A stretch of DNA of 64,000 bases, from positions 1 to 64,000 of IMG/VR virus record IMGVR_UViG_3300014913_000007, one strand, 5' to 3'. This document shows positions 1 to 64,000 of this stretch, piece after piece (the first letter of the stretch is position 1; every line of letters starts with the position of its first letter). Source of the stretch: a virus. The notes under the pieces were generated by a model. The model did no database searches. It was given only the letters and a program-made list of their open reading frames with translations, and had not been told where the DNA came from. The position numbers were made by a program, and so were the translations under genes.

Positions 1-22
1 AAGAGGTTATTATGATACTGTT

Positions 23-277
23 TTAACTACCCACCCCCACCTTCTCAATTAAAGACTCCTTCCATAGCTCTATTACCTGTCTAGCTTCATTTAGTTCTTC
101 TAATTGAATCCTGAATGAATCTTCTATCTCTCTAAAATCTTCTTCACAACAATAATCATTCTTGACATGATCTTCGTAACACACATTAAACTCCTCATGT
201 GCTGTTTGTAATACATTTTTAAGTAACTTATATTGTTCCTCTATTCTCCTCTGTGCTATAAATACTATACTACTCAT
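23..277 (-). CDS. hypothetical phage protein
   Basis: ORF in tightly packed minus-strand array, overlapping start/stop with upstream gene. Confidence 0.7.
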   Translation of the reverse strand: MSSIVFIAQRRIEEQYKLLKNVLQTAHEEFNVCYEDHVKNDYCCEEDFREIEDSFRIQLEELNEARQVIELWKESLIEKVGVGS

Positions 278-486
278 TTCCTCTCCTCATCAAAATCTAA
301 AACGTCTGAAATTCTTACATCTTCTGGTTCTATGAATTCAATGCCCAAAATCAGCATATTCTTGATAAACTCAAAATCATGCTCTATCATATCCTGCATC
401 TTCTCTATTGCTTCCTTCTTGGAGTCTGCGGTTACTTTCATGTAATCTGAAGCGATAGCGGTAATGTGTACATCAAATTCACTCAT
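274..486 (-). CDS. small acidic protein, DpnD/PcfM-like paralogue
   Basis: F/Y-x-V-x-I...V-x-A-(D/E)-x-x-x-x-A pattern shared with 483..686, 679..891, 5231..5422. Confidence 0.6.
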   Translation of the reverse strand: MSEFDVHITAIASDYMKVTADSKKEAIEKMQDMIEHDFEFIKNMLILGIEFIEPEDVRISDVLDFDEERK

Positions 487-686
487 TTTCTATCGTCCTC
501 CTCCTCGCTGTAAATCTCTACTTCTACGTCCTCTAATTGTAGACTACCACTATAATCTTTATCTCCTGATATATCTTCTGCTGCATCTACTGCTGACCTT
601 TCATTATCTGCATATACTGTAATAGAATCACATACATAATAACGTCTAATTACTTCTACTTCATACTTCTTCATTGGATTACTCAT
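483..686 (-). CDS. small acidic protein, DpnD/PcfM-like paralogue
   Basis: MKKYEVEV...TVYADNERSAVDAA pattern. Confidence 0.6.
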   Translation of the reverse strand: MSNPMKKYEVEVIRRYYVCDSITVYADNERSAVDAAEDISGDKDYSGSLQLEDVEVEIYSEEEDDRK

Positions 687-891
687 CTATATCTACCTCC
701 TCATCAGGTTGGGTTGCACATTTAATAGCTTCTACTGCTTCTGACATTTCATAGTTGGCGTTAGATAAGTCTGCATCTTCCTCTAGAGCTGCTTTATAAC
801 CTAACTCTAAGGCTTCCTCCTCATTGGCTGCATCTACCTCTACTACTATCCTTGCGGTATATGTATCTTCTACTACTACTTTATATCTCAT
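679..891 (-). CDS. small acidic protein, DpnD/PcfM-like paralogue
   Basis: MRYKVVVE...EVDAANEEEALE; GAGG SD upstream. Confidence 0.6.
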   Translation of the reverse strand: MRYKVVVEDTYTARIVVEVDAANEEEALELGYKAALEEDADLSNANYEMSEAVEAIKCATQPDEEVDIDE

Positions 892-900
892 ATTACCTCT

Positions 901-1083
901 CTATCCGTAAATTACTTGTTCTGCAAAAGAGATTACAGAAAACCAACAAGAAGAATCATATACTTCTTGGATTCTCTGTATAACATCTTCATCTGGTGCA
1001 TTTTCAGCTACAAACTTTTCTAGTATTTTATGTAGAAAAGCAGTATCTTTACTATTCTCTATGTCAAATAACCTGTTACTCAT
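901..1083 (-). CDS. hypothetical phage protein
   Basis: GAGGTAATTATG SD/start, promoter motif at 1118-1144. Confidence 0.75.
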   Translation of the reverse strand: MSNRLFDIENSKDTAFLHKILEKFVAENAPDEDVIQRIQEVYDSSCWFSVISFAEQVIYG

Positions 1084-1117
1084 AATTACCTCTTTATAAT
1101 AATTAGTTACATATATA

Positions 1118-1144
1118 CTATCGTCATAATCTCAGAAAACTTTA
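1118..1144 (-). promoter_or_regulatory. sigma28-type promoter
   Basis: TAAAGTTT-N11-GACGATAG. Confidence 0.8.
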
Positions 1145-1147
1145 GCT

Positions 1148-1450
1148 TTAAATGTACTGATAGTCATCTACTACATTGTCTATTTTTAATCCAGTACCTC
1201 CGAAATCTTCTTCTCCCAATGGAACTACCTTTAACTCTTTATTATCTTCAGTAACGAATATAAAATCATTTATACTGTTATCTGGTTCAAGTATGTAGAG
1301 TATAAAAAACTCAATCAATTCTCTATTATTCCTATTAGTCCAGCCAGTACATCCTTCTCTAAATACTTCAAATAATGAAAAGCGGTCTGTCACCTCAACA
1401 TCTCTTTCAGTTAGCAACTCTACAACTTTTTCTCTAGTATATTTTTTCAT
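1148..1450 (-). CDS. hypothetical phage protein
   Basis: ORF in array, GGAG SD. Confidence 0.7.
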   Translation of the reverse strand: MKKYTREKVVELLTERDVEVTDRFSLFEVFREGCTGWTNRNNRELIEFFILYILEPDNSINDFIFVTEDNKELKVVPLGEEDFGGTGLKIDNVVDDYQYI

Positions 1451-1452
1451 AA

Positions 1453-1971
1453 TTATTTAATCTCCACTAATTTATTTGTTTTAACACTATAAACTGGATA
1501 TGGTGCTTTTCCTCCCTTAAACCATTCATTACCAAAGCAGAAAGTTTTATATCCATCCTCAACAATACTCCTTAAATGACCTGCTCCTGGCACACAGGGA
1601 GAGCATAATCCTGCATGGGTATAGTATGGAGACTCTGTTATAAAAATATCGCCGTACTCGTCCAATGCTGCGGTATATTCATGATCATCTAAGATGTTAG
1701 ATGGATTATCTGTATAACCTAATTCATGTCCATCATTAAATGATTCTGCACACTCAGAGCAAGTATATTCATTATCTGATTCTTCTGATTCTGCTAATAG
1801 TTCACCACCACATTCAGGGCAAAACGCCTCACCATACTCAGGAGTGAATTCGTTCAATGCCCATTCAATTAAATCAATATAGGGTATAACTCCATATCTA
1901 ATACCAGTCTGTATATCGATATTGGTCTTACCATGTCCATAATCAATTCCAATTCCAATTACCTGTCCCAT
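1453..1971 (-). CDS. hypothetical protein with Zn-ribbon
   Basis: CPECG...CSEC and CSPC motifs; GAGG SD. Confidence 0.75.
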   Translation of the reverse strand: MGQVIGIGIDYGHGKTNIDIQTGIRYGVIPYIDLIEWALNEFTPEYGEAFCPECGGELLAESEESDNEYTCSECAESFNDGHELGYTDNPSNILDDHEYTAALDEYGDIFITESPYYTHAGLCSPCVPGAGHLRSIVEDGYKTFCFGNEWFKGGKAPYPVYSVKTNKLVEIK

Positions 1972-1979
1972 AATTACCT

Positions 1980-2414
1980 CTAATTTTCAAGTACAATTAA
2001 AGTATCCTTCTCTGCAACATCTGAATCTACCTGCGCTACTGAGATTGTACCTGTACTAAATGCTATTTGTGTATGTTTAACATATCCAGTAAACCTGAAT
2101 ACTCCATCCTGTACCTGAAGCAGTACGCAATCTAAGTTAGGTGAATCATCTTCTGCTCTTAATTCTTCATACTCTTTAGTAACTCCTTCTTCTGTTACTT
2201 CAGTTAAATTTCCACTAACATAATCTGAGACTGCATAATCAAAAGCAGTTATTTCAAACAATCCAGAAATATCGGATTCCATTTTCATTTCTGATAGTTT
2301 ATCTGACATATACTTAATTCTATCAAGTAAATGCTTATCTATTTCCAGTTTATAGCAAATCTCTAAATCATTATATTCATCTTCTATAAATAAATTTCCA
2401 AATACTGTTACCAT
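1980..2414 (-). CDS. acidic hypothetical protein, paralogue of 7327..7731
   Basis: shared GNL.IED, LDCVLL, FRFTGY.KHT, QVD motifs. Confidence 0.8.
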   Translation of the reverse strand: MVTVFGNLFIEDEYNDLEICYKLEIDKHLLDRIKYMSDKLSEMKMESDISGLFEITAFDYAVSDYVSGNLTEVTEEGVTKEYEELRAEDDSPNLDCVLLQVQDGVFRFTGYVKHTQIAFSTGTISVAQVDSDVAEKDTLIVLEN

Positions 2415-2456
2415 AATTACCTCTTAAAATAATTAAATGTTTTTCTTACATTAATA

Positions 2457-2483
2457 GTATCGTCATTATCTGGGAAAACTTTA
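2457..2483 (-). promoter_or_regulatory. sigma28-type promoter
   Basis: TAAAGTTT-N11-GACGATAC. Confidence 0.8.
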
Positions 2484-2546
2484 GAAGTAATCCGATTATT
2501 TATTGGCATGGTTCTTGCTAGATCTAGACCCCCGGCCACAAAAAAA
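2479..2546. repeat. ~68-bp intergenic direct repeat, copy 1 (copy 2 at 4140-4206)
   Basis: CTTTAGAAGTAATCCGATTATTTATTGGCATGGTTCTTGCTAGATCTAGACCCCCGGCCACAAAAAA present at both loci. Confidence 0.95.
2503..2527 (+). promoter_or_regulatory. sigma54 -24/-12 box with TAGATC tail
   Basis: TTGGCATGGTTCTTGCTAGATCTAG, GG-N10-GC spacing. Confidence 0.75.
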
Positions 2547-2575
2547 GCCCCATAGAACAATCATTCTACAGGGCT
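2540..2575 (-). terminator. intrinsic terminator
   Basis: AGCCCTGTAGAA/TTCTATGGGGCT hairpin followed by U-tract on minus strand. Confidence 0.8.
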
Positions 2576-2589
2576 AAAGAGGTAGTTAA

Positions 2590-3201
2590 TTATCTATTCA
2601 AAAATACCTTTCCATATTCTAGGTAAACATTCTCCTGTGCTTCTATATCTTCTCTTAAACACTCCTCACTCATAGCATAGTCCCACGCCTTCTCTAAGTC
2701 ACTATATAACTCAAGTGATAAGTTAGACCTGAATTCCTCTAATTCGTTCTCCAATTCCTTCAGTAACTTAAAAAGTCTAGGTGTATACCTCCTCCAGATA
2801 TTTGATTCTAAGGACAAGTCCCTAGTATTCTCATGTGAATAATGATTACCAAAATGATTAGTTAGTATGCTTGCTTCCATGCCTTCTGCTTCGATAAGTC
2901 TAATTAAGTGTCTATACTTCCCTTCTGGTAAGTTAGCGTGTTTAATGAATTCTTTCAGCTCTACGTTGGCATTAAAACTAGCTCCATCCCCTTGACTCCA
3001 AAATCCTGAGAATTGAATCTTAACATCATCCATGCCCATGCTCTCTAACTTCTCTTTCCAGTCATCTAGGGTACATTCAAAAATCCACTCACTGTCGTAC
3101 TGGCCTTTGGCTTCTCTTGCCTTTTCCAGTACCTTCTCCTGTGCTTCCTCTGTTAATTCCTCAAACTTATATGTTTCATATTTAATTGTTACTGTTTCCA
3201 T
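2590..3201 (-). CDS. acidic hypothetical phage protein
   Basis: 203-aa ORF, FSGFWSQGDGASF motif, GAGG SD, own promoter. Confidence 0.8.
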   Translation of the reverse strand: METVTIKYETYKFEELTEEAQEKVLEKAREAKGQYDSEWIFECTLDDWKEKLESMGMDDVKIQFSGFWSQGDGASFNANVELKEFIKHANLPEGKYRHLIRLIEAEGMEASILTNHFGNHYSHENTRDLSLESNIWRRYTPRLFKLLKELENELEEFRSNLSLELYSDLEKAWDYAMSEECLREDIEAQENVYLEYGKVFLNR

Positions 3202-3238
3202 AATTACCTCTTATAATTAAACAATCCTCTTATATAGT

Positions 3239-3265
3239 ATATCGTCAGATTCCCAGAAAACTTTA
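3239..3265 (-). promoter_or_regulatory. sigma28-type promoter
   Basis: TAAAGTTT-N11-GACGATAT. Confidence 0.8.
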
Positions 3266-3266
3266 A

Positions 3267-3803
3267 CTATTTCTTAGTAAGCTCCTCAATAGCTTCCTCT
3301 AATTCTTTCTTTGTTACCTCAATGTTTCCATGTACGATAGGTTTTTCAATTAAACATCCTTTTATATAATTCTGTAAAGCTCTAGCGTCTGATTGCATAT
3401 CATTCCACATATTCAGAATTTCCTTATCCTCCTGTGCTTCATGTACTTCACCATATATTAAATATACTACATCCTTACACTGTTCTGATTCTTTAGAAGT
3501 AGTTAATTCCTTTAGTAGTAGCTCCTCATCATCCACCTCTGAAAAATAGTCATATAGTATGTAATCTTTAACAATCTCCTCTACAGAAGGAATATTAGCC
3601 TCACTAAACTTATCTACAAAAGCTGTAGCCTTCTCTTTAGTGTTAAAGTCTGCTATACATGAAGCTAACCCTTCACTTGTTCTAAGGTACACACTGAACA
3701 TATCCGCATCTTTTTCATCACATACTGCCATACTTTCACAAGTATCGTGGTGTACTGCTTCTACTTCTATCTGTACTGTTATCTGTTTGGTATATAAACT
3801 CAT
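3267..3803 (-). CDS. hypothetical phage protein
   Basis: 178-aa ORF coupled to upstream gene. Confidence 0.75.
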   Translation of the reverse strand: MSLYTKQITVQIEVEAVHHDTCESMAVCDEKDADMFSVYLRTSEGLASCIADFNTKEKATAFVDKFSEANIPSVEEIVKDYILYDYFSEVDDEELLLKELTTSKESEQCKDVVYLIYGEVHEAQEDKEILNMWNDMQSDARALQNYIKGCLIEKPIVHGNIEVTKKELEEAIEELTKK

Positions 3804-4084
3804 AAAATATCCTCTGTTACAGTAGTCAGGTACTTATTAATAACATAGTATTCTTCTTTTTTTATTTCATCCATTGTAATTGCTTTTGCTATGATACAGC
3901 CACAATCAAACTCTGCCATGTTCTTTTCTTTGGCATCCCACCATTCTCCTTCACCTCTCCAATTCAATACTATAGCTTCTAGTACCTTATCAGCTAAATC
4001 CTTTGTTTCTTCTCTCATTAGAAAACTTGTGGTAAAGGAATACTCACCAGATGTTTCTTCAATTTTACAAAAATAATGTTTCAT
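3800..4084 (-). CDS. hypothetical phage protein
   Basis: GAGG SD and promoter upstream. Confidence 0.75.
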   Translation of the reverse strand: MKHYFCKIEETSGEYSFTTSFLMREETKDLADKVLEAIVLNWRGEGEWWDAKEKNMAEFDCGCIIAKAITMDEIKKEEYYVINKYLTTVTEDIL

Positions 4085-4117
4085 AGTACCTCTTTAATAA
4101 ATTAACTCTCACATATA

Positions 4118-4144
4118 CTATCGTCAGATCCCAGAAATACTTTA
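4118..4144 (-). promoter_or_regulatory. sigma28-type promoter
   Basis: TAAAGTAT-N11-GACGATAG. Confidence 0.75.
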
Positions 4145-4206
4145 GAAGTAATCCGATTATTTATTGGCATGGTTCTTGCTAGATCTAGACCCCCGGCCAC
4201 AAAAAA
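4140..4206. repeat. ~68-bp intergenic direct repeat, copy 2
   Basis: matches 2479-2546. Confidence 0.95.
4164..4188 (+). promoter_or_regulatory. sigma54 -24/-12 box with TAGATC tail
   Basis: TTGGCATGGTTCTTGCTAGATCTAG. Confidence 0.75.
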
Positions 4207-4230
4207 GACTGCACCATTTCTGGCACAGTC
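4201..4230 (-). terminator. intrinsic terminator
   Basis: GACTGTGCCA/TGGTGCAGTC hairpin plus U6 on minus strand. Confidence 0.8.
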
Positions 4231-4242
4231 TCCAAGAGGTTA

Positions 4243-4494
4243 TTATGATTGATCTGTTTTCTTTAATTTCAAAAATTCTTTCTTAAAACTGTCCATATCT
4301 GAGTCATTTACCCCATAACTAATTAAAGCAAAATCATCATCTATATACTCATAAACTAACTTTTCTACTTCATCTAAGTTATCACATTCAAGTAAATCGC
4401 TTACAGGTATCTTAGTTACTTGCTGTCCATTTCCTACAAATCCGTCCTCTATCGTCCAAAATATGGCTAAACCATAACCTTTTTCATTACTCAT
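4243..4494 (-). CDS. hypothetical phage protein
   Basis: ORF in array. Confidence 0.7.
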   Translation of the reverse strand: MSNEKGYGLAIFWTIEDGFVGNGQQVTKIPVSDLLECDNLDEVEKLVYEYIDDDFALISYGVNDSDMDSFKKEFLKLKKTDQS

Positions 4495-4503
4495 AAACTG
4501 TCC

Positions 4504-4932
4504 TTACCAGTATAAACCATTTACCTTAACTTGCTCATAAACATCCCTCTGAAGTTCTGAATAGCCCTCATCGGTATCTAACTCATAATCACTTAGTTCT
4601 ATACCTAAGTCATCTAAATCAAGGGCATCAATTCTTAGAATATCATGTTTATCTACTTTAATTTCCTCAGCATAAAGAGACATACACTCCCCAACCTCAT
4701 TCATAATAATATCGTCTATTTCTTCACGCCTCTCTTCTAATACTGAGTCCCAATCTTTATATTGTTGATCAAAAGTTATCCAGTCCAGTTCACAACTGGC
4801 TCTAATATCACACAGGTGTACTTTCCTGTTAACATCAACCAGAAAACTAGTTACTATCTTATCTAGTTCTGGCATATCTGTCATATTCCAATATCTCTCA
4901 TGCATATGTATTAACTTAAATTCCGGTTTCAT
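4504..4932 (-). CDS. acidic hypothetical phage protein
   Basis: GAGG SD, promoter upstream. Confidence 0.75.
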   Translation of the reverse strand: MKPEFKLIHMHERYWNMTDMPELDKIVTSFLVDVNRKVHLCDIRASCELDWITFDQQYKDWDSVLEERREEIDDIIMNEVGECMSLYAEEIKVDKHDILRIDALDLDDLGIELSDYELDTDEGYSELQRDVYEQVKVNGLYW

Positions 4933-4965
4933 AACTACCTCTAATTAATTTAGCCTCTATATTAT

Positions 4966-4992
4966 ATATCGTCGATATCTCAGAAAACTTTA
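4966..4992 (-). promoter_or_regulatory. sigma28-type promoter
   Basis: TAAAGTTT-N11-GACGATAT. Confidence 0.8.
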
Positions 4993-5228
4993 GCATCAAA
5001 TAATAAAAATTGCATCATTTCATCAGTTGTAGAACAATCCGTACAAGTTACCTCTGCACTGGGCGCACTGGCTCTAGTTACCTCCACCAAGTCCAGTATG
5101 ATGCCTTCACAGGTAAGGGTAACATCTAAATCAGACTCCTCTGTAATACCGTCTACAGGCTCCACCTCGTACCTAATTTTAACGTCATTCTGAAACTCTA
5201 CTTCTTTTCCATCTATAAATACTTTCAT
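4980..5228 (-). CDS. hypothetical phage protein
   Basis: GAGG SD. Confidence 0.7.
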   Translation of the reverse strand: MKVFIDGKEVEFQNDVKIRYEVEPVDGITEESDLDVTLTCEGIILDLVEVTRASAPSAEVTCTDCSTTDEMMQFLLFDAKVF

Positions 5229-5230
5229 AA

Positions 5231-5422
5231 TTACCTCTTGATTAGTTTATTAACCTTTGCAAACTTCTCAGGAAATCCTGGGAGACTATGCTTCAAAAAT
5301 TTATTCTCTTTTATGATACCTATTGCTTCCTTTAGTGCTTCTTTTTCAGTATTTGCTTTAACATTAGGAATCATTATATTATTGTGAGATCCTTGAGAAA
5401 TCATTACATTATATTTATTCAT
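5231..5422 (-). CDS. small protein, DpnD/PcfM-like paralogue
   Basis: MNKYNVMI...NVKANTEKEALKEA. Confidence 0.6.
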   Translation of the reverse strand: MNKYNVMISQGSHNNIMIPNVKANTEKEALKEAIGIIKENKFLKHSLPGFPEKFAKVNKLIKR

Positions 5423-5466
5423 AACTACCTCTTAAATAAATCAATTCGTTTATTATTATGTATATA

Positions 5467-5493
5467 TTATCGTCAATATATTAGAAAACTTTA
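5467..5493 (-). promoter_or_regulatory. sigma28-type promoter
   Basis: TAAAGTTT-N11-GACGATAA. Confidence 0.8.
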
Positions 5494-5501
5494 ATTATAA
5501 A

Positions 5502-5540
5502 TAATCTAATTCGTTTATTTAATATAATCTAATTGGATTA
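5502..5540. promoter_or_regulatory. tandem 16-bp palindromic operator-like sites
   Basis: TAATCTAATTCGTTTA (5502-5517) and TAATCTAATTGGATTA (5525-5540); further copies at 7261 and 10631-10853. Confidence 0.55.
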
Positions 5541-5563
5541 TAGATCTAGCAATAAACGTGCCA
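5541..5563 (-). promoter_or_regulatory. sigma54 -24/-12 box with TAGATC tail
   Basis: TGGCACGTTTATTGCTAGATCTA on minus strand. Confidence 0.75.
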
Positions 5564-5643
5564 TAAATAAAGTAATTGTATTATGATTGAAAAATAAATA
5601 ATGAAATAATTATTATAAACAATAAGCATACAAAAAACATAAC

Positions 5644-5832
5644 TTACTCCTTACTTTTAGCTATTACTCTAGCTATGCTCTCTACTATAAAAATAAATCC
5701 CATAGTTACAAAGGTACAAGCAATAGAATCACTACTCAACAAAGAACCAATACATACTAGTAACTGTCCTAATCTAAGCAGTCTATTTTCTATTGATACA
5801 CCTCTTACATACTCTACTAACTTCCTTAACAT
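5644..5832 (-). CDS. small membrane protein
   Basis: two hydrophobic segments; GGAG SD. Confidence 0.6.
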   Translation of the reverse strand: MLRKLVEYVRGVSIENRLLRLGQLLVCIGSLLSSDSIACTFVTMGFIFIVESIARVIAKSKE

Positions 5833-5836
5833 TAAA

Positions 5837-6079
5837 TTACTCCTTAACTAGTTTCTTCAAGACAGGAGGGATACAACCTAAAGTCTCCCAACATCTTTCT
5901 ATAAAGTTATCTCCTGCATCATTATAATCCAAGTAAGCATCAGGTACATTAATTTTATCTAGTACAGCTTCAGGATCTAATTCTTTAGGTATCTGTGTGA
6001 ATTGTTGATACCAGCCGTCCGAATCTGACTTCCTTATCTCACTAGTAATGAATTGTTTTCTTAACTCTTTAATATCCAT
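5837..6079 (-). CDS. hypothetical phage protein
   Basis: GAGGGG SD. Confidence 0.7.
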   Translation of the reverse strand: MDIKELRKQFITSEIRKSDSDGWYQQFTQIPKELDPEAVLDKINVPDAYLDYNDAGDNFIERCWETLGCIPPVLKKLVKE

Positions 6080-6232
6080 AAGTTACCCCTCTTTTCTACC
6101 TAATTCATCAAGTTGTTTTTCCATATGTTCTAAATTTTTTATAACGGTATTAAAACCAAACCACCACAGGGCAGCAATTAAACCTCCAATAATAAAAACG
6201 GTTGCCGTAAGGAAAATCACTGGTTCCATAAT

Positions 6233-6538
6233 TTAGCCCTTCAGACTCTTTATAAAATGAACACAGCACTCGTCCTCACTTACCTCTAAATCCTTCCTGA
6301 AGCCTCCCTGACCGCAAGCATCACATTCATAATAGATATGAAGCTTCATATCATCATCTACCAGACATACTTGAAAATCATCATTAACTAGGTAGACACT
6401 ACCTGACAGTTGATTAAAGTGGGGGCGTACTCCTTCGCTAGAGAATCCATCTGGTAAACCATTCTCTTTCATAGCTGTTAGGATGCTTATTAACTCCTCT
6501 AACTCTGTGTATCTATAATCCTCTAAGTTACTTGTCAT
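6233..6538 (-). CDS. hypothetical protein with CxxC motif
   Basis: GAGG SD, promoter upstream. Confidence 0.75.
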   Translation of the reverse strand: MTSNLEDYRYTELEELISILTAMKENGLPDGFSSEGVRPHFNQLSGSVYLVNDDFQVCLVDDDMKLHIYYECDACGQGGFRKDLEVSEDECCVHFIKSLKG

Positions 6539-6599
6539 AATTACCTCTAAAATAATTAATTGATTAATTGATTAATTGATTAATTCTCATATATACATA

Positions 6600-6626
6600 A
6601 TATCGACAGAATCTTGGAAAACTTTA
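6600..6626 (-). promoter_or_regulatory. sigma28-type promoter
   Basis: TAAAGTTT-N11-GTCGATAT. Confidence 0.8.
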
Positions 6627-6646
6627 GGTATTTTTATTTTTTTTCT

Positions 6647-6671
6647 CTAGATCTAGCAAATACCATGCCAA
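6647..6671 (-). promoter_or_regulatory. sigma54 -24/-12 box with TAGATC tail
   Basis: TTGGCATGGTATTTGCTAGATCTAG on minus strand. Confidence 0.75.
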
Positions 6672-6703
6672 AAACCCACTAGAGAAACTTTCCTCTAGCG
6701 GGT
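6670..6703 (-). terminator. intrinsic terminator
   Basis: ACCCGCTAGAGG/TCTCTAGTGGGT hairpin; U-tract runs straight into the sigma54 box. Confidence 0.8.
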
Positions 6704-6709
6704 AAAACA

Positions 6710-7126
6710 TTAATTAGAACGATAAATTACAAATCCGTCTAGTTCCTCGCATCCTCCATCATAAGAGTTAAGGAAGTGTCCAAGTCCATCGGCTGCTATA
6801 GCATCCTCTACAAGCTCCTCGAAGCTATCCCCTACCATTGACATAATAGCGTCATTAGCCCTCTCACATTGAGGCTGTAAGGCTTCTATAACCTCCTCCC
6901 CGACTCCATCAGGAAGGTAATCAACAATAAAATAAGCATTGAAAGCCCACAAGCTCTCTTTAATGTAAGCTGTAGCCTGTTCCTCTGCTTCCTCATCAGT
7001 AAGTACTGTATACTCTCCATTGTCTGTATCAAATACATTAACTGCATCGGATTCTGTTATATCAAAGGTTTCCAGATCCTCGCCCTCATCCTTGAAGAAT
7101 TTTTTAAGTATTTCTAAATTAGTCAT
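6710..7126 (-). CDS. highly acidic hypothetical protein
   Basis: D/E-rich, GHFLNSYDG motif; GAGG SD. Confidence 0.8.
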   Translation of the reverse strand: MTNLEILKKFFKDEGEDLETFDITESDAVNVFDTDNGEYTVLTDEEAEEQATAYIKESLWAFNAYFIVDYLPDGVGEEVIEALQPQCERANDAIMSMVGDSFEELVEDAIAADGLGHFLNSYDGGCEELDGFVIYRSN

Positions 7127-7291
7127 ACTAACCTCTCAAATGCTTTAAATAAATTGATGAATAACTCATCTATTGCGTCTAGCAATGCTAAAAACATATT
7201 ATCTACTGCACTTGTATTTATATTTATATTAACTTCTCTCATTTTAATTTACCTCTCAAATAATCTAATTCGTTTATTTCTTATATTAATA

Positions 7292-7318
7292 ATATCGCCA
7301 GATTCTCAAAATACTTTA
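7292..7318 (-). promoter_or_regulatory. sigma28-type promoter
   Basis: TAAAGTAT-N11-GGCGATAT. Confidence 0.7.
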
Positions 7319-7326
7319 GCTTTATT

Positions 7327-7731
7327 TTACATTTCTATGTTTGTAACTATACCTTCTTCTGCTACTTCTGGATCAACTTGACATACAGACAAGAACCCTG
7401 TAGAGAAATGAACATTAGTATGTTTTAAATATCCGGTAAATCTAAACTTACCATCAGAACCATGTAATAAAACACAGTCTAGGCGTTGGCCAGAGTCCTT
7501 ATCAGCTTTAATTTCCTCAAAGTCCTCCAGTGCGGTATCTTCTTCGTAAAGTCCTCCCTTATAACCTGTTAAGTCATATCTGAAGTCTGTAAGCTCATAT
7601 ACATCTAACTCTCTAGCTTTATCTGAAAAGAACTTAATCTTATCTAATAATTCAGCATCTACCTCTAATTCATAACAAAAGGTATCTGTAAAATCACTGT
7701 CCTCTATATGTAAGTTACCAATAATTTTCAT
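7327..7731 (-). CDS. acidic hypothetical protein, paralogue of 1980..2414
   Basis: shared motifs as above. Confidence 0.8.
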   Translation of the reverse strand: MKIIGNLHIEDSDFTDTFCYELEVDAELLDKIKFFSDKARELDVYELTDFRYDLTGYKGGLYEEDTALEDFEEIKADKDSGQRLDCVLLHGSDGKFRFTGYLKHTNVHFSTGFLSVCQVDPEVAEEGIVTNIEM

Positions 7732-7732
7732 A

Positions 7733-7945
7733 TTAACTCCTATCCTGGAAATCTTCTAAACCTTCTTCTAGAGTACTGAAATAATGCCCCCAGAAGTAAG
7801 AATCCTTATTACTATCATATACATGAGTAACATAAGGCTCACATCTGCCAGGGAAATGTCTTAATGTTACCTGACAGGATTGATCAACCTCATTCCATCT
7901 ATAGGGTTTACTAGCTACTACTTTATTTCCTTCTTTATCTTTCAT
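7733..7945 (-). CDS. hypothetical phage protein
   Basis: YFWGHYF motif; SD. Confidence 0.75.
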   Translation of the reverse strand: MKDKEGNKVVASKPYRWNEVDQSCQVTLRHFPGRCEPYVTHVYDSNKDSYFWGHYFSTLEEGLEDFQDRS

Positions 7946-7946
7946 A

Positions 7947-8174
7947 TTAATCCTCTTTAATACTTAAAATTTCCTGTAACTCTCTCAATATCCCATACCT
8001 TTCAGATACACTACTAGCAAAATTAGAACTGAATGGATTACCATGAAACTGATTTTTTCTAGCTCTCTTAATAGTCATTTCTAGGGTATCTATAATAGCT
8101 TTACATTCATACACATATTGCTTCAATTCCTGTTTATAACTCATTTCTACATATTCTTTAATTCTATTAGCCAT
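7947..8174 (-). CDS. hypothetical phage protein
   Basis: first gene of leftward array; weaker promoter TCAAGTAA-N11-GCCGATAT at 8205-8231. Confidence 0.7.
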   Translation of the reverse strand: MANRIKEYVEMSYKQELKQYVYECKAIIDTLEMTIKRARKNQFHGNPFSSNFASSVSERYGILRELQEILSIKED

Positions 8175-8249
8175 AATTCCACTTTAAATTTGGTTACACC
8201 TATAATATCGGCTGTATTCCATATTACTTGAGAACTAATCTAATTATTT

Positions 8250-8273
8250 TTGGCATGAAACTTGCTAGATCTA
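8250..8273 (+). promoter_or_regulatory. sigma54 -24/-12 box with TAGATC tail
   Basis: TTGGCATGAAACTTGCTAGATCTA. Confidence 0.75.
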
Positions 8274-8289
8274 AGTTTTGGGCTTATCT

Positions 8290-8313
8290 TAGATCTAGCA
8301 ATAAGTGTGCCAA
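8290..8313 (-). promoter_or_regulatory. sigma54 -24/-12 box with TAGATC tail (faces previous box)
   Basis: TTGGCACACTTATTGCTAGATCTA on minus strand. Confidence 0.75.
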
Positions 8314-8331
8314 AGTTATTTAAAATAAGCC

Positions 8332-8358
8332 TTAAGTTTTCAAATAAGATGCCGATAC
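8332..8358 (+). promoter_or_regulatory. sigma28-type promoter
   Basis: TTAAGTTT-N11-GCCGATAC. Confidence 0.7.
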
Positions 8359-8496
8359 TGTAATCAGGATACTAATTTTTATTAACGATAGGAATTTATG
8401 GATATTCCATATAATACAATTTTACCACCATAACCAACAACTTACAAGATAATCTACTGATATGAATACACTCTTTCTGTGTAAGAGCATGTCCTT

Positions 8497-8583
8497 AGAA
8501 TGAGCGTTCATTTTAGTGCATTGGCACGATTCTTGCTAGATCAACTAGAATGAATACTCACTCTAAAATGAGCGTTCATTTTT
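8497..8583. repeat. cluster of AATGA-N4-TCATT palindromes flanking a sigma54 box
   Basis: AATGAGCGTTCATT twice and AATGAATACTCACT once. Confidence 0.7.
8521..8542 (+). promoter_or_regulatory. sigma54 -24/-12 box (full consensus)
   Basis: TTGGCACGATTCTTGCTAGATC. Confidence 0.8.
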
Positions 8584-8875
8584 AAAACAAACATTCCTTT
8601 TACTTTACATACGTCCCAAGACGAGCTGTAGTAGGGATTTCCGAAAATACCCTGGGAGTTTCTACACTACCCCTTCCTAATACAAATGGCCTCTCGGCGC
8701 TGTGAGAATCTGTGATATCATACATAGAAGAGACACCCACCCCTAGCTGTCTTAAAACCTTTATTCGCTAAACCTATGCTTTGAAGATCAAAAGATCGCT
8801 GAAGTTTATAGTTGAGGGCCTAAAAGTCGCTAATCTCGTACTTGTTGGGCCTAAGAAGTCGCTGACTTGAATTAA

Positions 8876-8930
8876 TTTAGGGGAGTAATTATTTGCTTTG
8901 CAAATAATTCTACTTTTATATTAGTACAAT
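8876..8930. repeat. hairpin-containing repeat, copy 1 (copy 2 at 9803-9855)
   Basis: AATTATTTGC-NNN-GCAAATAATT followed by CTAC..ATATTAGTACAAT. Confidence 0.85.
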
Positions 8931-8934
8931 TCAG

Positions 8935-9216
8935 TTATACAAATCGTGCAATAAACCAGGTTCTTAGATATTCATCTCTAGAAACTGATAGGTAACAGTG
9001 TTCAAGGCTAGTAAACCTCTGTATAAAATTGTACTTCTGAATGAAGTTTTTCAGGTGAACCGGGGCCACATGGTAATATCCTCCATAACCTTTGTAGAAT
9101 AGTAAATACTTCTTTCCTTCTTCAAGATCATCCACATCCATAGAATTTTCTACATAGTAATACTTATATACTGCTGCACTTATGTCATATACGTCTTGTA
9201 AGATCTGATAATTCAT
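8935..9216 (-). CDS. small paralogue family member (GK-x-YLL...Y-x-x-x-WF)
   Basis: LEEGKKYLLF...EYLRTWFI; start chosen for coupling to upstream stop. Confidence 0.7.
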   Translation of the reverse strand: MNYQILQDVYDISAAVYKYYYVENSMDVDDLEEGKKYLLFYKGYGGYYHVAPVHLKNFIQKYNFIQRFTSLEHCYLSVSRDEYLRTWFIARFV

Positions 9217-9497
9217 ATATACCTTACCAAAAACCAACATTCACCATAATTACGTAATTCGAACGTAGCTATGCTAAAAGGTCTCTCATTATTAATACCT
9301 CTAAACTTCAAATCTCTACTAAGATGTCCTAGGCCGTCATAGACAACTCTTGCTACTCTATATGTACTTCGTTTTTGAGAGAGGCCATGAAAAATACAAA
9401 CCACATATAAATAAGTCTGCCCTACTTGAAGAGTGTCACTTACAGTGTTTAATGCTTTAGTAACTAAATAATCACCTATCTTGTTGGATACTTCCAT
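9213..9497 (-). CDS. small paralogue family member
   Basis: LQVGQTYLY...NYGECWFL. Confidence 0.7.
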   Translation of the reverse strand: MEVSNKIGDYLVTKALNTVSDTLQVGQTYLYVVCIFHGLSQKRSTYRVARVVYDGLGHLSRDLKFRGINNERPFSIATFELRNYGECWFLVRYI

Positions 9498-9499
9498 AC

Positions 9500-9772
9500 T
9501 TACATGAACCTCATAATGAACCAATTAATATTATGTCCTCTCAGTGGTAAATAACCAGGTCTTGATGCATTAAGATACCACATTGCTCCATCACATACAT
9601 GGCTAATATAAATTTCGTCCACTATGTAAGAAAGGCCATAGTAAGAAAAGAGTAAGCATTCCTTGCCTTCGAGTTCTTTCCAAAAATCTGCGGGGAGAGT
9701 ATCAACAAGATCTCCTAATTGATAAGTAGCCTTCTTTTGATAATACTTAAACGTTTCCGTAGTTATCTTCAT
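9500..9772 (-). CDS. small paralogue family member, leaderless
   Basis: LEGKECLLF...NWFI; ATG 7 nt after GCCGATAC. Confidence 0.75.
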   Translation of the reverse strand: MKITTETFKYYQKKATYQLGDLVDTLPADFWKELEGKECLLFSYYGLSYIVDEIYISHVCDGAMWYLNASRPGYLPLRGHNINWFIMRFM

Positions 9773-9779
9773 AGTAGCA

Positions 9780-9806
9780 GTATCGGCAGTTTGCCAGGAA
9801 ACTTTA
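9780..9806 (-). promoter_or_regulatory. sigma28-type promoter
   Basis: TAAAGTTT-N11-GCCGATAC. Confidence 0.8.
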
Positions 9807-9855
9807 GGGGTAATTATTTGCTCCGCAAATAATTCTACCTTAATATTAGTACAAT
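9803..9855. repeat. hairpin-containing repeat, copy 2
   Basis: AATTATTTGCTCCGCAAATAATT. Confidence 0.85.
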
Positions 9856-9859
9856 CGGG

Positions 9860-10186
9860 TCAAATAACCTCAACAAATATCCATTTCTTACCGTAGTGGT
9901 GTTCCTTTAAGCACATATCATGCTTTCCTGTTCCATATACTCCTGTCCAGTATTCCAGGCCGTGGCCAGCGAAGACTATTGGGTCCGTCTTCCACACTGT
10001 AACTATAGCAAGCACTACTATCTGGTCCTCAGGGGCGGGATCTTCCCAAGCTCCGTACCCTAAGTCATTAACAAGTAAGTACTTCTTATGTAACTTAATA
10101 TCCTCCAGACGTACCCTACTATCATTGAGGCTACGGATGAATCTCTTTATTGAATCGTTCTTTTGATATTCCTTACAATATGGCAT
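9860..10186 (-). CDS. small paralogue family member, leaderless
   Basis: HKKYLLV...HYGKKWIF; promoter TAAAGTTA-N12-GCCGATAC at 10194-10221, ATG 7 nt later. Confidence 0.75.
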   Translation of the reverse strand: MPYCKEYQKNDSIKRFIRSLNDSRVRLEDIKLHKKYLLVNDLGYGAWEDPAPEDQIVVLAIVTVWKTDPIVFAGHGLEYWTGVYGTGKHDMCLKEHHYGKKWIFVEVI

Positions 10187-10234
10187 ATATACAGTATCGG
10201 CATCGGGCGGGAATAACTTTAGTTATTTCTTTTT

Positions 10235-10258
10235 TTGGTATGCTTTTTGCTAGATCTA
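10235..10258 (+). promoter_or_regulatory. sigma54 -24/-12 box with TAGATC tail
   Basis: TTGGTATGCTTTTTGCTAGATCTA. Confidence 0.7.
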
Positions 10259-10579
10259 CAGCCAAGCCATAGAGAATTTAATAGATAGAGAAGAAGCTCC
10301 TATTCTATACATAGTTACACTTATTGAATTTAAAGTAGTATTGCCACTATTAAAGAAATACCTGTTATTTGGCGTAGTTGGATGTTCAAGTCTATAAAAA
10401 TCCACGCTGGGAACGAAAACACCTGTATCTGAATGGTCAACAGTTAATATAAACTGATTAGGTACTGCACCTTTATTATGATTCATAGTATATACAACAT
10501 TATTTCCACCTGTAAGTACCGGATGCGTATATGTGCTAGATGTAAAACTTGTTACGCCTTCATTAGTTAGTCTAATCAT
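10256..10579 (-). CDS. beta-rich protein, paralogue of 16196..16519 (possible virion/tail-associated)
   Basis: MIRL.NE...FTSS...HP...NHN.G shared; GGAG SD. Confidence 0.7.
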   Translation of the reverse strand: MIRLTNEGVTSFTSSTYTHPVLTGGNNVVYTMNHNKGAVPNQFILTVDHSDTGVFVPSVDFYRLEHPTTPNNRYFFNSGNTTLNSISVTMYRIGASSLSIKFSMAWL

Positions 10580-10941
10580 TTTATAACTCCTGGTTAAATG
10601 TGTGTCTACTAAATATAAAGTACATTCAAATAAACCAATTGAATTATTATCTATAGTTTATTTAGTATATGTCCACTTGTAAAGGATGATAGTCCATAGA
10701 TAAATAATGTAATTCGATTATTATATAACAATAACTCAATTAGATTATAAATATAAATAAAGGAACTCGATTATTTATGTAAGTGGCTATATTCATTACG
10801 TAGAAACAGGTAAGTATATTATATATGTCAGATAAAATAATGTAATTCGATTATTATAGATTATAATGAAATTAAGCTGTAAAATACGGAAGATATATAA
10901 CTATATCAGATAGTTAAGTACAATATAACAATTCAAATGTA

Positions 10942-11193
10942 TTATAAGTAATTGAGCACGTACCAAGTCTCTAGATAGTTATCTGTTTTGAACTCGGAAA
11001 AGGTAGCCTTATCAGTATTTAAGACTCTTACACGAGTGCAGGTAGCTCCTGGCGACCAGCTTCGTAACTCCAGGTTACAGATCCTCACTATTCTCTCACC
11101 TGAGTCATGCTTGGTGAACAGTGTATACTTCTTACCACGACTTAGGCTTTTTAGGTTCAATGCCTTAGATGCATATGCGCTGAAATTTCCCAT
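10942..11193 (-). CDS. small paralogue family member, leaderless (true start 11193)
   Basis: LSRGKKYTLF...NYLETWYV; promoter at 11201-11227 ends 7 nt before this ATG. Confidence 0.75.
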   Translation of the reverse strand: MGNFSAYASKALNLKSLSRGKKYTLFTKHDSGERIVRICNLELRSWSPGATCTRVRVLNTDKATFSEFKTDNYLETWYVLNYL

Positions 11194-11200
11194 ACTATTA

Positions 11201-11227
11201 GTATCGGCACAATTCACATAAACTTTA
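11201..11227 (-). promoter_or_regulatory. sigma28-type promoter
   Basis: TAAAGTTT-N11-GCCGATAC. Confidence 0.8.
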
Positions 11228-11253
11228 GCTATTTTCTTACAAAAATCTTCTAA

Positions 11254-11277
11254 TAGATCTAGCAAGAACCATGCCAA
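11254..11277 (-). promoter_or_regulatory. sigma54 -24/-12 box with TAGATC tail
   Basis: TTGGCATGGTTCTTGCTAGATCTA on minus strand. Confidence 0.75.
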
Positions 11278-11811
11278 AATTTTAAGAATAATTTTTTTCA
11301 AAAAGATAGTGGTATTTCGGGGCTTTACCACATTAAATATGTATGTGTAAATATAAATAAATAGGTAAATGACTATGGTACATAGATATCTGAAGATAAA
11401 TAAGTGAAAAAAGTACGTAATATTACTAAATATGAAGGTAAGTAGCGTACAAATATGTACAAATACATATCCCATAGAAGTATGAAAGAGTACATATCCC
11501 ATAGAGAGAAAGGTAAGTAAGATTGGGTAGTTAAGTATAGATAAATATATATCCCATAGTACCTAAATAAGAATTAGTGCTAAAATAGTAGTGGTATAAG
11601 GTGTAAGTAAAGTGGTGTAAAATGGTATAAAGTGGTAAATAAGTAATACAAACCATATAAGTAAGAGGTACATAAATAAGTTAAGTAGATCACTATAAGT
11701 AGATATCTGAAGGTATGTACGTGGAAGGAGAATAGCTTGTAACAGTCTATTACTTACTATAGGTATCTTATATAGGGTGTATAGTTGTAGAGGTATATAA
11801 GGCTATGAACG

Positions 11812-11850
11812 TTTCAAATGTAGATCTCTCCGTGAAGCCCCGACCCTCCC
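11812..11850 (+). repeat. GC-rich intergenic motif, copy 1 of 4
   Basis: GATCTCTCCGTGAAGCCCCGACCCTC; others at 12549, 13708, 14214. Confidence 0.8.
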
Positions 11851-11881
11851 TCTTCTTGTCTAAAGTGTTATACTAGTTAGG

Positions 11882-12079
11882 TTAGATTGTATGTATTAAA
11901 TAGAATCCATAATCTCTAGTTGGCTGTTCTAGATAATGTAACCATTGGCAATGTCTAGTTTCTTCTGTAGTACTACCAATCCTGACCATTAAACTATATA
12001 GTTTACCTTTCTGTAAATCCTCTATTGGGAGTCTATATTCTAATAGATCATTATAAGTATCAATAGTAATAGAAATCAT
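11882..12079 (-). CDS. small paralogue family member
   Basis: LQKGKLYSL...DYGFYL. Confidence 0.65.
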   Translation of the reverse strand: MISITIDTYNDLLEYRLPIEDLQKGKLYSLMVRIGSTTEETRHCQWLHYLEQPTRDYGFYLIHTI

Positions 12080-12131
12080 TTATTTAAATATGTTACATTA
12101 GTAGACATATATTAAGTGTACCATATTCATA

Positions 12132-12160
12132 TTGACAAGTAAACCTCCTTAATATAGAAT
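12132..12160 (+). promoter_or_regulatory. sigma70-type promoter (leaderless gene)
   Basis: TTGACA-N17-TAGAAT, ATG 6 nt downstream. Confidence 0.75.
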
Positions 12161-12166
12161 ACAGGT

Positions 12167-12520
12167 ATGAGGGAGGATGTATTAAGAAGACAATTAAGAG
12201 ACAGTACAGGTCCAATAGATATCTGGGTAGAGAATGAATTCTTTGAAGCTAACAAACATAGACAAGTACCTGTAGATGTAATACTAGCTAAACTAGAGTC
12301 ATATGACACTAATAAAGGCTATGAGAAGAAAATAAGAATAATGCAAGTAATCTCTAATATAGACTTGAGTACAAGTAAGAAAATAAATGCTAGATACTGT
12401 TCAATACTGGTATGTAACCTGCAGAATCTGGATGATAGAAAATTACTAACCTCTATTATACTCAATATGAATCATCCTTGGTTTGATACTAGAGATACTT
12501 ACTTTATGTATGTTGTTTAA
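12167..12520 (+). CDS. hypothetical protein, leaderless; related to 13372..13656
   Basis: FFEA.K...(V/I)P...TYF.Y shared. Confidence 0.7.
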   Translation: MREDVLRRQLRDSTGPIDIWVENEFFEANKHRQVPVDVILAKLESYDTNKGYEKKIRIMQVISNIDLSTSKKINARYCSILVCNLQNLDDRKLLTSIILNMNHPWFDTRDTYFMYVV

Positions 12521-12588
12521 TGTATAGACTACAAGGGTAAGAATGATTGGATCTCTCCGTGAAGCCCGCCCTTCCCAGAATCAATTAG

Positions 12589-12819
12589 TTAGCCTCTGAG
12601 TAGAACCTGCAATGCATTGTATACTGGAACATTGGAATAAAACCTAAGATCAAAGTCTATCAATGCCAAGTTAGGAGTTTCTCCTCTTCCAGCCACATAA
12701 TGTTCTGAAACATATAGTTCACACAACCAGAGCTTCCTTGCAATGTCGAACTTTATCTCTATCTTATTTATAAGGCTTGCTGTTAATGTATCTAAAATAT
12801 ATCCATCTACTTCTATCAT
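12589..12819 (-). CDS. hypothetical phage protein
   Basis: GGAG SD; promoter TAAAGTTT-N11-GCCGATAC at 12842-12868. Confidence 0.7.
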   Translation of the reverse strand: MIEVDGYILDTLTASLINKIEIKFDIARKLWLCELYVSEHYVAGRGETPNLALIDFDLRFYSNVPVYNALQVLLRG

Positions 12820-12922
12820 AAGTTAATATCTCCTGGTACTAGTATCGGCATATTCTCAGAAAACTTTAGCTTTATTATATATCCCATAGTTAATTAAGTA
12901 TATTAAGTGTACCATAGTAATA

Positions 12923-12951
12923 TTGACAAGTAAACATAATAAATGTACCAT
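12923..12951 (+). promoter_or_regulatory. sigma70-type promoter (leaderless gene)
   Basis: TTGACA-N17-TACCAT, ATG at 12958. Confidence 0.7.
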
Positions 12952-12957
12952 AGTGAT

Positions 12958-13305
12958 ATGGAATTACACAAAGGAACAACAAGGTATTGCATACTAACAA
13001 GCAAATACGCTATTAAGATACCTAGCTTGTATAGTTGGGAACTATTTCTTACAGGACTACTGTGTAATATGCAGGAAGTACAGTGGAATACCTTAGATCC
13101 ATTACTATGCCCTGTATTGTTTAAACTTCCCTTAGGCTTTCTTCTAGTTATGCCAAAAGTTAGGATACTAGAAGAAAGACTATCAAACTCTGAGTTTAGT
13201 GTACTTATTAGTAGAAAAGATATATTACTTCCGATAGAAAATAAAAGAAACAGTTTCGGATACCTATCAACTGGGGAACTAGTCGCAATAGACTATGGTA
13301 CCTGA
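12958..13305 (+). CDS. minimal protein-kinase-like protein
   Basis: G-T-T-R, YAIKIP, conserved E, N-x-FG, IDYG motifs in kinase order. Confidence 0.55.
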   Translation: MELHKGTTRYCILTSKYAIKIPSLYSWELFLTGLLCNMQEVQWNTLDPLLCPVLFKLPLGFLLVMPKVRILEERLSNSEFSVLISRKDILLPIENKRNSFGYLSTGELVAIDYGT

Positions 13306-13322
13306 GAAAGCTTATATTGACA

Positions 13323-13350
13323 AGTAAAGTAAAGTAAAGTAAAGTAAAGT
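13323..13350 (+). repeat. (AGTAA)5 microsatellite inside promoter spacer
   Basis: between TTGACA (13317-13322) and TAATAT (13360-13365). Confidence 0.9.
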
Positions 13351-13371
13351 TAAGTAAGATAATATACTGAT

Positions 13372-13656
13372 ATGAGCATACCATATGATACAGAGCTAGA
13401 TAAAGACTTCTTTGAGGCATACAAAGATAAGCATATACCTTTAGAAGATGTAGAGAGGATGCTAAAAGCTAAGAAAGGAAGGATACTAGCAATATGTAGG
13501 TGGCATAACGTTGCAAATACTAGTCATGGATGTGATGCTTATCCATTAAATTTAAGAAATAAACTTACTAATGAATATATAAGAAGGGATCTTGACTTCC
13601 CTACATTTAAAAAAGATACTCATTTAATAGAGACTTACTTCTTATATGGTATATAA
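13372..13656 (+). CDS. hypothetical protein, related to 12167..12520
   Basis: see above. Confidence 0.7.
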   Translation: MSIPYDTELDKDFFEAYKDKHIPLEDVERMLKAKKGRILAICRWHNVANTSHGCDAYPLNLRNKLTNEYIRRDLDFPTFKKDTHLIETYFLYGI

Positions 13657-13745
13657 GGGCTACCTCTATGTAGTATTTAATTAACTCAGTATAATAAGTG
13701 TGTTAGGTGTAGAATCTCTCCTGTAGGCCCGGCCCTCTTTTTTGC

Positions 13746-13772
13746 TAAAGTTATTTAAAAATATGCCGATAT
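13746..13772 (+). promoter_or_regulatory. sigma28-type promoter
   Basis: TAAAGTTA-N11-GCCGATAT. Confidence 0.8.
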
Positions 13773-13779
13773 ACTAGAT

Positions 13780-14007
13780 ATGACAAATTGGGATGACGAA
13801 AAGGAGTGTTTAAAAGCTGTTAAAGAAAATGGATGGGCTTTACAGTATGTAAAAAATCAAACTCCAGAAATCTGCTTGGCTGCTGTTAAAGAGGATGCAG
13901 ATGCTTTACGATATGTAAAAACAGTGAATTGTTCCTACGAATTAAAAAATTATGTTTTAAATAACTTAAGGGAGGACCTAATCAAAACTTACCCTTCACA
14001 AATTTGA
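13780..14007 (+). CDS. DUF4116-like repeat protein, leaderless
   Basis: AVKENGWALQYVKNQTPEICLAAVK repeat. Confidence 0.8.
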   Translation: MTNWDDEKECLKAVKENGWALQYVKNQTPEICLAAVKEDADALRYVKTVNCSYELKNYVLNNLREDLIKTYPSQI

Positions 14008-14259
14008 ATATTCCGGGTTCAATCGTTTAATACATATTCCATATAAACATTAAAACCTACTTAAAAGGATGAAGTTTATAGTCAAGTACAAACCATGCAG
14101 GTTTCTTACTATCTTTAGTAGGATCTTCTAAGATACTTAGAGATCATACCTTCAGAAGCTTTAAGATAACCAATAATTTCCTACTGATTACACTTCATAT
14201 GAGGGTATAAACTTTTCAAATGTGGATCTCCGTGAAGGCCGATCCTCTCGTGTAATCAA

Positions 14260-14523
14260 CTAGTTAAGGGCTTCTGCTGGTTGTACTCCATCCTGATTAA
14301 TTTCTTTGATTATCTTATCATTTAGTATGAAGAAGAGAGATATGTTTTTATTAGCATATTCAGTTATCTCTTCGCTAGTCCATCCGTCGAACTCACCTGT
14401 GACTGTAGTAGTACCTATACCTGGTAGGTGAGTTGCCTTGTCACTAGGATATGATTTATTAAACTTAAGATCTATTACTTTACCAGAGGGCAGTTTTAGT
14501 TTTAAAACAGTCTTTATATTCAT
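14260..14523 (-). CDS. hypothetical phage protein
   Basis: ORF with AGGA SD. Confidence 0.65.
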   Translation of the reverse strand: MNIKTVLKLKLPSGKVIDLKFNKSYPSDKATHLPGIGTTTVTGEFDGWTSEEITEYANKNISLFFILNDKIIKEINQDGVQPAEALN

Positions 14524-14632
14524 GTATTATGTATCCTATAATCATTAAGTATATTAAATTAGATTCTTAATATAAATATCACCTACACTTGTCCAGTAGT
14601 TAATAAACATTTAATACATATCCCATAGTTAG

Positions 14633-14899
14633 TTAGATTGCATAGGTTAAGAACCAACCATTGTAGTAGTCCTTAGTATTCACATAAGCTCTAGATCCTC
14701 CTAAAGTCCCGTAATATATACCTGTTATACTTACGTGATCAAGTTTGACTTGATCCATGAAGAAAACCTCTTTGCCTCTGTTGAAGTCAGTATAGAATCT
14801 GCATAACTTAGTACCTAGTGGGATAGCATCTAACTTGCCTAAATCTAACGACATATAGTAATAAGTATAGTAAGTTGATTCGTCGATATTAATGCTCAT
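14633..14899 (-). CDS. small paralogue family member, leaderless
   Basis: DYYNGWFL; promoter TAAAGTTT-N11-GCCGATAT at 14907-14933. Confidence 0.75.
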   Translation of the reverse strand: MSINIDESTYYTYYYMSLDLGKLDAIPLGTKLCRFYTDFNRGKEVFFMDQVKLDHVSITGIYYGTLGGSRAYVNTKDYYNGWFLTYAI

Positions 14900-15027
14900 A
14901 CTAGGTATATCGGCAGGACCCCAAAAAACTTTAGGAATTTATTATATGTACCATAATTAAATTGACATGTAAACATAATAGAGGTACCACAGTGATATGA
15001 GAAGAACAAGGCGAGAGTGAGATTAAA

Positions 15028-15549
15028 GTGATAATTTATATTAAAACAGAACGTCTCTATATTCAAGAAGGACTTCAAAGGTTAGGTTTAGCGTCCCTAA
15101 ATATCTACTACTCTGATGACAGGTGGTTGGCTATTAGAGGACTATCTAAAAGAACTAAACCTTATCTTTGTGCAGGTTGTAATGAAAAAAATAAGAAAAT
15201 ACTTCATTTACATCATAAAACATATGAAAATTTAGGACTACCTAGCGAAATTAGTGATCTAGTCTGGTTATGTAAAAGATGTCATAGAGAAATTCATTTA
15301 TCTAGTCTTGATAATTTATATGAAAATACTAATAAGTTAATAAAATTAGGCAAGAAAATAGAAGAAGCATCGGCTAAAGAACCGAAAAAAACTAAAAAAC
15401 GTAAGAAAATAGAAGCTAAATCAAAAAAGATAAAGAAAAGTAAACACATTATAACTAAGAAACAAACTAGAAGATTGAATAGAAAAAGGAAGTACGCTAG
15501 CAAGTACGATGCCTTACCTATAGGTATAATAAAAGTAAAAAAGAATTAA
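15028..15549 (+). CDS. HNH-family endonuclease
   Basis: CAGC...LHLHHKTY.NLG...LCKRCHREIH. Confidence 0.7.
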   Translation: MIIYIKTERLYIQEGLQRLGLASLNIYYSDDRWLAIRGLSKRTKPYLCAGCNEKNKKILHLHHKTYENLGLPSEISDLVWLCKRCHREIHLSSLDNLYENTNKLIKLGKKIEEASAKEPKKTKKRKKIEAKSKKIKKSKHIITKKQTRRLNRKRKYASKYDALPIGIIKVKKN

Positions 15550-15758
15550 TTAATTAATTAATTAATTATACTACCTATCTAATCATGTAAAAATATAATA
15601 ACCTACCAATGTTATAATAGTAGTCAGAATCATACTAACCACACCTGCTTAATTTGTTCTGCTCCATTCATACTATACTTCTCCCTTAGTATACGTTTAT
15701 TATACTTATGTGTCAAATTAAAGCTAAAGTTTTTATAGAATCTGCCGATATACTATAT

Positions 15759-15851
15759 GCAGGTAGACTAGGTTTTACTGTTAAGCTGATCAATAACTAA
15801 TAGTAGAGGGTTCGGATGATGGTAAGTGTAAACCTCCCCTTATACCTGTGC
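15759..15851 (+). ncRNA. candidate structured leader / tRNA-like RNA
   Basis: starts at predicted TSS of promoter 15725-15751; GCAGGTA/TACCTGT closing stem and internal stems. Confidence 0.35.
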
Positions 15852-15874
15852 TTTAATTTTGAACAGAGGAAACC

Positions 15875-16060
15875 ATGCTAAACAAACATTTTAAGAAAGC
15901 GTTTAAAAAACAAATAATGGATTTTTATACTGGAGTAGTAGATTTTAAGATGGATAAGGAGAGTTGGAAATTCTGGGGTGAGTTTATTGCCTTCTATTGT
16001 TTAGTTGTACCCTTTGTAGCTGCCTTTATAGGTTTAGTGTATTACCTAAATAATAATTAA
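15875..16060 (+). CDS. small membrane protein
   Basis: C-terminal TM segment; GAGG SD. Confidence 0.65.
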   Translation: MLNKHFKKAFKKQIMDFYTGVVDFKMDKESWKFWGEFIAFYCLVVPFVAAFIGLVYYLNNN

Positions 16061-16195
16061 TATGAAAAAGAAAACACCTACATACACAGATGGAAAAGGA
16101 ACTGGAGATAGTAGAGTTATTAGCAATTTTAGAAGAGTTTTTGATCACATATGGTGATCATTTAGCTAATATATACTTCTTACCTTTAGTATAAA

Positions 16196-16519
16196 TTATA
16201 GCCAATATAGTTCTATTCTAATATTCCGTGTAACTGATGAAATCCTGTATACTCTTACTTCTGTAGCATTATCATTAGAAACTGCAGCATTAAGAGATGG
16301 TTGCCAATTTCTGTATGCATTAGCACTATCCTGATACATATCCGGTACCTCTAACCAAGAAGTTGTACCATTTTGCATGTGAAGAGTAGATAAGTTCTGT
16401 GGCGATCCTTCATTATGGTTCAGTATATATGGCACGTAGTTTGTTCCTGTTTGTGTGGGGTGACTAAATACACTTGAAGTGAATTTCCTAATAATACTCT
16501 CATTATTTAATCTAATCAT
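16196..16519 (-). CDS. beta-rich protein, paralogue of 10256..10579
   Basis: see above. Confidence 0.7.
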   Translation of the reverse strand: MIRLNNESIIRKFTSSVFSHPTQTGTNYVPYILNHNEGSPQNLSTLHMQNGTTSWLEVPDMYQDSANAYRNWQPSLNAAVSNDNATEVRVYRISSVTRNIRIELYWL

Positions 16520-16642
16520 CCTCTTCTCCTTAAGTTAATTTATCTACTTACAATAAAGTACAAATTAGTAAGTATATCAAGATATTATGTTTTTTTACTA
16601 AATAAGCTAAAGTCTTTTTGAAATCTTGTCGATAGTATATTT

Positions 16643-16897
16643 ATGAAGATTAGTAGTAAAGTATTTATAGCCCATAAATCTCGTGCTATACCCACAGAGG
16701 AGTTAACTAACTTATCTAAAACTCTAGAAGTTTTACTATATATCAACATAAATAATCAATATGGAATGGAAATAGTTACTGTAGGTACCTCTAAGTATAA
16801 ACATTACGTAAAAATGTGGTGCGCTAGTAGCGGGTTGTTTTTTGAACAGGGCTTATTCTCCTGTCCAGAGTCTTGGTATTGTAGGTATAAGGTGTAA
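16643..16897 (+). CDS. small paralogue family member, leaderless
   Basis: promoter TAAAGTCT-N12-GTCGATAG at 16608-16635, ATG 7 nt later. Confidence 0.7.
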   Translation: MKISSKVFIAHKSRAIPTEELTNLSKTLEVLLYININNQYGMEIVTVGTSKYKHYVKMWCASSGLFFEQGLFSCPESWYCRYKV

Positions 16898-16907
16898 TGA
16901 GGTATAA

Positions 16908-17192
16908 ATGATTAATACTGTAGATGGATTTATAGTTAACCTTACCTTAGAAGCTGGCAGGGCACTTCGGAGGGATAAATTGGAGGCTGCTGAGGCTGTA
17001 AAAGGAGATCCAACTGAAGCACTAGACCTGGAAGAAGACGAGCAGGAGAGCGAACCTGAAGAAGAAGAAGTAAAGGTACTACTAGCATTACCGGAACCAG
17101 ATATTACCGAGTCTTATGAGTTATATGATCATAAAGGTAATTTAGTAAAATACTTAAAAACTAGTAATGTTAAGTTAAATACTAGGAGGTAA
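16908..17192 (+). CDS. acidic hypothetical protein
   Basis: GAGG SD. Confidence 0.7.
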   Translation: MINTVDGFIVNLTLEAGRALRRDKLEAAEAVKGDPTEALDLEEDEQESEPEEEEVKVLLALPEPDITESYELYDHKGNLVKYLKTSNVKLNTRR

Positions 17193-17220
17193 TAAATTTA
17201 TCATTTATTACTGTTAAATA

Positions 17221-17832
17221 CTAAAGTTTGTCTACGTCGTTATACCAATGCTCTTTTTGAATATAGGTTAAAGCCTCTCGCAGGTCTTTGAAACGTTTAC
17301 CTTCCCGTCTACCGTTTGTTACTATACAACATGGTGAATCAACACTAGGCTCATCTAAGTATAGCTTGTACGAAGCAAACTCACTACATGTATGTTCAAA
17401 AATATCAAGAATTACTCTGTCACCTAAATTATTAGTTTTAAACTTCTTAAGATGCGGAACTACTAACTTTAAACTTCTATATACTTTCTCTGTATACTTA
17501 GTATCTCCCCTAGTTAGTGCTATTTGTATACAGCTTTGTCCAGTTTCTGGAAAGTAGCCTGAAGATATTAAGTATAACTGTCTTAATTGTTTCTCTTTTT
17601 CATTATACATTGCCTTAGTTTCAGGATCACCGCATAGTATTAAATCTAAGTCTACTTCTCCAGAATCTATTCTATTGCTAAGAATTATTTCATCTCTTTT
17701 TTCTCTTAGAGTTCTTAGTTTAGTATTTTTTGCAGTTGCTGCTTTCTGTAGTGGAGTGAGTTTACTATAGATGTCATCTATCTCTGTCTCTAGATTTTCT
17801 ATTTTTTCTAATATATTATCTAATTTCTTCAT
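17221..17832 (-). CDS. hypothetical coiled-coil protein, leaderless (true start 17832)
   Basis: promoter TTAAGTTT-N11-GTCGATAA at 17840-17866. Confidence 0.75.
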   Translation of the reverse strand: MKKLDNILEKIENLETEIDDIYSKLTPLQKAATAKNTKLRTLREKRDEIILSNRIDSGEVDLDLILCGDPETKAMYNEKEKQLRQLYLISSGYFPETGQSCIQIALTRGDTKYTEKVYRSLKLVVPHLKKFKTNNLGDRVILDIFEHTCSEFASYKLYLDEPSVDSPCCIVTNGRREGKRFKDLREALTYIQKEHWYNDVDKL

Positions 17833-17873
17833 ATAAGTATTATCGACCAAATTTCAAAAAACTTAAACCTTAT

Positions 17874-18140
17874 TTACCAATTTGTAGGTTTAAATACATA
17901 CCAAGTCTTATTGTAACCTTCTCTGTTAAATCTTGAATTCTCTACTATATCCCAACCTTTCTCATCAAATATCGCTCTACTATCAAATTCTGCGTATTTT
18001 CTACCATACTCATCTTTTTTTGTTCCAACATTACTTACAGGTATTAAATATTCCTCATCAGTATTTGGATTTTCCTTCTTAACTAGTAAATAGTAATCCT
18101 TGCCTTCTTTAATCCCACTAAAATACTCTACCTTTCTCAT
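17874..18140 (-). CDS. small paralogue family member
   Basis: IKEGKDYYLL...GYNKTWYV; GGAGG SD. Confidence 0.75.
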   Translation of the reverse strand: MRKVEYFSGIKEGKDYYLLVKKENPNTDEEYLIPVSNVGTKKDEYGRKYAEFDSRAIFDEKGWDIVENSRFNREGYNKTWYVFKPTNW

Positions 18141-18158
18141 AAATCCTCCATAAAATCA

Positions 18159-18344
18159 GGGGTAGTCCAGGTTTGTATTGTCTAGTAGTAGTCTATTATT
18201 TGCCTCACACTTCAGTACTCATCCACCTGAGTCTTTACCACAGCCCCTGTTAGTCTGAATACCAACGACTGTTCCTTCCATCCTAGCAACATCTACCACT
18301 ATTCAGATTGACCACATACCTAACTGGACTCGACCCGACTAGCT
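18159..18344 (-). ncRNA. candidate ~185-nt structured RNA
   Basis: GC-richer, no long ORF, own promoter at 18352-18378, long-range closing stem and internal helices. Confidence 0.5.
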
Positions 18345-18351
18345 ATATATA

Positions 18352-18428
18352 CTATCGTCAGTATTTCAGAAAACTTTAGTAAAAAATAAAAAAACAAAAC
18401 TAAAGTCTATTTAGCAAGTTGCCGATAT
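18352..18428. promoter_or_regulatory. divergent pair of sigma28-type promoters
   Basis: minus TAAAGTTT-N11-GACGATAG (18352-18378); plus TAAAGTCT-N12-GCCGATAT (18401-18428). Confidence 0.75.
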
Positions 18429-18652
18429 TAACCCTGTTAGAGAATACGTACTCTTTTAATGTTTTACTTGATTGTGAGAAGAAACTATACTCCTTTTATG
18501 AGCTTGATGCTTATCGGTTTAATAGGGATCCTTATGGGTATTTAATTCATATTTGCCCATGTATCCATCACCAGACAAAAGAAATATTAGCAGAAACATT
18601 TAAAGACAGGCCATTAGAAGTTATATTGAATTGGTAAAATTATCTGTATACC

Positions 18653-18898
18653 TTAGATTTCTTCCAGGTGCCAGTGCTTAATGTAGCTGGTCAGGAATAG
18701 CTTAAGCCCCGAAAAGAACCTAGCATCACATCTAAAAGTTACATAACTGAAAGGCATTGGATTTTCTCTTGAGAATGTCATGTTTGAAAATACTAAATTA
18801 TGTATTATGGTATATGTTGTGGAATTTCCATTTGGATGGAGAACTAATTTATATCGTTTCCAACATTTAACGTCTTGTATCTCTACTATATTCTTCAT
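18653..18898 (-). CDS. small paralogue family member
   Basis: WKRYKLV...SYIKHWHL; start reassigned to ATG 18898. Confidence 0.55.
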   Translation of the reverse strand: MKNIVEIQDVKCWKRYKLVLHPNGNSTTYTIIHNLVFSNMTFSRENPMPFSYVTFRCDARFFSGLKLFLTSYIKHWHLEEI

Positions 18899-19210
18899 AC
18901 TTAAATTAAATAGCATAAAAAGGACAGTCAGTGTTTCTACTAACTGCCCAAACAACCCCATGAAGTCTACTTCAGTTAATGCCTCAACAACATCTATCAA
19001 ATTTTTGAACTAAATTTATTTTGTATGCATTACTCTTTGTCATTTATTAAGCTCTACAGTAGTATATCAGATTACATAAAGTTGTCAATAGCTTTTCCTA
19101 AGTTTTAATTAAAATACTTACAAACATTTTTATATGTCTATAATTACTTAAATAACTATAGTTCCAGTATCTGTTGACATCTTTATAATTCTCAAGTACA
19201 CTAATTCAAT

Positions 19211-19393
19211 ATGGAGTCAATACTGGTACATTTTATGTTTTATTTCATCTTAATCTTCTTCTGTGGTACAGGTGCCTATATCATAGCTAATATGGGAGAT
19301 GAACTACCCTCAGAAAGGTTTTATTTATTTGATGTATTAGGTATTATAGCTGCAATTCTCCTAATACTGCTATTCTTAATCTTCATCTACTAA
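19211..19393 (+). CDS. small membrane protein, probably leaderless
   Basis: two TM segments; TTGACA-N17-TACACT at 19174-19202. Confidence 0.65.
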   Translation: MESILVHFMFYFILIFFCGTGAYIIANMGDELPSERFYLFDVLGIIAAILLILLFLIFIY

Positions 19394-20572
19394 ATCGGGA
19401 TACTCAATCTTAGCCATACTTAAATAATCTAATCCAAAACTAGTAATGTGCCTGCCCCTACCTGTTCGTTCAATTAACCCACGAGACATCAGTGTAGGCT
19501 CTATATTTGACCTGTATTGGTCCTTATCCAATCCTAAACTATCACAGATGGACTGTTCGCCTGCTGGTATCCTTTTTCCCTTACTTTCTCCTCTACTCAG
19601 TAGGAATTGTAATGTCCTCACCTGGGCTAATTTAAGACCATCTGGAAGGTATTTAGCTACAGATATATACTTTAACACTAATTTAAGTGAAATAGTCTTC
19701 ATATCTTCTTCAGTTATCCAATCAGCTTGTCCCTGTTTAGCTAACTGCCTGTAATAACACGAGGCTTCATATACACCCCTCAAAAGATTCTCTCCCATCC
19801 TTGCTACTCCTTGAGAACACTTTCCTAACACCCTAGCAGCTTCATCTTGTAGCTTCAGTCCACGACCAATGGCCATACCTTTAACTATGTCGTACATTTC
19901 TTCATCGGTGTAGTATTCTATCTCAATTTGATTTCCAAACCTAGTCTGAAGTGGGGAAGGTAAATCTCCTAGATCAGTAGTAGCTCCAAAACATGTAAAC
20001 TTAGGAAAATGTATATCGCGCATTTTACCTTTCTCCGCATACTGATATCGAAACTCAAGAAGTATGAGAAGCATAGAAACGATTACGCCTCTATCTAATT
20101 TGTGGATCTCATCAATAAATACCGCTACAGGTTTAATTGGAGCACATGGATTTACCGGGTCTAGAATAGTGCAGATACGCTTACCAGTAGGGTCTATGCA
20201 ACCTGATTCTTTAGTATGACTTACACAACCATTATTACATTTATAGCCATCCCAAGAAAGTTTTTCCTCTAGTATACTAACTAAGATGTCAGGTGTCGGT
20301 ATAGCATCCGGTGTTAGCTTAATGAAGGTGCCTTCCTTCTCAAAGCAACCCATCATTTCTGCTGCTGTTTCCACTCTCCTGGTCTTTCCTGTACCCCCCG
20401 GTCCATAATACATTGTATGAGGTATAGTCACAGGAATACTATCGGGTAAGCATCGGTCTCCTTTATACTTCTTGTATATGTGGGCTAGCATACCTTGAGC
20501 CTTATTTTGAGCTGCTACACCATACTTAATCCTCATCAATCCTTCATCATTTTCATTAAAATCTGGTTTCAT
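19376..20572 (-). CDS. ruvB: RuvB-like Holliday junction branch-migration ATPase
   Basis: GPGGTGKT, FIDEIH, GATT...PLQTRFG, C-terminal RTGRGR. Confidence 0.8.
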   Translation of the reverse strand: MKPDFNENDEGLMRIKYGVAAQNKAQGMLAHIYKKYKGDRCLPDSIPVTIPHTMYYGPGGTGKTRRVETAAEMMGCFEKEGTFIKLTPDAIPTPDILVSILEEKLSWDGYKCNNGCVSHTKESGCIDPTGKRICTILDPVNPCAPIKPVAVFIDEIHKLDRGVIVSMLLILLEFRYQYAEKGKMRDIHFPKFTCFGATTDLGDLPSPLQTRFGNQIEIEYYTDEEMYDIVKGMAIGRGLKLQDEAARVLGKCSQGVARMGENLLRGVYEASCYYRQLAKQGQADWITEEDMKTISLKLVLKYISVAKYLPDGLKLAQVRTLQFLLSRGESKGKRIPAGEQSICDSLGLDKDQYRSNIEPTLMSRGLIERTGRGRHITSFGLDYLSMAKIEYPDLVDED

Positions 20573-20627
20573 CCTGCCTCAAAATAAATAAATTAATCCG
20601 ATTATTATCTTTCTACCTACACTAATA

Positions 20628-20654
20628 TTATCGACTATTTTTAGGAAAACTTTA
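20628..20654 (-). promoter_or_regulatory. sigma28-type promoter
   Basis: TAAAGTTT-N11-GTCGATAA. Confidence 0.8.
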
Positions 20655-20701
20655 GTTAAAAGTGATAATATATTGAATAAGTATGTAAGTTATGGTTTAT
20701 A

Positions 20702-23242
20702 CTATATTTTTGAATGCTTAGAATACTTCTTTTCATAGAACTCTTTTCTGCCCTCTGACCAATCTCTAAGCTTATTATTGGGATTTGAATCATCGGTATA
20801 GTCTATTACTACTGCGTACTTCTTTTCAACTGTGAATCTTAGTACTCTACCCACTGTTTGCTCAATACGGGTAGTATTCCCTCCACTGAAAGGTCCAGCC
20901 AGTATTAATGCACTTAAGCTGGGACAATCAAAGCCAGTATCAAACAAAGTATATGTACCACCAATTCCAGCTAGCTCCCCACTTTCAACTTTAAATACGT
21001 CTTCATTTAGTTGTTTATGGTTTACTTTAGTTTGTATAGCTCCCTTGTCTGTAGTTTTAATAGTGTAGGGATAAGATATGTGGATACCACGTTCTAACAA
21101 TTTTTCATATATTATTTTAGCGTGAAGAACCCTAGCGGTACATATGATAGGTTTAAAACCCATACTAATTAACCTTACACAGTCATCTACGATTAAGTTA
21201 TTTCTGACCTCATTGTTACATACCTCGTCTTGCAACTTGTGCATTTTCTTTCTTTTTCGCCACTCTTCCATACTATCTGTAACATCATAGAAAAAAGTAT
21301 TTCCAGTTTCTCTGGTATAAGTTTCTGGTGTTAGTCTTCCAGGAATTTGATTCTCATGTATAGTTACTACAATTTCCCCTAGTAAGGCTGTCATTAGATT
21401 ACTAAGTTCATCACTGGAGTAATGTTCAGGTGTGGCAGACAGTCCATATAATCTTTCAGGAGCCAACTTTAACAGTACAGTTCTATATGTCAATGCAGTA
21501 CTTAAATGACATTCATCAAAAAATATCGTATGAAAAGTATCCTTTAGTGAATCTAAGTCAAATCCTTCCTTGCCTAGTGTCATAAGTGATCCACATGTAA
21601 TAGGTTTAATGATCTTTTTCTTTGCTTTTATTATACCTATTTCTTCATCTGGTATTCCTAATACTTTAGTTACTGTCCTTCTAAATTGAGTTAACAGTCT
21701 ATCCTTCTGTGCTAAAAATAATACTGGACCTTTACCAAGTAACGCCATTGCTATACAAGAAATTACAGTTTTACCACTATTGTGATGTACTGTAAAGTCT
21801 TCTGTTAAATATAGATGATCTTTGTTTAACATGAAACCATAATAGGATCCTTCACCTACTGATTCTACTTTGAATCCAGTCCTTAGCACAGACTTCTTTT
21901 GTTTTCTAGGTACTGCTTGTTTTCTTTTAATTCTTGTAGGTATAATTGAAACTTCACCAGAAATAGAAAGTCTATAGTACTCAACTTGATTTACTATTTT
22001 GATATTTTTATATGCAGCTAAGCCTAAGGATCTTGCTATGAAAGTTATATCGTCTGCCAATCTTTCTGATTTTGACACATATTCAAAGTTTCCATTACCG
22101 AAGTACCCATCAGTATCTATTAATCCAGCTAGGATTTTCAATCTCTCACTATTAGATGCTTTCTTATAAATCTCTGGTATAAACCTGGTGCCACTTTTTG
22201 TTCCCCAAAGATTTAAGTTTTTTAATCTATCTATTAATAGGTTATGTCCTGGGATCCCTGTTTTTATACCTTTTAAACTAGACTTAAAGAAGTAAGTTTT
22301 AGCTTTACCAGTATTAGCATCCTGAATGCTATTTTGGATCAAACAATGCTGTCTGCATAGATCATTAAACATCTTTACTATCTCTTCATCAGCTGTAGTT
22401 ATACTACCTTGACGACAAATTCCTCCATCTCCAAGTAATACACCTAAATGGTAAGGATCTATAGGTAAGGAAGTTGGTAGTTCTTTAAAATTTATTGCTG
22501 CCCTTTTTAGTTTATAATGATGTTTAAAACTATTTGATTTGTCCAAGTAATCATTTACAGAGATATTAATAGTTGTACCTTTAAGTTTTATGTATTTACA
22601 CATATCAACGCCTTTTAGTATTTTCGGCTGTGGGTCTTCTCTTCTGATGCCAGATTGCTCAAGATGAAGTACATGAGATTTATTTACTACAAATGGAGTG
22701 CCTTTTGTTGGTGTAATCTTATACATCTCTTCTTCACCTGAAAATAATTTAAGTACTTCTCTAGGTTTACTATCAGGACCCATTAAAAGGTCTCCAATCT
22801 GTATTTTTTCTACTTTTTTTAGTGTACCATTATACATTAGTATCTCAGTGCCAGGTGCATGGCATCCTGGAGGAGCTTGTATTCTAGCAGTATTATATTG
22901 TAAAAGTTTATTTACCGCATCTCCTTGAAATCCGAATACACCACTTGTATAATTAATTTTTTCAGAAATACTTGATGGAACATTCTCACCAGAGCTTGTA
23001 CTAAAGGTTTTAGTTACGGGTAAGTTATTCTGTGAACACACTCTAATAAGCTCTAACTCTTTTCCACGAGGAATGTAGATAGAATTACCTTCTTTTTTAA
23101 ATAAGTGTAATTTTTCTGGTATTCCTTTATCTTTATTTGCATAAGGTGTTATGTCATAGGTACAGACTGACTTGAAATACTCTTCTAGGTTTGGAGGTAA
23201 TCCTGTGATTCTTAAGCAATTAGATAAATCATAAGAGATCAC
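20702..23242 (-). CDS. superfamily 2 (UvsW/XPB-like) helicase with intein
   Basis: APPG|SGKT split Walker A, DECH, SAT, QTVGRVLR. Confidence 0.9.
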   Translation of the reverse strand: MISYDLSNCLRITGLPPNLEEYFKSVCTYDITPYANKDKGIPEKLHLFKKEGNSIYIPRGKELELIRVCSQNNLPVTKTFSTSSGENVPSSISEKINYTSGVFGFQGDAVNKLLQYNTARIQAPPGCHAPGTEILMYNGTLKKVEKIQIGDLLMGPDSKPREVLKLFSGEEEMYKITPTKGTPFVVNKSHVLHLEQSGIRREDPQPKILKGVDMCKYIKLKGTTINISVNDYLDKSNSFKHHYKLKRAAINFKELPTSLPIDPYHLGVLLGDGGICRQGSITTADEEIVKMFNDLCRQHCLIQNSIQDANTGKAKTYFFKSSLKGIKTGIPGHNLLIDRLKNLNLWGTKSGTRFIPEIYKKASNSERLKILAGLIDTDGYFGNGNFEYVSKSERLADDITFIARSLGLAAYKNIKIVNQVEYYRLSISGEVSIIPTRIKRKQAVPRKQKKSVLRTGFKVESVGEGSYYGFMLNKDHLYLTEDFTVHHNSGKTVISCIAMALLGKGPVLFLAQKDRLLTQFRRTVTKVLGIPDEEIGIIKAKKKIIKPITCGSLMTLGKEGFDLDSLKDTFHTIFFDECHLSTALTYRTVLLKLAPERLYGLSATPEHYSSDELSNLMTALLGEIVVTIHENQIPGRLTPETYTRETGNTFFYDVTDSMEEWRKRKKMHKLQDEVCNNEVRNNLIVDDCVRLISMGFKPIICTARVLHAKIIYEKLLERGIHISYPYTIKTTDKGAIQTKVNHKQLNEDVFKVESGELAGIGGTYTLFDTGFDCPSLSALILAGPFSGGNTTRIEQTVGRVLRFTVEKKYAVVIDYTDDSNPNNKLRDWSEGRKEFYEKKYSKHSKI
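21779..22864 (-). mobile_element. intein with LAGLIDADG homing endonuclease (362 aa)
   Basis: N-term CHAPGT, C-term VHHN|S, motifs LGVLLGDGG and LAGLIDTDG. Confidence 0.92.
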
Positions 23243-23259
23243 GGGATTACCTATTCCTA

Positions 23260-24150
23260 TTATACTACCGGATTCTTAGTTACTACAGCATTAGGAAGGC
23301 CAGTACTAGGTGGGGCTTCCGAATAGCTCTCACTGCTTAGTACCTTACCAACATTACTCAACGCAGGTGCTGCTTGTACGGGAGCTGCTGGAGCTGCTTG
23401 TACGGGAGCTGCTGGAGCTGCTTGTACGGGAGCTGCTGGAGCCACTGGGGGTATTTCCTGAACTCTTGAGTTAGTAGCGTTTACTACACTCTCCGCAGCT
23501 AGAGAACCTTGTGGTACAAATACACCATTAGCATTTAACTGACCAGGAACCCAACTATTAGGGTTAGTAGCATCTGCATTAATTAATTTATGATACACAC
23601 CATTAATAGTAGCTAAATCCCCAATACTATATTGAGGAGTTTGAGGTGTCTGAATCTGAGGTGCCTGAGTCTGAGCCGGGACTGGAGCACTCTGAGTAGG
23701 TGCAGATGGTTGTCCACCATTCTGCATAGCATCTCTAAAACGTCTATACGCTTTTACTACTTCGTTATCTGTAATACTTACATCCGTGTACTCCAAGGAC
23801 TTGTAATAAGCTCCTCCCTTACCTTCGACTGCTACCAGCTTCTCAGATCCTTCAACTACTAATTCAACTGAGGAGTATGAATGCCCAGCTAGGGAATTTT
23901 GGTGTTCTTTACAACTTACACGAGTGAGGATTGCTACTATGGGATCTAATTCGGGGTTATTACCTCTTGGGAAGTAAGAACATTGAATTCTTGCTGAAAC
24001 AGCTTCATATTTGCCATTTTTCTTTTCCTTGGCTAGTTTATCTACATAAATATAAAACTGTAAGAAATTTTTATTATTATATTGTTTTTTCTCGGCGGGA
24101 TAAATAACTCTCCCAAAATATGTTTGCTTTGATGCTCTACCGTATGCCAT
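23260..24150 (-). CDS. SSB-like OB-fold protein with low-complexity tail
   Basis: N-terminal GRV...F.F.I pattern, next to helicase; PAAPVQAA repeats. Confidence 0.5.
   Translation of the reverse strand: MAYGRASKQTYFGRVIYPAEKKQYNNKNFLQFYIYVDKLAKEKKNGKYEAVSARIQCSYFPRGNNPELDPIVAILTRVSCKEHQNSLAGHSYSSVELVVEGSEKLVAVEGKGGAYYKSLEYTDVSITDNEVVKAYRRFRDAMQNGGQPSAPTQSAPVPAQTQAPQIQTPQTPQYSIGDLATINGVYHKLINADATNPNSWVPGQLNANGVFVPQGSLAAESVVNATNSRVQEIPPVAPAAPVQAAPAAPVQAAPAAPVQAAPALSNVGKVLSSESYSEAPPSTGLPNAVVTKNPVV
23369..23443. repeat. 24-bp coding tandem repeat x3
   Basis: GCTGCTTGTACGGGAGCTGCTGGA repeated. Confidence 0.9.
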
Positions 24151-24311
24151 TATTATTAGCTCCTTTAAAAGATTTATTAAACTCTAAAGATATAATACCT
24201 TATTTTTGATTAAGTGTCCATAGTAATAGCAGAAAAAAATTCAGAATTAGCTAAAGTATTTCTAAAAACTGACGATAATAACTATAGTGTTATAGCTTAT
24301 TAGGAGAGATT

Positions 24312-24713
24312 ATGAATAATAAAAAGTTATTAAATATTATAGAAAAGATGTTAACTACTGTAGAATACTGGAAAGCCAATCCAGAGAAGTTAAATGCATT
24401 AGAGGAAGATATACTAGAATTTTTAGATGGATTTGTGGGTAATTTAGACCAAGTTGCAGATCATTATGTAGATTTAATGGATCATTACAGTGATGTATGT
24501 GAGTCTGTAGATGTAATAAGCTCCAGTGTGCCTACATACACTACTACTAAAGAGGATCCACTGAGCACAGTTGTTGGTATGGCCATTGGAGGTGCCTTAG
24601 ATCCTCTTTTAGAAACTAATGAAGTAGTAGAAAAGGAACCACAATTAGAAGATACTCAATCACTTAGTATAGAAGAATTAGAAGATTTAAACACAGGAGA
24701 TATGGATTTTTAA
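24312..24713 (+). CDS. acidic hypothetical protein
   Basis: promoter TAAAGTAT-N11-GACGATAA at 24252-24278; AGGAG SD. Confidence 0.75.
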   Translation: MNNKKLLNIIEKMLTTVEYWKANPEKLNALEEDILEFLDGFVGNLDQVADHYVDLMDHYSDVCESVDVISSSVPTYTTTKEDPLSTVVGMAIGGALDPLLETNEVVEKEPQLEDTQSLSIEELEDLNTGDMDF

Positions 24714-25138
24714 AAGTTTTCTAATACTTTTAGTAAGTTATCAAGTGCAAACTCTACCCTAGATTTTGGAAAATGTAATATAAATCCAACTGTTCTTAGA
24801 TTAGGGTGATAGAAAGATACTTCTGTAATACCTGTAGGATCTAGGTCCAATAAGGGTACTATCAAACCTCTAGTTGTTTTCTCTAACGACAACATGCTTC
24901 TAAATACCACAAATCCTCTCGAATCCATGCTTCCAGAACCATCACAAGAAGATACAGTGTAAATATGCCTATGACTATTGATTTTTTTTAAATACGGAAT
25001 TAATATAGGATCTACATCTTCAACCTCTATTGCGTAGTTTAGTGCTTCTAACGCCCTACTTTTTTCCTTAGTTATGCCATAAGTGCCTTGTAACTTCTCT
25101 ATGAATCCATATATCCTTTTTCTATCTATCTCTACCAC
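24710..25138 (-). CDS. TYW3-like domain protein
   Basis: VDP.LIP.L..IN....YTVSSCDG resembles TYW3 TxSSCxG motif. Confidence 0.45.
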   Translation of the reverse strand: MVEIDRKRIYGFIEKLQGTYGITKEKSRALEALNYAIEVEDVDPILIPYLKKINSHRHIYTVSSCDGSGSMDSRGFVVFRSMLSLEKTTRGLIVPLLDLDPTGITEVSFYHPNLRTVGFILHFPKSRVEFALDNLLKVLENF

Positions 25139-25407
25139 AATATTAAAAACCCATATTTATCAAGTTTCTTTTTCTTAATAAGCTCTAAAGAGTGATAAAT
25201 ATTAAAATCTTCTACTTCAATTGCGTACTCTCTGTGCCTTTTCCATCCCCTAATATTATTTAACAATATATCTTCGGACTTTTCAATATTGTCGGCCAAT
25301 ATTAGAATATTCATTCTAATGCACTCATAAGGCTCCTCATGTGCTTTTATAACAGTGGCCTTAAATAAACTTCTTCCGTATATATCCATACTTCTATATA
25401 ATAACAT
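25132..25407 (-). CDS. hypothetical phage protein
   Basis: ORF track. Confidence 0.6.
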   Translation of the reverse strand: MLLYRSMDIYGRSLFKATVIKAHEEPYECIRMNILILADNIEKSEDILLNNIRGWKRHREYAIEVEDFNIYHSLELIKKKKLDKYGFLILW

Positions 25408-25489
25408 ACTTATATAAAATATACAAATTTAGCTAAAGTTTTCTGAGGATCTGACGATACTATACATATAACAATTATAAGGAGAATTT

Positions 25490-25798
25490 ATGCAAGTAGG
25501 TAGACAATTTATTTTCGATACAGCTAAAATTAGTATTATTAAGGATAGATTCGCTGAGATATCTGAGATCAGTGCAGATGGAAAGGAAGTACTATCTTAT
25601 AGGATACTAACCCAACTAACCAAGCCTTCAATAGTTATAAATAGAAAAAGCTTCACCCTTACCTTAGAGATTCTTGAAAGTCTAAGTGCAAAGGTAACGA
25701 AGTTTGAACTGGTAATAACTTGTAAAAATGAACAAGAATTTAAAACTAAGTTAAAGGAATTAAAGTCTTTTACACTTTCTGGCATCTTCACTGCCTAG
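25490..25798 (+). CDS. hypothetical phage protein
   Basis: promoter TAAAGTTT-N11-GACGATAC at 25434-25460; AAGGAG SD. Confidence 0.75.
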   Translation: MQVGRQFIFDTAKISIIKDRFAEISEISADGKEVLSYRILTQLTKPSIVINRKSFTLTLEILESLSAKVTKFELVITCKNEQEFKTKLKELKSFTLSGIFTA

Positions 25799-25916
25799 AA
25801 GTTTGATCCTTTGTTAGTTTTCTGATACGATTCTTGAAAGTTATAATCGAGCGAGTGACTTTTTTAAAAGGGTGGGTAACTCTAAATTCTCTAACTCTTT
25901 TAAAAATATCATTATA

Positions 25917-26162
25917 CTATCCACTTAACACTCCTACAAAAACCTTAAATAGCTCATCTATATCCTCAGACCAACACTTTAAATTTTTTCCTGTTAGGAT
26001 TATACAGGGACTTCTAGTATCAAAGTTTACTAAATAACTTTCTCCAGTATCTAAAGTATATTTTAATACTAAAACTGTCCCACATACTGAAGAAGTTATC
26101 TCAGGGCATGGTAAGTCTAAACAGTCTTCTACTGTTTGGATAAACCTTATCAGTCTATACAT
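25917..26162 (-). CDS. hypothetical phage protein
   Basis: coupled to upstream ORF. Confidence 0.6.
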   Translation of the reverse strand: MYRLIRFIQTVEDCLDLPCPEITSSVCGTVLVLKYTLDTGESYLVNFDTRSPCIILTGKNLKCWSEDIDELFKVFVGVLSG

Positions 26163-26418
26163 CTCGATTGCTTATCCATTCCAACATACTTATAAAATCA
26201 TCACTCACTCTTTGGTAATAATCTCCTCCTGGATCGGTTATACGTATTTGACGTTCTATATCTTCTTTGATTTGGCGTTTGAACTCTGAACAAATCTTAT
26301 CCCAATTGATTTTTAGTTCTCTGCACACTTCCCCAGGTGCAGCTGTATTTCTATTAATAGCATACCTAAATGCCATTAATAAAATTTGTTCACTTACTTC
26401 AACATTGGATGGAAACAT
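26155..26418 (-). CDS. hypothetical phage protein
   Basis: AFRYAI.R motif; GGAG SD. Confidence 0.7.
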   Translation of the reverse strand: MFPSNVEVSEQILLMAFRYAINRNTAAPGEVCRELKINWDKICSEFKRQIKEDIERQIRITDPGGDYYQRVSDDFISMLEWISNRDV

Positions 26419-26671
26419 TAAGCTGTTCTCCTATTTAATTCTATTCTTATATTTCCCAACTTGATTCATTTTTACTTTATATAAGTATGTCATCTATCTA
26501 AATATACCAGAGTATAGTACCATAGTCAATTAATCTAAAATAAACTTTTGTACTATAGTTATAGTAGTCAATTAACATACAATCAAGGAGTTGTAATATG
26601 CATATTGCTTATCTTTTAAATATTGCACTAGATGTCTTACTTATAGTTTTACCTACATACTTGCTTTTGTT

Positions 26672-26893
26672 TTAGAGCATTCTAGTAATAAACCATCCCT
26701 TCCCATATGCATCGGTGCCAACTAAACTTACTAAAGTATCCACATCTTCTTTAGTATATGGGATCATGTCACTATCTACTTCAACTTCCCTACGTTGGAA
26801 AAACATGTAATTACTTCCTTGGGTCAAATTACTACTACTAAGATCTAATGACTTTCTCTTATAAGCTTCAAAAACCTTTTTAGATACCTTCAT
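26672..26893 (-). CDS. small paralogue family member
   Basis: LTQGSNYMFF...AYGKGWFI. Confidence 0.7.
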   Translation of the reverse strand: MKVSKKVFEAYKRKSLDLSSSNLTQGSNYMFFQRREVEVDSDMIPYTKEDVDTLVSLVGTDAYGKGWFITRML

Positions 26894-27111
26894 AGGTACT
26901 CCAAACAGAACCACTGAATATTTGTAGATTCAACTCTAAATAACTTAAGCACTTTATTACCTAACATTGTTTTACAAAAATACTCGTATTTCCCAATCTT
27001 ATAGTTTTTAGTTTTATACAGGAGTAAGTAGTTTCTATACTTTTGTATAGTTTGTTCGGCTAGTCCTACTTGGGAATAATGTATGAAAGTTTCTTTAGAT
27101 ACCTCTGTCAT
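26890..27111 (-). CDS. small paralogue family member
   Basis: YRNYLLL...IQWFC. Confidence 0.7.
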   Translation of the reverse strand: MTEVSKETFIHYSQVGLAEQTIQKYRNYLLLYKTKNYKIGKYEYFCKTMLGNKVLKLFRVESTNIQWFCLEYL

Positions 27112-27112
27112 T

Positions 27113-27373
27113 TTACTTTGGTTCTAAAACTATAGTTGTAATTTCATTAGAGATAGTTGTAACTTTATTAAAAGATCCTTCGGATAAATTGGTTGTTACT
27201 TTAATATTTCTAGGATCATTTGGATTCTTCTTAATCTCAATTTTTGGTAAAATAGTTATAGATATTCTAGCAGTACCAGTACTAGTCTTTCCTACTCTTC
27301 CATCTTCAGCAGCTCCATCCTGAGCAGTTGATAGAAATAAAATCAATATGAGTAGTGATAGGTATCTTAGCAT
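27113..27373 (-). CDS. secreted/periplasmic small protein
   Basis: N-terminal signal-peptide-like segment. Confidence 0.6.
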   Translation of the reverse strand: MLRYLSLLILILFLSTAQDGAAEDGRVGKTSTGTARISITILPKIEIKKNPNDPRNIKVTTNLSEGSFNKVTTISNEITTIVLEPK

Positions 27374-27675
27374 TAATTATCCTTCTCTAGGTTAAATAAC
27401 ATATCTTCAGGTTTAATTCCACAAGCCAGTAAATCTGATGCTTGTACTGGAAATGGTTCTTGTGCTGCCTCTCCATTCTTAAGTCTAATTAATCTCATAC
27501 AAACAGGATGCCATGTGTCCCTAAACTGCTTTCTTATAGCCTTACGTTCCTGTCTACCATACCTTTTAGGTAATCTACTTAGTATAGTGTATCCGGTTAT
27601 TCTTGGATTAGTAGGTGTGTCTTCCCATTGACTATACTTAGCCACAATTTTTTTAATATTTCTCTTACCTATCAT
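27373..27675 (-). CDS. hypothetical phage protein
   Basis: operon packing. Confidence 0.65.
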   Translation of the reverse strand: MIGKRNIKKIVAKYSQWEDTPTNPRITGYTILSRLPKRYGRQERKAIRKQFRDTWHPVCMRLIRLKNGEAAQEPFPVQASDLLACGIKPEDMLFNLEKDN

Positions 27676-27979
27676 TTAAAAACTCCGTGAAATACTCATC
27701 TTCTAATAAATCTGTTCTATCCATACCCATACCCTGTAAAATAGTCTCATCAGCACACTTTAAACACGTATAACAACTAACTGGACTACCATCTAAAAAG
27801 CACGACTCATAGATTGCTTTGGATCCTTTCAGTATGTTCAGTCCTTTTTCCTTACATATACAACATTCCTGATCTTTCCTAGTTTTAACTAACCTTAATT
27901 TATAGTGTAATTCATATTCACTAGGCTCAAATACTCCGCGATCTAAGTAAAAACTATCTTTAAAAAGTTGCTTATACAT
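27665..27979 (-). CDS. Cys-rich Zn-binding protein
   Basis: CCIC and CYTCLKC. Confidence 0.7.
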   Translation of the reverse strand: MYKQLFKDSFYLDRGVFEPSEYELHYKLRLVKTRKDQECCICKEKGLNILKGSKAIYESCFLDGSPVSCYTCLKCADETILQGMGMDRTDLLEDEYFTEFLNDR

Positions 27980-28204
27980 TTAAAAACGCTCTAGCATTAT
28001 TTTATACCTTTTGGTCCCGAATAATCTTTTGAATCGAATGCGAATTATAAAATGTTTTGGATACTGTGTCAGTTCGACATAGAGTGGACCTAACGACCAA
28101 TACATTTCAGTTTCTGAGATACCAAACCTGGACGAGAAAGACATATGACCTATCTCAGGGTAGTCGTTGTTACCACAATTATCTTCACTTAATATTATAC
28201 TCAT
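27980..28204 (-). CDS. hypothetical protein, leaderless
   Basis: extended -10 TGTTATACT 7 nt before ATG. Confidence 0.6.
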   Translation of the reverse strand: MSIILSEDNCGNNDYPEIGHMSFSSRFGISETEMYWSLGPLYVELTQYPKHFIIRIRFKRLFGTKRYKIMLERF

Positions 28205-28326
28205 ATGAACTAGTATAACACATTAAGGTAGAATAGTGCAATCTCAAAATTACTCTTTTGACTGAGACATGCAGAAATGTTATAATATATTTAAGTGAAC
28301 TTTAGTAATAAAATAGTGATATCGAA

Positions 28327-28584
28327 ATGTTGAGAGATGTAATTGGTTGGTCTGGATTGGTTATTCTATTAGTCTGTAATATTCCACAGGTGATCACCTC
28401 AATAAAAACCAATAGTTTCGAGGGGTTGTCAATCTTGTCAGCCATATTAAAACTAGTTGGATTTATCTTATTATTAACTTATATTCTGATGGATTCAAAC
28501 TCCCAAATGCCCTTAGCACTTAACTACTTTTTGAACTCATTTGCTGTAGCCTGGATCATATATCTCTATTATAAAAAGAAATAG
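28327..28584 (+). CDS. PQ-loop / SemiSWEET-like membrane protein
   Basis: IGW.G....IPQ...K....GLS, 3 TM. Confidence 0.8.
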   Translation: MLRDVIGWSGLVILLVCNIPQVITSIKTNSFEGLSILSAILKLVGFILLLTYILMDSNSQMPLALNYFLNSFAVAWIIYLYYKKK

Positions 28585-28643
28585 CTAAAGCTTATGGCCA
28601 GTTTTGTCGATATACTAATTAGTAAACAGTTTATGGAGATACT

Positions 28644-28856
28644 ATGAAATTAAGTGAACTATTTTCTAAACATAATACTAACCCGTTCCTAAAAGCAAAA
28701 CTTAAAATACATGTTACCTTAGATAATGGAGAAGCTCTGAGAAAGGGCTGTATTAGCGACTTATTGATAGATAAGGGTGATGGTACTTACCACTTTGAAA
28801 GAAACAATGTAGCCTGTACAGTGAACGCAGATGAGATAAAACTAATAGATGCCTAG
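28644..28856 (+). CDS. hypothetical phage protein
   Basis: promoter TAAAGCTT-N12-GTCGATAT at 28586-28613. Confidence 0.7.
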   Translation: MKLSELFSKHNTNPFLKAKLKIHVTLDNGEALRKGCISDLLIDKGDGTYHFERNNVACTVNADEIKLIDA

Positions 28857-29127
28857 CTTATATTATGTAAAAGAGCAAATAGAGATTGATGAGCACGTTT
28901 TTGACGAGTGGATGGAGTTTTCAGGTGTAGAGGAATTACTTAACTTCTCTGGTAGCTTCGCAGTGTTTATTCATCAAGAAAGAGAGTTAATGGCTGGATC
29001 AGGAGCGCAAGCAATTTGGGAAGAAGAAGCTTATCTCATATTGGAGTGTGCTACCAAGGAGAGAGTAGATTTAAATATTGTTGACATGTTCCAGTATCTA
29101 GACTGCTTCCTAGTAAGGAGAGTTTAA
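28849..29127 (+). CDS. hypothetical phage protein
   Basis: coupled ORF. Confidence 0.65.
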   Translation: MPSLYYVKEQIEIDEHVFDEWMEFSGVEELLNFSGSFAVFIHQERELMAGSGAQAIWEEEAYLILECATKERVDLNIVDMFQYLDCFLVRRV

Positions 29128-29128
29128 C

Positions 29129-29530
29129 TTACCAGGTATCTTTTACTTCCTCTATAGTGTAGTTAATAAATAAGTCAGAGTATTTGGATATATCATACGT
29201 CTTCTTTTTTACCTTTCTAAATATTATTCTATAACACTCCCTAACTTCTTCCTCTTTCATTCTATTTTCTACCTCAGTAGTATAAGCTAAAAAGTATTGG
29301 AGGTATTCATCATTGATATCGAACTCACAATCAGCTACAGGGTTTTTAATGAGTATGCTAGAAAGACCTACTTCCCTCGCAAATGCATTAACCATTCTTC
29401 TTAGTATGTTGATTAAATGCTCAGTCCTTATGTCATTTAAACATAATTGATTTCCATGATGATCCTCATGAATTATCTCATTTTTATCTACAAATTCTAT
29501 CTTATCTACCACTTGTATACTCTCTTCCAT
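29129..29530 (-). CDS. hypothetical phage protein
   Basis: DI.TEHL.NI.R motif. Confidence 0.7.
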   Translation of the reverse strand: MEESIQVVDKIEFVDKNEIIHEDHHGNQLCLNDIRTEHLINILRRMVNAFAREVGLSSILIKNPVADCEFDINDEYLQYFLAYTTEVENRMKEEEVRECYRIIFRKVKKKTYDISKYSDLFINYTIEEVKDTW

Positions 29531-30088
29531 TATCCATTATATGTTTCCTATACTACTGGAACGATAAAATATTGTTTATCGTTTTCCACTTCAGAAACTG
29601 TTCCAACTATATCCCTAGCACTCAGATCTGTTACTATACACAACTTAAACTCACCTTTTAGGCTCCTAGACACAAAAAGTTGCTCTTCAAATAGCAAGTA
29701 GTTCCCTCCCGCTTCATAACATCTTCAGGGATGAACTCTATACTTCTTTCCTTCCAGTCTGCAAACTCCTTGGAAGTTATTAGTCCATAGCCCTTCTCTT
29801 CGAGCTTCAGCTCCTCTACTAGATCATATACCTTCTTAGCAGGTATCTTAATTTCCTCTGCTAGATCCTGGTAGTGTCTTTGTTTCATCGTTGTAGTCAT
29901 GTCATAGTTCCTTATCAATCTTTGGGCTTAATGTCTAAAGATGCCAGAAATATTAATAAAATACCTCCAATCCCATAATACCAAGCTGCTGCAATAGTAA
30001 GTGTTATTAAGTATATAGCTTTAAAAGGTCTAATTACTAGTGTTAATTTATTCATGATAACTTTCTCCATTTTTAAGTCTCATATTAT

Positions 30089-30165
30089 ATATCGTCATAT
30101 TTTCAGAAAACTTTAGTAGAAAAATAATTAAATACTTCTAAAGTTTTTTAATAACCAGCCGATAA
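30089..30165. promoter_or_regulatory. divergent pair of sigma28-type promoters
   Basis: minus 30089-30115; plus TAAAGTTT-N11-GCCGATAA at 30139-30165, an exact FliA consensus. Confidence 0.85.
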
Positions 30166-30172
30166 TACTCTT

Positions 30173-30562
30173 ATGGTTTGGGACTATTTAGATGAAACAA
30201 GAGAACAAAAAAGAAAGTTAATTGCCCTCTATAGAGAGCTTAACACTGACTGTGTAGCTTTTAATGATATACTGTTTGACTTCAAACATCAGTATATAAT
30301 AGCCTATGTACTTGATTCTGCAGTAAATACTCAAACAGTGCGGATAATTCAGTCAGCTGCCAAAAGTGACCTACCAATTCTTTATACTAAAAAGGCTCAA
30401 CTAAAACATACAGGTAAAGTCTTTCTAGCAAAAGCAACCCTAAGAACAGCCACACATCGTGGAGATCATTCAATTATTGATTTCGAAATGGGAGGCATTA
30501 GTATGATAAAGGTAAGTGACTATAATTATGGTAAAAGTTGGAGAGTGTATAGAGCAGTATAA
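30173..30562 (+). CDS. paralogue family member, leaderless
   Basis: NYGKSWRV C-terminus; ATG 7 nt after -10. Confidence 0.75.
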   Translation: MVWDYLDETREQKRKLIALYRELNTDCVAFNDILFDFKHQYIIAYVLDSAVNTQTVRIIQSAAKSDLPILYTKKAQLKHTGKVFLAKATLRTATHRGDHSIIDFEMGGISMIKVSDYNYGKSWRVYRAV

Positions 30563-30625
30563 AAAGTAAAAAAATAGCTAAAGTTTTTAAGGAATCTTCC
30601 GATAAATTATACAGGAGATAAAACT

Positions 30626-30928
30626 ATGAAAGAAGTATTTACAGTAGAATTGCAAGAGACTATAAATTGCACAGAGGACTGTCGTAATGGTTGCTCATCT
30701 GAAAACCATTATACTGTGGATTGGGTTGAAAATCAATTAAGTTCATACAACATTGAACTAGAGACGGATGATGAAGGAAGAATCTTAAATACTCCTGAAG
30801 AGATTAAAACCAGGATAGAAGAGAAGCAAGAAGGTCTTAGTGAGTATTATGAGGTGGAACTATCCGAGGACGGCTTCTGTGGAGATTTAAAAAATGGAAA
30901 CACTATAATAGGATCAATTTTATATTAA
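30626..30928 (+). CDS. acidic hypothetical protein
   Basis: promoter at 30579-30605; AGGAG SD. Confidence 0.75.
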   Translation: MKEVFTVELQETINCTEDCRNGCSSENHYTVDWVENQLSSYNIELETDDEGRILNTPEEIKTRIEEKQEGLSEYYEVELSEDGFCGDLKNGNTIIGSILY

Positions 30929-30941
30929 ACAGGACAGACTT

Positions 30942-32162
30942 ATGACCGCTATACTTGAATGTGTTGTAGAAAACATTATGGGAATTGATAATGTAAACCT
31001 AGACCTAAACGGTCAGAACCTAACTATAGGTGGAAAGAATGGAGAAGGTAAGACAGGATTACTATCTGCAATACTTATGGCTCTAGGTGGTGGTAAGTTT
31101 ATTCCAGAAGATCCAGTTAAGCACGGAGCAGAGAAGGGTACAGTAACCCTGAAGACAGATGAATTCCTAGTAACTCTTAATGTAAAAACAGATAGAAGTG
31201 CAGATCTTGTAGTGAGGTCTCTAGATGGTGAGAAACTTAAGTCTCCTCAGTCTATCTTAAATGCTGCCTTCGGTAAGCTAGCTTTTGAGCCTGGAATCTT
31301 TATTACTTCTAGTGAGGAGAAGAAGATTGAACTTTTAGCTGAGTATCTTGACATTGATATTAAAAGCTACGAAAATAACGAAGCGAATCTATATCAAAAA
31401 AGGAGAGATTTAGGTAGAGACCTAGACAAGCAGAAAAAAGTCTTTGAAAGTCTAACAGAGTTTAAGAATGTACCTGAAAAAGTTATATCAGTAACTAAAC
31501 TATCTCAAGAACTTAAAGCTAATCAAGAATTTAATTCAAATATTGATTCTAAGTTGGCACAGTTAAAGGTTAAACAAACTGATAGAAAAAACACCTTAAA
31601 ACAGTTAGAAGAACTGCAAGTAAAGCTGGAGAAGGAAGAAAAAGAAATTAAAAAACTAAAGAAGTTTACTGTGGTTGAGAAGAGACCAGTGGATGCTTTA
31701 GTTGAGCAGATAGCAAACGCAGAGGAGATCAACTCTCAAGTTAATGCTAACACTATTAAAGCTGATGCTCAAGTCGCACTGGACAAGGTAACTAAGCAAC
31801 ATAAGAAAGCAGATGGAGATTTGGAGAAAGCAAGGAAAGAGTATAAAAAGGTACTAGATGAAGCTAAACTACCTCTTAAAGGTCTAGTCATTGAAGATGG
31901 TAAGGTATTCTTTAATAAGGTGCCCTTCTCTCAACTTAGTGAGTCTGAACAGTGGAAGATCTCTATGTCAATAGGTTATGGTCTTAATCCTAAAGGTATT
32001 ATGATTATGCGTAGTATGGGAGGGTTGGACTGTGATAGTAGGGAGGAGATGCGTAAACTTGCTAAGAAGTTGAAAGTTCAATTACTGTTAGAAGTAATTG
32101 ACACTCCAGATGATGTTCAAATAGTAATTAAAGAAGGAAAGGTATTCCAGGATAAAAGATAA
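30942..32162 (+). CDS. SbcC/Rad50-like ATPase with coiled coil
   Basis: GKNGEGKT, long coiled coil, LSESEQ signature-like motif. Confidence 0.75.
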   Translation: MTAILECVVENIMGIDNVNLDLNGQNLTIGGKNGEGKTGLLSAILMALGGGKFIPEDPVKHGAEKGTVTLKTDEFLVTLNVKTDRSADLVVRSLDGEKLKSPQSILNAAFGKLAFEPGIFITSSEEKKIELLAEYLDIDIKSYENNEANLYQKRRDLGRDLDKQKKVFESLTEFKNVPEKVISVTKLSQELKANQEFNSNIDSKLAQLKVKQTDRKNTLKQLEELQVKLEKEEKEIKKLKKFTVVEKRPVDALVEQIANAEEINSQVNANTIKADAQVALDKVTKQHKKADGDLEKARKEYKKVLDEAKLPLKGLVIEDGKVFFNKVPFSQLSESEQWKISMSIGYGLNPKGIMIMRSMGGLDCDSREEMRKLAKKLKVQLLLEVIDTPDDVQIVIKEGKVFQDKR

Positions 32163-32422
32163 TGAGTAGTACTAAACGAGCAATTAGAAAAGCAGTAACC
32201 TCGTGGTTTGGTATGGAAAGTCCTAATGGTACTTATTTCTTTAACCTAACTAGAGTAAAAAGCTCAGCATCTTATGGTACTATGACTTTAAAAGACTTCG
32301 AAGAAGTAACAGAAAAGCAGATTGATGAATTAACTGAAGCTATCTGGGAGGAACTTATAGCAGAAGTCAGAGGAAATGAAAGTCTAGATTTGGACCTTAA
32401 AAAATCCATGTGGCCAAAGTAA
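32162..32422 (+). CDS. hypothetical phage protein
   Basis: coupled ORF. Confidence 0.7.
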   Translation: MSSTKRAIRKAVTSWFGMESPNGTYFFNLTRVKSSASYGTMTLKDFEEVTEKQIDELTEAIWEELIAEVRGNESLDLDLKKSMWPK

Positions 32423-32438
32423 CTGGAGAACTACTTAA

Positions 32439-32693
32439 ATGTCAAGCAAGATACTAGCCAAATTTAAAGCAGAGGAAAAAGCATTTAAAAAGAAGCAACT
32501 AAAGAAGAAACAAGAACTTGTACACAATATGTATAAAGATCTACTTCCTGAGCAACAAGAATTCTTAAATAAAGTTTTTAAAGTAAATTATCCTAAATGT
32601 AAAACTAAAGATGTAGATAATGTCTTGGCATTAATGGAAAGAACTATTAAAAAAACATTGAAAAGGCTAGTCCTTTGTTGGCAAACATATTAA
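32439..32693 (+). CDS. hypothetical phage protein
   Basis: GGAG SD. Confidence 0.65.
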   Translation: MSSKILAKFKAEEKAFKKKQLKKKQELVHNMYKDLLPEQQEFLNKVFKVNYPKCKTKDVDNVLALMERTIKKTLKRLVLCWQTY

Positions 32694-32711
32694 GAAATTT
32701 TGAGGAAATAG

Positions 32712-33080
32712 ATGAAGGATAAACATACAAAGCACTTTAACCTAGCTAAAAGATTAGCTAAAAAGTCTAATCATCCTAGATATCAAATGAGCTGTGTAAT
32801 AGTGAAAGGAAACACTATAATAAGTACTGGGTATAATCAGCTCAAAACGCACCCCAAATCCCCTCACAAGTGGAACATGATACATGCTGAGTTTGCTGCC
32901 GTTTTAGGCACTCCTGCTGCCCAGTTACGAGGATCTACAGTGTATGTATACAGAGAGCTTAAGAACGGAGAATCAGCTCTAGCGAAGCCTTGTAAGTCCT
33001 GTATGAAGATGCTTTCTGATTGTGAAATTAGTAGAGTTTTTTATTCAACAGCTAATGGATACGACAGTATTGAATATTAG
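32712..33080 (+). CDS. cytidine/dCMP deaminase-family protein
   Basis: HAE and PCKSC zinc motifs. Confidence 0.85.
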   Translation: MKDKHTKHFNLAKRLAKKSNHPRYQMSCVIVKGNTIISTGYNQLKTHPKSPHKWNMIHAEFAAVLGTPAAQLRGSTVYVYRELKNGESALAKPCKSCMKMLSDCEISRVFYSTANGYDSIEY

Positions 33081-33126
33081 TTAAAATAAAGCTAAAGTTT
33101 TATTATAAAGTGACGATATTACTATT

Positions 33127-33426
33127 ATGACAGATTTTACATTTGATGCCTCATATGTCTCTGTACTTCCTGCTAGATGTAAGGATGAAGTCTCAGTAGA
33201 AGTTAGTGGTGCAGACGAAGACGAAATAATGAATCAGATTGATATAGGAAATGCAATAAATCATTACGGAGAGTCAGATATACTTGGTAAAATGGGAGCT
33301 TCTACAGTAGTCTCAGAATCTGATATAGGAGACTTGTTATCTGAAATGGAGACTGGAGACATTCTAGATTATGTAGGTATATCAGAAATAGAAGAATGGT
33401 TAAGAAATAAAGGATTACTAATTTAG
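33127..33426 (+). CDS. acidic hypothetical protein, leaderless
   Basis: promoter TAAAGTTT-N11-GACGATAT at 33093-33119. Confidence 0.75.
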   Translation: MTDFTFDASYVSVLPARCKDEVSVEVSGADEDEIMNQIDIGNAINHYGESDILGKMGASTVVSESDIGDLLSEMETGDILDYVGISEIEEWLRNKGLLI

Positions 33427-33546
33427 TATAGTAGGACAGATATGAAACCTCCAAAATAAAAGATTCAGAAGCAACTGAATTTGATTCTAACGATCAATAT
33501 CGTTCTAAATGCGAATATAATATTAAACTTATGGAAAAAGAGTAAC

Positions 33547-34434
33547 ATGTCAATACAAAGCCTATCCATAGTAGTTCCTAATAAGAAATGTATTAATAAA
33601 TGTAAGTTCTGTGTATCTAGAATGCATGATGCAGATGAATATGAGAATATGATTACAGGCAGGAATTTATACTTTGACCGATATATGAGTGATTTCATAC
33701 AACGATTGGAATATGCTAGAGATAATGGATGTCAGACTGTAATCCTTACCGGAGATACTGAGCCTCAACAGAACTGGGAGTTCTTAAAACTGTTTGCTAT
33801 CTTTAATAAGATGTCTAAGAATCCTTTCAAGCAGGTGGAGATGCAAACCTCTGGGACTCTCCTAGATGATGGCTATTTGTACTTCTTAAGACACCATGTA
33901 GGAGTTACTACTATAGCTCTATCTACTGCTAATGTATTCAACCAAGAAAAGAACTTTGAAATACAGCAAACCCCTGAGAAATATCAATTTGATGTTGACT
34001 ATCTTTGTAGCAGAATAAAAACCTATAGATTTACCTTAAGAATCTGTTTGAACATGACTAACACGTATCAAACTAAAGCTGGATATCCACACCCTGAAGA
34101 TTATTTTAATAAAGTCGAAGAGCTAGGTGGAAACCAGATCACTTTTAGAAAGATGTATACTTCTGGCAATGACACTAATCAAGATCATTGGATTGATAGT
34201 CATCAGTTCGAGGAGGGATTTTTTAAAGAGATAGCAACTTTTATTAAAACTGGGGGTAGTTTACTTAGAGTACTAGATTATGGTCAGCTGTGTTACTCGG
34301 TAAAGGGGATGTCTACTGTAGTAGACGATGATTGTATGTCTCAGATACCAAAAAAAGATTTAAAGTATCTTATTTTAAGACCTGATTGTAAATTATACTC
34401 TCAGTGGGATGATAAGGGAAGTTTAATATTTTAA
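33547..34434 (+). CDS. radical SAM protein
   Basis: CINKCKFC motif; start reassigned to ATG 33547. Confidence 0.85.
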   Translation: MSIQSLSIVVPNKKCINKCKFCVSRMHDADEYENMITGRNLYFDRYMSDFIQRLEYARDNGCQTVILTGDTEPQQNWEFLKLFAIFNKMSKNPFKQVEMQTSGTLLDDGYLYFLRHHVGVTTIALSTANVFNQEKNFEIQQTPEKYQFDVDYLCSRIKTYRFTLRICLNMTNTYQTKAGYPHPEDYFNKVEELGGNQITFRKMYTSGNDTNQDHWIDSHQFEEGFFKEIATFIKTGGSLLRVLDYGQLCYSVKGMSTVVDDDCMSQIPKKDLKYLILRPDCKLYSQWDDKGSLIF

Positions 34435-34795
34435 AGGAATGTTATGAATATAAAATTAAAAATAACTAGAGCTGCTGCTATAGCTAAAATAGTAACTATG
34501 GTTGTAAAATCTAAAGATAGCTTTATAGAAAACTTATTGGCTTATATTTTTAGAGATACTTCCTATACTTTTAACATAGTTATTAGGGAGCGTGATAATG
34601 AAACTCTAAAGGAGTTAGAATAGTGGTAAAAAGGTATACTGAAGAATTGAAAGAACTGCTTATTGCTATGATATTGGGTAATATCTCTATCTGGATATCT
34701 CATGACCTATCAGGGTTTGAATGGTTACGTGCAAACTATCGGTATACCTGTAGTTATACTTTATCTTATTATTCAATGTAAAGCAAAGAGGTACA

Positions 34796-35047
34796 ATGGT
34801 ATTTAAAAAAGAAGATTTCTATCCCTGTGAGATATGTGGTAGAAAAACACATAATAATTTAGTTATGGACATTCCTTGCTCAATATGTGACGATAATACG
34901 GTTGAGTGCTGTATTTATTGTGTGAATAGTAATCATCCATTACTGGAGGCATGTTATGTATGTGAACAAATGGCAGACGATTTACTATACCAGGAACAGT
35001 TGGAGAAACTGGAAGCAGCAAAAAAGAAAAGAAGGAAAAAGAAATGA
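34796..35047 (+). CDS. Cys-rich Zn-finger protein
   Basis: four CxxC pairs. Confidence 0.7.
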   Translation: MVFKKEDFYPCEICGRKTHNNLVMDIPCSICDDNTVECCIYCVNSNHPLLEACYVCEQMADDLLYQEQLEKLEAAKKKRRKKK

Positions 35048-35056
35048 GTGCTATCT

Positions 35057-35842
35057 TTAAGTAGTCTTATTTAATCTCCACTTACGGGTTTTTATTGAGG
35101 AGCTAGTCCTTGTTAATTTCTTCTCTAATTCGGCTATGGTTAGTTCTTCAGACAAAATTAAGAGGTCTTCCCAACCTTCCCACGTTTTACAAGAGTATAG
35201 TCTTCTATTTGCAGTTCTTTTCCAATTTTTAAGCTTTAGGTATGCGTTATGCTTACGATCTAAACAAGTACAACAGTTTGCATATAGTAGCTCAGAAAAT
35301 TTAACAGCTGCTTCATCGTATATACAGATGTTGTAAGCGTCATCTCTAACATTCCTGGATATGTTTAACTCTATTCCTATAACATCTATTAGAGTACCTA
35401 CTAAGTACTCCTTTAATCTTTCTGACTTGGTACATAGGGACATAAAGGCCCTGTTATTAGAAGTTATTCCTAAGGAACCATCTCCATCATATATCCCTCT
35501 AAGATAGTCTGGTTGAAACTTTACTACAGGTGGAGTAATTGTCTCACTTTTTCTGCCTACTGGTATAAATGGAGTAAAATACTTCTTTAAAAAGTCTTTT
35601 GTATTAATATTAATTGCTACACTTTTGTAATCTTTTTTAAAGTTTGTATCTCTAGTTCTATAGTACTTGGTAACATGTACAATAGGACTCAGGATTTCTT
35701 CTATTTTATTTATAACATCTAAATCTCTAATAGATATCTCTAGGGATAGCTTATATTTATCTTTATCCTTAAACTTATAAAGACTTCCATCAGTTTGAAA
35801 TAAACCCAGTAAGTACAGATGGTTATTATCTAATAGTCTCAT
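35057..35842 (-). CDS. free-standing LAGLIDADG homing endonuclease with C-terminal HTH
   Basis: YLLGLFQTDGS and YLRGIYDGDGS motifs. Confidence 0.85.
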   Translation of the reverse strand: MRLLDNNHLYLLGLFQTDGSLYKFKDKDKYKLSLEISIRDLDVINKIEEILSPIVHVTKYYRTRDTNFKKDYKSVAININTKDFLKKYFTPFIPVGRKSETITPPVVKFQPDYLRGIYDGDGSLGITSNNRAFMSLCTKSERLKEYLVGTLIDVIGIELNISRNVRDDAYNICIYDEAAVKFSELLYANCCTCLDRKHNAYLKLKNWKRTANRRLYSCKTWEGWEDLLILSEELTIAELEKKLTRTSSSIKTRKWRLNKTT

Positions 35843-35887
35843 AATAGTAAATATTATAGCAAATTTAAACATTTTTGTTAAATTTAC

Positions 35888-35915
35888 TAAAGTTTTGTGA
35901 TATACTGGTCGATAC
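35888..35915 (+). promoter_or_regulatory. sigma28-type promoter of rtcB
   Basis: TAAAGTTT-N12-GTCGATAC. Confidence 0.7.
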
Positions 35916-35945
35916 TAACTATAGGATTTAAAATTAGAGAATAGT

Positions 35946-37133
35946 ATGACAGTTTTTAAGTTTAAAAAAGACAATATGAAAGTCCCATGTTTTATATGGC
36001 ACAATATGCGAACTTTTGATAAACAGGCATTGCAGCAAATAATTACTGCATCTAAATTACCTTTCATATTCCATCACACCTGTGTAATGGCTGACGGGCA
36101 CAAAGGGTATTCATTACCTATAGGAGGCGTAGTGGCCTGCTTAGGAGTAGTGTCTCCAGCTATGGTAGGTTTCGACCAAGGATGCGGTATGTTAGCTGTG
36201 AAAACAGGAATAAAGATTACTGAATTGAATAGAGAACTGTTAATTCGAATAAAAAAGTTAATAGAAACCCATGTTCCAGTAGGATTAGGTACTTATAACC
36301 AAACTCCACAGGAGTGGGAGGGATTTAACAATACACCAGATGATGTGGTAATTCAGAAACAACTACAATCTGCACGTTTCCAGTTGGGATCACTTGGATC
36401 GAATAATCACTTTTTAGAGATACAATCAGGTTCTGATGGTTACATTTGGTATATGATTCACTCTGGAAGTAGAAATCTAGGACATAAAGTAGCTACCCAC
36501 TACAACAAACTGGCCTTAAATTTAAATAAAAAATGGCATTCAGATATAAAAAGATTAAAAGGTGATGAACCTATGTCTTTCTTACCAGTAGACACTCAAG
36601 AAGGAGTGGATTTTATAACAGCTCTAGATTTTACATTAAAGTTCGCTCAAGCTAGTAGAGAGAATATGTCTAATAAGATTCAAGGTTGTATTACACAGGT
36701 ACTTAAATGTACATTTGAAAAACCTATAAATATACACCATAACTATGCAGCTCTAGAGAATCATTATGGTAAAAACGTTTGGGTACATCGGAAAGGGGCT
36801 ACTTCTGCTAAGAAAGGGCAATTGGGAATCATACCTGGATCTCAAGGCACTAAATCTTTTATAGTTAGAGGAAAGGGAAGTCAGGAGTCATTCACTTCCT
36901 GTAGTCACGGAGCTGGGAGAATTCTTGGAAGAAAGAAAGCAAAACAAACACTAAAGTTAAATGAAGAGTTGAAATTACTAGAAGATAAGGGAATCTTACA
37001 TTCAATAAAATCCAAGGCTAACTTGGATGAGTCACCTTCCGCTTACAAAGACATAGATATAGTCATGAAAGCGCAAAAAGACTTGGTAGATATAGTTGTA
37101 GAATTATCCCCTTTAGCAGTAGTTAAGGGCTAA
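35946..37133 (+). CDS. rtcB: RNA-splicing/repair ligase RtcB
   Basis: DGH.G...PIG, D.GCG, GS.NHF.E, HSGSR, HHN, HRKGA, SHGAGR, DESP.AYK. Confidence 0.95.
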   Translation: MTVFKFKKDNMKVPCFIWHNMRTFDKQALQQIITASKLPFIFHHTCVMADGHKGYSLPIGGVVACLGVVSPAMVGFDQGCGMLAVKTGIKITELNRELLIRIKKLIETHVPVGLGTYNQTPQEWEGFNNTPDDVVIQKQLQSARFQLGSLGSNNHFLEIQSGSDGYIWYMIHSGSRNLGHKVATHYNKLALNLNKKWHSDIKRLKGDEPMSFLPVDTQEGVDFITALDFTLKFAQASRENMSNKIQGCITQVLKCTFEKPINIHHNYAALENHYGKNVWVHRKGATSAKKGQLGIIPGSQGTKSFIVRGKGSQESFTSCSHGAGRILGRKKAKQTLKLNEELKLLEDKGILHSIKSKANLDESPSAYKDIDIVMKAQKDLVDIVVELSPLAVVKG

Positions 37134-37134
37134 T

Positions 37135-37317
37135 TTAATCTGAAACATCCTCAAAGCAAGTACATTGATAATACAAACTTGGATCTACCTCTCCAGTTTC
37201 TTCGTTATACATCCAGGGCCTACCAACTTCTTTTGGGTATCCACATTTTTCACATTTATCTAGATAGCCAAAGAATACAACACTATTGTATAACTTAGTC
37301 AAAAATAATTTTATCAT
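37135..37317 (-). CDS. small Cys-containing protein, leaderless
   Basis: TGaTATACT 6 nt before ATG. Confidence 0.6.
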   Translation of the reverse strand: MIKLFLTKLYNSVVFFGYLDKCEKCGYPKEVGRPWMYNEETGEVDPSLYYQCTCFEDVSD

Positions 37318-37335
37318 TAACTTAGTATATCAGAG

Positions 37336-38040
37336 TTAAGCTAGAGGATCAACTGCTATGTCCATTGCTGCCTCTGTGATAGTTTCTAAAACTCTCATAC
37401 AATTACCAAGCTTTTTAGCTCTTAGACATTCCTCTACTTCTCGTAATTTATTACTGAAGTTTATAAATCCTAAGGTTCCAGTAAATCCTATTAAACTATG
37501 AGTTAACCTTGCTGCTTTATCCCAATTACCTAAATCTACTGCCCTTCTGATTCTATACAGTTCAGTAGGTAAGTCCTCCTTACGAAGGTTTATAAGTTCT
37601 ATAAGTTTTTCAGGTAGATTATCAAGGTCTCCAGAGGTTGCATAGGTACATACTGTAAGATTCTTAGGCTCTACTTCAAGTTGCGGGAAGGCAGTTTTTA
37701 GAACTTCAAATAAATTCTTGTTTTCTAAAGGTTTATTTAGTACACCAGTAAATCCACGCTTTAGGTACTTTTTATTATCCAACTCAGCGGTCCAAGCTAT
37801 TATAGGACTAGTAACTCCTGCTTTTTTAGAGGCTCTTACTACACTTTCACCTGATGCGCCTCCTAATTGTAAGTCTACAAATGCTATGTCAAACTGTTTA
37901 GTAACTAACTGTTCTAATGCTTCTTTTGCGTTATCCACTTCCATTACTAAGGCCCCCATAGCACTTAGACGTTCTTCTAGGACGACCCTATTTACTTCGA
38001 TATCGTCTACTATTAGTACTCTCTTGTCATCTATTCGCAT
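37336..38040 (-). CDS. response-regulator receiver + HPt protein, leaderless
   Basis: VLIVDD, FVDLQL, WTA, NKP receiver motifs; HSLIG HPt motif; promoter at 38048-38075. Confidence 0.85.
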   Translation of the reverse strand: MRIDDKRVLIVDDIEVNRVVLEERLSAMGALVMEVDNAKEALEQLVTKQFDIAFVDLQLGGASGESVVRASKKAGVTSPIIAWTAELDNKKYLKRGFTGVLNKPLENKNLFEVLKTAFPQLEVEPKNLTVCTYATSGDLDNLPEKLIELINLRKEDLPTELYRIRRAVDLGNWDKAARLTHSLIGFTGTLGFINFSNKLREVEECLRAKKLGNCMRVLETITEAAMDIAVDPLA

Positions 38041-38115
38041 AAGTATAGTATCGACAGCTTTGAAAAAAAACTTTAGATGTTTGTAAAAATTAATTTAATG
38101 ATGTATACTAAAAGT

Positions 38116-38397
38116 ATGGAATTAGATAGCTTAATTCAAAAAATGATCGAGATAGAGCTTAATAAAACAAGTAGTATTCCTTGGTACTTAGCTTCATATT
38201 TCCTGAAATTAAATCCAGGAGTTTCACTATTTCATAGTAATGAAGGTGACAGTCTAACCAGGGAGTTAAGCTATAACACAGTCACAAACGAAATAGACTA
38301 TATTTTGTGGAACAAGAACAAGTACCTAGATAAGGGATCTTTAAATCACTTCCCTTTAGCGACAAGTACATATAGATTACTTAAAACTAAACAATAA
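38116..38397 (+). CDS. hypothetical protein, leaderless (true start 38116)
   Basis: TTGTAA-N17-TATACT 6 nt before ATG. Confidence 0.65.
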   Translation: MELDSLIQKMIEIELNKTSSIPWYLASYFLKLNPGVSLFHSNEGDSLTRELSYNTVTNEIDYILWNKNKYLDKGSLNHFPLATSTYRLLKTKQ

Positions 38398-38436
38398 ATA
38401 GCTAAAGCTTTAGAGGGTCAGCGACGATATACTGGT

Positions 38437-39771
38437 ATGGAACTTGAAAAAGTATTAAAATTACCTAATATACTCACCTTAAAAAAGATATTAGGTGTAA
38501 CTGCTGATTTACACCTAGTAGGTGGAGCTGTACGTGACATTCTTCTAGATAGAACCCCTAAAGACTTCGACTTTGCCACAGCTCTAACACCTGATGAAAT
38601 GATTCACATGCTTCAGATCAATTCAATAAGATGGATTCCGGTAGGTATTAGACGAGGTACGCTTGCTATAGTAATTAAGGGCGAAGTGTTTGAAGTTACA
38701 ACTTTTAGAGATCCTAGTCAAGAAACACAATTTACTAGCTCTATTGAAGAAGATCTCCCAGCTAGAGATTTTACAATTAATGCCATAGCTATCTCATTAA
38801 ATACTGGTAAATTAGTGGATCCTTTTAGGGGTGAAGAAGACTTAAAAAATAATGTGCTCAAAGCTGTAGGGAATCCAGAGAGGCGGTTTATGGAAGATCC
38901 TCACAGGATTTTAAGAATGCTACGGTTTGGTATAGGTCAAAATAGAAAAGTTGATCAAAAAACTAAAGTAACCGCCTATAAACTAGCTACATTAGTGGAA
39001 GGAATAAGTATTGAAAGAATAAGAGATGAGTTATCAAAAATACTAATAACCGATAATGCTTCAGAGGCATTTAAAGAACTTCTGGAAATGGGAATTCTTA
39101 ATATGTTCATACCTGAGCTTGTCTCTACTGTAAATATAAAACAAAATAAATGGCACTTATGGGACGTTTTTACACATATATTAAAAGTAGTAGATCTATG
39201 TCCAAAAGATAAGATAACTAGATTAGCAGCACTACTACATGATGTAGGTAAACCTCTATGCATATCTGAAGATGAAAATGGTAGGCACTTCCTGGAACAT
39301 GAGACTGTCAGTGCGAAGCTAGCAGAAGTTGTACTTAAGAGGCTTAAATTTCCAAGCAGGGAGATTGCAGAAGTAGTTACCTTGATACGAGAACACATGC
39401 GACCCATAGAGAACTGTAAGGGAAAAGCTATACGTAAAACTATGGTGAAGGTAGGAGATTTATTTCCAAAGTGGTTGGATCATAAGAAAGCTGACAAACT
39501 TGGTGGAATTAAAGGTTTAGATCCTGAAGCATTTGAAGTAGAGTGGAATGCGTTTTTAGCTAAAGTTACCCAAGAGCAGGAGAGGAAGCAAACTAGTAAG
39601 TTTGATAGTCTGGAAATATCTGGTAGAGATATTATGGCATTAGGAGTAGCTCAGGGACCTAATGTAGGAATTATCCTTTCAAAGCTGCAAGAGATAGTTA
39701 TAGATGATCCAGATTTTAATCAAAGAAGAGTGTTGATAGTCTTAGCTAGGAGAATTATCAATGGTCAGTAA
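38437..39771 (+). CDS. cca: CCA-adding tRNA nucleotidyltransferase / poly(A) polymerase with HD domain, leaderless
   Basis: VGGAVRD, DFDFAT, RDFTINA, EDP.RILR, LLHDVGK. Confidence 0.9.
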   Translation: MELEKVLKLPNILTLKKILGVTADLHLVGGAVRDILLDRTPKDFDFATALTPDEMIHMLQINSIRWIPVGIRRGTLAIVIKGEVFEVTTFRDPSQETQFTSSIEEDLPARDFTINAIAISLNTGKLVDPFRGEEDLKNNVLKAVGNPERRFMEDPHRILRMLRFGIGQNRKVDQKTKVTAYKLATLVEGISIERIRDELSKILITDNASEAFKELLEMGILNMFIPELVSTVNIKQNKWHLWDVFTHILKVVDLCPKDKITRLAALLHDVGKPLCISEDENGRHFLEHETVSAKLAEVVLKRLKFPSREIAEVVTLIREHMRPIENCKGKAIRKTMVKVGDLFPKWLDHKKADKLGGIKGLDPEAFEVEWNAFLAKVTQEQERKQTSKFDSLEISGRDIMALGVAQGPNVGIILSKLQEIVIDDPDFNQRRVLIVLARRIINGQ

Positions 39772-40651
39772 TATAAAGTTACTCCACGATAAAAAGTTAA
39801 TTACTCCTCCTAAATTCTTAGTAAAGAACGTACATTATGAAACTATTATAGGATCTATGGCTTATGGAGTGAATAAGGACGATTCTGATTATGATGTTTA
39901 CGGTATATGTATACCTCCTAAGGATATAGTGTTCCCGCATTTACAGGGAATTATACCAGAATTTGATGACTCTTATATCAAATTCGATCAGTGGCAAGAA
40001 CATCATATAATTGATGACAGTACTTCTAGGGAGTATGATTTTACAGTTTATAATGTGGTGAAGTTTTTCAAACTTGCCTCAAAATGTGTACCAAACATAG
40101 TTGATTCTCTTTTCACTCCTACTAACTGTGTATTACATCTGAGTAGGGTAGGTAATATAATCAGGGAGGATAGAAAACTATTTCTATGTAAGAAGATCTA
40201 TCATTCATACAGTGGATACGCATATCAGCAGTTGAGTAAGGCTAAAAAAGGTTCTAATAAAAGCAATCCTAAAAGGAAAAAAAGTATAGAAACTTATGGA
40301 TATGACGCAAAATTCTGCTATCATATTATTAGATTGGTAAACCAGGCAGAACAAATGTTAGTAGAGGGAGATTTAGATCTTCAGGCTAGTAGAAAGCAAT
40401 TAATGTCTGTAAGGAATGGAGAGTGGACTTTCGAACAAATAGAAGATTACTTTGAAAGTATTAGAATTAAGCTTTCTAACTTATATCAAACTTCTAATGC
40501 TTTGCCTGAAAAGATACAAAAAACTAAAATTAAAAATCTCCTATTAAAAGTTCTTGAAGAGAATTATGGATCAATAGATCAATGTGTTAAGATTTTAGAC
40601 AAAGATACTACTATTTTAAATCAAATACAAGAATTACTAAAAGGTAGGTAA
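39761..40651 (+). CDS. Pol-beta-family nucleotidyltransferase (RlaP-like)
   Basis: GS.AYG....SDYD, YDAK...H..RL. Confidence 0.8.
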   Translation: MVSNIKLLHDKKLITPPKFLVKNVHYETIIGSMAYGVNKDDSDYDVYGICIPPKDIVFPHLQGIIPEFDDSYIKFDQWQEHHIIDDSTSREYDFTVYNVVKFFKLASKCVPNIVDSLFTPTNCVLHLSRVGNIIREDRKLFLCKKIYHSYSGYAYQQLSKAKKGSNKSNPKRKKSIETYGYDAKFCYHIIRLVNQAEQMLVEGDLDLQASRKQLMSVRNGEWTFEQIEDYFESIRIKLSNLYQTSNALPEKIQKTKIKNLLLKVLEENYGSIDQCVKILDKDTTILNQIQELLKGR

Positions 40652-40653
40652 GT

Positions 40654-40917
40654 ATGCATGATCTTATAACAGAGATAATCGGTTGGATAGGAGCTGGATT
40701 ACTAAGTTTATGTGGAGTTCCTCAGCTAATAAAAACATATAAAACAAAAACAACTAAAGGATTATCTTTCGGTATGTTACTTTGTTGGCTGTTAGGTGAA
40801 ATATTTATGGTAACTTATATTATATTGACAGCCTTCGAATGGCCATTACTAGTTAACTTCTCTACGAATATTCTAATAGTCGCCCTAACGGTTATATTGT
40901 ATATTAGGTATAAATAA
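40654..40917 (+). CDS. PQ-loop / SemiSWEET-like membrane protein
   Basis: IGWIG...VPQ..K..KTK...GLS. Confidence 0.85.
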   Translation: MHDLITEIIGWIGAGLLSLCGVPQLIKTYKTKTTKGLSFGMLLCWLLGEIFMVTYIILTAFEWPLLVNFSTNILIVALTVILYIRYK

Positions 40918-40936
40918 ATAAATAAATAAATAAACT

Positions 40937-41428
40937 CTAAGAATAGGTAAGCTTTTCTACAATCAAAGGTATTTCATTTACAGTCTCAGGAAATTTGCGC
41001 TTTTTAGTCCTAACTAGTAACTTGACGGCCTCTTCTCCAGTGGCTGTAAAACTATGTAACGTCTTTACTATGAACATACCTGTAAACTGCCTAACCTGTA
41101 CAAGTGCTTCTACGGCCTTCATACTAGGTCTATATTTGTCTAGATCGGTTTTACTTCTGAAGATTCTATAATCTGCTATATCAAATATATTTGCCAATTC
41201 TTTTGCTCTTTTTATACCAATCCTTTCCTTAGATTCTAACCTACGCAGGGCAGAAACTCTCTTAATTCCTAACAAATTAGCTAATTGGTGTACATTCCAG
41301 CCTTTTGTGACTCTAAAAGCCTTTATTATGTAACCACTAAAGGGCTTTCCTTGCAACTTCTCCGTTGATATTAAATCCCAAGGAGTATTATGAACTAAAT
41401 TACGTTTATCGTCCAATCTAAGGATCAT
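40937..41428 (-). CDS. XRE-type HTH protein
   Basis: IKAFRVTKGWNVHQLANLLGI...LES. Confidence 0.7.
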   Translation of the reverse strand: MILRLDDKRNLVHNTPWDLISTEKLQGKPFSGYIIKAFRVTKGWNVHQLANLLGIKRVSALRRLESKERIGIKRAKELANIFDIADYRIFRSKTDLDKYRPSMKAVEALVQVRQFTGMFIVKTLHSFTATGEEAVKLLVRTKKRKFPETVNEIPLIVEKLTYS

Positions 41429-41679
41429 CTTTCAGGTTTACACACTAGTACAGGTCTGATGAGTAGAATCCACATCCAAAACAAAACAAATGCCTTACCA
41501 TAAGTCAAAATGGGTAATCCAAAATCTGCCATTGTAAAATTCCAACCAAATTTAAATAACAAAGGAATACCAAGAACAAGGCTACCCATAACAAATAAAA
41601 ATAGTAGAGTATATACTAATATCAGCACTATCTCTAGTAAAGTAAAAATTACCTCGTCTCTTTCCATTCTTTTCCCCAA
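41425..41679 (-). CDS. membrane protein
   Basis: hydrophobic segments. Confidence 0.6.
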   Translation of the reverse strand: MGKRMERDEVIFTLLEIVLILVYTLLFLFVMGSLVLGIPLLFKFGWNFTMADFGLPILTYGKAFVLFWMWILLIRPVLVCKPER

Positions 41680-41876
41680 ACTTCAAAACAAGTCCTTAAA
41701 CCATTATTAAGTGTCTTAATTGGTCTAGATTTAATAACTCTAGAAATTCTAAATATAGCCTTATTGCCTCCACCTAATTTGATCTGTATTACTTTTCCAG
41801 GTAAAAACTTACTGGGTGTGGCTGTATTGAATAGGATTCTCTCTCCGCTTAGATTGCAAATAATTCTTTCTAACAT
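41649..41876 (-). CDS. hypothetical phage protein
   Basis: AAGGAGG SD; TTGACG..TATAAT promoter upstream. Confidence 0.7.
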   Translation of the reverse strand: MLERIICNLSGERILFNTATPSKFLPGKVIQIKLGGGNKAIFRISRVIKSRPIKTLNNGLRTCFEVWGKEWKETR

Positions 41877-41943
41877 AAATCCTCCTTACTTAAGTATCTA
41901 CTTAAATTATTATAGACTTTTTCAACTTTTACGTCAATAGCTC

Positions 41944-41972
41944 TTGCTATATTAATAAAAAAATGCTATTCT
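41944..41972 (+). promoter_or_regulatory. sigma70-type promoter of S2 gene
   Basis: TTGCTA-N17-TATTCT with TG extension. Confidence 0.6.
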
Positions 41973-42023
41973 TAATAAGAATTAATTTTAACACTAAAAT
42001 AACCATGTGCAGGAAATTTAAAA

Positions 42024-42908
42024 ATGATTAATACTAACGCAGATACCTTTGAAACTACTAAAAAAGTAAACAAAAAAGCTCTTAGAAGAAAAGAAAGAGA
42101 AAGAAGACAAGCAGAAAAAAGAGCAAAAGAGAATTTGGTCTATAAACGTATCAGTATTAAAACTATGCTAGAAAATGGTGCCCATTTCGGTCATGACAAG
42201 CAGTATTGGAATCCAAAAATGGCAGTAAACCTGTACGGAACTCGAAATGATGTACATGTTATTAATCTTAGAAGAACATTAGAACTTTGGGCGAGGGTGG
42301 ATGAGTTGATTACTAAGGAAACCGCAAAAGGTAAAACTATTTTATTTGTAGGTACTAAGCAAGCAGCCCGTGATATAGTCCAAAAAGAAGCTGAAAGATG
42401 TGGGTTTTTCTACATGACACACAAATGGCCTGGAGGAGTACTTACTAACTTTAACACTATTAGAAGCTCTATTAAACGAATGGTGGACTTAGAAAAGTTT
42501 ATAAAAAAGGTAGAATCACCAAAATCAAGAATTAAAATAGGTAAAAAAGAACTACTATTTAAACATAGAGAGCTAGAAAAGTTGCAAAAAGTGTTTGACG
42601 GTGTACGAGAAATGAAGGAACTTCCTGATATGGTATTCGTTGTAGATGCCATAGAAGATCGTATTGCTATCACCGAAGCAAGAAAACTCGCTATTCCAGT
42701 AATAGGTTTGGCAGATTCTAATGTGGACCCAAGCCTGTTAGATTATCCAATTCCTGCTAATGATGATGCACGAGGAACAATAAACCTCTTCGTGTCCAAC
42801 GTTGCTGAATCTGCACTAACTGGAAGAAGGATGTACCAAGAAAAGATGGATAAAATAGCCATTGAAAATGCAGAAAAAGCAGAAAACATTATTAAAAACT
42901 TAGAATAG
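42024..42908 (+). CDS. rpsB: 30S ribosomal protein S2 homologue with basic N-terminal extension
   Basis: GAHFGH, WNPKM, LFVGTK, W.GG.LTN, D.N.DP, IPANDD motifs. Confidence 0.95.
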   Translation: MINTNADTFETTKKVNKKALRRKERERRQAEKRAKENLVYKRISIKTMLENGAHFGHDKQYWNPKMAVNLYGTRNDVHVINLRRTLELWARVDELITKETAKGKTILFVGTKQAARDIVQKEAERCGFFYMTHKWPGGVLTNFNTIRSSIKRMVDLEKFIKKVESPKSRIKIGKKELLFKHRELEKLQKVFDGVREMKELPDMVFVVDAIEDRIAITEARKLAIPVIGLADSNVDPSLLDYPIPANDDARGTINLFVSNVAESALTGRRMYQEKMDKIAIENAEKAENIIKNLE

Positions 42909-43047
42909 AAGTATAAAACCTAATAAATACATATAACTAAGTATAAACAAAATAAATAAATTAATTACATTATTTACCTAAAGTTTTCCAAGATTCTGTC
43001 GATAATACTATTAAGCGAAACAAACAACTTTAAGGAGTTTAATAGTA

Positions 43048-43836
43048 ATGATAAACCGTATAACAAGTATTCTTAAATACAATAACTTACAAAACTCAGA
43101 TAGTATACTCCAGGAACAGAGAGATCCTATTAAAACATCTGATAGATATAATAAAATAGATCACTTAGATATCATTGAAAAATTTAACCAACATGGTTGG
43201 TACATAGTAGACTATCAACAGTTAAAACCTCAAAAAAATGAACGTAGTAAGTATGTTAGGTGGCTGGCAACTTATCAAAATATTGATTTCCAACCTGCTG
43301 GAGAAGAAGCTATTCCACAGATACTTCATCAGGGCAGTCACGATGGTACTAAACCTTTCATACTAAATTATGGTTTATTTAATGTATCCAAACTAAACAG
43401 TGTTGTGGTGGGAGAAAAATCCTTCTCTCCAGTATATCAGAAACATGTTGGAGATGTTCCAGAAGATTTTGAAAGTGCTATGAAGTCTGTAGTAGTGGAA
43501 GTAACTGAATCTATCATATCCACTGTCAAAATGTTTCAGTCTAAAGTATTGTCTGAGGCCCAGGTTAGTGAGTTTGTTCAAGAAGCTTCAGCAATTAGAT
43601 TCTCTCCTGACAAGTATAGCATACCTAATCCAGAATTGTTTTCTATTGGAAGTACTGATAGTCTTTGGTCACTGTTTAATCAAGTACAAAAAAAACTAAC
43701 TTCAGCAGATAGTCTTAAAGTAACTATAAAAAATAGCGGAAAGACTAGAAAAGCCAAACCTCTAAATAATATAGAAGCCTGTATGTGTTTAAAGAAAGAA
43801 CTCTGGAATCTAACTTTAGGCTATCTAGTTAAATAA
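43048..43836 (+). CDS. DUF932-like protein
   Basis: SDRY..I, SHDGT, H.G, SLWSLFN.VQ; promoter at 42979-43005. Confidence 0.75.
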   Translation: MINRITSILKYNNLQNSDSILQEQRDPIKTSDRYNKIDHLDIIEKFNQHGWYIVDYQQLKPQKNERSKYVRWLATYQNIDFQPAGEEAIPQILHQGSHDGTKPFILNYGLFNVSKLNSVVVGEKSFSPVYQKHVGDVPEDFESAMKSVVVEVTESIISTVKMFQSKVLSEAQVSEFVQEASAIRFSPDKYSIPNPELFSIGSTDSLWSLFNQVQKKLTSADSLKVTIKNSGKTRKAKPLNNIEACMCLKKELWNLTLGYLVK

Positions 43837-43863
43837 TTTACTATTTTAGGAAGATATCTTAAA

Positions 43864-45450
43864 ATGAAACACATTAAAGATAAGTGTATATCAATATTAA
43901 ATAAATTTAAGGGCAACCCAAATGTAAACTTCAATCCCTTAGACTTTACTCCCAATCCAATTATAGATATTGATTTAAAAGGTAACATTATATATTTGAA
44001 TCCAAACATACAAGAACTATTTCCATCACTATCGCAAGAATCTTTAAGTCATCCATACTTAGAGGATATAGTGAAATGGTTAAGAATGGTACAAAATGAT
44101 ATGTATGCAAAACCACACACTAAATCATGGTTTAGAGAAGTGAAGGTTGATAGTCAATATTATGAACAAGTATTTCAAAAAACACAGAAATCAGGAATAA
44201 CTAGAATATATGGAACCAATATAAGTAAAAAAGTAAATAAGCTTAACAAACTGACTGAGGAAAGGAACCAAGCAAACGAATTAACTAAGTTAAAAAGTGA
44301 GTTCATAGCTAATATGAGTCATGAAATTAGAACTCCTATGAGTGGTATTATAGGAATTGCCGACATTCTACTTGAAACAGATCTAACAAAAAGTCAAAAT
44401 AGTTACTTAGCAATGCTAAAAGACTCTTCTAAACATCTTTTATTTATACTTAATGATTTGCTGGATCTCTCAAAAGCAGAAACTGGCAAATTGGAGGTTC
44501 TAAAAGAAAAATTTAACTTTAATAAATCTATCGGACACTTGGTAGCTCAATTTAAAGTTACTGCTGAGGAAAAAAATCTACAATTTGAGACAACTATAGA
44601 CTCGAATATACCTAAAGAATTGGTTGGTGATTCTGTAAGACTTACACAGATACTGATTAACTTGTTAGGTAATGCTTTTAAGTTCACTCCTGAGAGTGGA
44701 AGTGTATTATTAGAAGTATTGATAGAAAAAGAATTAAAAGATTCAATAATTCTTCAATTTAAAGTACAAGACTCCGGTATTGGAATACCCCTAAATAAAC
44801 AAAAAGATATACTAAAAGCATTTATTCAAGCAGACAGTTCAGTTACCAAGAAATATGGAGGTACTGGATTAGGATTAGCTATTACTAGTTCCCTGTTGGA
44901 GTTAATGGATTCTAGCCTAAAATTAGTAAGTACTGAAGGTAACGGATCAACTTTTTCCTTCTCACTCAAAGTATTGAAACCTGAAAAAAAAGATAAGGAA
45001 GTACCAGTAAATAATGAAGACTTGAAAAAAATACTAAATAAAGCAAAAACGGTTAAAAATACATATGACATATTGATTGTGGAAGATGATGAAGTTAATA
45101 AAAAGATAGCAAACTATGTCCTCGCAGAGGCAGGACATACAGTTAAAACTGCATCAAATGGTTTGGAGTGCATGGAATTAGTAAAGAAACATGTATTTGA
45201 CTTAATACTGATGGACTGTCAAATGCCTGAAATGGACGGATTTGAAGCTGTAACTGCAATACGTCAAAGGGAACGTATACTAGGTGTAAGAGTACCTATT
45301 ATAGCCCTTACAGCCCTTGCTATGAAAGATGATAAAGACAAATGCCTTGAAGTGGGTATGGATGTATATATTAGAAAGCCATTCGAAAAGGTTAAGCTAC
45401 TTAAGATGATAGAAAAATTAATTGAAAAATCTAGAAAAATTGACAAATAG
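43864..45450 (+). CDS. hybrid sensor histidine kinase (PAS-like, HisKA, HATPase, REC)
   Basis: MSHEIRTPM, NLLGNAFKFT, DSGIGI, GGTGLGL, LMDCQMP; no obvious TM. Confidence 0.95.
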   Translation: MKHIKDKCISILNKFKGNPNVNFNPLDFTPNPIIDIDLKGNIIYLNPNIQELFPSLSQESLSHPYLEDIVKWLRMVQNDMYAKPHTKSWFREVKVDSQYYEQVFQKTQKSGITRIYGTNISKKVNKLNKLTEERNQANELTKLKSEFIANMSHEIRTPMSGIIGIADILLETDLTKSQNSYLAMLKDSSKHLLFILNDLLDLSKAETGKLEVLKEKFNFNKSIGHLVAQFKVTAEEKNLQFETTIDSNIPKELVGDSVRLTQILINLLGNAFKFTPESGSVLLEVLIEKELKDSIILQFKVQDSGIGIPLNKQKDILKAFIQADSSVTKKYGGTGLGLAITSSLLELMDSSLKLVSTEGNGSTFSFSLKVLKPEKKDKEVPVNNEDLKKILNKAKTVKNTYDILIVEDDEVNKKIANYVLAEAGHTVKTASNGLECMELVKKHVFDLILMDCQMPEMDGFEAVTAIRQRERILGVRVPIIALTALAMKDDKDKCLEVGMDVYIRKPFEKVKLLKMIEKLIEKSRKIDK

Positions 45451-45468
45451 CTTATAATTTAGTATACT
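45440..45468 (+). promoter_or_regulatory. sigma70-type promoter
   Basis: TTGACA-N17-TATACT. Confidence 0.75.
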
Positions 45469-45501
45469 ATTGAATAATAACTTATTACTCAGGAGTATAC
45501 T

Positions 45502-46650
45502 ATGTCCAACTTTTCAGCGCCCGTAGTAGAATTCACTATTGAAAAACACCCCAATGCCGACTTACTCTCTATAGCACACGTAGAAGGATGGCAATGTATT
45601 GTAAAGACTGCAGATTTTAAAAATGAAACATTAGGTGTATATGTACCCTTAGACGCTGTAGCAGATAAGGATCATCCTCTACTTGACTTCATGAACGGAA
45701 AGAAGGTAAAAACTATAAAGCTTAGAAAAGTAATCTCTCAAGGTATCTTACTTCCATTGTCCACTGTGGAAAAGTTCGTAAGAAGTAAGGGGTACCAGGA
45801 GACCCTCCAGGTAGGAGATGATTTACATACACTTCTAGAGCTTAAAAAGTGGGAGCCTGTATTTAAGCCTCAAGGACTAAATGTCTCTGGTGGTAGTGAG
45901 GCTTACCTAGAATCTCCTGGATGGATGGGTAAGTATACTGACATAGAAAATTGGAATAATCACCCTAATACAATAAAAGAGGGAGAAATAGTGAGTATTA
46001 CCGAAAAGTTACACGGATCCAGTGCAAGATACGGAATCGTGGATGGTGAATTCTACGTAGGTTCTAGGAATAGAATTTTAAGGTTAGATCCATACATCTC
46101 AAGAATGGATCAACGTAAATGGGATTCACGACCTTTCTTTCAAAGATTCAAGGATTTTATATTGAGAAAGAAAGTTAAACTTACTACACCTAGGGAAACA
46201 GTCTGGACTAAGATAGCTAGAAAACAAGGAATACGTAGTAAACTAAGGTATTTATCCTTTAACTTTGCGGAAGGTGGTAATGTAGCTATTTACGGTGAAA
46301 TAGTTGGTCCTGGGGTACAGGATCTTGAATACGGACTAGAGGAAGTAGATCTATACCTTTACGATATAAGAATTGAAGGTAGGAGTGGAGATAAATACAT
46401 AAGTCCTCCAGAGTTTAGGGAAATGGCAGGTAATATCAAGCTAAAAACTGTACCACTATTGAAGGAAGGCCCTTTCGAATTAGCTGATTTGGAGCTTAGG
46501 AAGGGTAAAGACACTATTAATACTAAGCATGTGCGAGAAGGTATCGTTATAGAGCCTACAAAGCTTCAGTTTGACAAGGGATTAGGTAGGGTAATACTTA
46601 AGAGGGTATCAGAAAATTACCTTCTTAGAAAGAATGGGACTGACTATTAA
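45502..46650 (+). CDS. ATP-dependent RNA ligase (Rnl5/DraRnl-like)
   Basis: HPNAD.L N-terminal OB domain, TEKLHGSS, GEIVG, REGIV, LK.VS..YL. Confidence 0.88.
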   Translation: MSNFSAPVVEFTIEKHPNADLLSIAHVEGWQCIVKTADFKNETLGVYVPLDAVADKDHPLLDFMNGKKVKTIKLRKVISQGILLPLSTVEKFVRSKGYQETLQVGDDLHTLLELKKWEPVFKPQGLNVSGGSEAYLESPGWMGKYTDIENWNNHPNTIKEGEIVSITEKLHGSSARYGIVDGEFYVGSRNRILRLDPYISRMDQRKWDSRPFFQRFKDFILRKKVKLTTPRETVWTKIARKQGIRSKLRYLSFNFAEGGNVAIYGEIVGPGVQDLEYGLEEVDLYLYDIRIEGRSGDKYISPPEFREMAGNIKLKTVPLLKEGPFELADLELRKGKDTINTKHVREGIVIEPTKLQFDKGLGRVILKRVSENYLLRKNGTDY

Positions 46651-46946
46651 TGACTGATAAAAAGATACCACTAATCTATGGACATAATTCAGTAGGTGTT
46701 GACAGAGGTATAGCCATAAGAATTAGAACTGAATCAGATTACATATCTAAGCTGTGTAAGATGTTTGAGCAGAACTTTGATGCTAGAACTAACCAACTAA
46801 TAAGTGCTTATAATAAAGTAGAGAATATTAAGGATAAACTTGAAGAATTGAAAAGATTACTTAAGACTGGAGCACCTCAAAAGGATATAGATAGTCTTGT
46901 AAGTAATTTACGTGCTAATATTAAAGATGCAGAGGACCTAATATAA
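46650..46946 (+). CDS. hypothetical phage protein
   Basis: coupled ORF. Confidence 0.7.
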   Translation: MTDKKIPLIYGHNSVGVDRGIAIRIRTESDYISKLCKMFEQNFDARTNQLISAYNKVENIKDKLEELKRLLKTGAPQKDIDSLVSNLRANIKDAEDLI

Positions 46947-47248
46947 TGAGTGACAACGGATATAAAAAAGAAAAGCTGGACTATAGTTCTTTAGCCAGTA
47001 AAGCCTTCCACAATAAAGATGATGGAGCATTATTCAAAGAAATGCGTATACTTATAGAGAGTAGTAATAAACTTGACAAGTCAAAAATGGGAGAATTTGA
47101 GCAGGTTGAAATAGATAAGCACTTTATAGATTTACTTCAAAACGTCTTCATACCTAGATTACTTGAGAATAATGAACTAGTTACAGATAAATGTGCTGGT
47201 GACCTTTCTTGCTTCATACATGAACTATTTGACGAATTTAACAAATAA
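46946..47248 (+). CDS. hypothetical phage protein
   Basis: coupled ORF. Confidence 0.7.
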   Translation: MSDNGYKKEKLDYSSLASKAFHNKDDGALFKEMRILIESSNKLDKSKMGEFEQVEIDKHFIDLLQNVFIPRLLENNELVTDKCAGDLSCFIHELFDEFNK

Positions 47249-47390
47249 TTACTTGCTATTTCCTTAAAATATTGATATACTTATAATAGGTTATGATTTA
47301 ACTAATTTATTTTAAATTAGATGATGCGGATTGGACTATTTTAAATAGGAGACAAGCAATATAGAAGACAGGAGTTAATTATAAATTAAC

Positions 47391-48488
47391 GTGATCAAAA
47401 CAGATACTATAACTAAAACACCTAAAAAGTCAAAAAAATCAACTACTAAAACAAAAAGCAAAACAAAACCAACTAAAAAAGTAACTAAATCTACTAAGAA
47501 AACTGATTATAAATTTGTAAATTACTTTCAATCAGAACCTCAACTAGACGAAATAACACATAAATCTGACCCAGAAGATATCCTTAATGCTTATGAAAGA
47601 ATTATATGGGTTACAGCTAAAAAACACTACAAAATGGGAAGAACATCTACCGAACTAGAGGATTTAATCGCTCAAGGTCAATTAGGTGTGTGTGAAGCTA
47701 TAAAAAGATACAAAAACCCAAACACTAGACCAAGATATAAATTTCACATGCTATGTTTATATAATATACGTGATTATATCTTTAAGTATTGTATCCGTAA
47801 TGTAAATCAATTAAAAACTCCTGTTTACATTCAAAGAGAACTAATGCATGTAGCTCAAATATTTCAATTAATGAATAACCAAACAGTGGCAGAAGCTATC
47901 TTAAAGAGAGAAGGTCCGTCTACTGAAAGTGAAATAATAGCATTCATCTATGATGAAGATGAAAGATTGCCTTTAAAATCAAAAACTTTTATAAAGAAGC
48001 AGATTAATAAAAAAGTAAATAAAAAAGAATTCGAACAAATATATAATGGAATTATAAGTCATGAATTAGGAAGTAGACACTCCTATGTAAAAAATAATTT
48101 AAGTGATGTTGGGAAAATACTACATATTAAAGAAAAAATTTGGTACACTTTTAAAAGTAATAATATGAAATATGAAAGAGGAATTAAACTTATCCTCTCT
48201 GCTAAACAATCTCAAGACTCATTAGATGCTGCAATACACTCACCCATACCAAAGGAAGTAATAGAACAAAACGTAGCACAAAAACAATTAATAGATCATG
48301 GATCTAAGATATGTGGTAAATTAAACTTTAGAATACTATTTGAAAATAAGTGCATGGATATGAACTATGCAGAAATATCTAAAACACACAATATTAAAAA
48401 AAACATGGTAACGGATATAATCAAAAAATCTATAAAATTATTGCAAAAAGATCCAGTGTTCCAAGAAATGTTTAAGGAGCTATTTTAA
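47391..48488 (+). CDS. sigma70-family RNA polymerase sigma factor
   Basis: region 2 (EDLIAQGQLGVCEAIKRY...KF...IR) and region 4 HTH (YAEISK....V..I....IK.L). Confidence 0.8.
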   Translation: MIKTDTITKTPKKSKKSTTKTKSKTKPTKKVTKSTKKTDYKFVNYFQSEPQLDEITHKSDPEDILNAYERIIWVTAKKHYKMGRTSTELEDLIAQGQLGVCEAIKRYKNPNTRPRYKFHMLCLYNIRDYIFKYCIRNVNQLKTPVYIQRELMHVAQIFQLMNNQTVAEAILKREGPSTESEIIAFIYDEDERLPLKSKTFIKKQINKKVNKKEFEQIYNGIISHELGSRHSYVKNNLSDVGKILHIKEKIWYTFKSNNMKYERGIKLILSAKQSQDSLDAAIHSPIPKEVIEQNVAQKQLIDHGSKICGKLNFRILFENKCMDMNYAEISKTHNIKKNMVTDIIKKSIKLLQKDPVFQEMFKELF

Positions 48489-49507
48489 TGACAGTGACTA
48501 TATTAGAGGTTGGAGATCCAGCTATTCCTGTAGTAAATGCGGATTACCTAGATCCAGTAACCGACACTGAAATGACCTTCCCAACTCAAGGTATAGTTGG
48601 TACAGTATTAAAAAGTGAAACTTATGGTAATTATGTAGAAAGTGATGAACCTATCTATCAATATCTATTAACTTTTGACCCTCCCGTCGAGACGACAGCA
48701 GATGTAGTCACAGCCGACGATGATGGAATAGAAACTTCTAACCAGCAGCTATTTACAGCATCTGAAATATGGTTTTCAGATGTGGACTTAGGATTATCGG
48801 ATGAAGTAGACCCTTTCGAATTGGATAGTCAGGCTATTCAAAATACAATAGATGAAGGTAAACAGAGGTCCACAGCTAATTTATCTACAGTTCAAAGTAT
48901 AAGTGCATCTGTAGGGCAGGAGGATGTAGTAAATACTTCTGATTATGGAGGGCCAGATATATTGGCCTCTTCAGATACATTAACTGCCTTAGTTGGAACA
49001 TTAGATAATATTGAGGATGTAAATGGGAAAACAAGTGATGAAATAGACAACCAAGCTTACAAATATGAGAAAGAAGCTAGCAGTGTTGCAGACAACTCCG
49101 ATATCTTTGCTGAGTATGTAGATAATTTATACTCACAGAGGCAAGTGGAGCAAGAAAAGGAGGATGAGAGACATCGATATTCTGAGCAAGGTGCAGAACA
49201 GCAACAACAAGCAGACGTAGAAGATGCTCAAAACTCGAAGGAATATTATGATGCACACATAGACTTAGGACATTTGGAAAATCCTTTCACACTAACTGAA
49301 AATTTTGATGAGTATAACCTATCAGAGGAGGCTGAAGAGACTCTACTAGATTCCATTGAGGAAGTAGTTAATAATCTAAATAGTAGCTTATTAGGACCCG
49401 ATGATCCAGCTCCTACACTTTTTACAATAGAAAGAACTACTAGCACTGTACAACCAGAACCAGAATCAACTAGTTACCCTACATCTCCAGAAGAAGCAGA
49501 AGAATAG
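48488..49507 (+). CDS. very acidic hypothetical protein
   Basis: 339-aa ORF coupled to sigma gene. Confidence 0.75.
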   Translation: MTVTILEVGDPAIPVVNADYLDPVTDTEMTFPTQGIVGTVLKSETYGNYVESDEPIYQYLLTFDPPVETTADVVTADDDGIETSNQQLFTASEIWFSDVDLGLSDEVDPFELDSQAIQNTIDEGKQRSTANLSTVQSISASVGQEDVVNTSDYGGPDILASSDTLTALVGTLDNIEDVNGKTSDEIDNQAYKYEKEASSVADNSDIFAEYVDNLYSQRQVEQEKEDERHRYSEQGAEQQQQADVEDAQNSKEYYDAHIDLGHLENPFTLTENFDEYNLSEEAEETLLDSIEEVVNNLNSSLLGPDDPAPTLFTIERTTSTVQPEPESTSYPTSPEEAEE

Positions 49508-49564
49508 TCATTCTATTTTGTAAAAAAAATTAAAGTTATACATAATAAATGTCGATACTAACGT

Positions 49565-50536
49565 ATGGACATAATAAAGAACATACAAGTACCGACTGGA
49601 AACATACTTATAGTATCTGGAGATAAAGGAAACTTAGAATTCCTATCTATTGGGGATTACGGAAAAGAAGCCAATTTGAAGTGTGACGCTTTGGGACTAA
49701 CTAGGGAAATAGGTAAGGTCCAACACGTTGAAATGTTACCACTATCTGAAAAGTGGGTAATAACTGTGTCAACTCAATATGGTTGCTCGATGAACTGTAC
49801 ATTTTGTGATGTACCTAAGGTTGGTCCTGGTATAAATGTGACTCTCGATGATCTTATCCAACAAATATCACTAGGTTTAGGGCTACATCCTGAAGTGAAA
49901 AGTGGGAAAAGATTGAACGTTCACTATGCCAGGATGGGGGAACCTACCTTTAATCCTGAAGTTCTAAGATCAGCCTATGCATTACAACTATTACTAAAGG
50001 ATTTTGATACTGTTCACCCAGTTGTATCCACTATGATGCCCAAAAATAATAAATTCTTAAAGAAATTTCTAAATGAGTGGATGTATATAAAGAATGAAAT
50101 TTTTCAGGGGGAGGCTGGCCTACAGTTGAGTTTAAATAGTACCTGTGAGCAAGAAAGAAAACTAATGTTCTCTGGTAATTCTTTAAGTCTATCAGATATT
50201 TCAGATGTAGTTTCAGCTTATAGACCTAAAGGTAGAAAGATTACACTAAATTTTGCTGTTGCAGACTACACTATAGATCCGAGTGTACTATTGAAATATT
50301 TTGATCCTAAATACTTTATAATAAAACTTACACCTATGCATAAAACTCATACTGCCTTAAAGAACAGTATAAAAACTAATGGAGATTACACAACTTTTTA
50401 TCCATATAAACAACACGAAAAAACACTTAAGTCTGTTGGATATGATGTATTAGTATTTATAGCATCTGTAGAAGAGGACCTAGGTAGAATAACTTGTGGT
50501 AATGCTATACTATCAGGATCTACTCCAGATTACTAA
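49565..50536 (+). CDS. RlmN/Cfr-like radical SAM RNA methyltransferase, leaderless
   Basis: STQYGCSMNCTFC, MGEP, LSLNS, C-terminal CG; promoter at 49531-49558. Confidence 0.8.
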   Translation: MDIIKNIQVPTGNILIVSGDKGNLEFLSIGDYGKEANLKCDALGLTREIGKVQHVEMLPLSEKWVITVSTQYGCSMNCTFCDVPKVGPGINVTLDDLIQQISLGLGLHPEVKSGKRLNVHYARMGEPTFNPEVLRSAYALQLLLKDFDTVHPVVSTMMPKNNKFLKKFLNEWMYIKNEIFQGEAGLQLSLNSTCEQERKLMFSGNSLSLSDISDVVSAYRPKGRKITLNFAVADYTIDPSVLLKYFDPKYFIIKLTPMHKTHTALKNSIKTNGDYTTFYPYKQHEKTLKSVGYDVLVFIASVEEDLGRITCGNAILSGSTPDY

Positions 50537-50589
50537 AAAAAGAGGAAGAAATTTCTTTCTCCCTCTTAAATACCTTGCCTTTTTTAAGA

Positions 50590-51459
50590 CTAGAACTTTT
50601 TAATAGATGTTCTCTTCCATTTATTTGTCTCGACTGCCACATAAATAAAGTCATCATCAAGAACCAAAGATCCTGAGATTCCTGTATCTGTTTCTGAGGC
50701 TGGAACTGAACCACCCTCTAACACTGTTAAACCTTCAACAACAAGATCACCTGTCACGGCGAGATTTCCACCTATATAACCTGCTTGATTACCAATAATT
50801 CCACCTGGAACATTATCAGCAAACAAAGTAGCGACAGCTATGTCATCTGCTAAATTACTTCCTACAGATACATCTCTCTCAACTTTGCAAGACATAATAT
50901 AAGGGGCAGCTCCAGCACTGGTAAATTCAGTTACTGGAATTGTAAATGAACATAGAGTTAATTCATCCTGGTCTGCAGCCCCTACTGAAAGAGTCTGAGT
51001 CTTAGATAATACTAAGGCTCCTGCTGATGGATCATCACCTAGTTCAAAAATGTCATAAGTTAAATCAAATTTAACGGATGCTGGGCCATTTGCTTTAGGA
51101 GCGTAGAACATTCTAACCTGGATATCAGCTGCTGGCTGAGCGGGTACCGAAAATGAAAATCTAAAAGATGTATCAACAGTATCCTCCATAATAATAACGT
51201 CTAAATGACCTAAAGTATCTCCAACCGTACCACTAACATTAGAAACGTCATCAATCATTACGATACCACTGGCTACTGAATAGTCAATACCCGACAGTTC
51301 GTTATCGATTCCTTCTAATATAGTCTGTACGTCACCACCTGAAACTATGGTTAAAGTAGAATCATCTACCTCAACTCCTGATGCAGCTAGAACTTCCTCT
51401 GCCCAATCACTTCCTGTCCAACGTACTGCACGTCTTTGATTAGCTGTAAAATTAATCAT
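50590..51459 (-). CDS. probable virion structural protein
   Basis: G/S/T/V-rich, GNLAVTGDLVVEG and D.DFIYVAV..N.WKR tail-fibre-like motifs. Confidence 0.55.
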   Translation of the reverse strand: MINFTANQRRAVRWTGSDWAEEVLAASGVEVDDSTLTIVSGGDVQTILEGIDNELSGIDYSVASGIVMIDDVSNVSGTVGDTLGHLDVIIMEDTVDTSFRFSFSVPAQPAADIQVRMFYAPKANGPASVKFDLTYDIFELGDDPSAGALVLSKTQTLSVGAADQDELTLCSFTIPVTEFTSAGAAPYIMSCKVERDVSVGSNLADDIAVATLFADNVPGGIIGNQAGYIGGNLAVTGDLVVEGLTVLEGGSVPASETDTGISGSLVLDDDFIYVAVETNKWKRTSIKKF

Positions 51460-51654
51460 AGAATTTATACCTCATGCATGTTTTTTACTAAAGCTTATAG
51501 TAATAAGTAAAAATAGAGCTATTTCATACTTATCAAAGGTTATATAGTACTAAAATAACTTTATAATTTCTAGATAATTGCTTCCTATACAAAAATATGC
51601 TACAATATACTTAAGGAGCAATATCAAGTACATAAGTACCTGATACAACTAACT

Positions 51655-52176
51655 ATGCCTAAAATAGAAGGAATATATCTCCGTAAGGACTTAAAAGAGT
51701 ATATTACAGAATCTTTTGTAAAAAGATACTCTATTAATTTAAATAATTGGATAGAACCTTTTGCCTACTGGGATCAGTATAATCAAAGTGTACTAAGTAA
51801 TGGATCTGTTCCTGATGGTACGTATGTATTACTTGGTAACGTAAAATATCCAAGCGTAAATAAACTGTCTTTTCATAATATCTATCAGTTTAATGTTGTT
51901 AGATTATTAGGAAGTGATGTCACTTTCTCTGGGAACTTTAATGAATACGTAGGTTTATCTAAATCAGTTCCACTGAGACCAGTGTTTCCTCTATTTAAGC
52001 TAGATCAAGCACGTTCCTTCAATAAGGCGAGAAATGTATTTATAAGAGAGTTAAACAAACCTTTGACTCATTTAGAATTAAATGCTAAGATAGAACAAGC
52101 AAAACCAGGATCTATAACGGATAAATTATATAGATTAAGATTAGCTTTAGAAACCGATATACTTAAGGAGAAATAA
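51655..52176 (+). CDS. hypothetical phage protein
   Basis: ORF track. Confidence 0.7.
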   Translation: MPKIEGIYLRKDLKEYITESFVKRYSINLNNWIEPFAYWDQYNQSVLSNGSVPDGTYVLLGNVKYPSVNKLSFHNIYQFNVVRLLGSDVTFSGNFNEYVGLSKSVPLRPVFPLFKLDQARSFNKARNVFIRELNKPLTHLELNAKIEQAKPGSITDKLYRLRLALETDILKEK

Positions 52177-52178
52177 CA

Positions 52179-52418
52179 ATGGCAACAGATGTAGAAGTTT
52201 TAACAGTAGGTGTTTCAGTTGAGAGTCCTACTTTTGATAGTGATTTAGCACTTGCTATACAAACTGCTATACTAGATTTAGGATCACCTTTTGATACTTC
52301 ATTTGATATAGTTTCAATTACGCCCCTTCCAGGAGGAGGAAGAGCTAAGATAGCGGGGGATTCTAATGAAGCAAAAACTGTTAAATTACAAAGATATACA
52401 GTAATAGTACAGGCTTAA
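52179..52418 (+). CDS. hypothetical phage protein
   Basis: AAGGAG SD. Confidence 0.7.
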   Translation: MATDVEVLTVGVSVESPTFDSDLALAIQTAILDLGSPFDTSFDIVSITPLPGGGRAKIAGDSNEAKTVKLQRYTVIVQA

Positions 52419-53041
52419 AGACTATCTACATATTCTTGTACTGTGATGTAGGGAAATGGGTATGTAATTCCCTTACTATATGCCCATTTTTCTAAAGCTT
52501 CCTCGGAGTTTAGACCTTTCTTAGAACAATTAACTACTCTACTTACCGGAACTAACATTATTCCATTACTAGTTAGTACATATTCTAATTGAAAGGCATC
52601 CTTAGCCCTGTGATTATATCCTTGAAGAGGTACTTTAGAGTAGGCACATTTCCAATCATATCTTTCTAATAAGGTACAAACATCCATATTATCGAATACA
52701 ATGTTTTCAGTGCTCATTTGCTTGTAGAACTTCTTATTCTTAAATCCTGTAGATTCTTTACCTGAATGCGATAAGTTCCACTGGTCATTGTAAAGTCTGT
52801 GATTGATGGAAAGTCTTCTATAACAAGACCTACATAATCCTTTAGCCCAATGTCTGTATTTTTCAAAAGAGTTTCTTGTTTTGCACAGGGAACAACAAAC
52901 AGCTGAATTACTGTTCCAAGGTCCCTCACAGTAAAAGTCACCATGAAAGTATTTCTCTCTCTCCGACATATCTACACTATTATTCACTTTCCACCTCCCA
53001 GTGAGTCTTCCTAATCTATTTCTTCTTGCGACATCTTCCAT
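52415..53041 (-). CDS. Zn-finger / degenerate HNH-like protein
   Basis: CSLC...HWAKGLCRSCY; CAYS...N..K. Confidence 0.55.
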   Translation of the reverse strand: MEDVARRNRLGRLTGRWKVNNSVDMSEREKYFHGDFYCEGPWNSNSAVCCSLCKTRNSFEKYRHWAKGLCRSCYRRLSINHRLYNDQWNLSHSGKESTGFKNKKFYKQMSTENIVFDNMDVCTLLERYDWKCAYSKVPLQGYNHRAKDAFQLEYVLTSNGIMLVPVSRVVNCSKKGLNSEEALEKWAYSKGITYPFPYITVQEYVDSL

Positions 53042-53258
53042 TCAAAATTATCTATTGTTGCATTATTATATCTATTATCCATACATATACCATAGTACAG
53101 ACTGTGGGACATAATAAAAAAATGTAGTCGCAAAAGTGAAAAAGTCCTAGTATTTTTATGTAAAATGAATAACTATAATAGGTTATAATATACCTACTAA
53201 ATTAACTTATTACATAAATATACCTAAAGTTATTTAAAAATATGCCGATATACTAGAT

Positions 53259-53684
53259 ATGACAAATTGGGATGACGAAAAGGAGTGTTTAAAAGCTGTT
53301 AAACGGGATGGATTTGCTTTAAAGTATGTAGAGAATCAAACTCCAGAAATCTGCCTAGAAGCTGTTAAACAATGTGGACAAAGCTTAGAATATGTAAAAA
53401 GCCAAACTCCAGAAATCGGCCTAATTGCTGTTAAAGAAAATGGATGGGCCTTAGAATATGTAAAAAACCAAACTCCAGAAATCTGCCTAGAAGCTGTTAA
53501 ACAATGTGGACAAAGCTTAGAATATGTAAAAAGCCAAACTCCAGAAATCTGCTTGGCTGCTGTTAAAGAAAATGAATGGGCTTTACAGCATGTAAATAAG
53601 AAATTTTATACTTCAGATTTAAAAGCATTTATTTTAACTAGTTATGATAAAAAAGTTACTTTAAACTATTTTGAGTTTATATAA
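53259..53684 (+). CDS. DUF4116-like repeat protein, leaderless
   Basis: QTPEICL.AVK repeats; promoter 53225-53251 identical to 13746-13772. Confidence 0.85.
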   Translation: MTNWDDEKECLKAVKRDGFALKYVENQTPEICLEAVKQCGQSLEYVKSQTPEIGLIAVKENGWALEYVKNQTPEICLEAVKQCGQSLEYVKSQTPEICLAAVKENEWALQHVNKKFYTSDLKAFILTSYDKKVTLNYFEFI

Positions 53685-53757
53685 ATTTGTTAATTAATTG
53701 TTGTATATTTTTACAAAATAGTGTAAAATAGAAATATTAATATTATATAGGAATAAT

Positions 53758-54756
53758 ATGTCTGATCCCTTAAAAGCATTTATTAAAATCCCAGGTGGGA
53801 AACGTAAATCTATACCTTATCTAGTAAAAAACCTACCTAAGAACTATTTCAAAGAAGACTATACTTATGTGGAACCCTTCCTAGGTGGTGGTAGTTTCGG
53901 TCTGCACCTTCTTAATATAAAATTGGAACAAAATAAACTAGATATAGGTAAGATAAATAAGTCTAATGGAGAACAGGATCCTAAGATAGCCTTTAAGGTA
54001 AAAAAATTAATACAAGATAACTTCTTATTTAATGAAAAGAATCCTGACATCTTTAACTTATGGATGCATACTATGTATGATGCCCCAGAATTACTAGAAT
54101 ATTATATGGACTTACTATCTAAACACTCAGAAAAAGAATTTTATACTAAAAGAGGAATCTTTAATACCATAAAGGATCCTAAACCACTAATGAATGGCAA
54201 TTGTTTTAATTATCTTTACAACACAATACTTAAAAGTGCTCTATTCTTATACTTAGATAAACATTGCTTTAATGGTCTTATAAGGTATAATAAAAATGGA
54301 GACTTTAATAGTCCATGTGGTAAATATAGGACTGTTCAAAAGGTGGATGGACGGAACATGTTAAACCTATATACACTAACTCAAGCTAGTGACCTCACAC
54401 TTGAGAATCTTGATTTCCAGGAATATATAGAATACCTATTCGAAGAGAAACTAATTACTAACAACAAGAAAATATTAGTCTATTTCGATCCCCCTTATGT
54501 ACCTCTTACACCTACTTCTAACTTTACGGAGTATAATCCAGCCGGATTTGGACAATATGACCAGATTAGGTTAAAATCAATGATAGATTACTTAACTAGT
54601 ATAAATGTTAAGATAATGTTGTCTAATTCATCTGCCAGGTGGGTTTATGATACTTATAAAGATTATAATATCCAAGAAGTAGCTGTAGCCAGGTCTATCA
54701 ATTCAGTGGGGGCTGGTAGGGGGAAAATTAAGGAACTTTTAATTACAAATTATTAA
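53758..54756 (+). CDS. dam: Dam-like N6-adenine DNA methyltransferase
   Basis: GGK, YVEPFLGGGS, FNGLIRYN..G.FN.P.G, DPPY. Confidence 0.9.
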   Translation: MSDPLKAFIKIPGGKRKSIPYLVKNLPKNYFKEDYTYVEPFLGGGSFGLHLLNIKLEQNKLDIGKINKSNGEQDPKIAFKVKKLIQDNFLFNEKNPDIFNLWMHTMYDAPELLEYYMDLLSKHSEKEFYTKRGIFNTIKDPKPLMNGNCFNYLYNTILKSALFLYLDKHCFNGLIRYNKNGDFNSPCGKYRTVQKVDGRNMLNLYTLTQASDLTLENLDFQEYIEYLFEEKLITNNKKILVYFDPPYVPLTPTSNFTEYNPAGFGQYDQIRLKSMIDYLTSINVKIMLSNSSARWVYDTYKDYNIQEVAVARSINSVGAGRGKIKELLITNY

Positions 54757-54930
54757 GGAATACTTTATGAACTTAGAGATACTTGAGTTACTCGTATTGG
54801 CACAATCTATTGTTTTATTATTAATTATACTTAAGATTACTAAGATAGAAAACACAAATATTATTAAAGATGCGTTAAAGGACGTTAAAATTAAAAGAAA
54901 AAAGAAAAAAAGAAGAAAAAAGAATAAATA

Positions 54931-56364
54931 ATGAGTAAAATCTTACCACAAAATGAGCATCAATTAGATATATGTGGAGACTCCATCTTCGGTAGGGTGG
55001 GGTTCTCTGTCACGTTAGACAGTCTACTGATGCTTTCTAACTCTATAGCTAATTACTGTGCCCACTATAATATTAATAATATATACTTCGGGTATGACTC
55101 TTCTACGTGGGGTAAGCTTTTTGTGGAAGAAGTGTTGGCTAACAGGTTACATAACTTAGGGTATCAAATAACCTTAATTGATGGTAGTTGTCCTATTTTT
55201 CAATTAAGTTGGACTGTAAAACAACAAACAGAGTTAACTAAAGGTTCTAAGGATACACTAGGAATATATGTAGGTACTGACTCATCTTACCCAGACAATC
55301 TCTCTATACATTTTAGAAATAGTGAAGGCTTCCCCTTAACCGAAAGCGAGGTGGCTACAATAGTCTCACATTCAGCAAGTACAGCAGCACTGTTAGAATG
55401 TCCCGAAGATGATTCCCTTAAGATAGATCTCAGTGAATATTCAAAATATTTATTAAAACTGAGACTATTTCCCAAGTCTGGATTAAAATCTTCTGGAAAA
55501 ATAAATATAGATACAATGTTTGGCTCATCTGAAACCTTAGTAGATGAAGTTGTAAAGCATTTCTCACTTTCTGGAGACATTTTCAATAGAGCAACAGTAC
55601 CTAATAGAATTGTAAATTACCTACCTATACCCACTGGGAGCTTCTTAAAATGGAAGCTAGATAAGTGTCAGTATCACTTCGCTATTGATGGGGATGGGGA
55701 TTCAGTAGGAGTTTTAGATCCTGTGCAAGAATTAGAGATCAGTCCTAGTAGTCTCTACATGATATTTATTAAATACTTAGTTGAGATTAAAAAGAAGAAA
55801 GGAACTATCTATATATCTAAAGCACTAAGTGATCGGGTAGCTGTAGTTGCAAAACATTATGGACTAAGAGTAAAGTGGGTAGATTCCGGGGTGGATGGCT
55901 TCTCTCAGGCATTACGAAGAAGTGATAAGAGATCAGCTCTAATGTATGGAGATGAGACTGGTGGATTCTGGTTTAAAGGGGATACCCCTGATAGGAACAG
56001 TATACTAACTATTCTAATATTAGTCTCTGCCTGTAATAGGTTTAATAAATCTCCAGGACAGTTAGTTGATGTAATAACTGATGAGCTATTAGATTCAAGC
56101 TATCATTTTAACTTTTTGGAAGTATCTAACCAATTTATAAGTAAAAGTAAGCTAGAAAAACTTCTAATAAAAGAACTATCACCTACTAAACAAGAACTTG
56201 GAAATACATCAGTTCTTAGGACAAGCAATGATGGCAAAATAGTAATAATAGATAAGAAAAAATATAAGTCTACTATAGTACTTATTGAGTCTATAGATGA
56301 TGCCGAAGTAAGGAATATAACTGACTACATTGATAAGGTAGGTTATAATGCTAGCAAAACTTAG
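54931..56364 (+). CDS. phosphohexomutase (PMM/PGM)-like protein, degenerate
   Basis: GYDS, DGDGD, GDETGG present; no SHNP phosphoserine motif. Confidence 0.7.
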   Translation: MSKILPQNEHQLDICGDSIFGRVGFSVTLDSLLMLSNSIANYCAHYNINNIYFGYDSSTWGKLFVEEVLANRLHNLGYQITLIDGSCPIFQLSWTVKQQTELTKGSKDTLGIYVGTDSSYPDNLSIHFRNSEGFPLTESEVATIVSHSASTAALLECPEDDSLKIDLSEYSKYLLKLRLFPKSGLKSSGKINIDTMFGSSETLVDEVVKHFSLSGDIFNRATVPNRIVNYLPIPTGSFLKWKLDKCQYHFAIDGDGDSVGVLDPVQELEISPSSLYMIFIKYLVEIKKKKGTIYISKALSDRVAVVAKHYGLRVKWVDSGVDGFSQALRRSDKRSALMYGDETGGFWFKGDTPDRNSILTILILVSACNRFNKSPGQLVDVITDELLDSSYHFNFLEVSNQFISKSKLEKLLIKELSPTKQELGNTSVLRTSNDGKIVIIDKKKYKSTIVLIESIDDAEVRNITDYIDKVGYNASKT

Positions 56365-56881
56365 TATACTAGTCTGTACTCTAATTCTGGCCACTGCTTG
56401 TATCGCAGAAGGAGTCCCTCCCTGTTATAATAAGGTTGATTGGGAAACTTCTCAGTACTCACATAAGAGTAGGGGAGAAGTAATCTTATATAAAGTACCA
56501 ACTAATTATGATATCAGTCCTACAAATCTTGCCTGTATAACAGTATTAGCATTAATAGAACTGAGAAAAAATGTACCTAATAGTATGGTAGTAGGTCTTA
56601 TAACTGAGGACTTTAGGCAAGCATTTATTGTTAAGTGGTCTATAGCTGATAACATGTTTGTACTTTTGGAGGTTTACATTCCAGAGAATCAAATATCTAG
56701 TCAAAGTAAGTTTACGGTGTATCCTAATCCTCTTAAGAGAATTCGGGAACTAATGGTAGTGAGTAGATTTCCTACTCCAGATGAGCTTCCTCCACAATTC
56801 AAGAAGAAATTTAAAACTAACTACATGGTTACATCTGTAAGCCACATGAAGTCCTTATTTAATCCCGACGAAATCTACTAA
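56348..56881 (+). CDS. putative lipoprotein/secreted protein
   Basis: signal peptide ending LATAC. Confidence 0.55.
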   Translation: MLAKLSILVCTLILATACIAEGVPPCYNKVDWETSQYSHKSRGEVILYKVPTNYDISPTNLACITVLALIELRKNVPNSMVVGLITEDFRQAFIVKWSIADNMFVLLEVYIPENQISSQSKFTVYPNPLKRIRELMVVSRFPTPDELPPQFKKKFKTNYMVTSVSHMKSLFNPDEIY

Positions 56882-57733
56882 ATGAAACATCAATATAAGA
56901 TACAAAAAATGTTAGAATTAATACGGCCTGGATTATTGAAGGAATTAATAAGCAATGATGCCTCTATTTGCGGAGGTACTTGGACATCTTTATACTCAAA
57001 CACTAAAGTAAATGATCTTGATATATTTTTTAAAAATGTAGTTGATTATGTAAGTATGAAAATTTACATGTCAGTTAATACGACTAATTATACTCATTCT
57101 TTTGAATCTATAAATGCAGTAAGTTATCTGGACAATTTTTCAGGAAAAAAGATACAACTTATCAAAAAAAGGTATGGAGATACTACAGAAATTATAAATG
57201 AGTTTGATTTTATTTGTTGCATGTGTGGGTACTCCTTTAAAGAAGAGAAGATGTACTACCATGAAGATTTTATGAAACAAGCTAAGGATAAAAGAGTACA
57301 CTATAATTACAAATCGACTTCTGGAGTTATAGGTACGTTAATAAGAGTACAAAAGTATTCAGCTAGAGGCTTTGTAGTCAATCCTATAGACGTTACTAAG
57401 ATAGCACTTAAAGTTAATGAACTAAATTTTAATACCTTCCAAGATCTTTTAGACGAAGTAGAGTCCTATATTTACTACTTAGATAATGGTAAGACTTTAA
57501 AAGTACTCAAAGTACACAGAGATGAAGAGTTCTCTATTCCAAAGTTCCTAGAGTTGGTATCTAAGGTAGAGCATTCGGATATTATTAGGGATGATACTAC
57601 CCTGTGGGGAGATCCTGAGATACCTAACTGGGGAAAAGGTTTCAAAGGAGAAGTAGAAAAGCAGATATTAGAAGAAGTATACAAGAAAAAAGAAGTAGAA
57701 ATGAGTACAGATAACCCAAACATACCTTTTTAG
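56882..57733 (+). CDS. nucleotidyltransferase-like protein
   Basis: GG...NDLDIFF, FDF..C, R..KY..RGF. Confidence 0.7.
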   Translation: MKHQYKIQKMLELIRPGLLKELISNDASICGGTWTSLYSNTKVNDLDIFFKNVVDYVSMKIYMSVNTTNYTHSFESINAVSYLDNFSGKKIQLIKKRYGDTTEIINEFDFICCMCGYSFKEEKMYYHEDFMKQAKDKRVHYNYKSTSGVIGTLIRVQKYSARGFVVNPIDVTKIALKVNELNFNTFQDLLDEVESYIYYLDNGKTLKVLKVHRDEEFSIPKFLELVSKVEHSDIIRDDTTLWGDPEIPNWGKGFKGEVEKQILEEVYKKKEVEMSTDNPNIPF

Positions 57734-57739
57734 GAGCAT

Positions 57740-58246
57740 ATGTTTTACGATAAAAATTATATTAATATTAAAAAGATTAAACTACTGTGGATAACTAATC
57801 AATATGATGGTCCACTTTCAGGAGTGTGTATCTACAAATATCGACTGTGCTATTTCGATATGTGTATCTGGGGAGGATATGAACCACTTGTAATCGACAC
57901 TGACATGTATAATAAATTACATGCCTTTATGAAAACCTCACCAAATGCTTTTAAATTTCCAGCTTATGAAAATGGCTTTAGAGATGTTTGTTTTCATATG
58001 AAGATAGACGGTACTATGGAAAACTTTTACTATGATGGTGAGGATGATAGTTTTAGTATGTCTATTCCCAGGATACATAACTTATACAAGCTATCACTAA
58101 AGCAATTCTTATTACAATCTTATATTGCATTACAATTTAGATTTAATAGAGAGAAATACTACAGGTTAAATACTAAGTATAATGTTAAAAACGAGTTTAT
58201 GGAAAGTGTAAATAAAGATAATTTTATATGTAAAATAGGATATTAA
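57740..58246 (+). CDS. hypothetical phage protein
   Basis: YDGPLSG motif; AGGAG SD. Confidence 0.7.
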   Translation: MFYDKNYINIKKIKLLWITNQYDGPLSGVCIYKYRLCYFDMCIWGGYEPLVIDTDMYNKLHAFMKTSPNAFKFPAYENGFRDVCFHMKIDGTMENFYYDGEDDSFSMSIPRIHNLYKLSLKQFLLQSYIALQFRFNREKYYRLNTKYNVKNEFMESVNKDNFICKIGY

Positions 58247-59112
58247 TGAAAGAAATTAAGGTACTAGATAAAGGATTTGTACGTCTTGTAGATCATATGG
58301 GAGATGACGCTGCCATAGTACAGATGGCCAGGACATCTTATGGAAAGGGTACTAAAACTATAAATGAAGATAAAGGTCTTATAAGGTATCTAATGAGACA
58401 TAAACATACTTCACCTTTCGAATCTTGTGAATTTAAGTTCCATATGAAGTTGCCAATTTTCGTGGCTCGGCAGATGATTCGACATAGGACTGCCTCCGTA
58501 AATGAGATCTCGGCTAGGTACTCAGAACTACCTGCAGAATACTACATACCTGGAAAAGATAGAATTGTAGCTCAATCCACATCTAATAAACAATGCAGTT
58601 CGGCTAACCGACTCGGAGATATGGGAAAATTTATAACTAGTTTCGATGCCGAAGCTGGAAAAGCACACCTTCTCTACTCAGATAGACTGTCTTTAGGTCT
58701 AACTAGGGAAATTGCCAGGGTAAATCTACCCCTTTCCACTTATACAGAGTGGTATTGGAAGATGGATTTGCATAACTTATTGCATTTTCTGAAACTTAGG
58801 CTGCATCCACATGCTCAGTGGGAGATCAGAGTATACGCTGAGGCGATTTATGAATTAATAAAACCAATAGTACCAGATACTTGTGAAGCTTTTGAAGATT
58901 ATATTCTAAACGCTACTCATCTAACTTCCATAGATACTGAAGCTCTAAGTGTATTATTAACTGAGATCCTTAATGGACAGGTAACTGAGGACAATAAGTT
59001 CAAGACTACTTTAAATAAAATAGCAACTGCACATTTTAACAATAGTAGAGAAAAAACAGAGTTTATCAGTAAAATTAATAAACTATTTAAAAGCTCTAAA
59101 AAGAATAAATAA
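58246..59112 (+). CDS. thyX: FAD-dependent thymidylate synthase
   Basis: HTSPFE, RHRTASVNEISARY, REIAR..LP, HAQWEIR. Confidence 0.95.
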   Translation: MKEIKVLDKGFVRLVDHMGDDAAIVQMARTSYGKGTKTINEDKGLIRYLMRHKHTSPFESCEFKFHMKLPIFVARQMIRHRTASVNEISARYSELPAEYYIPGKDRIVAQSTSNKQCSSANRLGDMGKFITSFDAEAGKAHLLYSDRLSLGLTREIARVNLPLSTYTEWYWKMDLHNLLHFLKLRLHPHAQWEIRVYAEAIYELIKPIVPDTCEAFEDYILNATHLTSIDTEALSVLLTEILNGQVTEDNKFKTTLNKIATAHFNNSREKTEFISKINKLFKSSKKNK

Positions 59113-59134
59113 TTTACTCAAAGGAGAAATACTT

Positions 59135-59860
59135 ATGACTTATAAAGGTATAGCTTGCTTCGCTGCTTTAAACCCTAAATTCCCTACTAGGAGAGTTTTA
59201 AAGGCTTTTCCAAAAGGTCTAGAGAAGCCTTGCACAGCTATTTTATATGAACTATTTGGGAATGATTGGACATTTGTAAAAAAGTTTTGTTCAAAGTTCA
59301 GTGACAGAGATCATTGTATTGAATGGCACTTATGTTTTAGAAATCCAATATCAATCTCAGAAATGAAACTGAGAATAGACGAGATACTTACGAATATGCA
59401 AATCTATGGAAATGCTAATACAAAGTTCATTGTATGTCCGGTGCTAGAAGATGACTGCTCTAATGTACAATTTAAAAGAATATACAAAAAACTGAAAAAG
59501 AATTATGACTTTTTAATTGTTAGAAATCCTTGTATGGGTGAGGATAGTATTAAATTTTGTGATTTTGAAGAACATCATGGGAAAACACCTAAATATAAAA
59601 AAAGAAAGAATAAAAGAATCTACAATCCTGATGGAGTGTCTGTAGACTTTGAAGACGGTGATAAATACTTTAACAGGTTCAGTGTTGATCAATTTAAACA
59701 AGTAGTCAATGATGATTTGTTCATGTGGATTATCTGGTATGCCCCACTTCAAGGTTTTAAAAATTGCTCAGGTTGGACAGATAAGCCACCTATTGAAAAA
59801 CGGAAGTATAAAATATCTGGAAAAGCAATAAGAGGTATGAGAAGTTTACTAGAAGATTGA
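59135..59860 (+). CDS. hypothetical phage protein
   Basis: AAGGAG SD, 241 aa. Confidence 0.75.
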   Translation: MTYKGIACFAALNPKFPTRRVLKAFPKGLEKPCTAILYELFGNDWTFVKKFCSKFSDRDHCIEWHLCFRNPISISEMKLRIDEILTNMQIYGNANTKFIVCPVLEDDCSNVQFKRIYKKLKKNYDFLIVRNPCMGEDSIKFCDFEEHHGKTPKYKKRKNKRIYNPDGVSVDFEDGDKYFNRFSVDQFKQVVNDDLFMWIIWYAPLQGFKNCSGWTDKPPIEKRKYKISGKAIRGMRSLLED

Positions 59861-59957
59861 ATATTTAATACTGTAATATCATAGCTTTATATATCTTGAA
59901 TAGTAACAAAAGATATGATATACTAATTAATAATAGATTTAAATAAGGAGTAATCTT

Positions 59958-60560
59958 ATGTCAGGAACGGTGGAAATAATAGATAGTAAAATAGATAATC
60001 CAATATTAGAAAAATTGACTGCCAAATTTGAAGAAAGTTCCCTAAAAAAGAAGGGCAAATTTTCTTATATACCTGAACCTTTGGTTAGAGAAAGACTTCA
60101 GGAAGTTTTGGGCTTTAACTGGAGCTTTGAAATTACTTCAGAGACTAATACTCTTTTTAAAAATAATGAAGCTGTTGTAATCCGTGGAAAACTAACTGCA
60201 TACCTTCCTAGTGGTAGAGTAGTAGTTAGAGAAGGTTATGGTGGAGCACTTAGGGATAACGGAATGTCTGCGGGAGATCCTCAAAAAAGTGCAGCTTCAA
60301 ATGCGCTTAAGAAAGCAGCTTACTTATTAGGAGTTGGGTCCTACTTAGGAACAGATGGTTTAGAGAGTCAAGATGATACTACTAGTTGGGGAAGCTCTAA
60401 TAGCTCTGGTTATGGTTCTAACAACGCTTCTGGTAATTCTGGGTGGGGAGCAGGCCCTGCACCTGGTTCAACGGCTGCTCCAACTGCTCCAGCTGCTCCG
60501 GTACAAGAGGCCCCAGTTCCAACACCTGGTTCAACGGGTGGTACTCCTAGTGGTTGGTAA
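59958..60560 (+). CDS. Sak/Rad52-like single-strand annealing protein
   Basis: FSYI....V.ERL..VLG..WSFEI, REGYG, KSAASNALKKAA..LGVG. Confidence 0.85.
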   Translation: MSGTVEIIDSKIDNPILEKLTAKFEESSLKKKGKFSYIPEPLVRERLQEVLGFNWSFEITSETNTLFKNNEAVVIRGKLTAYLPSGRVVVREGYGGALRDNGMSAGDPQKSAASNALKKAAYLLGVGSYLGTDGLESQDDTTSWGSSNSSGYGSNNASGNSGWGAGPAPGSTAAPTAPAAPVQEAPVPTPGSTGGTPSGW

Positions 60561-60587
60561 TTCCTTTTAATTTGGGAGAAAATTCCT

Positions 60588-62393
60588 TTGAAAGTAAGAA
60601 AAACCTACATTAGAAACTTATCCAAAACAATTAAAATAATTGAAACTGAGACTAAAAAAGAAGTATCCACTGACTTAACTACACTAGAAACAGATATTTC
60701 AGAAATAACTTATAAATCTTGGGTACTAGAAACTTACATCGTAGGTATCAATGAGGTCTTTGATCTAGTGTTAACTTATTCAAAGAATGAGGAGGAAGCT
60801 ACAGCTCTAAAAAACGACTTGTTTAGAGAAACTATAAAGATAAATCCCTACCTAGATCCAAATGACTTGTATATAGATGTAAATCAAATTACACTAACTA
60901 AAACTCCAAATCAACTAGTAGAGTCTAAACATTGGAAAACAAATGAAGATACCTCTAATATACCTATTATATCTGACTTCCACAAATACTTTGAAATGTC
61001 TAAACAAGTTAGAGGACACGACCATTCAGTAGAAACTGCGTTCAGTGAAGTTCTTAACATGGGTATAAAAATAAGAATATTTAACAAAAAAATTAGGGAC
61101 TCACTTGTATTTGGATTTGACCCTAAATCAGAGCAAGCTGTTAAATATCATACTATTGTAACGTGTGTAGATAGCCTACATGATCTTCTTACACTAATAA
61201 AAAGTGATCCTAATAAGAAACAAATACCCTTCTCACATATTTTGGAAGATCTGTTTAACTGGTCTATATTGCATAATCCTTTTCTTGATTTAAAGATCAA
61301 AGATATTAAGAAGATAAACAAAACTACTAAAGAGTTTGTCCAAGCAGTAGGTAAGGAAGATACTAAAGAAGTTACCAAAAAAGGCAGAACACATATAAGC
61401 CAAGTACCTAGAGAGGAGATACTAGCTTTAGAGGAAACACTATTAAGTCAGATATTCGGGCAAGATACTGCAGTAAAAGCCGTATCTGATGCCTATAAGA
61501 GAGCCTTTAGTGGAGTTAAGAATCCTACTTCTCCAATAGGGTGCTTCCTGCTCTATGGAGGAACTAGTACTGGTAAAACTGAGTTAGCTAGAGTGTTAGG
61601 TAAACTGCTAACGAAGAGCCATAGAGGGCTTATAAAGATACCTTGTAATACCCTCCAGGCTGCCCACAGTGTGGCTACGTTGATCGGTGCCCCTCCAGGG
61701 TATGTAGGCTACGAAGATGGCTGTCTGGCCGAAAATATGAAGGATAGCAGCTTCAAGGTGGTACTCTTCGATGAGCTAGATAAGGCTCACCCTAATATAT
61801 ACGATCTAGTACTTGAGATGATAGAAGAAGGTAAACTTTTAATCTCTAATGGTGAGGTACTAGATTTTACTCAATGTCTAATACTATTTACCAGTAACAT
61901 GGGTCAGCAGGCAGCTCAAAAGGGTACTTCTAAGAGTGGATTCTCCTCTAACATAGGAAATAAAGATAAGCTAAAAGCAGATGAGTACTTAAGGATTATA
62001 GAGAGAGACATAAAGCCTGAGTTCCTGGCTAGGTTAAACGGAAAATTCTACTTTCCAGATTTAAGTGATGAAACTCTAGAAAAAACAGGGAGAAGATACT
62101 TAGAAATAAGAACTGAACACCTTAAACAGAATAAAATTCACTTTTCATACCCTGATGCCTTACCTGAGGTAGTTCTAGAACGCTGTAGTACAGCGAACCC
62201 AAAGGGATTTCATGCTAGAGAGTTAAACAATTATATAGAATCTGAAATAATACAGAAGTTAGGTAACTATATGATTAGATCGGAGCTTACAGGGAAACGT
62301 AATGTATCCATAGGGTTATCTGTAACACCTACTGGTTACACTTTTAGGAAGAAAGCTAAGAAAGTAGAGAAAAGAACTAAAAAGAAAGATTGA
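60588..62393 (+). CDS. ClpA/ClpB-like AAA+ ATPase (only the D2 module)
   Basis: IFGQD.AV, GGTSTGKTE, LIGAPPGYVGY, LFDELDKAHP, TSN, PEFLARL. Confidence 0.85.
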   Translation: MKVRKTYIRNLSKTIKIIETETKKEVSTDLTTLETDISEITYKSWVLETYIVGINEVFDLVLTYSKNEEEATALKNDLFRETIKINPYLDPNDLYIDVNQITLTKTPNQLVESKHWKTNEDTSNIPIISDFHKYFEMSKQVRGHDHSVETAFSEVLNMGIKIRIFNKKIRDSLVFGFDPKSEQAVKYHTIVTCVDSLHDLLTLIKSDPNKKQIPFSHILEDLFNWSILHNPFLDLKIKDIKKINKTTKEFVQAVGKEDTKEVTKKGRTHISQVPREEILALEETLLSQIFGQDTAVKAVSDAYKRAFSGVKNPTSPIGCFLLYGGTSTGKTELARVLGKLLTKSHRGLIKIPCNTLQAAHSVATLIGAPPGYVGYEDGCLAENMKDSSFKVVLFDELDKAHPNIYDLVLEMIEEGKLLISNGEVLDFTQCLILFTSNMGQQAAQKGTSKSGFSSNIGNKDKLKADEYLRIIERDIKPEFLARLNGKFYFPDLSDETLEKTGRRYLEIRTEHLKQNKIHFSYPDALPEVVLERCSTANPKGFHARELNNYIESEIIQKLGNYMIRSELTGKRNVSIGLSVTPTGYTFRKKAKKVEKRTKKKD

Positions 62394-62446
62394 AAATAAC
62401 CTCAACCTGTGGTATAATATACTTATAATTAATGTAGGAGTCAATT

Positions 62447-63211
62447 ATGCCATATATACTACCAGAAGATAGAAAAAAATTCGATAAGACTATTCTAAAG
62501 TTAGCTAAGAAGTTACGAAAATTCAAAGGCAAGGAGAAGTACACTAGAACTTCCAGTGTAATCTTAGACACGTTCTTGCAGTTTTACAATTACCAGTTTC
62601 GCTATGCAGACATAAATGAAATTATGGGTGTACTTACATGCGCTCTAGAAGAGTGGATGCGAAGGAAGGACGGGGTTGAAGGTTATACAGATAATTCAAC
62701 TGTGTTCGGAGAGGCTTTAATACCTTACGGAGGTGAATACGACTTAATTGAAGAACTTTCTGATTTGCTGAAATGTAACACATCACTATCAGGAACAGCT
62801 GGAAATTTCAACTACTGTATAACAAAGCTTCTTACTGAAGTGTTTTCACCTCTTGACAAATTAACTGCAGTAGATCGTGAGGAAGTACCTAGTATACTAG
62901 CTACAGTACGTGGATTTTTCTATGACAATTATGCAATACCCTACGAAGATACTAAGGTAGATATGAATGGAGATGTATTTTATTCCAAGGAAAAAAGGTC
63001 AGTAAAAAAGAAAATTCAAAAAGAATTTAAACAGCAAGTAGAAGAGAATCTAGGTAAACAGATAGAATTATGCGGTGAGGCTTTTAGAGACGTAGATCTG
63101 GACGAAATTGATGAGCCTGATCCCACCTGGAAAGATATAGCCATTATTTTAGGCTCTACTATTTTCTTAGCTGGATTAGTAACTATGTCAATTCTTAACG
63201 CAGTATTTTAA
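62447..63211 (+). CDS. conserved phage protein (MPYI...PYED.K...NGDV family)
   Basis: internally duplicated motif, C-terminal TM. Confidence 0.7.
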   Translation: MPYILPEDRKKFDKTILKLAKKLRKFKGKEKYTRTSSVILDTFLQFYNYQFRYADINEIMGVLTCALEEWMRRKDGVEGYTDNSTVFGEALIPYGGEYDLIEELSDLLKCNTSLSGTAGNFNYCITKLLTEVFSPLDKLTAVDREEVPSILATVRGFFYDNYAIPYEDTKVDMNGDVFYSKEKRSVKKKIQKEFKQQVEENLGKQIELCGEAFRDVDLDEIDEPDPTWKDIAIILGSTIFLAGLVTMSILNAVF

Positions 63212-63224
63212 TTACCGAAGTATA

Positions 63225-63515
63225 ATGAATAAAAAGCAAATAGAAAAACACATTAAATTCGCTCAACGGTATGGTGGAAATCCTATAACTGCATCTGGAA
63301 TATTACCTAAGAACGGCAGATTTTATGGATTAGATCCTGCATATGAACTACCTGAGCCTACTACAAAAACACATAAAGAACAACAACTGGAAAACATAGA
63401 GGGAACCTTTCAAGAAGTTGAAAATTTTGAGAGTAAACTACGTAGAGATGCTACTAAAAAGGCAAATAAAACTATTTTAGATTCAATTGTAGGTAGTATA
63501 ACAACTAGTGAATAA
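63225..63515 (+). CDS. hypothetical phage protein
   Basis: ORF track. Confidence 0.65.
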   Translation: MNKKQIEKHIKFAQRYGGNPITASGILPKNGRFYGLDPAYELPEPTTKTHKEQQLENIEGTFQEVENFESKLRRDATKKANKTILDSIVGSITTSE

Positions 63516-63825
63516 AGTAAAACAATTAGAAGAAATAGAAAACACATTTAAGGAGATAGATGCAGTACTAGATCCTAATAAGTCTTTAGTATCTAACAGT
63601 GACTTTCTCACTATGCAGCAACTAAACGCAACTATATCAAATTATGACTCTGGTATTAGTCTAGATACTAATAATGTAATTACTAACAGAATGGAACCGG
63701 AGGAATTTGTGCTCCCAAATGTTAGGCCAGCCTGCCCAATAACTGGTCAAATGTATGTTGATCCAGGTCTTGATGAGTTGTGGATCTATATGTACTCTGA
63801 ATGGAAAAAGGTCAATCTTAGTTGA
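63508..63825 (+). CDS. hypothetical phage protein
   Basis: shares QLE.IE.TF.E with previous ORF. Confidence 0.65.
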   Translation: MNKVKQLEEIENTFKEIDAVLDPNKSLVSNSDFLTMQQLNATISNYDSGISLDTNNVITNRMEPEEFVLPNVRPACPITGQMYVDPGLDELWIYMYSEWKKVNLS

Positions 63826-63856
63826 CATTCAATGTAATATAGGTTAAAATACAATT

Positions 63857-64000
63857 ATGGGAAAAAATAAAATACCACTAGATAAACAAATTGATACATG
63901 CAATAGAAGAATTCAAGGACATTTAAATAATCCTAATTCTAATCCAGAAAGATTATTTAGATTGCTTGAAAGACTCGCTAAATTAGAAAATCTCGTACCT
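63857..64000 (+). CDS. partial leaderless ORF running off window end
   Basis: TTGACA-N17-TAAAAT at 63822-63850, ATG 6 nt later, open to end. Confidence 0.6.
   Translation, partial: MGKNKIPLDKQIDTCNRRIQGHLNNPNSNPERLFRLLERLAKLENLVP

Follow-up and report, generated by a model that had tools for sequence, protein, structure and literature searches.

Thirty-five repeated sites in the 64,000-nucleotide window analyzed here (positions 1 to 64,000 of the virus record IMGVR_UViG_3300014913_000007) are supported as sigma-28 (FliA/SigD)-type transcription promoters, predicted to form the main promoter class of an accessory and RNA-repair region. The initial annotation had proposed that such promoters drive the genes of this region, and this proposal is supported by where the sites lie and how they are oriented, by their constant distance to start codons and by their conservation in relatives. 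The evidence leans slightly toward host sigma-28 as the factor that reads them.

Sequence and distribution of the sites

The motif was recovered at 35/35 of the starts listed in the initial annotation, whose coordinates for minus-strand sites are 1 nt smaller than the lowest position of the motif. Exact copies of TAAAGTTT-N11/12-GNCGATA numbered 20, compared to 0 in 100 dinucleotide shuffles. The whole-genome motif search suggested earlier was run with a two-block weight matrix built from the sites. A scan of the whole 153,389-bp contig, which is only ~78% complete, returned 38 matches at a threshold of ≥14 bits, against 0-4 in shuffles. Scores of at least 19 bits were reached by 36 of these 38, and the array proved to be confined to 1-53.3 kb (35 sites) plus one site at 153176(+), at the far contig end. 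Two matches were left out of the site count: the one at 65979 scored 16.2 bits, and the one at 107402, with 20.6 bits and a spacing of 20, lies within a called ORF.

The consensus of the 36 sites reads (a)gC-TAAAG-TTTT-yt...T-G-n-CGATA-n-T. Compared to the -35 element TAAA(GTTT), the T, A, A and G are invariant and the second base is A in 33/36 sites, with TTTT following TAAAG in 30-34/36. Compared to the -10 element (GC)CGATA(A), CGATA is invariant and 35/36 sites have a G two bases before it, whereas only 14/36 have the C of GCC and only 7/36 the terminal A. The sigma-28 consensus in its E. coli geometry is TAAAGTTT-n11-GCCGATAA, with 21 nt from the T of TAAAG to the C of CGATA (PMC2859248). 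This distance is 21 nt in 28/36 sites and 22 nt in 8/36; the gap (11 nt between the octamers, 15 between TAAA and GCCGATAA) is thus canonical in the former and one longer in the latter. The site at 30139, marked as exact in the initial annotation, is identical to the E. coli consensus.

Predicted sigma-28-type promoters of the window (coordinates, strand, matrix score and gene downstream; leaders and leaderless starts are predicted):
1119..1144, minus: 30.1 bits; ORF 901-1083, 27-nt leader with GAGG
2458..2483, minus: 30.1 bits; ORF 1980-2414, 35-nt leader; a divergent sigma54-type box, 2504(+), lies 20 nt upstream
3240..3265, minus: 26.3 bits; ORF 2590-3201, 30-nt leader
4119..4144, minus: 27.3 bits; ORF 3800-4084, 26-nt leader; sigma54-type box at 4165(+)
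4967..4992, minus: 27.3 bits; ORF 4504-4932, 26-nt leader
5468..5493, minus: 26.3 bits; ORF 5231-5422, 37-nt leader
6601..6626, minus: 29.7 bits; ORF 6233-6538, 54-nt leader
7293..7318, minus: 24.9 bits; 42-nt leader, 39-codon ORF, then ORF 6710-7126
8206..8231, minus: weak, TCAAG -35, 19.1 bits; ORF 7947-8174, 23-nt leader
8332..8357, plus: TTAAG -35, 27.4 bits; no ORF of at least 30 aa within 200 nt
9781..9806, minus: leaderless, 27.4 bits; ORF 9500-9772, ATG exactly 8 nt past CGATA
10195..10221, minus: leaderless, 29.0 bits, spacing +1; ORF 9860-10186, ATG 8 nt past CGATA
11202..11227, minus: leaderless, 28.0 bits; ATG 11193, 8 nt past CGATA
12843..12868, minus: 31.3 bits; ORF 12589-12819, 15-nt leader with AGGAG
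13746..13771, plus: leaderless, cassette copy 1, 29.0 bits; ATG 13780, 8 nt past CGATA
14908..14933, minus: leaderless, 31.3 bits; ORF 14633-14899, ATG 8 nt past CGATA
15725..15750, plus: 31.3 bits; ORF 15875-16060, 116-nt leader
16608..16634, plus: leaderless, 26.9 bits; ATG 16643, 8 nt past CGATA
17841..17866, minus: weak, TTAAG, leaderless, 19.2 bits; 203-aa ORF, ATG 17832, 8 nt past CGATA
18353..18378, minus: 30.1 bits; ORF 17874-18140, ~200-nt leader
18401..18427, plus: divergent partner of 18378, 25.1 bits; no ORF of at least 30 aa starting within 200 nt
20629..20654, minus: RuvB-like ATPase gene, 26.6 bits; ORF 19376-20572 (RuvB_N/RuvB_C), 48-nt leader
24252..24277, plus: 27.3 bits; ORF 24312-24713, 26-nt leader with AGGAG
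25434..25459, plus: 30.1 bits; ORF 25490-25798, 22-nt leader
28586..28612, plus: 23.4 bits; ORF 28644-28856, 23-nt leader
30090..30115, minus: back to back with 30139, 30.1 bits; 11-nt leader, 51-codon ORF
30139..30164, plus: leaderless, exact E. coli consensus; ATG 30173, 8 nt past CGATA
30579..30604, plus: 25.6 bits; ORF 30626-30928, 13-nt leader with AGGAG
33093..33118, plus: leaderless, 30.1 bits; ATG 33127, 8 nt past CGATA
35888..35914, plus: rtcB, 26.9 bits; RtcB 35946-37133 (Pfam 5e-100), 23-nt leader
38049..38075, minus: leaderless, 29.7 bits; ORF 37336-38040, ATG 38040, 8 nt past CGATA
38403..38429, plus: CCA-adding enzyme gene (PolyA_pol/HD domains), leaderless, 24.2 bits; ATG 38437, 7 nt past CGATA
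42979..43004, plus: heads operon 43048-49507 (hybrid kinase, RNA ligase, sigma), 29.7 bits; 35-nt leader
49531..49557, plus: leaderless, 23.6 bits; Radical-SAM-like ORF 49565-50536, ATG 49565, 7 nt past CGATA
53225..53250, plus: leaderless, cassette copy 2, 29.0 bits; ATG 53259, 8 nt past CGATA

Evidence for promoter function

The sites are intergenic throughout, except for 11202..11227, which falls inside a longer ORF call (10942-11502) that is probably over-extended, and each is oriented toward the next gene; a clear downstream ORF is missing at two of them (8332 and 18401). An ATG follows CGATA at exactly 8 nt in 11 window sites and at 7 nt in two, against ~0.65 expected per single offset. 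This implies leaderless mRNAs at 13 window sites, since the predicted start falls on the first base of the start codon or, in two cases, 1 nt beyond it. Other sites have leaders of 11-54 nt, plus 116 and ~200 nt at two of them, with a Shine-Dalgarno sequence in most; the ~200-nt leader had no Rfam match and a fold z of -0.38. A pyrimidine-purine step, with T at +12 in 30/36 and a purine at +13 in 34/36, falls at this same position even at sites lacking the ATG, and a matching T/purine signature follows CGATA in the 260-kb relative G001. The phage's own sigma70-type promoters display the matching geometry, with the ATG 6 nt past the -10 hexamer. In three duplicated gene cassettes (13746, 53225 and 153176), sequence identity begins exactly at the -35 box.

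The search for the motif in relatives, also suggested earlier, revealed ~50 such sites in G001, which has 58 proteins in common with this phage and keeps the sites over a block of small, mostly non-homologous genes. Its -10 is GCCGATA (G in 31/49, C in 40/49), and the preferred spacing (21 in this phage versus 22 in G001) and the fixed extended -10 base (TGn versus GC) differ between the two. That the repeats are operator, recombination or packaging-related sites instead of promoters, as might be suggested by their repetition and by the near identity of some across 35-40 nt, is highly improbable in view of their strict co-orientation with genes, their two boxes with a variable spacer, the start codons at a fixed distance of 7-8 nt, and the finding that in a relative whose downstream genes are unrelated just the boxes are conserved. 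Judged by gene content only, this fast-evolving stretch of accessory and RNA-repair genes resembles an early region; transcription start position and timing are those that we infer from the sequence.

Class 3 flagellar promoters are the targets of sigma-28 (named FliA in E. coli and Salmonella and SigD in Bacillus), and their transcripts begin about 6-8 nt past the -10 octamer. The array resembles them in its -35 box, its CGATA core with an upstream G, its spacing and its predicted start a few bases downstream. It differs from them by its location in a phage, in front of non-flagellar genes and at a density of 35 in 53 kb, by an extended -10 with a free position -1 and a fixed T-G two to three bases upstream, and by the many sites feeding predicted leaderless mRNAs.

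Host sigma-28 as the probable reader of the array

The initial annotation offered two readers, host FliA or a phage sigma converged on its specificity; we consider host sigma-28 the more likely reader, with only slightly better than even confidence. It is favored because both boxes and their spacing match the sigma-28 consensus, because arrays of this kind are also present in unrelated phages, of which two are complete and have no detectable sigma, and because the sigma-54 boxes of the lineage would be readable only by a host factor. These similar arrays occur in phages having 0-3 proteins in common with this one. The two complete phages (each with a completeness rating of 100%), G004 of 169 kb and G005 of 87.6 kb, the latter with terminal repeats, yielded 0 matches to four sigma profiles or T7-type RNA polymerase, although such profiles can miss very divergent factors; the promoter class is thus not found only together with a phage's sigma, as it would be for the SPO1 gp28 type. 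We found no published description of such phage arrays. Sigma-54 -24/-12 boxes number 8 in the array region of this phage (0.2 expected) and 5 in that of G001 (0.4 expected), and neither genome has an rpoN homologue, which suggests that the lineage draws on at least one alternative sigma factor of its host.

The GCCGATA of G001 with its one extra spacer base also corresponds to the geometry of Bdellovibrio FliA promoters. The attack-phase regulon of Bdellovibrio bacteriovorus FliA carries TTAAG-N16-CCGATA on 92/140 mapped promoters (PMC3627812). It is comparable to the present array in using sigma-28-type promoters for a life-stage program that reaches well past the flagellar genes, and in the N16-CCGATA geometry shared with G001, but it resides on a bacterial chromosome; a link between this phage and Bdellovibrionota was looked for and none was shown.

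Polymerase with a sigma-28-type factor would bind CTAAAGTTT at -35 and TGnCGATAnT at -10, GATAnT occupying -12 to -7, and would start transcription 9 nt past the last A of CGATA. If the factor is host sigma-28, the block would fire only in cells whose flagellar or motile-phase program is on, and the early program of the phage would probably be tied to the host motility sigma factor. Against this reader, the array makes up the dominant class of phage-specific promoters, reliance on a minor, anti-sigma-gated host sigma would be risky for a lytic phage, and the phage encodes a sigma of its own; this reading also presupposes FliA in the host.

The phage sigma and other possible readers

The phage sigma noted earlier at 47391 is real:
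47391..48488, plus: divergent sigma-70-family sigma factor gene, start codon uncertain (phrog_351 1.4e-9; TIGR02937)
47253..47281, plus: predicted sigma70-type extended -10 promoter of the sigma gene, TTGCTA-N17(TGA)-TATACT

Its product is a divergent sigma-70-family member with regions 2 and 4, as indicated by the profile matches (TIGR02937 covers residues 62-353 at 2e-8, with a score below the curated cut-offs) and by a structure model predicting a three-domain sigma fold, for which the Foldseek matches are full-length sigma chains. An identity as FliA was rejected (16.9 bits on FliA_WhiG, TIGR02479, against a cut-off of 189.6; 19.1 bits for the G001 orthologue), and its best 60 PDB profile matches include SigA, RpoD and RpoS chains and none of the FliA class, SigA/RpoD being the best.

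That this sigma reads the array, with a specificity either acquired by convergence on sigma-28 or kept from it, is plausible but less likely than reading by host sigma-28. Host sigma70 would then transcribe the sigma gene from TTGCTA-N17-TATACT and the new holoenzyme would fire the ~36 sites as a delayed-early/middle class, with positive feedback through the operon headed by the 42979 site, which also contains the sigma gene. Consistent with this, every relative found has the sigma gene with the motif nearby, and predicted sigma70-like extended -10 promoters precede it in three lineages (this phage, G001 and L020), which fits the classical cascade of host sigma70, phage sigma and phage-specific promoters. 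The 50-kb small-gene block of G001 is almost without sigma70-type promoters, and control of a large class by one early gene would be a tidy design. The spacing and extended -10 differences between this phage and G001 could reflect co-evolution with their sigmas, which are 44% identical. Finally, residues reading DNA in regions 2.4 and 4.2 differ from those of sigma70, so that a specificity other than TTGACA/TATAAT is expected.

On the other side, specific FliA similarity is lacking, so that convergence would be needed to explain the exact agreement with the sigma-28 consensus in boxes and spacing, and similar arrays occur in unrelated phages with no detectable sigma. In L021, the sigma gene follows at 36 nt a ruvB-like gene that has an array-type site as its promoter, and no sigma70 promoter is evident ahead of the sigma gene, which poses a bootstrap problem. 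Moreover, T(G/A)TACTATA, the third enriched motif, found in the late region, is a candidate target class of the phage sigma. With host sigma-28 reading the array, the primary-sigma-like phage sigma, made from its sigma70-type promoter, would serve such another class. Phage sigmas such as SPO1 gp28 and gp33/34, T4 gp55 and phiEco32 gp36 define middle or late promoter classes, and the promoters that they read are not known to resemble any host class. The present phage is similar in its divergent sigma-70-family gene with a predicted host-type promoter, but the class proposed for it coincides with a host class and is also found in sigma-less phages.

Two successive readers, host sigma-28 first and the phage sigma later, or an unrecognized phage protein outside the sigma-70 family directing polymerase, would reconcile sigma-less with sigma-bearing phages and account for conservation in spacer and flanks beyond the sigma-28 core (TTTTCTGAGAATCTG, C before TAAAG, T after CGATAn) and for the TAATC...GATTA palindromes and sigma-54 boxes adjoining several sites. 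We regard this as unlikely, as a single reader would be more economical and extended conservation can also arise from cassette duplication or selection for promoter strength.

The dense early-promoter arrays of large lytic phages, such as the T4 early promoters and the SPO1 host-takeover module, are read by the host primary sigma (sigma70/sigmaA). The array described here is similar to them in having about one promoter per small fast-evolving gene, an extended consensus and shuffling promoter-gene cassettes, but its consensus belongs to an alternative sigma.

An array of sigma-28-type sites in a large phage genome

The source contig, of which the window is the first 64 kb, is linear and 153,389 bp long (~33% GC; 78% complete by CheckV). 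It carries genes for a DNA polymerase of family A, a DnaB-like helicase and a ribonucleotide reductase, and its minus strand has a long structural block. Window genes include those for RtcB, a CCA-adding enzyme, an RNA ligase, a hybrid histidine kinase, a RuvB-like ATPase, an intein-bearing helicase, a ClpB-like ATPase, thymidylate synthase and ribosomal protein S2. Among cultured phages it has no close relative: none was matched by the window in blastn, and none has a DNA polymerase more than 25% identical to that of the present phage. The ResIII-type helicase (20702-23242, minus strand) is split by an intein with Hint and LAGLIDADG homing-endonuclease domains. The S2 protein (42024-42908), whose gene is also present in the relatives G001 and L020 described below, carries ~40 additional N-terminal residues and is 39-44% identical to bacterial S2.

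An initial annotation had counted some 35 copies of the flagellar sigma-28 (FliA/SigD) promoter consensus in the first ~53 kb, and the motif is present at 35 of 35. The strict pattern TAAAGTTT-N11/12-GNCGATA was found at 20 places, as compared with none in 100 shuffles. By scanning the whole contig with two position matrices derived from the sites, we obtained 36 matches of at least 19 bits. One of them, at 153176 (+), is 200 bp short of the opposite contig end, and the other 35 are within 1-53.3 kb; shuffled genomes gave 0-4 matches at a 14-bit threshold. Matches at 65979 (16.2 bits) and 107402 (20.6 bits; spacing 20, within a called ORF) were left out of the site count. The consensus of the sites is (a)gC-TAAAG-TTTT-yt...T-G-n-CGATA-n-T, where the T of TAAAG (-35 box) and the C of CGATA (-10 box) are 21 nt apart in 28 sites and 22 nt apart in the other 8. 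The 21-nt distance is exactly that of sigma-28 promoters in E. coli, TAAAGTTT-n11-GCCGATAA (PMC2859248), and the site at 30139 is letter for letter the E. coli consensus.

Gene starts downstream of the sites

The location of these sites in front of genes, as first proposed, was borne out: all strong sites point to the next gene on the same strand and all but one lie between genes, the exception falling within an ORF that was probably called too long. At 11 window sites an ATG lies exactly 8 nt 3' of CGATA and opens an ORF of 75-234 codons, and at 38403 and 49531 it lies 7 nt 3' of CGATA; by chance ~0.65 sites would have an ATG at any single offset. The remaining sites mostly have leaders of 11-54 nt, with GAGG or AGGAG ahead of the ATG in most. 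Long leaders follow 15725 (116 nt) and 18378 (~200 nt), and no clear ORF lies downstream of 8332 and 18401. With or without an ATG, T is found 8 nt past CGATA in 30 of the 36 sites, followed by a purine in 34 of 36, a pyrimidine-purine step of the kind that typically marks start sites. The purine falls at +1 when GATAnT is taken as the -12 to -7 hexamer. Judged by their sequence, the array sites are sigma-28-type promoters.

The canonical sigma70-type promoters of the phage (TTGACx-N17-TAnnnT), whose extended -10 version occurs 11 times against 1 expected, display the same geometry, with an ATG 6 nt past the hexamer in several cases. Leaderless mRNAs would therefore be common to both promoter classes.

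Sigma70-type promoters in which an ATG follows the -10 hexamer at 6 nt
Window: 12132, 12923, 63822
Contig: 79896, 85354, 89865, 90714

A promoter-plus-gene cassette, whose product carries repeats of the type PEICLEAVKxxGxALxYVKNQT, is present in three copies. These are unrelated upstream and identical from the C before TAAAG on into the coding region, indicating that the duplicated functional unit starts at the -35 box.

Copies of the promoter-plus-gene cassette
Window 13746-14007
Window 53225-53684
Contig 153176-153389, cut by the contig end

Between the 18378 promoter and ORF 17874-18140 lies a G-rich untranslated leader of ~200 nt (18141-18344, minus strand). Its fold is no better than that of shuffles (z = -0.38) and it has no Rfam match, so that nothing points to a structured RNA; no Rfam family was found in the window.

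Similar arrays in related and unrelated phages

Searching with the sigma protein of the phage led to no relatives other than G001 (260 kb, 95% complete), a fragment of a near-identical genome, and the shorter metagenomic lineages L020 and L021/L022. G001 has 58 proteins in common with the present phage, in a syntenic core, but hardly any of its small left-arm genes. Its array comprises 49 matches to TAAAG-N17-CGATA, where the reversed control gave 1-2. They fall into clusters at 5-57 kb and at the opposite end of the contig, and have the consensus C-TAAAG-TT...GCCGATA and the pyrimidine-purine step at the same distance. One leaderless site each was seen in L020 and L021, in the fetched flank. 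The boxes are therefore conserved over a changing set of served genes, both large genomes having arrays but hardly any left-arm small genes in common; in the early-promoter arrays of large phages, likewise, boxes persist and the genes served change.

A pattern scan of IMG/VR followed by a loose rescan uncovered further arrays.

Further array-bearing viral contigs
G004: 169 kb, 100% complete; 19 sites against 1 in the control
G005: 87.6 kb, terminal repeats, 100% complete; 9 sites against 0
G006: 137 kb; 11 sites against 2
G003 and G007: arrays on fragments

G004, G005 and G006 have only 0-3 proteins in common with the present phage. In G004 and G005, the two examined, the sites lie directly 5' of a Shine-Dalgarno sequence plus ATG, and profile searches of both gave no match to TIGR02937, phrog_351, TIGR02479, Sigma70_r2 or T7-type RNA polymerase. 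G006 does have a sigma protein, different from that of the present phage; the profile match (1501-2193 of L149, G006:C1:114681-118373) crosses one in-frame TAA, which could reflect two genes, a sequencing error or a recoded stop. The IMG/VR pattern matches L037, L109, L110, L116 and L128 were rejected as not sigma-28-like, since in them CGATAA falls within the spacer of a TTGACA...TATACT promoter. The literature searched yielded no account of a lytic phage with promoters read by sigma-28.

Candidate readers of the array and clues to the host

The phage sigma noted earlier at 47391 (ORF 47391-48488, plus strand) proved to be a genuine but very divergent sigma-70-family protein (phrog_351, 1.4e-9; TIGR02937 over residues 62-353, 2e-8). 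Its AlphaFold model aligns along its length to full-length sigma chains, in a fold search by which sigma classes are not separable. The family is tiny, with six close representatives among 1.84 billion proteins. The protein is not FliA-like (TIGR02479, 16.9 bits against a cut-off of 189.6), and a profile of six family members matches SigA/RpoD/RpoS region 2 (7e-9), its best 60 matches including no sigma-28 chain. We found no FliA orthologue in the present phage, G001, G004, G005 or G006.

Predicted sigma70-type extended -10 promoters directly upstream of the sigma gene
Present phage: TTGCTA-N17-TATACT
G001: TTGCAT-N17-TAATAT; the gene opens a divergent unit
L020: TTGCAC-N17-TATATT

In L021 the sigma gene has no evident sigma70 promoter and sits behind a ruvB-like gene driven by a sigma-28-type site. 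The start of a 339-aa ORF (48488-49507; no Pfam or PHROG match) overlaps the sigma-gene stop, and an ORF of 265-334 aa occupies the same position in G001, L020 and L021; its product may be a partner or modulator of the phage sigma.

Eight exact sigma-54 -24/-12 boxes (TGGCAY-N5-TTGCT) lie at 2.5-11.3 kb, against 0.2 expected, 14-70 nt 5' of sigma-28-type sites, some being divergent and antisense-pointing. G001 has five against 0.4 expected, with the same core and different flanks, and no rpoN homologue was found in either genome. If they work, these boxes could be read by a host factor only, and the lineage would already depend on a host alternative sigma.

Sigma-54 boxes, exact TGGCAY-N5-TTGCT followed by AGATC
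2504-2519, plus strand
4165-4180, plus strand
5548-5563, minus strand
6655-6670, minus strand
8251-8266, plus strand
8297-8312, minus strand
8522-8537, plus strand
11261-11276, minus strand

The replication and late region contains most copies of a third enriched upstream motif, which in some cases stands alongside TTGACx at -35 and is a candidate target of the phage sigma.

Third upstream motif
Present phage, TGTACTATA, contig, minus strand unless paired: 70127, 71955, 80469, 89845, 145951, 151372, 153068
G001, (TTTAAA)TATACTATA: 68630, 71548, 72642, 147488, 180834, 225267

On these sequence grounds the balance tips slightly towards host sigma-28 as the reader of the array. The sigma-28 consensus is matched in both boxes and in spacing; arrays occur in G004 and G005, which have no detectable sigma, and in G006, which has a different one, so that bacterial sigma-28 is the common denominator. 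The sigma-54 boxes of two genomes without rpoN argue in the same direction, and plausibly the third motif gives the phage sigma another job, which would favour host reading. That the phage sigma itself reads the array is less likely, though still plausible. A classical cascade from host sigma70 to phage sigma to phage promoters would fit the conserved sigma70-type promoter of the sigma gene, as well as the small-gene block of G001, nearly devoid of sigma70-type promoters. The present phage and G001 also differ in preferred spacing and in the fixed extended -10 base, as co-evolving sigma/promoter pairs would. Host sigma-28s also vary in this way (the Bdellovibrio sigma-28-type promoters are TTAAG-N16-CCGATA; PMC3627812), and the phage sigma would have had to converge on both boxes and the spacing, since its region 2 resembles that of primary sigmas. 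Dual reading, or reading by some other factor, is improbable, and it is scarcely credible that sites so placed in front of genes are not promoters.

For a lytic phage to have dense sigma-28-type arrays together with leaderless starts and sigma-54 boxes is a new use of a known kind of promoter. Large lytic phages are thought to start infection through the host primary sigma or through their own polymerase or sigma. We give about even chances to a broader picture in which this lineage of large lytic phages wires its whole accessory/early programme to the host flagellar sigma cascade, through dozens of sigma-28 promoters, many starting leaderless mRNAs at the start codon, beside sigma-54 boxes. 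The programme would run only in motile or free-swimming-phase cells, the phage's own sigma would be kept for later genes, and unrelated phages would have reached the same solution independently. Infection success would then depend on the physiological state of the host, on whether it swims or is sessile and whether it is in attack or growth phase. Resistance through fliA or flgM changes would be predicted, and the arrays would offer sigma-28 promoters of natural origin, compact and strong, with leaderless starts at defined positions. Were the phage sigma the reader instead, it would be a primary-like sigma with sigma-28 specificity, informative on the evolution of promoter specificity.

An imperfect palindrome, AATAATCnAATTnGATTATT, adjoins several array promoters and may be an operator. 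In the form TAATC-N-AATT-N-GATTA it is not enriched in 124 Bdellovibrionota genomes, where it occurs in 3 places only. TGTACTAT is modestly enriched (23 against ~10 expected) and is a candidate late promoter.

Palindromes in the window
AATAATCnAATTnGATTATT: 5502, 5525, 7261, 10631, 10705, 10732, 10838
TAATCCGATTA, the short form: 2488, 4149, 20595

As to the host, Atlas taxa were uninformative, homologues of the hybrid kinase (at most 45% identity) are scattered over all phyla, and S2 is 39-44% identical to its counterparts in Bdellovibrionota and Gammaproteobacteria alike. The radical-SAM ORF has its best match in a Bacteroides phage. The nearest terminase match of G005 is a Silvanigrella phage, in which no sigma-28-type array motif was found. 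Shine-Dalgarno use, canonical sigma70 promoters and the sigma-54 and sigma-28 boxes would all be compatible with a flagellated, RpoN-bearing bacterium.

Follow-up and report, generated by a model that had tools for sequence, protein, structure and literature searches.

Sigma-54-type boxes at the unit boundaries of a phage gene block as candidate docking sites for host polymerase

The virus record IMGVR_UViG_3300014913_000007, from a large uncultured phage, carries in a block of small genes an array of boxes that match the sigma-54 −24/−12 element. They are restricted to the boundaries of units, where they stand between the terminator of one unit and a sigma-28-like promoter. The best reading of these boxes is that they are poised, enhancer-less sigma-54 docking sites or promoters, which would fire mostly backwards or act as boundary blocks. 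On the sequence evidence we tentatively regard them as genuine docking sites for the host sigma-54 holoenzyme, an enhancer-less special class built into boundary modules of terminator, box and promoter.

The array and its motif

The window analysed here is the whole stretch of 64,000 nucleotides from the start of the record. A pattern scan of it found nine exact copies of TGGYA-N6-TTGCTAGATC, all with zero mismatches even when two were allowed, while shuffled sequence gave a mean of 0.28 copies and never nine. The nine boxes reported in a preliminary description are thus borne out, with start coordinates that were off by 1–3 nt. The copies are confined to 11.3 kb of the record, the rest of the whole 153,389-bp record holds no further copy, and sigma-54-like words elsewhere in it are only weak, at chance level. 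The earlier statement that there are none beyond 11.3 kb is therefore correct for the record, but the array runs on past the left edge. This end is an assembly break: positions 1–123 of the neighbouring contig L177 are the exact reverse complement of window positions 1–123, and the joining of the two is supported by two independent assemblies, an ENA contig (93,961 bp) and a Logan contig, both spanning the junction at 100% identity. L177 contributes ten more boxes, for a total of 19 over ca 18.7 kb, and the next ca 11 kb contain no more of this class (class II). The block, ca 19 kb of small genes, is internal in the genome, and the idea of early units at the first-entering genome end finds no support, since the window edge is an assembly break and the units depend on a sigma-28-like promoter class.

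The 26 copies from related contigs share the motif tTGGYAYR-N4-TTGCTAGATCTA, which reads as the full sigma-54 −24/−12 consensus plus an invariant palindrome, TAGATCTA, over the melting region. TGG, A, TTGC and GG-N10-GC are invariant, mostly with a T in front; variation is limited to C/T at −23, C/T at −21 and G/A at −20, and the spacer is AT-rich. The distance from GG to GC is exactly 10 nt in all nine window copies and in all 26 copies of the related contigs, and every copy matches 11–12 of the 12 defined positions of the extended consensus YTGGCACGr-N3-TTGCW. Variation of this kind is tolerated in natural sigma-54 promoters, and it recurs among the Salmonella sites with the best ChIP support (STM2360, TGGCATGCCTTTTGCTTT; hypA, TGGCATAAATATTGCTTT; gltI, TGGCACGTCTATTGCTTT; PMC3844500), and the specified positions of the boxes are identical to these top sites. 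The tail had been described as TAGATC; its invariance holds, but the conserved part is longer, namely TTGCTAGATCTA, and it includes TAGATCTA, an 8-bp palindrome that contains GATC and covers positions −11 to −4.

Conservation in relatives, proposed earlier as a check, is found for the tail and, in one pair, for the position: the 26 copies keep the motif, and the convergent pair of boxes (8251 and 8292) is kept in a variant contig, L179, that is ca 75% identical (ca 77% over the aligned stretch). There, both boxes of the pair retain both blocks, and the inner spacers are altered at most positions. Since the blocks are invariant while the 4–6 bases between them and all flanks vary, the blocks appear to be under selection.

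This pattern bears on the possibility that the repeated linkers are recombination handles, that is, short identities for the exchange, duplication and loss of units, as for the PeSLs of T4-type phages, with conservation arising from repeated copying and not from protein binding. The layout of a stem-loop and a strong promoter between small familyless genes does match PeSLs (PMC2839356). Contig L174 carries four boxes with the same promoter type and linkers around genes dissimilar to those of the record, box 8522 is absent from L179, and the modules at 2454–2545 and 4115–4206 are 92-nt duplicates with 90% identity (repeat family D5). However, copying would keep contiguous identity, which is not what the varying inner bases and flanks display. 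Moreover, 21–23 bp is short for homologous exchange, and the one clear difference in gene content to L179, a 134-aa gene at 7327–7731, is located away from the boxes. We consider this explanation very unlikely.

Placement and geometry of the boundary modules

The features of the window are collected in Table 1.

Table 1. Boxes of the array (class II) in the window, with associated promoters and terminators
Feature	Position	Strand	Remarks
Box TGGCATGGTTCTTGCTAGATCTA	2504–2526	+	21-nt match 2504–2524; type A, reversed relative to leftward genes; terminator T-run ends 15 nt off; gap to promoter −35 20 nt
Intrinsic terminator	2546–2575	−	of upstream leftward unit (gene 2590–3201); 13-bp stem and T7, −18.1 kcal/mol
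Sigma-28-like promoter TAAAGTTTTCCCAGATAATGACGATA	2458–2483	−	drives gene 1980–2414
Box	4165–4187	+	match 4165–4185; type A, reversed
Intrinsic terminator	4201–4230	−	upstream of box 4165; −17.8 kcal/mol, T6
Sigma-28-like promoter	4119–4144	−	back to back with box 4165, gap 20 nt
Box	5541–5563	−	match 5543–5563; type S, direction as genes; 49 nt upstream of promoter 5468–5493, with two ATAATC-N6-GATTAT palindromes in between
Box	6648–6670	−	match 6650–6670; type S; 23 nt upstream of promoter 6601–6626; abuts terminator T-run (6671–6702) at distance 0, hairpin −20.4 kcal/mol
Box	8251–8273	+	match 8251–8271; left member of convergent pair; conserved in L179; back to back (19 nt) with leftward promoter 8206–8231; 60 nt upstream of rightward promoter 8332–8357
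Box	8290–8312	−	match 8292–8312; right member of convergent pair; conserved in L179 with changed inner spacer; back to back (19 nt) with promoter 8332–8357
Sigma-28-like promoter TTAAGTTTTCAAATAAGATGCCGATA	8332–8357	+	rightward; heads gene-free, conserved unit
Box, deviant end TAGATCAA	8522–8542	+	no adjacent promoter; absent in L179; flanked by AATGAGCGTTCATT palindromes at 8499–8512 and 8567–8580
Box (TGGTATG...)	10236–10258	+	match 10236–10256; reversed; 14 nt from promoter 10195–10221; starts at stop codon of gene 10256–10579, no hairpin terminator there
Box	11254–11276	−	match 11256–11276; type S; right-hand array end; 28 nt upstream of promoter 11202–11227, which starts gene 10942–11193 almost at its ATG

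The five internal sigma-28-like promoters that have no upstream terminator (1119, 3240, 4967, 7293 and 9781) have no box. All nine window boxes are indeed intergenic, as previously described; the one at 10236 shares a single base with the stop codon, and the ORF that seems to cover the one at 11256 is over-extended, its real start (11193) being downstream of the box. Thirteen of the 19 boxes point against the genes and six with them, a split that is not significantly different from random (binomial p = 0.17) and that suits binding irrespective of orientation no less than a directional role.

For the reversed boxes, the T-run is followed after 14–18 nt by the box and after another 18–21 nt by the −35 element, an arrangement seen in 11 of 14 modules with spacers that differ in sequence. 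For the forward boxes, the T-run is 0–1 nt from TGGCA and the distance to the promoter is variable, 23–72 nt. Three minus-strand boxes (5543, 6650 and 11256) had been placed just upstream of sigma-28-type promoters, and they are (TAAAGTTT-N11-GCCGATA); the plus-strand window boxes, too, adjoin such promoters, back to back and with a fixed gap of ca 19–20 nt. Boxes 2504, 4165 and 10236 face antisense, in line with the preliminary description, and the two boxes said to face each other do so with 20 bp between their ends instead of about 16.

Downstream of the reversed boxes, ORFs with a ribosome-binding site are absent. The antisense strand showed no terminator, so the length of any backward transcript is undefined. 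At three boundaries there are also sigma-28-like promoters that fire opposite to the genes, in each case with a box ahead of the promoter, which means that antisense output is already built into the block. The boundary-only placement and the geneless DNA downstream of the reversed boxes suit a decoy, a roadblock and an activator-gated antisense switch alike.

The promoters of the block are of the sigma-28-like form given above, and sigma-70-type matches are not enriched in 1–13 kb. The units depend on this promoter class, for which the candidate sigma factor is the host FliA or one of the phage's own. Of 26 proteins in or beside the block, only a DUF4116 repeat protein just outside it could be credibly assigned to a Pfam family, and no family was obtained for the larger ORFs tested on the neighbouring contig. 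The 153-kb record contains no Sigma54_DBD match, no encoded sigma-54, no enhancer-binding protein and no GAFTGA motif; for Sigma54_activat there is only a sub-threshold match, in a Clp-type ATPase.

These promoters could also be what the boxes serve. A phage-encoded or other host DNA-binding protein would then read the 23-bp word, mainly TTGCTAGATCTA, as an operator of the adjacent sigma-28-like promoter, either as a shut-off repressor or as an upstream activator centred near −64, and the −24/−12 likeness would be incidental. The strictest invariance falls on TTGCTAGATCTA with its palindrome, beyond any sigma-54 requirement, and the box of a reversed module spans about −74 to −54 relative to the neighbouring promoter, a usual place for an activator. 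The block offers many small proteins of no known family as a possible binder, and the same linkers hold further operator-like palindromes. We nevertheless consider an operator unlikely. The sigma-54 consensus positions, the exact spacing and the naturally tolerated changes are all reproduced, for which chance is very unlikely, and the left block TGGYAYR does not form a palindrome with the right one. The variable distance of the forward boxes is hard to reconcile with an activator of fixed geometry, box 8522 lacks a promoter that it could control, and standard sigma-54 promoter architecture is present nearby in the phage.

Adjoining sigma-54 promoters and a possible mechanism

This architecture is found 115 nt past the last array box, where two sigma-54-type boxes with a different tail (class I; L177:7555 and 8260) both point at genes. 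Near them there is neither a sigma-28-like promoter nor a gene-directed sigma-70-type promoter. The word TTGCRTAGT occurs only four times in 16.8 kb (0.27 expected; 0 of 500 shuffles reach four), twice for each class I promoter and 70–113 nt upstream, the repeated sites corresponding to −96 to −139. This is the classical arrangement of an enhancer. Two classical, gene-directed sigma-54 promoters with repeated upstream sites indicate that the phage does use sigma-54 polymerase. Together with the 11–12 matched positions, the natural type of variation and the free spacer, they lend good sequence support to the earlier assignment of the array boxes as −24/−12 elements. The 19 array boxes share no common upstream repeat in the enhancer range (70–150 bp upstream) and would as such stay silent in most bacteria. 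Unlike the class I pair, 13 of the 19 are not oriented to start a gene.

It is important to note that a silent complex may in itself be the function. The boxes could be passive sites at which sigma-54 polymerase binds and never fires, as roadblocks or insulators that back the terminators and shield the promoters; after replication they may in addition deplete the cell's small supply of sigma-54 and so dampen host responses that depend on it. In favour of this alternative, closed complexes of the holoenzyme are known to be stable and silent, and many sites other than promoters are occupied by it (PMC3844500, PMC4591121); the missing enhancers and the lack of a significant bias in orientation also count for it. 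The boxes are found strictly in the untranscribed DNA of the boundaries, from which no passing transcription would displace a bound complex, and box 10236 stands where the terminator hairpin is missing. However, a decoy needs no fixed spacing, yet the distances to promoter and terminator are tight and orientation-specific. The units already have strong intrinsic terminators, as many as 19 strong sites would draw polymerase away from the two sigma-54 promoters that the phage itself has, and the invariant palindrome is left unexplained. Purely passive sites are a rather doubtful explanation.

For the preferred reading, that of docking sites in boundary modules, we infer that sigma-54 polymerase would bind at the boxes, fire from them and affect the units as follows. 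Each box would hold a silent closed complex in the sole inter-unit DNA that is unswept by transcription, and a trigger would turn these complexes into firing promoters. The trigger could be an activator acting from solution and/or a second reader of TAGATCTA, for example a phage protein or methylation of the Dam type. Of the boxes, two thirds would then fire backwards through the preceding unit, and the resulting antisense RNA and head-on interference would shut that unit down, while one third would fire forwards as a second, conditional promoter. Untriggered complexes would at least be boundary blocks. An invariant TAGATCTA is more than sigma-54 needs, so the true reader, or a further one, may be some other protein.

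One can speculate, as a rather doubtful generalization, that several unrelated phage lineages use sigma-54 polymerase as a programmable boundary element, with consensus boxes in the untranscribed gaps between accessory-gene units, each joined to a second motif that is particular to the lineage (here TAGATCTA with its GATC methylation site). A second signal, be it a phage factor, the parental versus newly replicated methylation state or a stress-activated host activator, would flip all boxes together, so that insulators become promoters that fire backwards and wipe out the early programme.

Comparison with known systems

To our knowledge, no bacterial holoenzyme other than sigma-54 polymerase waits on the DNA for an ATP-driven trigger. 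The combination of 19 consensus-strength gap sites with two ordinary, enhancer-equipped promoters would imply a deliberate second use of it, as a switch, insulator or sponge. It suggests a possible way for phages to exploit the one form of bacterial polymerase that binds silently, and synthetic biology might gain from it insulators or switches that are compact and orthogonal.

In the literature searched, no published account of such phage box arrays was found, and phage use of sigma-54 is scarcely documented, the sole example being the single promoter of Pseudomonas phage YuA. The sigma-54-type promoter mapped in this virulent phage shows that dependence on host sigma-54 does occur among phages (PMC10914365, citing Ceyssens et al. 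2008). As far as that account describes them, YuA promoters are single and gene-directed, with no two-orientation array of boundary boxes and no palindromic tail.

The PeSL cassettes of T4-type phages (Arbiol et al. 2010, PMC2839356) share the repeated intergenic terminator stem-loop with a strong promoter, the small familyless genes and the plastic region. Their early promoters are of sigma-70 consensus and they have no sigma-54 element, whereas here the promoters are sigma-28-like and a sigma-54 box stands between stem-loop and promoter.

The bacterial sigma-54 (RpoN) promoters (Salmonella STM2360, hypA, gltI and pspA; PMC3844500) have the same core and spacing, TGGCAYR-N4-TTGCT with GG-N10-GC, and the same tolerated substitutions, and the class I pair resembles them also in being gene-directed with repeated upstream sites. 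The 19 phage boxes differ in being enhancer-less, in that two thirds point at no gene, and in belonging to a virus whose record encodes neither sigma-54 nor activator. From −11 to −4 they have the invariant TAGATCTA, where natural promoters vary, commonly TTGCTTT.

The intragenic and antisense sigma-54 sites of E. coli and Salmonella, for which repression, transcriptional interference and antisense or small RNAs have been proposed as roles (PMC4591121; PMC3844500), are like the phage boxes in not being placed to start a gene. Those sites, however, are scattered, mostly inside genes and below consensus, whereas the phage boxes are of consensus strength, strictly intergenic and present at every unit boundary, at fixed distances to terminator and promoter.

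Identity and extent of the boxes

A search of the window for TGGYA-N6-TTGCTAGATC, allowing up to two mismatches, returned exactly nine sites, all without mismatches, while shuffled windows gave a mean of 0.28 sites and never reached nine. The nine sigma-54-type boxes of the preliminary description are thus confirmed (see the table). No further copy is present in the 153,389-bp record, and its other sigma-54-like words match only 10 of the 12 consensus positions, which is chance level. The claim that there are none beyond 11.3 kb therefore holds to the right, but the array continues to the left onto L177, a related contig of 12,454 bp that was found, together with other contigs carrying several boxes, by scanning metagenomes with a stricter pattern. 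The start of L177 is the exact reverse complement of window positions 1–123, and the junction is crossed at 100% identity, independently, by an ENA contig (93,961 bp) and a Logan contig (run SRR6478754). This means that the left edge of the window is an assembly break and that the array is internal, which leaves its proposed location at the first-entering genome end without support. In total, the array comprises 19 boxes over ca 18.7 kb, from L177:7439 to window position 11276, and the next ca 11 kb past it contain no boxes of this kind.

In IMG/VR, the first pattern scan gave single chance matches only, among the matches listed, and the stricter pattern gave two, both chance matches in coding sequence. 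Box and sigma-28-like promoter (discussed below) are both absent from two distant relatives, which were found via the sigma-like protein at 44% identity. The neighbouring phage contig (L177/L187) is contig 2 of the GenBank metagenome-assembled genome GCA_003662835.1 (QMYV01000002.1), a bin that may be the phage itself or contain it as a contaminant; no papers mentioning it were found.

Alignment of 26 copies, from the phage and the related contigs L174, L179 and L172, gives the motif tT-TGG(C/T)A(T/C)(G/A)-N4-TTGCTAGATCTA. All defined positions of the sigma-54 consensus, GG-N10-GC among them, are present in the left block together with TTGC. The sole variation in the defined motif is C/T at −23, C/T at −21 and G/A at −20, the spacer being AT-rich, and ChIP-supported sites in Salmonella vary in the same way (TGGCATGCCTTTTGCTTT, TGGCATAAATATTGCTTT, TGGCACGTCTATTGCTTT; PMC3844500). 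The eight bases past TTGC, at −11 to −4 in sigma-54 numbering, form the palindrome TAGATCTA, which contains GATC. These positions are variable in natural sigma-54 promoters, whereas here they are invariant in all 26 copies, so that the tail is conserved in the related contigs as well. A binder other than sigma-54 would account for this tail, but the 12-position match and the matching substitution pattern would then have to be coincidental, and we consider such a binder unlikely. The assignment as a sigma-70-type or MotA-type element was rejected, as there is no conserved −10 at a suitable distance.

L179 is a variant of window 7276–8656 with ca 75–81% identity. In its convergent pair of boxes both blocks are letter-identical to those of the window, while the inner spacers have changed (TGAAA vs CACTT, AAGTG vs TATCA). 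Unlike repeat copying, this points to selection on two blocks at a fixed spacing. Recombination handles of the PeSL kind would fit the cassette layout (PMC2839356) but not this conservation of blocks and spacing, which makes them a very improbable explanation. The identity as a sigma-54-type site is, judged by sequence, well supported. Tests for two features that define a sigma-54 promoter, namely an enhancer and a target that is transcribed, were negative at most boxes, which are therefore classified as putative sigma-54-type binding sites rather than established promoters.

Placement between transcription units

The genes of the block all point leftward in the window and are driven by ca 12 copies of an extended sigma-28-like promoter, TAAAGTTTTCTGAGAATCTGMCGATA. 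About 30 copies of it, conserved also in the spacer, occur in window 1–53250 and at record position 153176, and at three boundaries it points against the gene direction. The phage gene for a divergent sigma-70-family protein has a sigma-70-type promoter, not a sigma-28-like one, which suggests that the TAAAGTTTTCTGAGAATCTGMCGATA class may be read by the phage's own sigma instead of host FliA.

The boxes are located only where one transcription unit stops and the next one starts, and none is found at the five internal promoters that have no upstream terminator. They are either reversed relative to the genes (type A modules) or forward (type S). The 18–21 nt gap is kept in 11 of the 14 reversed modules despite differing spacer sequences. 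With 13 boxes backwards and six forwards, the orientation is not significantly uneven (p = 0.17). Downstream of the reversed boxes there is no ORF with a ribosome site, small antisense ORFs included, which bears out the earlier remark that several boxes point at no gene; nor was a terminator for the backward direction found past them. Boxes 8251 and 8292 do face each other, as described before, and lie between two divergent promoters, each box forming a back-to-back pair with one of them and a tandem pair with the other, an arrangement that is conserved in L179. Box 8522, flanked by two AATGAGCGTTCATT palindromes, is part of a gene-free stretch, and in L179 it is missing, with extra repeat units in its place.

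This gene-free stretch measures 760 bp and has a rightward sigma-28-like promoter at its head; it may represent a unit for a small non-coding RNA. It contains a 15-nt palindrome, TATGGATATTCCATA, tandem ca 17-nt AATGA..TCATT units and a conserved word, GTAGTAGGGATTTCYGAAAATACCCT, which recurs in a second copy at the opposite end of the array, after a promoter that fires backwards. An Rfam search of 1–13 kb gave no known RNA, and the folding of 8545–8760 is unremarkable on both strands. Several modules have a second family of operator-like palindromes between box and promoter, with a cluster of five copies in the gene-free 10.6–10.9 kb stretch.

Features of the array, its surroundings and the phage record (window positions unless stated otherwise)
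Feature	Position	Strand	Content
Box (pattern search)	2504	+
Box	4165	+
Box	5543	-
Box	6650	-
Box	8251	+
Box	8292	-
Box	8522	+
Box	10236	+
Box	11256	-
Type A module			hairpin, T-run, 14–18 nt often GC-rich, TAGATCTAGCAA...TGCCA, 18–21 nt A/T-rich spacer, TAAAGTTT
Type S module			hairpin, T-run, 0–1 nt, TGGCA..., 23–72 nt to promoter
Internal promoters without box	1119, 3240, 4967, 7293, 9781
Operator-like palindromes	2488-2498, 4149-4159, 5501-5541, 7260-7277, 10630-10854		ATAATC-N6-GATTAT, TAATC-N-GATTA
Gene-free stretch	8175-8934
Its sigma-28-like promoter	8332-8357	rightward
Second GTAGTAGGGATTTCYGAAAATACCCT copy	L186:5560-5705
Region of sigma-54-type promoters	L177:7465-8330 = L186:5783-6650		54-nt exact repeat, TGGCATATACCTTGCT
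Tiny hydrophobic ORF just upstream of box 5543	5584-5640	-	MFFVCLLFIIIISLFIFQS; good ribosome-binding site
Helicase gene	20702-23242	-	split by intein with LAGLIDADG endonuclease
RNA-repair cluster, near hybrid histidine kinase and ribosomal protein S2	35946-46650, 42024-42908	+
Sigma-like gene	47391-48488
DUF4116-type genes	13745-13921, 53209-53600, record 153158-153389		identical promoters

Neighbouring promoters and a possible role of the array

Past the array, beginning at a distance of 115 nt from its last box, L177 carries two more −24/−12 elements (L177:7555 and 8260; TGGCATATACCTTGCTCTATAAG). Both are gene-directed: one gene starts ca 2 nt after the predicted start site and the other follows a normal ribosome site, and no sigma-28-like or gene-directed sigma-70-type promoter is found nearby. 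The word TTGCRTAGT occurs only four times in 16.8 kb, in all cases 70–113 nt upstream of these elements, two per box (shuffles: mean 0.27, four reached in 0/500). Both elements, but not the words, are contained in an exact repeat of 54 nt, and the words are spaced differently upstream of each. They are candidate enhancer sites for an activator, and the predicted layout is a textbook arrangement of enhancer and promoter. It argues that the phage has genes transcribed by sigma-54 polymerase together with an activator that recognizes specific sites and that presumably comes from the host. The phage record encodes neither a sigma-54 DNA-binding domain nor an enhancer-binding ATPase, the GAFTGA motif is absent from all its frames, and no phage-encoded activator was found in the record, among the block proteins tested or among the larger ORFs tested of the neighbouring contig. 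With this classical layout next to the array, binding of sigma-54 polymerase to the 19 array boxes gains in likelihood as well, and we consider it quite probable. Having the palindromic tail and no enhancer, they form a class distinct from these neighbours, which have candidate enhancer sites and lack this tail.

At such sites the sigma-54 holoenzyme is bound in a stable closed complex that stays silent until it is remodelled by an AAA+ activator, and activators without DNA-binding domains work on any such promoter (PMC3844500, PMC4591121). In this densely transcribed block, a parked complex would escape sweeping only in the DNA that separates a terminator from the promoter after it, which would explain the placement of the boxes under any binding model. 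A purely passive roadblock or sponge would agree with the absence of enhancers and of an orientation bias, but it leaves both the fixed geometry and the palindromic tail unexplained, and we regard it as rather doubtful. We tentatively propose instead, as a possibility somewhat short of even, that the boxes are poised promoters that would fire on a common trigger, mostly backwards through the preceding unit and in some cases forwards. The fixed, orientation-specific distances suggest that direction matters, and the sigma-28-like promoters against the genes at three boundaries indicate that the design already includes antisense output. The invariance of the tail over the melting region points to the need for a second reader, which could be a protein of the phage or methylation of GATC by its Dam-type enzyme, and which would gate opening.

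The phage, its host and comparison with known systems

The phage is large and uncultured, with a G+C content of 33%, and the first 64 kb of its record make up the window. It encodes a family A DNA polymerase, DnaB-like and UvsX-like proteins, a ribonucleotide reductase, an RNA-repair set (RtcB, CCA-adding enzyme, RNA ligase and RlaP), ribosomal protein S2 and a hybrid histidine kinase. Its Dam-type methyltransferase is most closely related, among solved structures, to DpnM and E. coli Dam, both GATC enzymes. In the whole record, GATC and AGATCT occur at the expected frequency, and CpG-containing tetramers are strongly depleted (CGCG 0.05, GCGC 0.17, TCGA 0.35 and ACGT 0.44 of expectation). The right end of the record breaks inside a copy of the repeated DUF4116-type gene and is thus also an assembly break.

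The phage genes have strong ribosome sites (AAGAGGT(G/A)AT, AAGAGGTGAT), and many are preceded by canonical TTGACA-N17-TATAAT promoters. The GenBank phage collection contains no close DNA relatives, its protein matches are too distant to place the phage, and the polymerase query in IMG/VR gave no match. As to the host, ribosomal protein S2 gave only matches of 30–40% identity in species genomes, and homologues of the histidine kinase are scattered across many phyla. Campylobacterota, a lead from the Atlas, is a weak candidate that fits poorly with these promoters and ribosome sites.

No description of such arrays was found in the literature. Among the nearest known systems are natural sigma-54 promoters, of which the box core is a member-quality element by sequence, the intragenic and antisense sigma-54 sites of enterobacteria, which are scattered, the PeSL cassettes of T4-type phages (PMC2839356), and the single sigma-54-like promoter reported for phage YuA (PMC10914365). 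The combination of consensus boxes, a fused palindrome, placement at boundaries only and both orientations is found in none of these four.

Follow-up and report, generated by a model that had tools for sequence, protein, structure and literature searches.

Start codons at predicted transcription start sites and a phage-encoded ribosomal protein S2 in a large uncultivated phage

Introduction

The virus record IMGVR_UViG_3300014913_000007 holds 153 kb of a phage with 33% GC, and its first 64 kb (64,000 nucleotides, hereafter the window) are best explained as the early/middle region of an uncultivated phage genome of roughly 200 kb, for which there are hints of a Gram-negative bacterial host. The window raises the question of whether two of its features belong together: a set of genes whose ATG stands at the predicted transcription start site (TSS), and a gene for ribosomal protein S2. 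The original prediction coupled them, proposing that the phage S2 excludes S1 from the ribosome and thereby favours leaderless messages. The biology on which it drew was cited correctly: S1 docks on S2 (PMC4288201), and E. coli ribosomes deficient in uS2 are without bS1 and bS21 and translate the leaderless lambda cI mRNA better (PMC10491246). The phage brings a toolkit of 23 tRNAs, a CCA-adding enzyme, RtcB and an RNA ligase, with RtcB, RNA ligase, RlaP and the CCA-adding enzyme clustered at 35.9-46.7 kb. Genes for S1, S21 and IF3 were searched for in the phage and none were found, and 118 of the 199 genes keep Shine-Dalgarno (SD) sites.

Promoters fused to start codons

About 38 promoters in total fit the FliA/sigma28 consensus (TAAAGTTT-N11-GCCGATAA), and their -35 element TAAAGTTT, 11-nt spacer and -10 element GCCGATA(A) equal the FliA/SigD consensus of E. 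coli (PMC2859248). The setting differs from the plain FliA/SigD one, since none of the phage copies precedes a flagellar gene, 14 of them directly abut a start codon, and the phage also carries a divergent sigma factor of its own. The arrangement TAAAGTTT-N11-GCCGATA-N7-T-ATG occurs 12 times (0.02 expected by shuffling); in the window, TAAAG-N15-18-CGATA-N7-8-ATG was observed 12 times against 0.02 expected and CGATA-N7-TATG 11 times against 0.23, and none of 100 shuffles reached the observed count of either CGATA-ATG pattern. Genome-wide, an ATG stands at exactly +8 from 14 of the 142 CGATA cores (other offsets, 0-3); 13 of these 14 ATGs begin ORFs of 50 aa or more, and T occupies position -1 in all 14. 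All copies of the motif are intergenic and lie either within 1-54 kb or at 153 kb; the 14th copy with the ATG at this distance (153210) is outside the window.

All 13 sigma28-type coordinates of the original prediction were borne out: each ATG lies 7-8 nt past the CGATA core, with (C)TAAAGTT upstream at FliA-consensus spacing. Six of the units are on the minus strand: 9500-9806 (promoter 9770-9806, ATG 9772, 90-aa ORF, with a weak codon score of 5.9 that is still that of the best frame), 9860-10221 (ATG 10186, 108 aa), 10942-11227 (ATG 11193, an 83-aa reading), 14633-14933 (ATG 14899, 88 aa), 17221-17866 (-35 element TTTAAGTT, ATG 17832, 203 aa) and 37336-38075 (ATG 38040, a REC-HPt response regulator). 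On the plus strand are 13746-14007 (ATG 13780, a DUF4116 repeat protein), 16608-16897 (ATG 16643, 84 aa), 30139-30562 (ATG 30173, 129 aa), 33093-33426 (ATG 33127, 99 aa), 38403-39771 (CGATA-N7-ATG 38437, a CCA-adding enzyme with PolyA_pol head, RNA-binding and HD domains), 49531-50536 (CGATA-N7-ATG 49565, a radical-SAM-like protein with an in-frame stop 6 nt upstream) and 53225-53684 (ATG 53259, a DUF4116 protein with four repeats). The DUF4116 gene at 13780 has paralogues at 53259 and 153210 with a near-identical promoter. Apart from the three recognisable products (response regulator, CCA-adding enzyme and radical SAM protein), the leaderless products are for the most part small ORFans or DUF4116 proteins.

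The start codons themselves are well constrained. For 11 of the 13 cases in the window, the frame upstream of the ATG meets a stop after 6-90 nt, inside the promoter, without an ATG, GTG or TTG in between; the exceptions are 17832, with a TTG 18 nt upstream, and 11193, which lies within a longer ORF and whose start is ambiguous because the frame is open upstream to 11502. Frame 0 has the top codon score among the six frames in all 13, and none of the 10 ATGs that are in the gene call is preceded by GGAG, GAGG or AGGA. The Pfam domains of two of the products start at residues 8 and 26, and the receiver domain that begins at residue 8 of the 38040 product fixes its start codon.

The sigma70-type set is smaller but real. 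The class pattern TTGACA-N17-TAnnnT-N6-ATG has 9 matches (2.5 expected), only four of which are gene starts. Seven cases had been proposed, of which four are good and three weak. Convincing are ATG 12167 (12132-12520, plus strand; TTGACA-N17-TAGAAT-N6, 117-aa ORF), ATG 37317 (37135-37352, minus strand; TTGATC-N17-TATACT-N6, 60-aa ORF) and ATG 63857 (63822-64000, plus strand; TTGACA-N17-TAAAAT-N6, with a 56-aa ORF ending at 64027, beyond the window); ATG 12958 (12923-13305, plus strand; TTGACA-N17-TACCAT-N6) is fairly so, its start being less certain because another in-frame ATG lies 15 nt upstream. The weak cases are ATG 19211 (19175-19393, plus strand; TTGACA-N17-TACACT-N8, a 60-aa hydrophobic ORF) and ATG 28204 (27980-28240, minus strand; TATACT-N7), both with codon scores of about zero, and ATG 38116 (38116-38397, plus strand; TATACT-N6), without a -35 element and with three in-frame ATGs upstream. 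By one strict rule the leaderless starts number 16 for the window and 19 for the record as a whole, so that the predicted figure of about 20 leaderless genes is a fair one.

Since the ATGs stand at the expected TSS, leaderless mRNAs are the natural reading, and the genes fused to either promoter class are most likely made as such, to judge from TSS positions predicted from the promoter motifs. In both classes the ATG would be placed at the pyrimidine-purine step, at a distance of 9 nt from CGATA or of 7 nt from the -10 hexamer, so that 14 sigma28-type and about 4-7 sigma70-type units genome-wide would give mRNAs with a 5' UTR of 0-2 nt, translated through direct binding of the 70S ribosome and initiator tRNA to the 5'-terminal AUG. 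At the sigma28 promoter of E. coli aer, transcription starts 6 bp past the -10 octamer (PMC2859248); with that spacing the TSS would fall 1-2 nt upstream of the ATG's first base, and a 5' UTR of 1-2 nt is therefore as likely as none. About 24 further sigma28-like promoters have leaders of 20-35 nt with strong SD sites, the AGAGGTAATT-ATG type being common, in keeping with what had been predicted for most other promoter-proximal genes. In many of these leadered promoters a T-purine step, judged by eye and untallied, lies some 8-9 nt past CGATA, its position being variable.

The phage S2 protein

The product of 42024-42908 (plus strand, 294 aa) is a bona fide uS2, as had been predicted (Pfam 250 bits, TIGR01011 262 bits). 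Its sigma70-type promoter (41944-41972, plus strand; TTGCTA-N17-TATTCT) is followed by a leader some 45 nt long in which AGGA precedes the ATG by 9 nt, and the S2 message is therefore leadered and SD-dependent. An N-terminal extension (residues 1-42, with a helix predicted at 17-36) precedes the canonical core (43-268), in which the rRNA-binding part is conserved at equivalog level, and a C-terminal helix extension (269-294), conserved and specific to the phage clade, follows. The AF2 model (pLDDT 92) matches solved S2 chains with Z 32-33 and rmsd 1.1-1.6 A. Six phage S2s, from syntenic phage contigs of independent samples, form a single phage-only clade (SH-aLRT 100); acquisition on one occasion and retention by one phage lineage as a functional uS2 explain this best. 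S2 matches in a cultured-phage collection lack the extension, and host DNA may be present in their records; uS2 is not named among phage ribosomal proteins in the main texts of surveys including PMC6375957 and PMC7162821.

Most residues of the S1-docking site are kept. The Zn pocket (His18, Asp188, Asp204, Asp205) together with His15 and Asn203 is invariant in the six phage S2s, and position 32, where an aromatic is essential, holds Tyr in five (as in 14 of 115 bacterial S2s) and Phe in one. Arg208 is the only docking residue lost, in all six, whereas 109 of 115 bacterial S2s have Arg or Lys there; mutation of its partner (D39K) has a minor effect (PMC4288201). The N-terminal extension is basic in two clade members and acidic in four, so that the extension is no conserved device. 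The extra helices are modelled beside helix alpha-1 (pLDDT 72-91), and the conserved C-terminal one adjoins the S1 site.

Every relative retains the gene for a divergent phage sigma factor, which lies here at 47391-48488 (plus strand) and whose product may read one of the promoter classes; the gene's own sigma70-type promoter (47253-47281) has a -35 element, TTGCTA, identical to that of the S2 promoter. This shared promoter flavour would fit a programme with S2 early and leaderless genes later. An acidic 339-aa protein (48488-49507, plus strand), translationally coupled to the sigma gene, served as the marker through which relatives were traced.

Distribution of S2 and leaderless starts

S2 is absent from all 29 unrelated phage records in which sigma28-type leaderless starts were found; 11 of these records have a completeness of 90% or more. 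The design also occurs in the relatives L006 and L097 and in 44 of 78 IMG/VR pattern matches, and orthologues switch form: the DUF932 gene has a leader in this phage (43048) and none in L006. S2-bearing relatives have 0-1 sigma28-type leaderless starts per 11-20 kb, and leaderless density among relatives does not track S2. Full-motif matches number 13 in this phage against 1-5 per S2-less phage (each chosen for having at least one such match), which leaves room for a quantitative link. No evidence here ties S2 to leaderless starts, and their coupling is unproven.

Discussion

Phage ribosomal proteins are known to enter ribosomes (PMC6375957), and the phage S2 most likely does so too. It would enter the host 30S as an exchangeable, late-assembling protein, as has been shown for phage bS21 and bL12, and there add to host S2 or take its place, as one element of a set that also has the tRNAs, CCA-adding enzyme, RtcB and RNA ligase. 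On the predicted coupling, such a replacement would weaken or block S1 docking through the loss of Arg208 and the new terminal helices, so that leaderless and strong-SD phage mRNAs would be preferred over S1-dependent host mRNAs. This fits the preference of uS2/bS1-deficient ribosomes for leaderless mRNA (PMC10491246), the S1-free, leaderless-selective ribosomes discussed in PMC4288201, the modelled position of the helices, the highest sigma28-leaderless count among the phages compared and a sigma70-type, probably early, S2 promoter. We nevertheless consider it improbable: the docking-essential residue is still aromatic and the Zn pocket intact, the D39K mutation opposite Arg208 has only a minor effect, the N-terminal charge is not maintained, S2-less phages have the identical design, and S2-bearing relatives have few leaderless starts. 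S1, moreover, binds AU-rich leaders, the kind found in the phage. The supporting biology, too, describes ribosomes that lack S2, and the phage supplies an additional one. The leaderless reading and the status of S2 as a phage-lineage variant are supported, and the causal step from S2 to leaderless translation is not. Least probable of all is that free phage S2 acts off the ribosome, as an S1 sponge or as a repressor of host rpsB-tsf, altering ribosome composition indirectly. S2 does autoregulate rpsB-tsf in E. coli, and the S1-contact residues are conserved. Pull-downs also show binding of isolated S2 to the N-terminal domain of S1 (PMC4288201), but conservation of the entire rRNA-binding core is what a ribosome-bound protein needs, and a search near the phage S2 gene found no rpsB-leader-like RNA.

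Two further readings leave S2 aside. The leaderless set might be SD-independent insurance against damage to the 16S 3' end or to initiation factors by host defences or by the phage, a counterpart to the phage's RNA-repair genes; we regard this as unlikely, if the foremost among the alternatives. Leaderless mRNAs are independent of anti-SD pairing (PMC10491246), the genes concerned include a phosphorelay protein and the tRNA-repair enzyme of the RNA-repair cluster, and orthologues such as DUF932 change between forms; but most leaderless products have no repair link, RtcB is itself leadered, and the idea is purely inferential. Alternatively, the motifs may be inactive as promoters, or the ATGs may not be at 5' ends, with upstream transcripts translated without SD sites by another route. 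Several units do lie just 3' of other same-strand genes, yet all 14 cases keep a spacing of exactly 7-8 nt and a T at -1, which is hard to explain if the 5' end does not matter, and the complete two-element consensus with FliA spacing and the intergenic confinement speak against it as well, so that we rate it as quite improbable, below the S1-exclusion proposal and above an off-ribosome S2.

Parallels exist for each feature separately. In the Thermus phage phiYS40, as here, a -10 element adjoining the ORF gives many leaderless mRNAs, thought to tune host translation (PMC3594737); however, most of its middle and late genes are leaderless, against about 10% of genes, in the early/middle region, in our phage, its host phylum Deinococcus-Thermus uses leaderless mRNA natively (PMC12340547), and its proposed lever is the IF2/IF3 ratio and not a ribosomal protein, whereas our phage lacks an IF3 gene. 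The lambda cI message from pRM, tested in E. coli rpsB mutants, is a leaderless phage mRNA sensitive to S2/S1 status (PMC10491246), but the effect follows from lack of uS2 (hence of bS1 and bS21) and involves a single gene, in a phage without an S2 of its own. Phage bS21, bL12, bS1 and S4 resemble the phage S2 as exchangeable solvent-side proteins captured by large phages, under purifying selection and sometimes with terminal extensions, and phage rpS1 has previously been linked with non-SD genes (PMC6375957; PMC7162821).

The explanation that we favour for the whole, with a confidence a little above even, is that FliA-type and sigma70-type promoters would produce leaderless starts and the phage S2 would act in the 30S, the features being uncoupled. 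In this view the phage's translation-support toolkit has the leaderless genes and S2 as two distinct components, not as one coupled system.

Sigma28-type promoters fused to start codons

At all 13 window positions for which a sigma28-type promoter abutting the ATG had originally been predicted (9772, 10186, 11193, 13780, 14899, 16643, 17832, 30173, 33127, 38040, 38437, 49565 and 53259), the arrangement (C)TAAAGTT, spacer, (G/T)(C/A/T)CGATA, 7-8 nt and ATG was found. The pattern CGATA-N7-TATG had 11 matches compared to 0.23 expected, and TAAAG-N15-18-CGATA-N7-8-ATG had 12 compared to 0.02 expected, with neither count reached in any of 100 shuffles. When no -35 element was demanded, 14 of the 142 CGATA cores of the whole record had an ATG at exactly +8, each preceded by T, and 13 of these opened an ORF of 50 aa or more; every other CGATA-to-ATG offset was represented by 0-3 cases. 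The presence of ATG-abutting promoters is confirmed, and for the sigma28 class it is statistically overwhelming.

The consensus of sigma28 (FliA) promoters consists of the -35 element TAAAGTTT, an n11 spacer and the -10 element GCCGATAA (PMC2859248). These elements at 11-nt spacing were recognized at 45 CGATA cores with at least six of eight -35 matches, about 38 of them convincing. In the E. coli aer promoter, which was mapped experimentally, transcription starts 6 bp past the -10 octamer (PMC2859248), a distance that would place the start at the A of the phage ATGs or 1-2 nt before it, and either way a Shine-Dalgarno (SD) sequence has no room. About 24 promoters of the sigma28-like family are leadered, and many of them show a T-purine step some 8-9 nt past CGATA (judged by eye, the position varying), so that both sub-classes indicate a start site within the same few-nucleotide zone.

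The start codons of all leaderless candidates (an ATG abutting a sigma28- or sigma70-type promoter at the predicted transcription start) are ATG, and none is preceded by an SD. For 11 of the 13 sigma28-type cases in the window, the frame holds no ATG, GTG or TTG between the start codon and a stop codon 6-90 nt upstream, within the promoter; frame 0 had the best codon score of the six frames in all 13. The receiver domain of the product starting at 38040 begins at residue 8, the nucleotidyltransferase head of that starting at 38437 at residue 26, and two of the window starts yield DUF4116 repeat proteins. Least certain are the starts at 9772 and 16643, where codon scores are low, and at 11193, where the ATG lies inside a longer ORF. 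Judged from the promoter geometry, these genes are probably expressed from leaderless mRNAs.

Three DUF4116 paralogues (13780-14007, 53259-53684 and one at record position 153210) have near-identical sigma28-type promoters and the same first 14 residues; the location of the third copy near the opposite terminus suggests that the record is circularly permuted or terminally redundant. A run of AAGTA pentamer repeats (about 13320-13360) lies immediately 5' of the gene at 13372. The second, leadered sub-class of sigma28-like promoters (window 1100-8200 on the minus strand, also at 12847, 18357, 24273, 25455, 30094 and 43000) is characterized by a near-fixed spacer, TAAAGTTTTCTGAGAATCTGACGATA, an AT-rich leader of 20-35 nt and a stereotyped ribosome site, AGAGGTAATT-ATG, and stands before a tandem array of small genes. 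Its conserved spacer hints at an additional regulator site.

Sigma70-type starts and the share of candidate leaderless genes

The sigma70-type starts predicted alongside held up only in part: 12167, 37317 and 63857 are good and 12958 is fairly good (19211, 28204 and 38116 are weak). The enrichment of this class is modest, its pattern having nine matches compared to 2.5 expected, and only four of the nine were gene starts. Further good cases lie beyond the window at 69254 (-), 76725, 79931 and 151348 (-), and near the tRNA arrays short ORFs follow sigma70-type -10 hexamers. The largest leaderless candidate, a 564-aa protein (record 149654-151348, minus strand) behind a near-perfect TTGACT-N16-TATAAT-N6-ATG, contains several HTH and Sigma70_r4-like motifs and DUF7487; a DUF7487 protein is also present in L003, the locus of a relative.

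One strict rule yielded 16 leaderless candidates for the window; the whole record, with about 199 genes, has 19. In a takeover of the phiYS40 type, most of a temporal class is leaderless and the initiation factors shift (IF2 up, IF3 down), whereas in the present phage leaderless candidates number about 19 of 199, an SD site (GGAG/GAGG/AGGA) precedes 118 of the 199, and no IF3 gene is present.

Phage record, sigma factor and gene content

The IMG/VR record comprises 153,389 bp with 33% GC and is about 78% complete (CheckV), the window corresponding to its bases 1-64000. Neither a megablast search of cultured phages with 8 kb of this DNA (no match) nor tblastn with the family-A DNA polymerase (no match above 25% identity) revealed a cultured relative, nor, by that route, a host. 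The window encodes a RuvB-like ATPase, an intein-bearing helicase, a D12 methylase, thymidylate synthase and a ClpB-like ATPase, and around the S2 gene an RNA-repair cluster (35946-46650) with RtcB, a CCA-adding enzyme, an RlaP nucleotidyltransferase and an Rnl-type RNA ligase; outside it are 23 tRNAs, the family-A DNA polymerase, DnaB, ribonucleotide reductase and PhoH. In the relatives, RtcB is retained and Gad2- or Tad5-like genes are added.

The phage has its own divergent sigma factor (47391-48488), the AF2 model of which is poor (pLDDT 59, pTM 0.34). Its Lys/Thr-rich N-terminal tail is highly variable in length across the phage's own locus (47391-49507) and the relatives' loci (L003, L006, L095, L096 and L097), and in the window and all five loci the sigma gene is followed by a translationally coupled, highly acidic partner of about 330 aa, for which only about 33 cluster representatives were found in 1.8 billion proteins (HMMER).

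A phosphorelay is also phage-encoded, with a soluble PAS-HisKA-HATPase-REC hybrid kinase (43864-45450, plus strand) and a REC-HPt protein (37336-38040, minus strand), and no output domain was seen; the nearest Atlas clusters of the kinase belong to Campylobacterota and Pseudomonadota. Inteins occur in this genome: a ResIII helicase (20702-23242, minus strand) has Hint and LAGLIDADG domains and a PIN-PhoH protein (record 138296-140755, minus strand) a LAGLIDADG insert. A 578-aa protein (record 70164-71900, minus strand) has seven DUF285 (BspA-like leucine-rich) repeats.

A phage-specific clade of uS2

The gene at 42024-42908 (plus strand), predicted to encode S2, indeed encodes a full-length uS2, matching PF00318 over profile positions 1-216 of 216 with 249.6 bits and TIGR01011 with 262.4 bits (cut-off 76.3). 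The AF2 model (pLDDT 92.3) displays the two-domain fold (alpha/beta globular plus coiled-coil) and superimposes on ribosome-bound S2 chains of E. coli, S. aureus and others with Z 32-33 and an rmsd of 1.1-1.6 A across 225-232 residues. The best solved relative is the P. aeruginosa protein. No rpsB-type leader precedes the gene, and an Rfam search found nothing in the window.

The terminal extensions of this protein are common to five metagenomic proteins (45-72% identity) and a sixth on the relative's locus L096. Independent samples yielded such extension-bearing S2s on contigs of phages, and the gene order is conserved: S2, DUF932 gene, RtcB, and then the sigma-like gene and its acidic partner. 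In a tree with 80 bacterial S2s, the six phage S2s grouped together in one clade apart from them (SH-aLRT 100), separated by a long branch; the closest bacterial S2s, with 42-47% identity, are those of Gamma- and Betaproteobacteria. Given the long branch, neither these S2s nor the Atlas clusters of the kinase point firmly to a host. IMG/VR scans with a single query, either S2 or the 339-aa acidic partner (48488-49507, plus strand), returned nothing, and a scan with the S2 alignment returned only four S2s lacking the extensions and falling outside the phage clade. Among the phage ribosomal proteins listed in the main texts of papers on the subject are bS21, bL12, bL9, bS1, S4, bL31 and bL33, as well as bS6, uS9, uS15, bL21, bL27, uL11 and uL1, but not uS2. 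The S2 of this phage is a real and novel uS2 of a phage lineage, which captured it once, long ago, and has kept it.

The C-terminal tail of S2 (EN...AE.FI...L) is conserved in all six clade members, and in the AF2 model it prolongs the last core helix without a bend (250-293); the charge of the N-terminal extension varies (basic in two members, acidic in four). Mimicry of the S1 N-terminal helix by the tail, both being acidic with Phe, is not claimed, since the tail simply continues the helix in the model; in a fold search the tail aligned with the S2-S1 chimera 4toi at an rmsd of 5.5 A (an uninformative alignment).

The fused promoter in other phages and its relation to S2

An IMG/VR scan with the fused sigma28-ATG motif returned 78 loci, and at 44 of them the ATG opens an ORF of 40 aa or more. 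Among these is a conserved membrane protein of 91-115 aa, present in many phages with 40-45% GC. The membrane protein (MIQWIGV...YPIQYCLMAYD; L103, L120, L128, L132, L149, L151, L160, L164 and L179) occurs in unrelated uncultivated phages of up to 167 kb, its ATG lying 8 nt past a consensus sigma28 -10 element.

S2 was absent from all 29 sigma28-leaderless phage records searched, 11 of which are at least 90% complete; they contain 1-5 full-motif matches each compared to 13 in the present phage, and a search with the 339-aa acidic protein as marker indicated that they are not its kin. In seven complete S2-less records with the same promoter type no sigma-70-family gene was detectable, and host FliA is therefore the likely reader there. 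Among the S2-bearing relatives, one leaderless candidate was found in 20 kb of L003, one in 11 kb of L006 and one in 11 kb of L096. The relative's locus L097, from a 254-kb contig in which S2 is absent from the syntenic stretch between the CCA and sigma genes, has two in 21 kb. In L006 the DUF932 gene has a leaderless start, in the present phage a leadered one. Both comparisons indicate that the leaderless design works without a phage S2 and that the presence of S2 does not predict its frequency; the samples are small, and the present phage is the richest case seen. The correlation between S2 and leaderless genes predicted across relatives was not borne out (n about 5, no trend).

The original prediction also suggested that the phage S2 may exclude S1 and bias ribosomes towards leaderless and strong-SD messages. 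In the S2-S1 crystal study, stacking of Phe32 on S1 Phe5 and Phe9 is essential, with minor salt bridges from Arg208 to S1 Asp39 and from S1 Lys43 to the Zn pocket (PMC4288201). We scored nine Zn-pocket or S1-contact residues (His15, Phe16, His18, Phe32, Asp188, Asn203, Asp204, Asp205 and Arg208), seven of which are kept in the S2 of the present phage. His15, His18, Asp188, Asn203, Asp204 and Asp205 are invariant across the phage clade; position 16 is Phe in the present phage and Phe or Tyr over the six members, and position 32 is occupied by Tyr in five members and by Phe in the sixth, Tyr being seen there in bacterial S2s as well (14 of 115). Arg208 is lost in all six phage S2s compared to Arg or Lys in 109 of the 115 bacterial sequences. 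With most of these residues kept, the S1-docking site appears largely intact, and the known leaderless effect in E. coli arises when S2 is lacking rather than when more of it is supplied (PMC10491246). Genes for S1, S21 and IF3 were looked for in the phage and none was found.

A phage-made specialised ribosome might be built as follows: uS2, acting through its conserved C-terminal helix and an N-terminal helix presumed to emerge beside the S1-docking groove, would remodel the S1/mRNA-exit platform of the host 30S so that leaderless and strong-SD phage messages beat S1-dependent host mRNAs, and the transcripts would be matched to this by the fusion of sigma28-type promoters to ATG. We regard this as improbable. 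Two features lend such coupling some weight: the loss of Arg208 together with the conserved C-terminal tail, and the TTGCTA-N17 promoter flavour common to the S2 and sigma genes, which would fit early synthesis of S2. The same leaderless design is found in phages without S2. As S2 is dispensable for that design, ribosome reprogramming by S2 should not be read from sequence alone; the coupled mechanism is a hypothesis that we consider unlikely, with evidence that is neutral to negative.

Implications for phage gene expression

Neither leaderless translation nor the presence of ribosomal protein genes in phages is new in itself. Apparently new is the phage-only uS2 clade with its own terminal helices, and because uS2 is the docking site of S1, the phage protein offers a natural handle for asking whether phages build specialised ribosomes. 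Apparently new, too, are the 14 instances in one phage of a start codon joined directly to a flagellar-type (sigma28) promoter, and the occurrence of the same promoter family in matched leadered and leaderless versions, ready for reporter work. The recurrence of the fused promoter in dozens of unrelated uncultivated phages suggests a general, overlooked design of phage gene expression, and its presence in phages without a sigma gene suggests that these depend on host FliA and hence on whether the host is motile.
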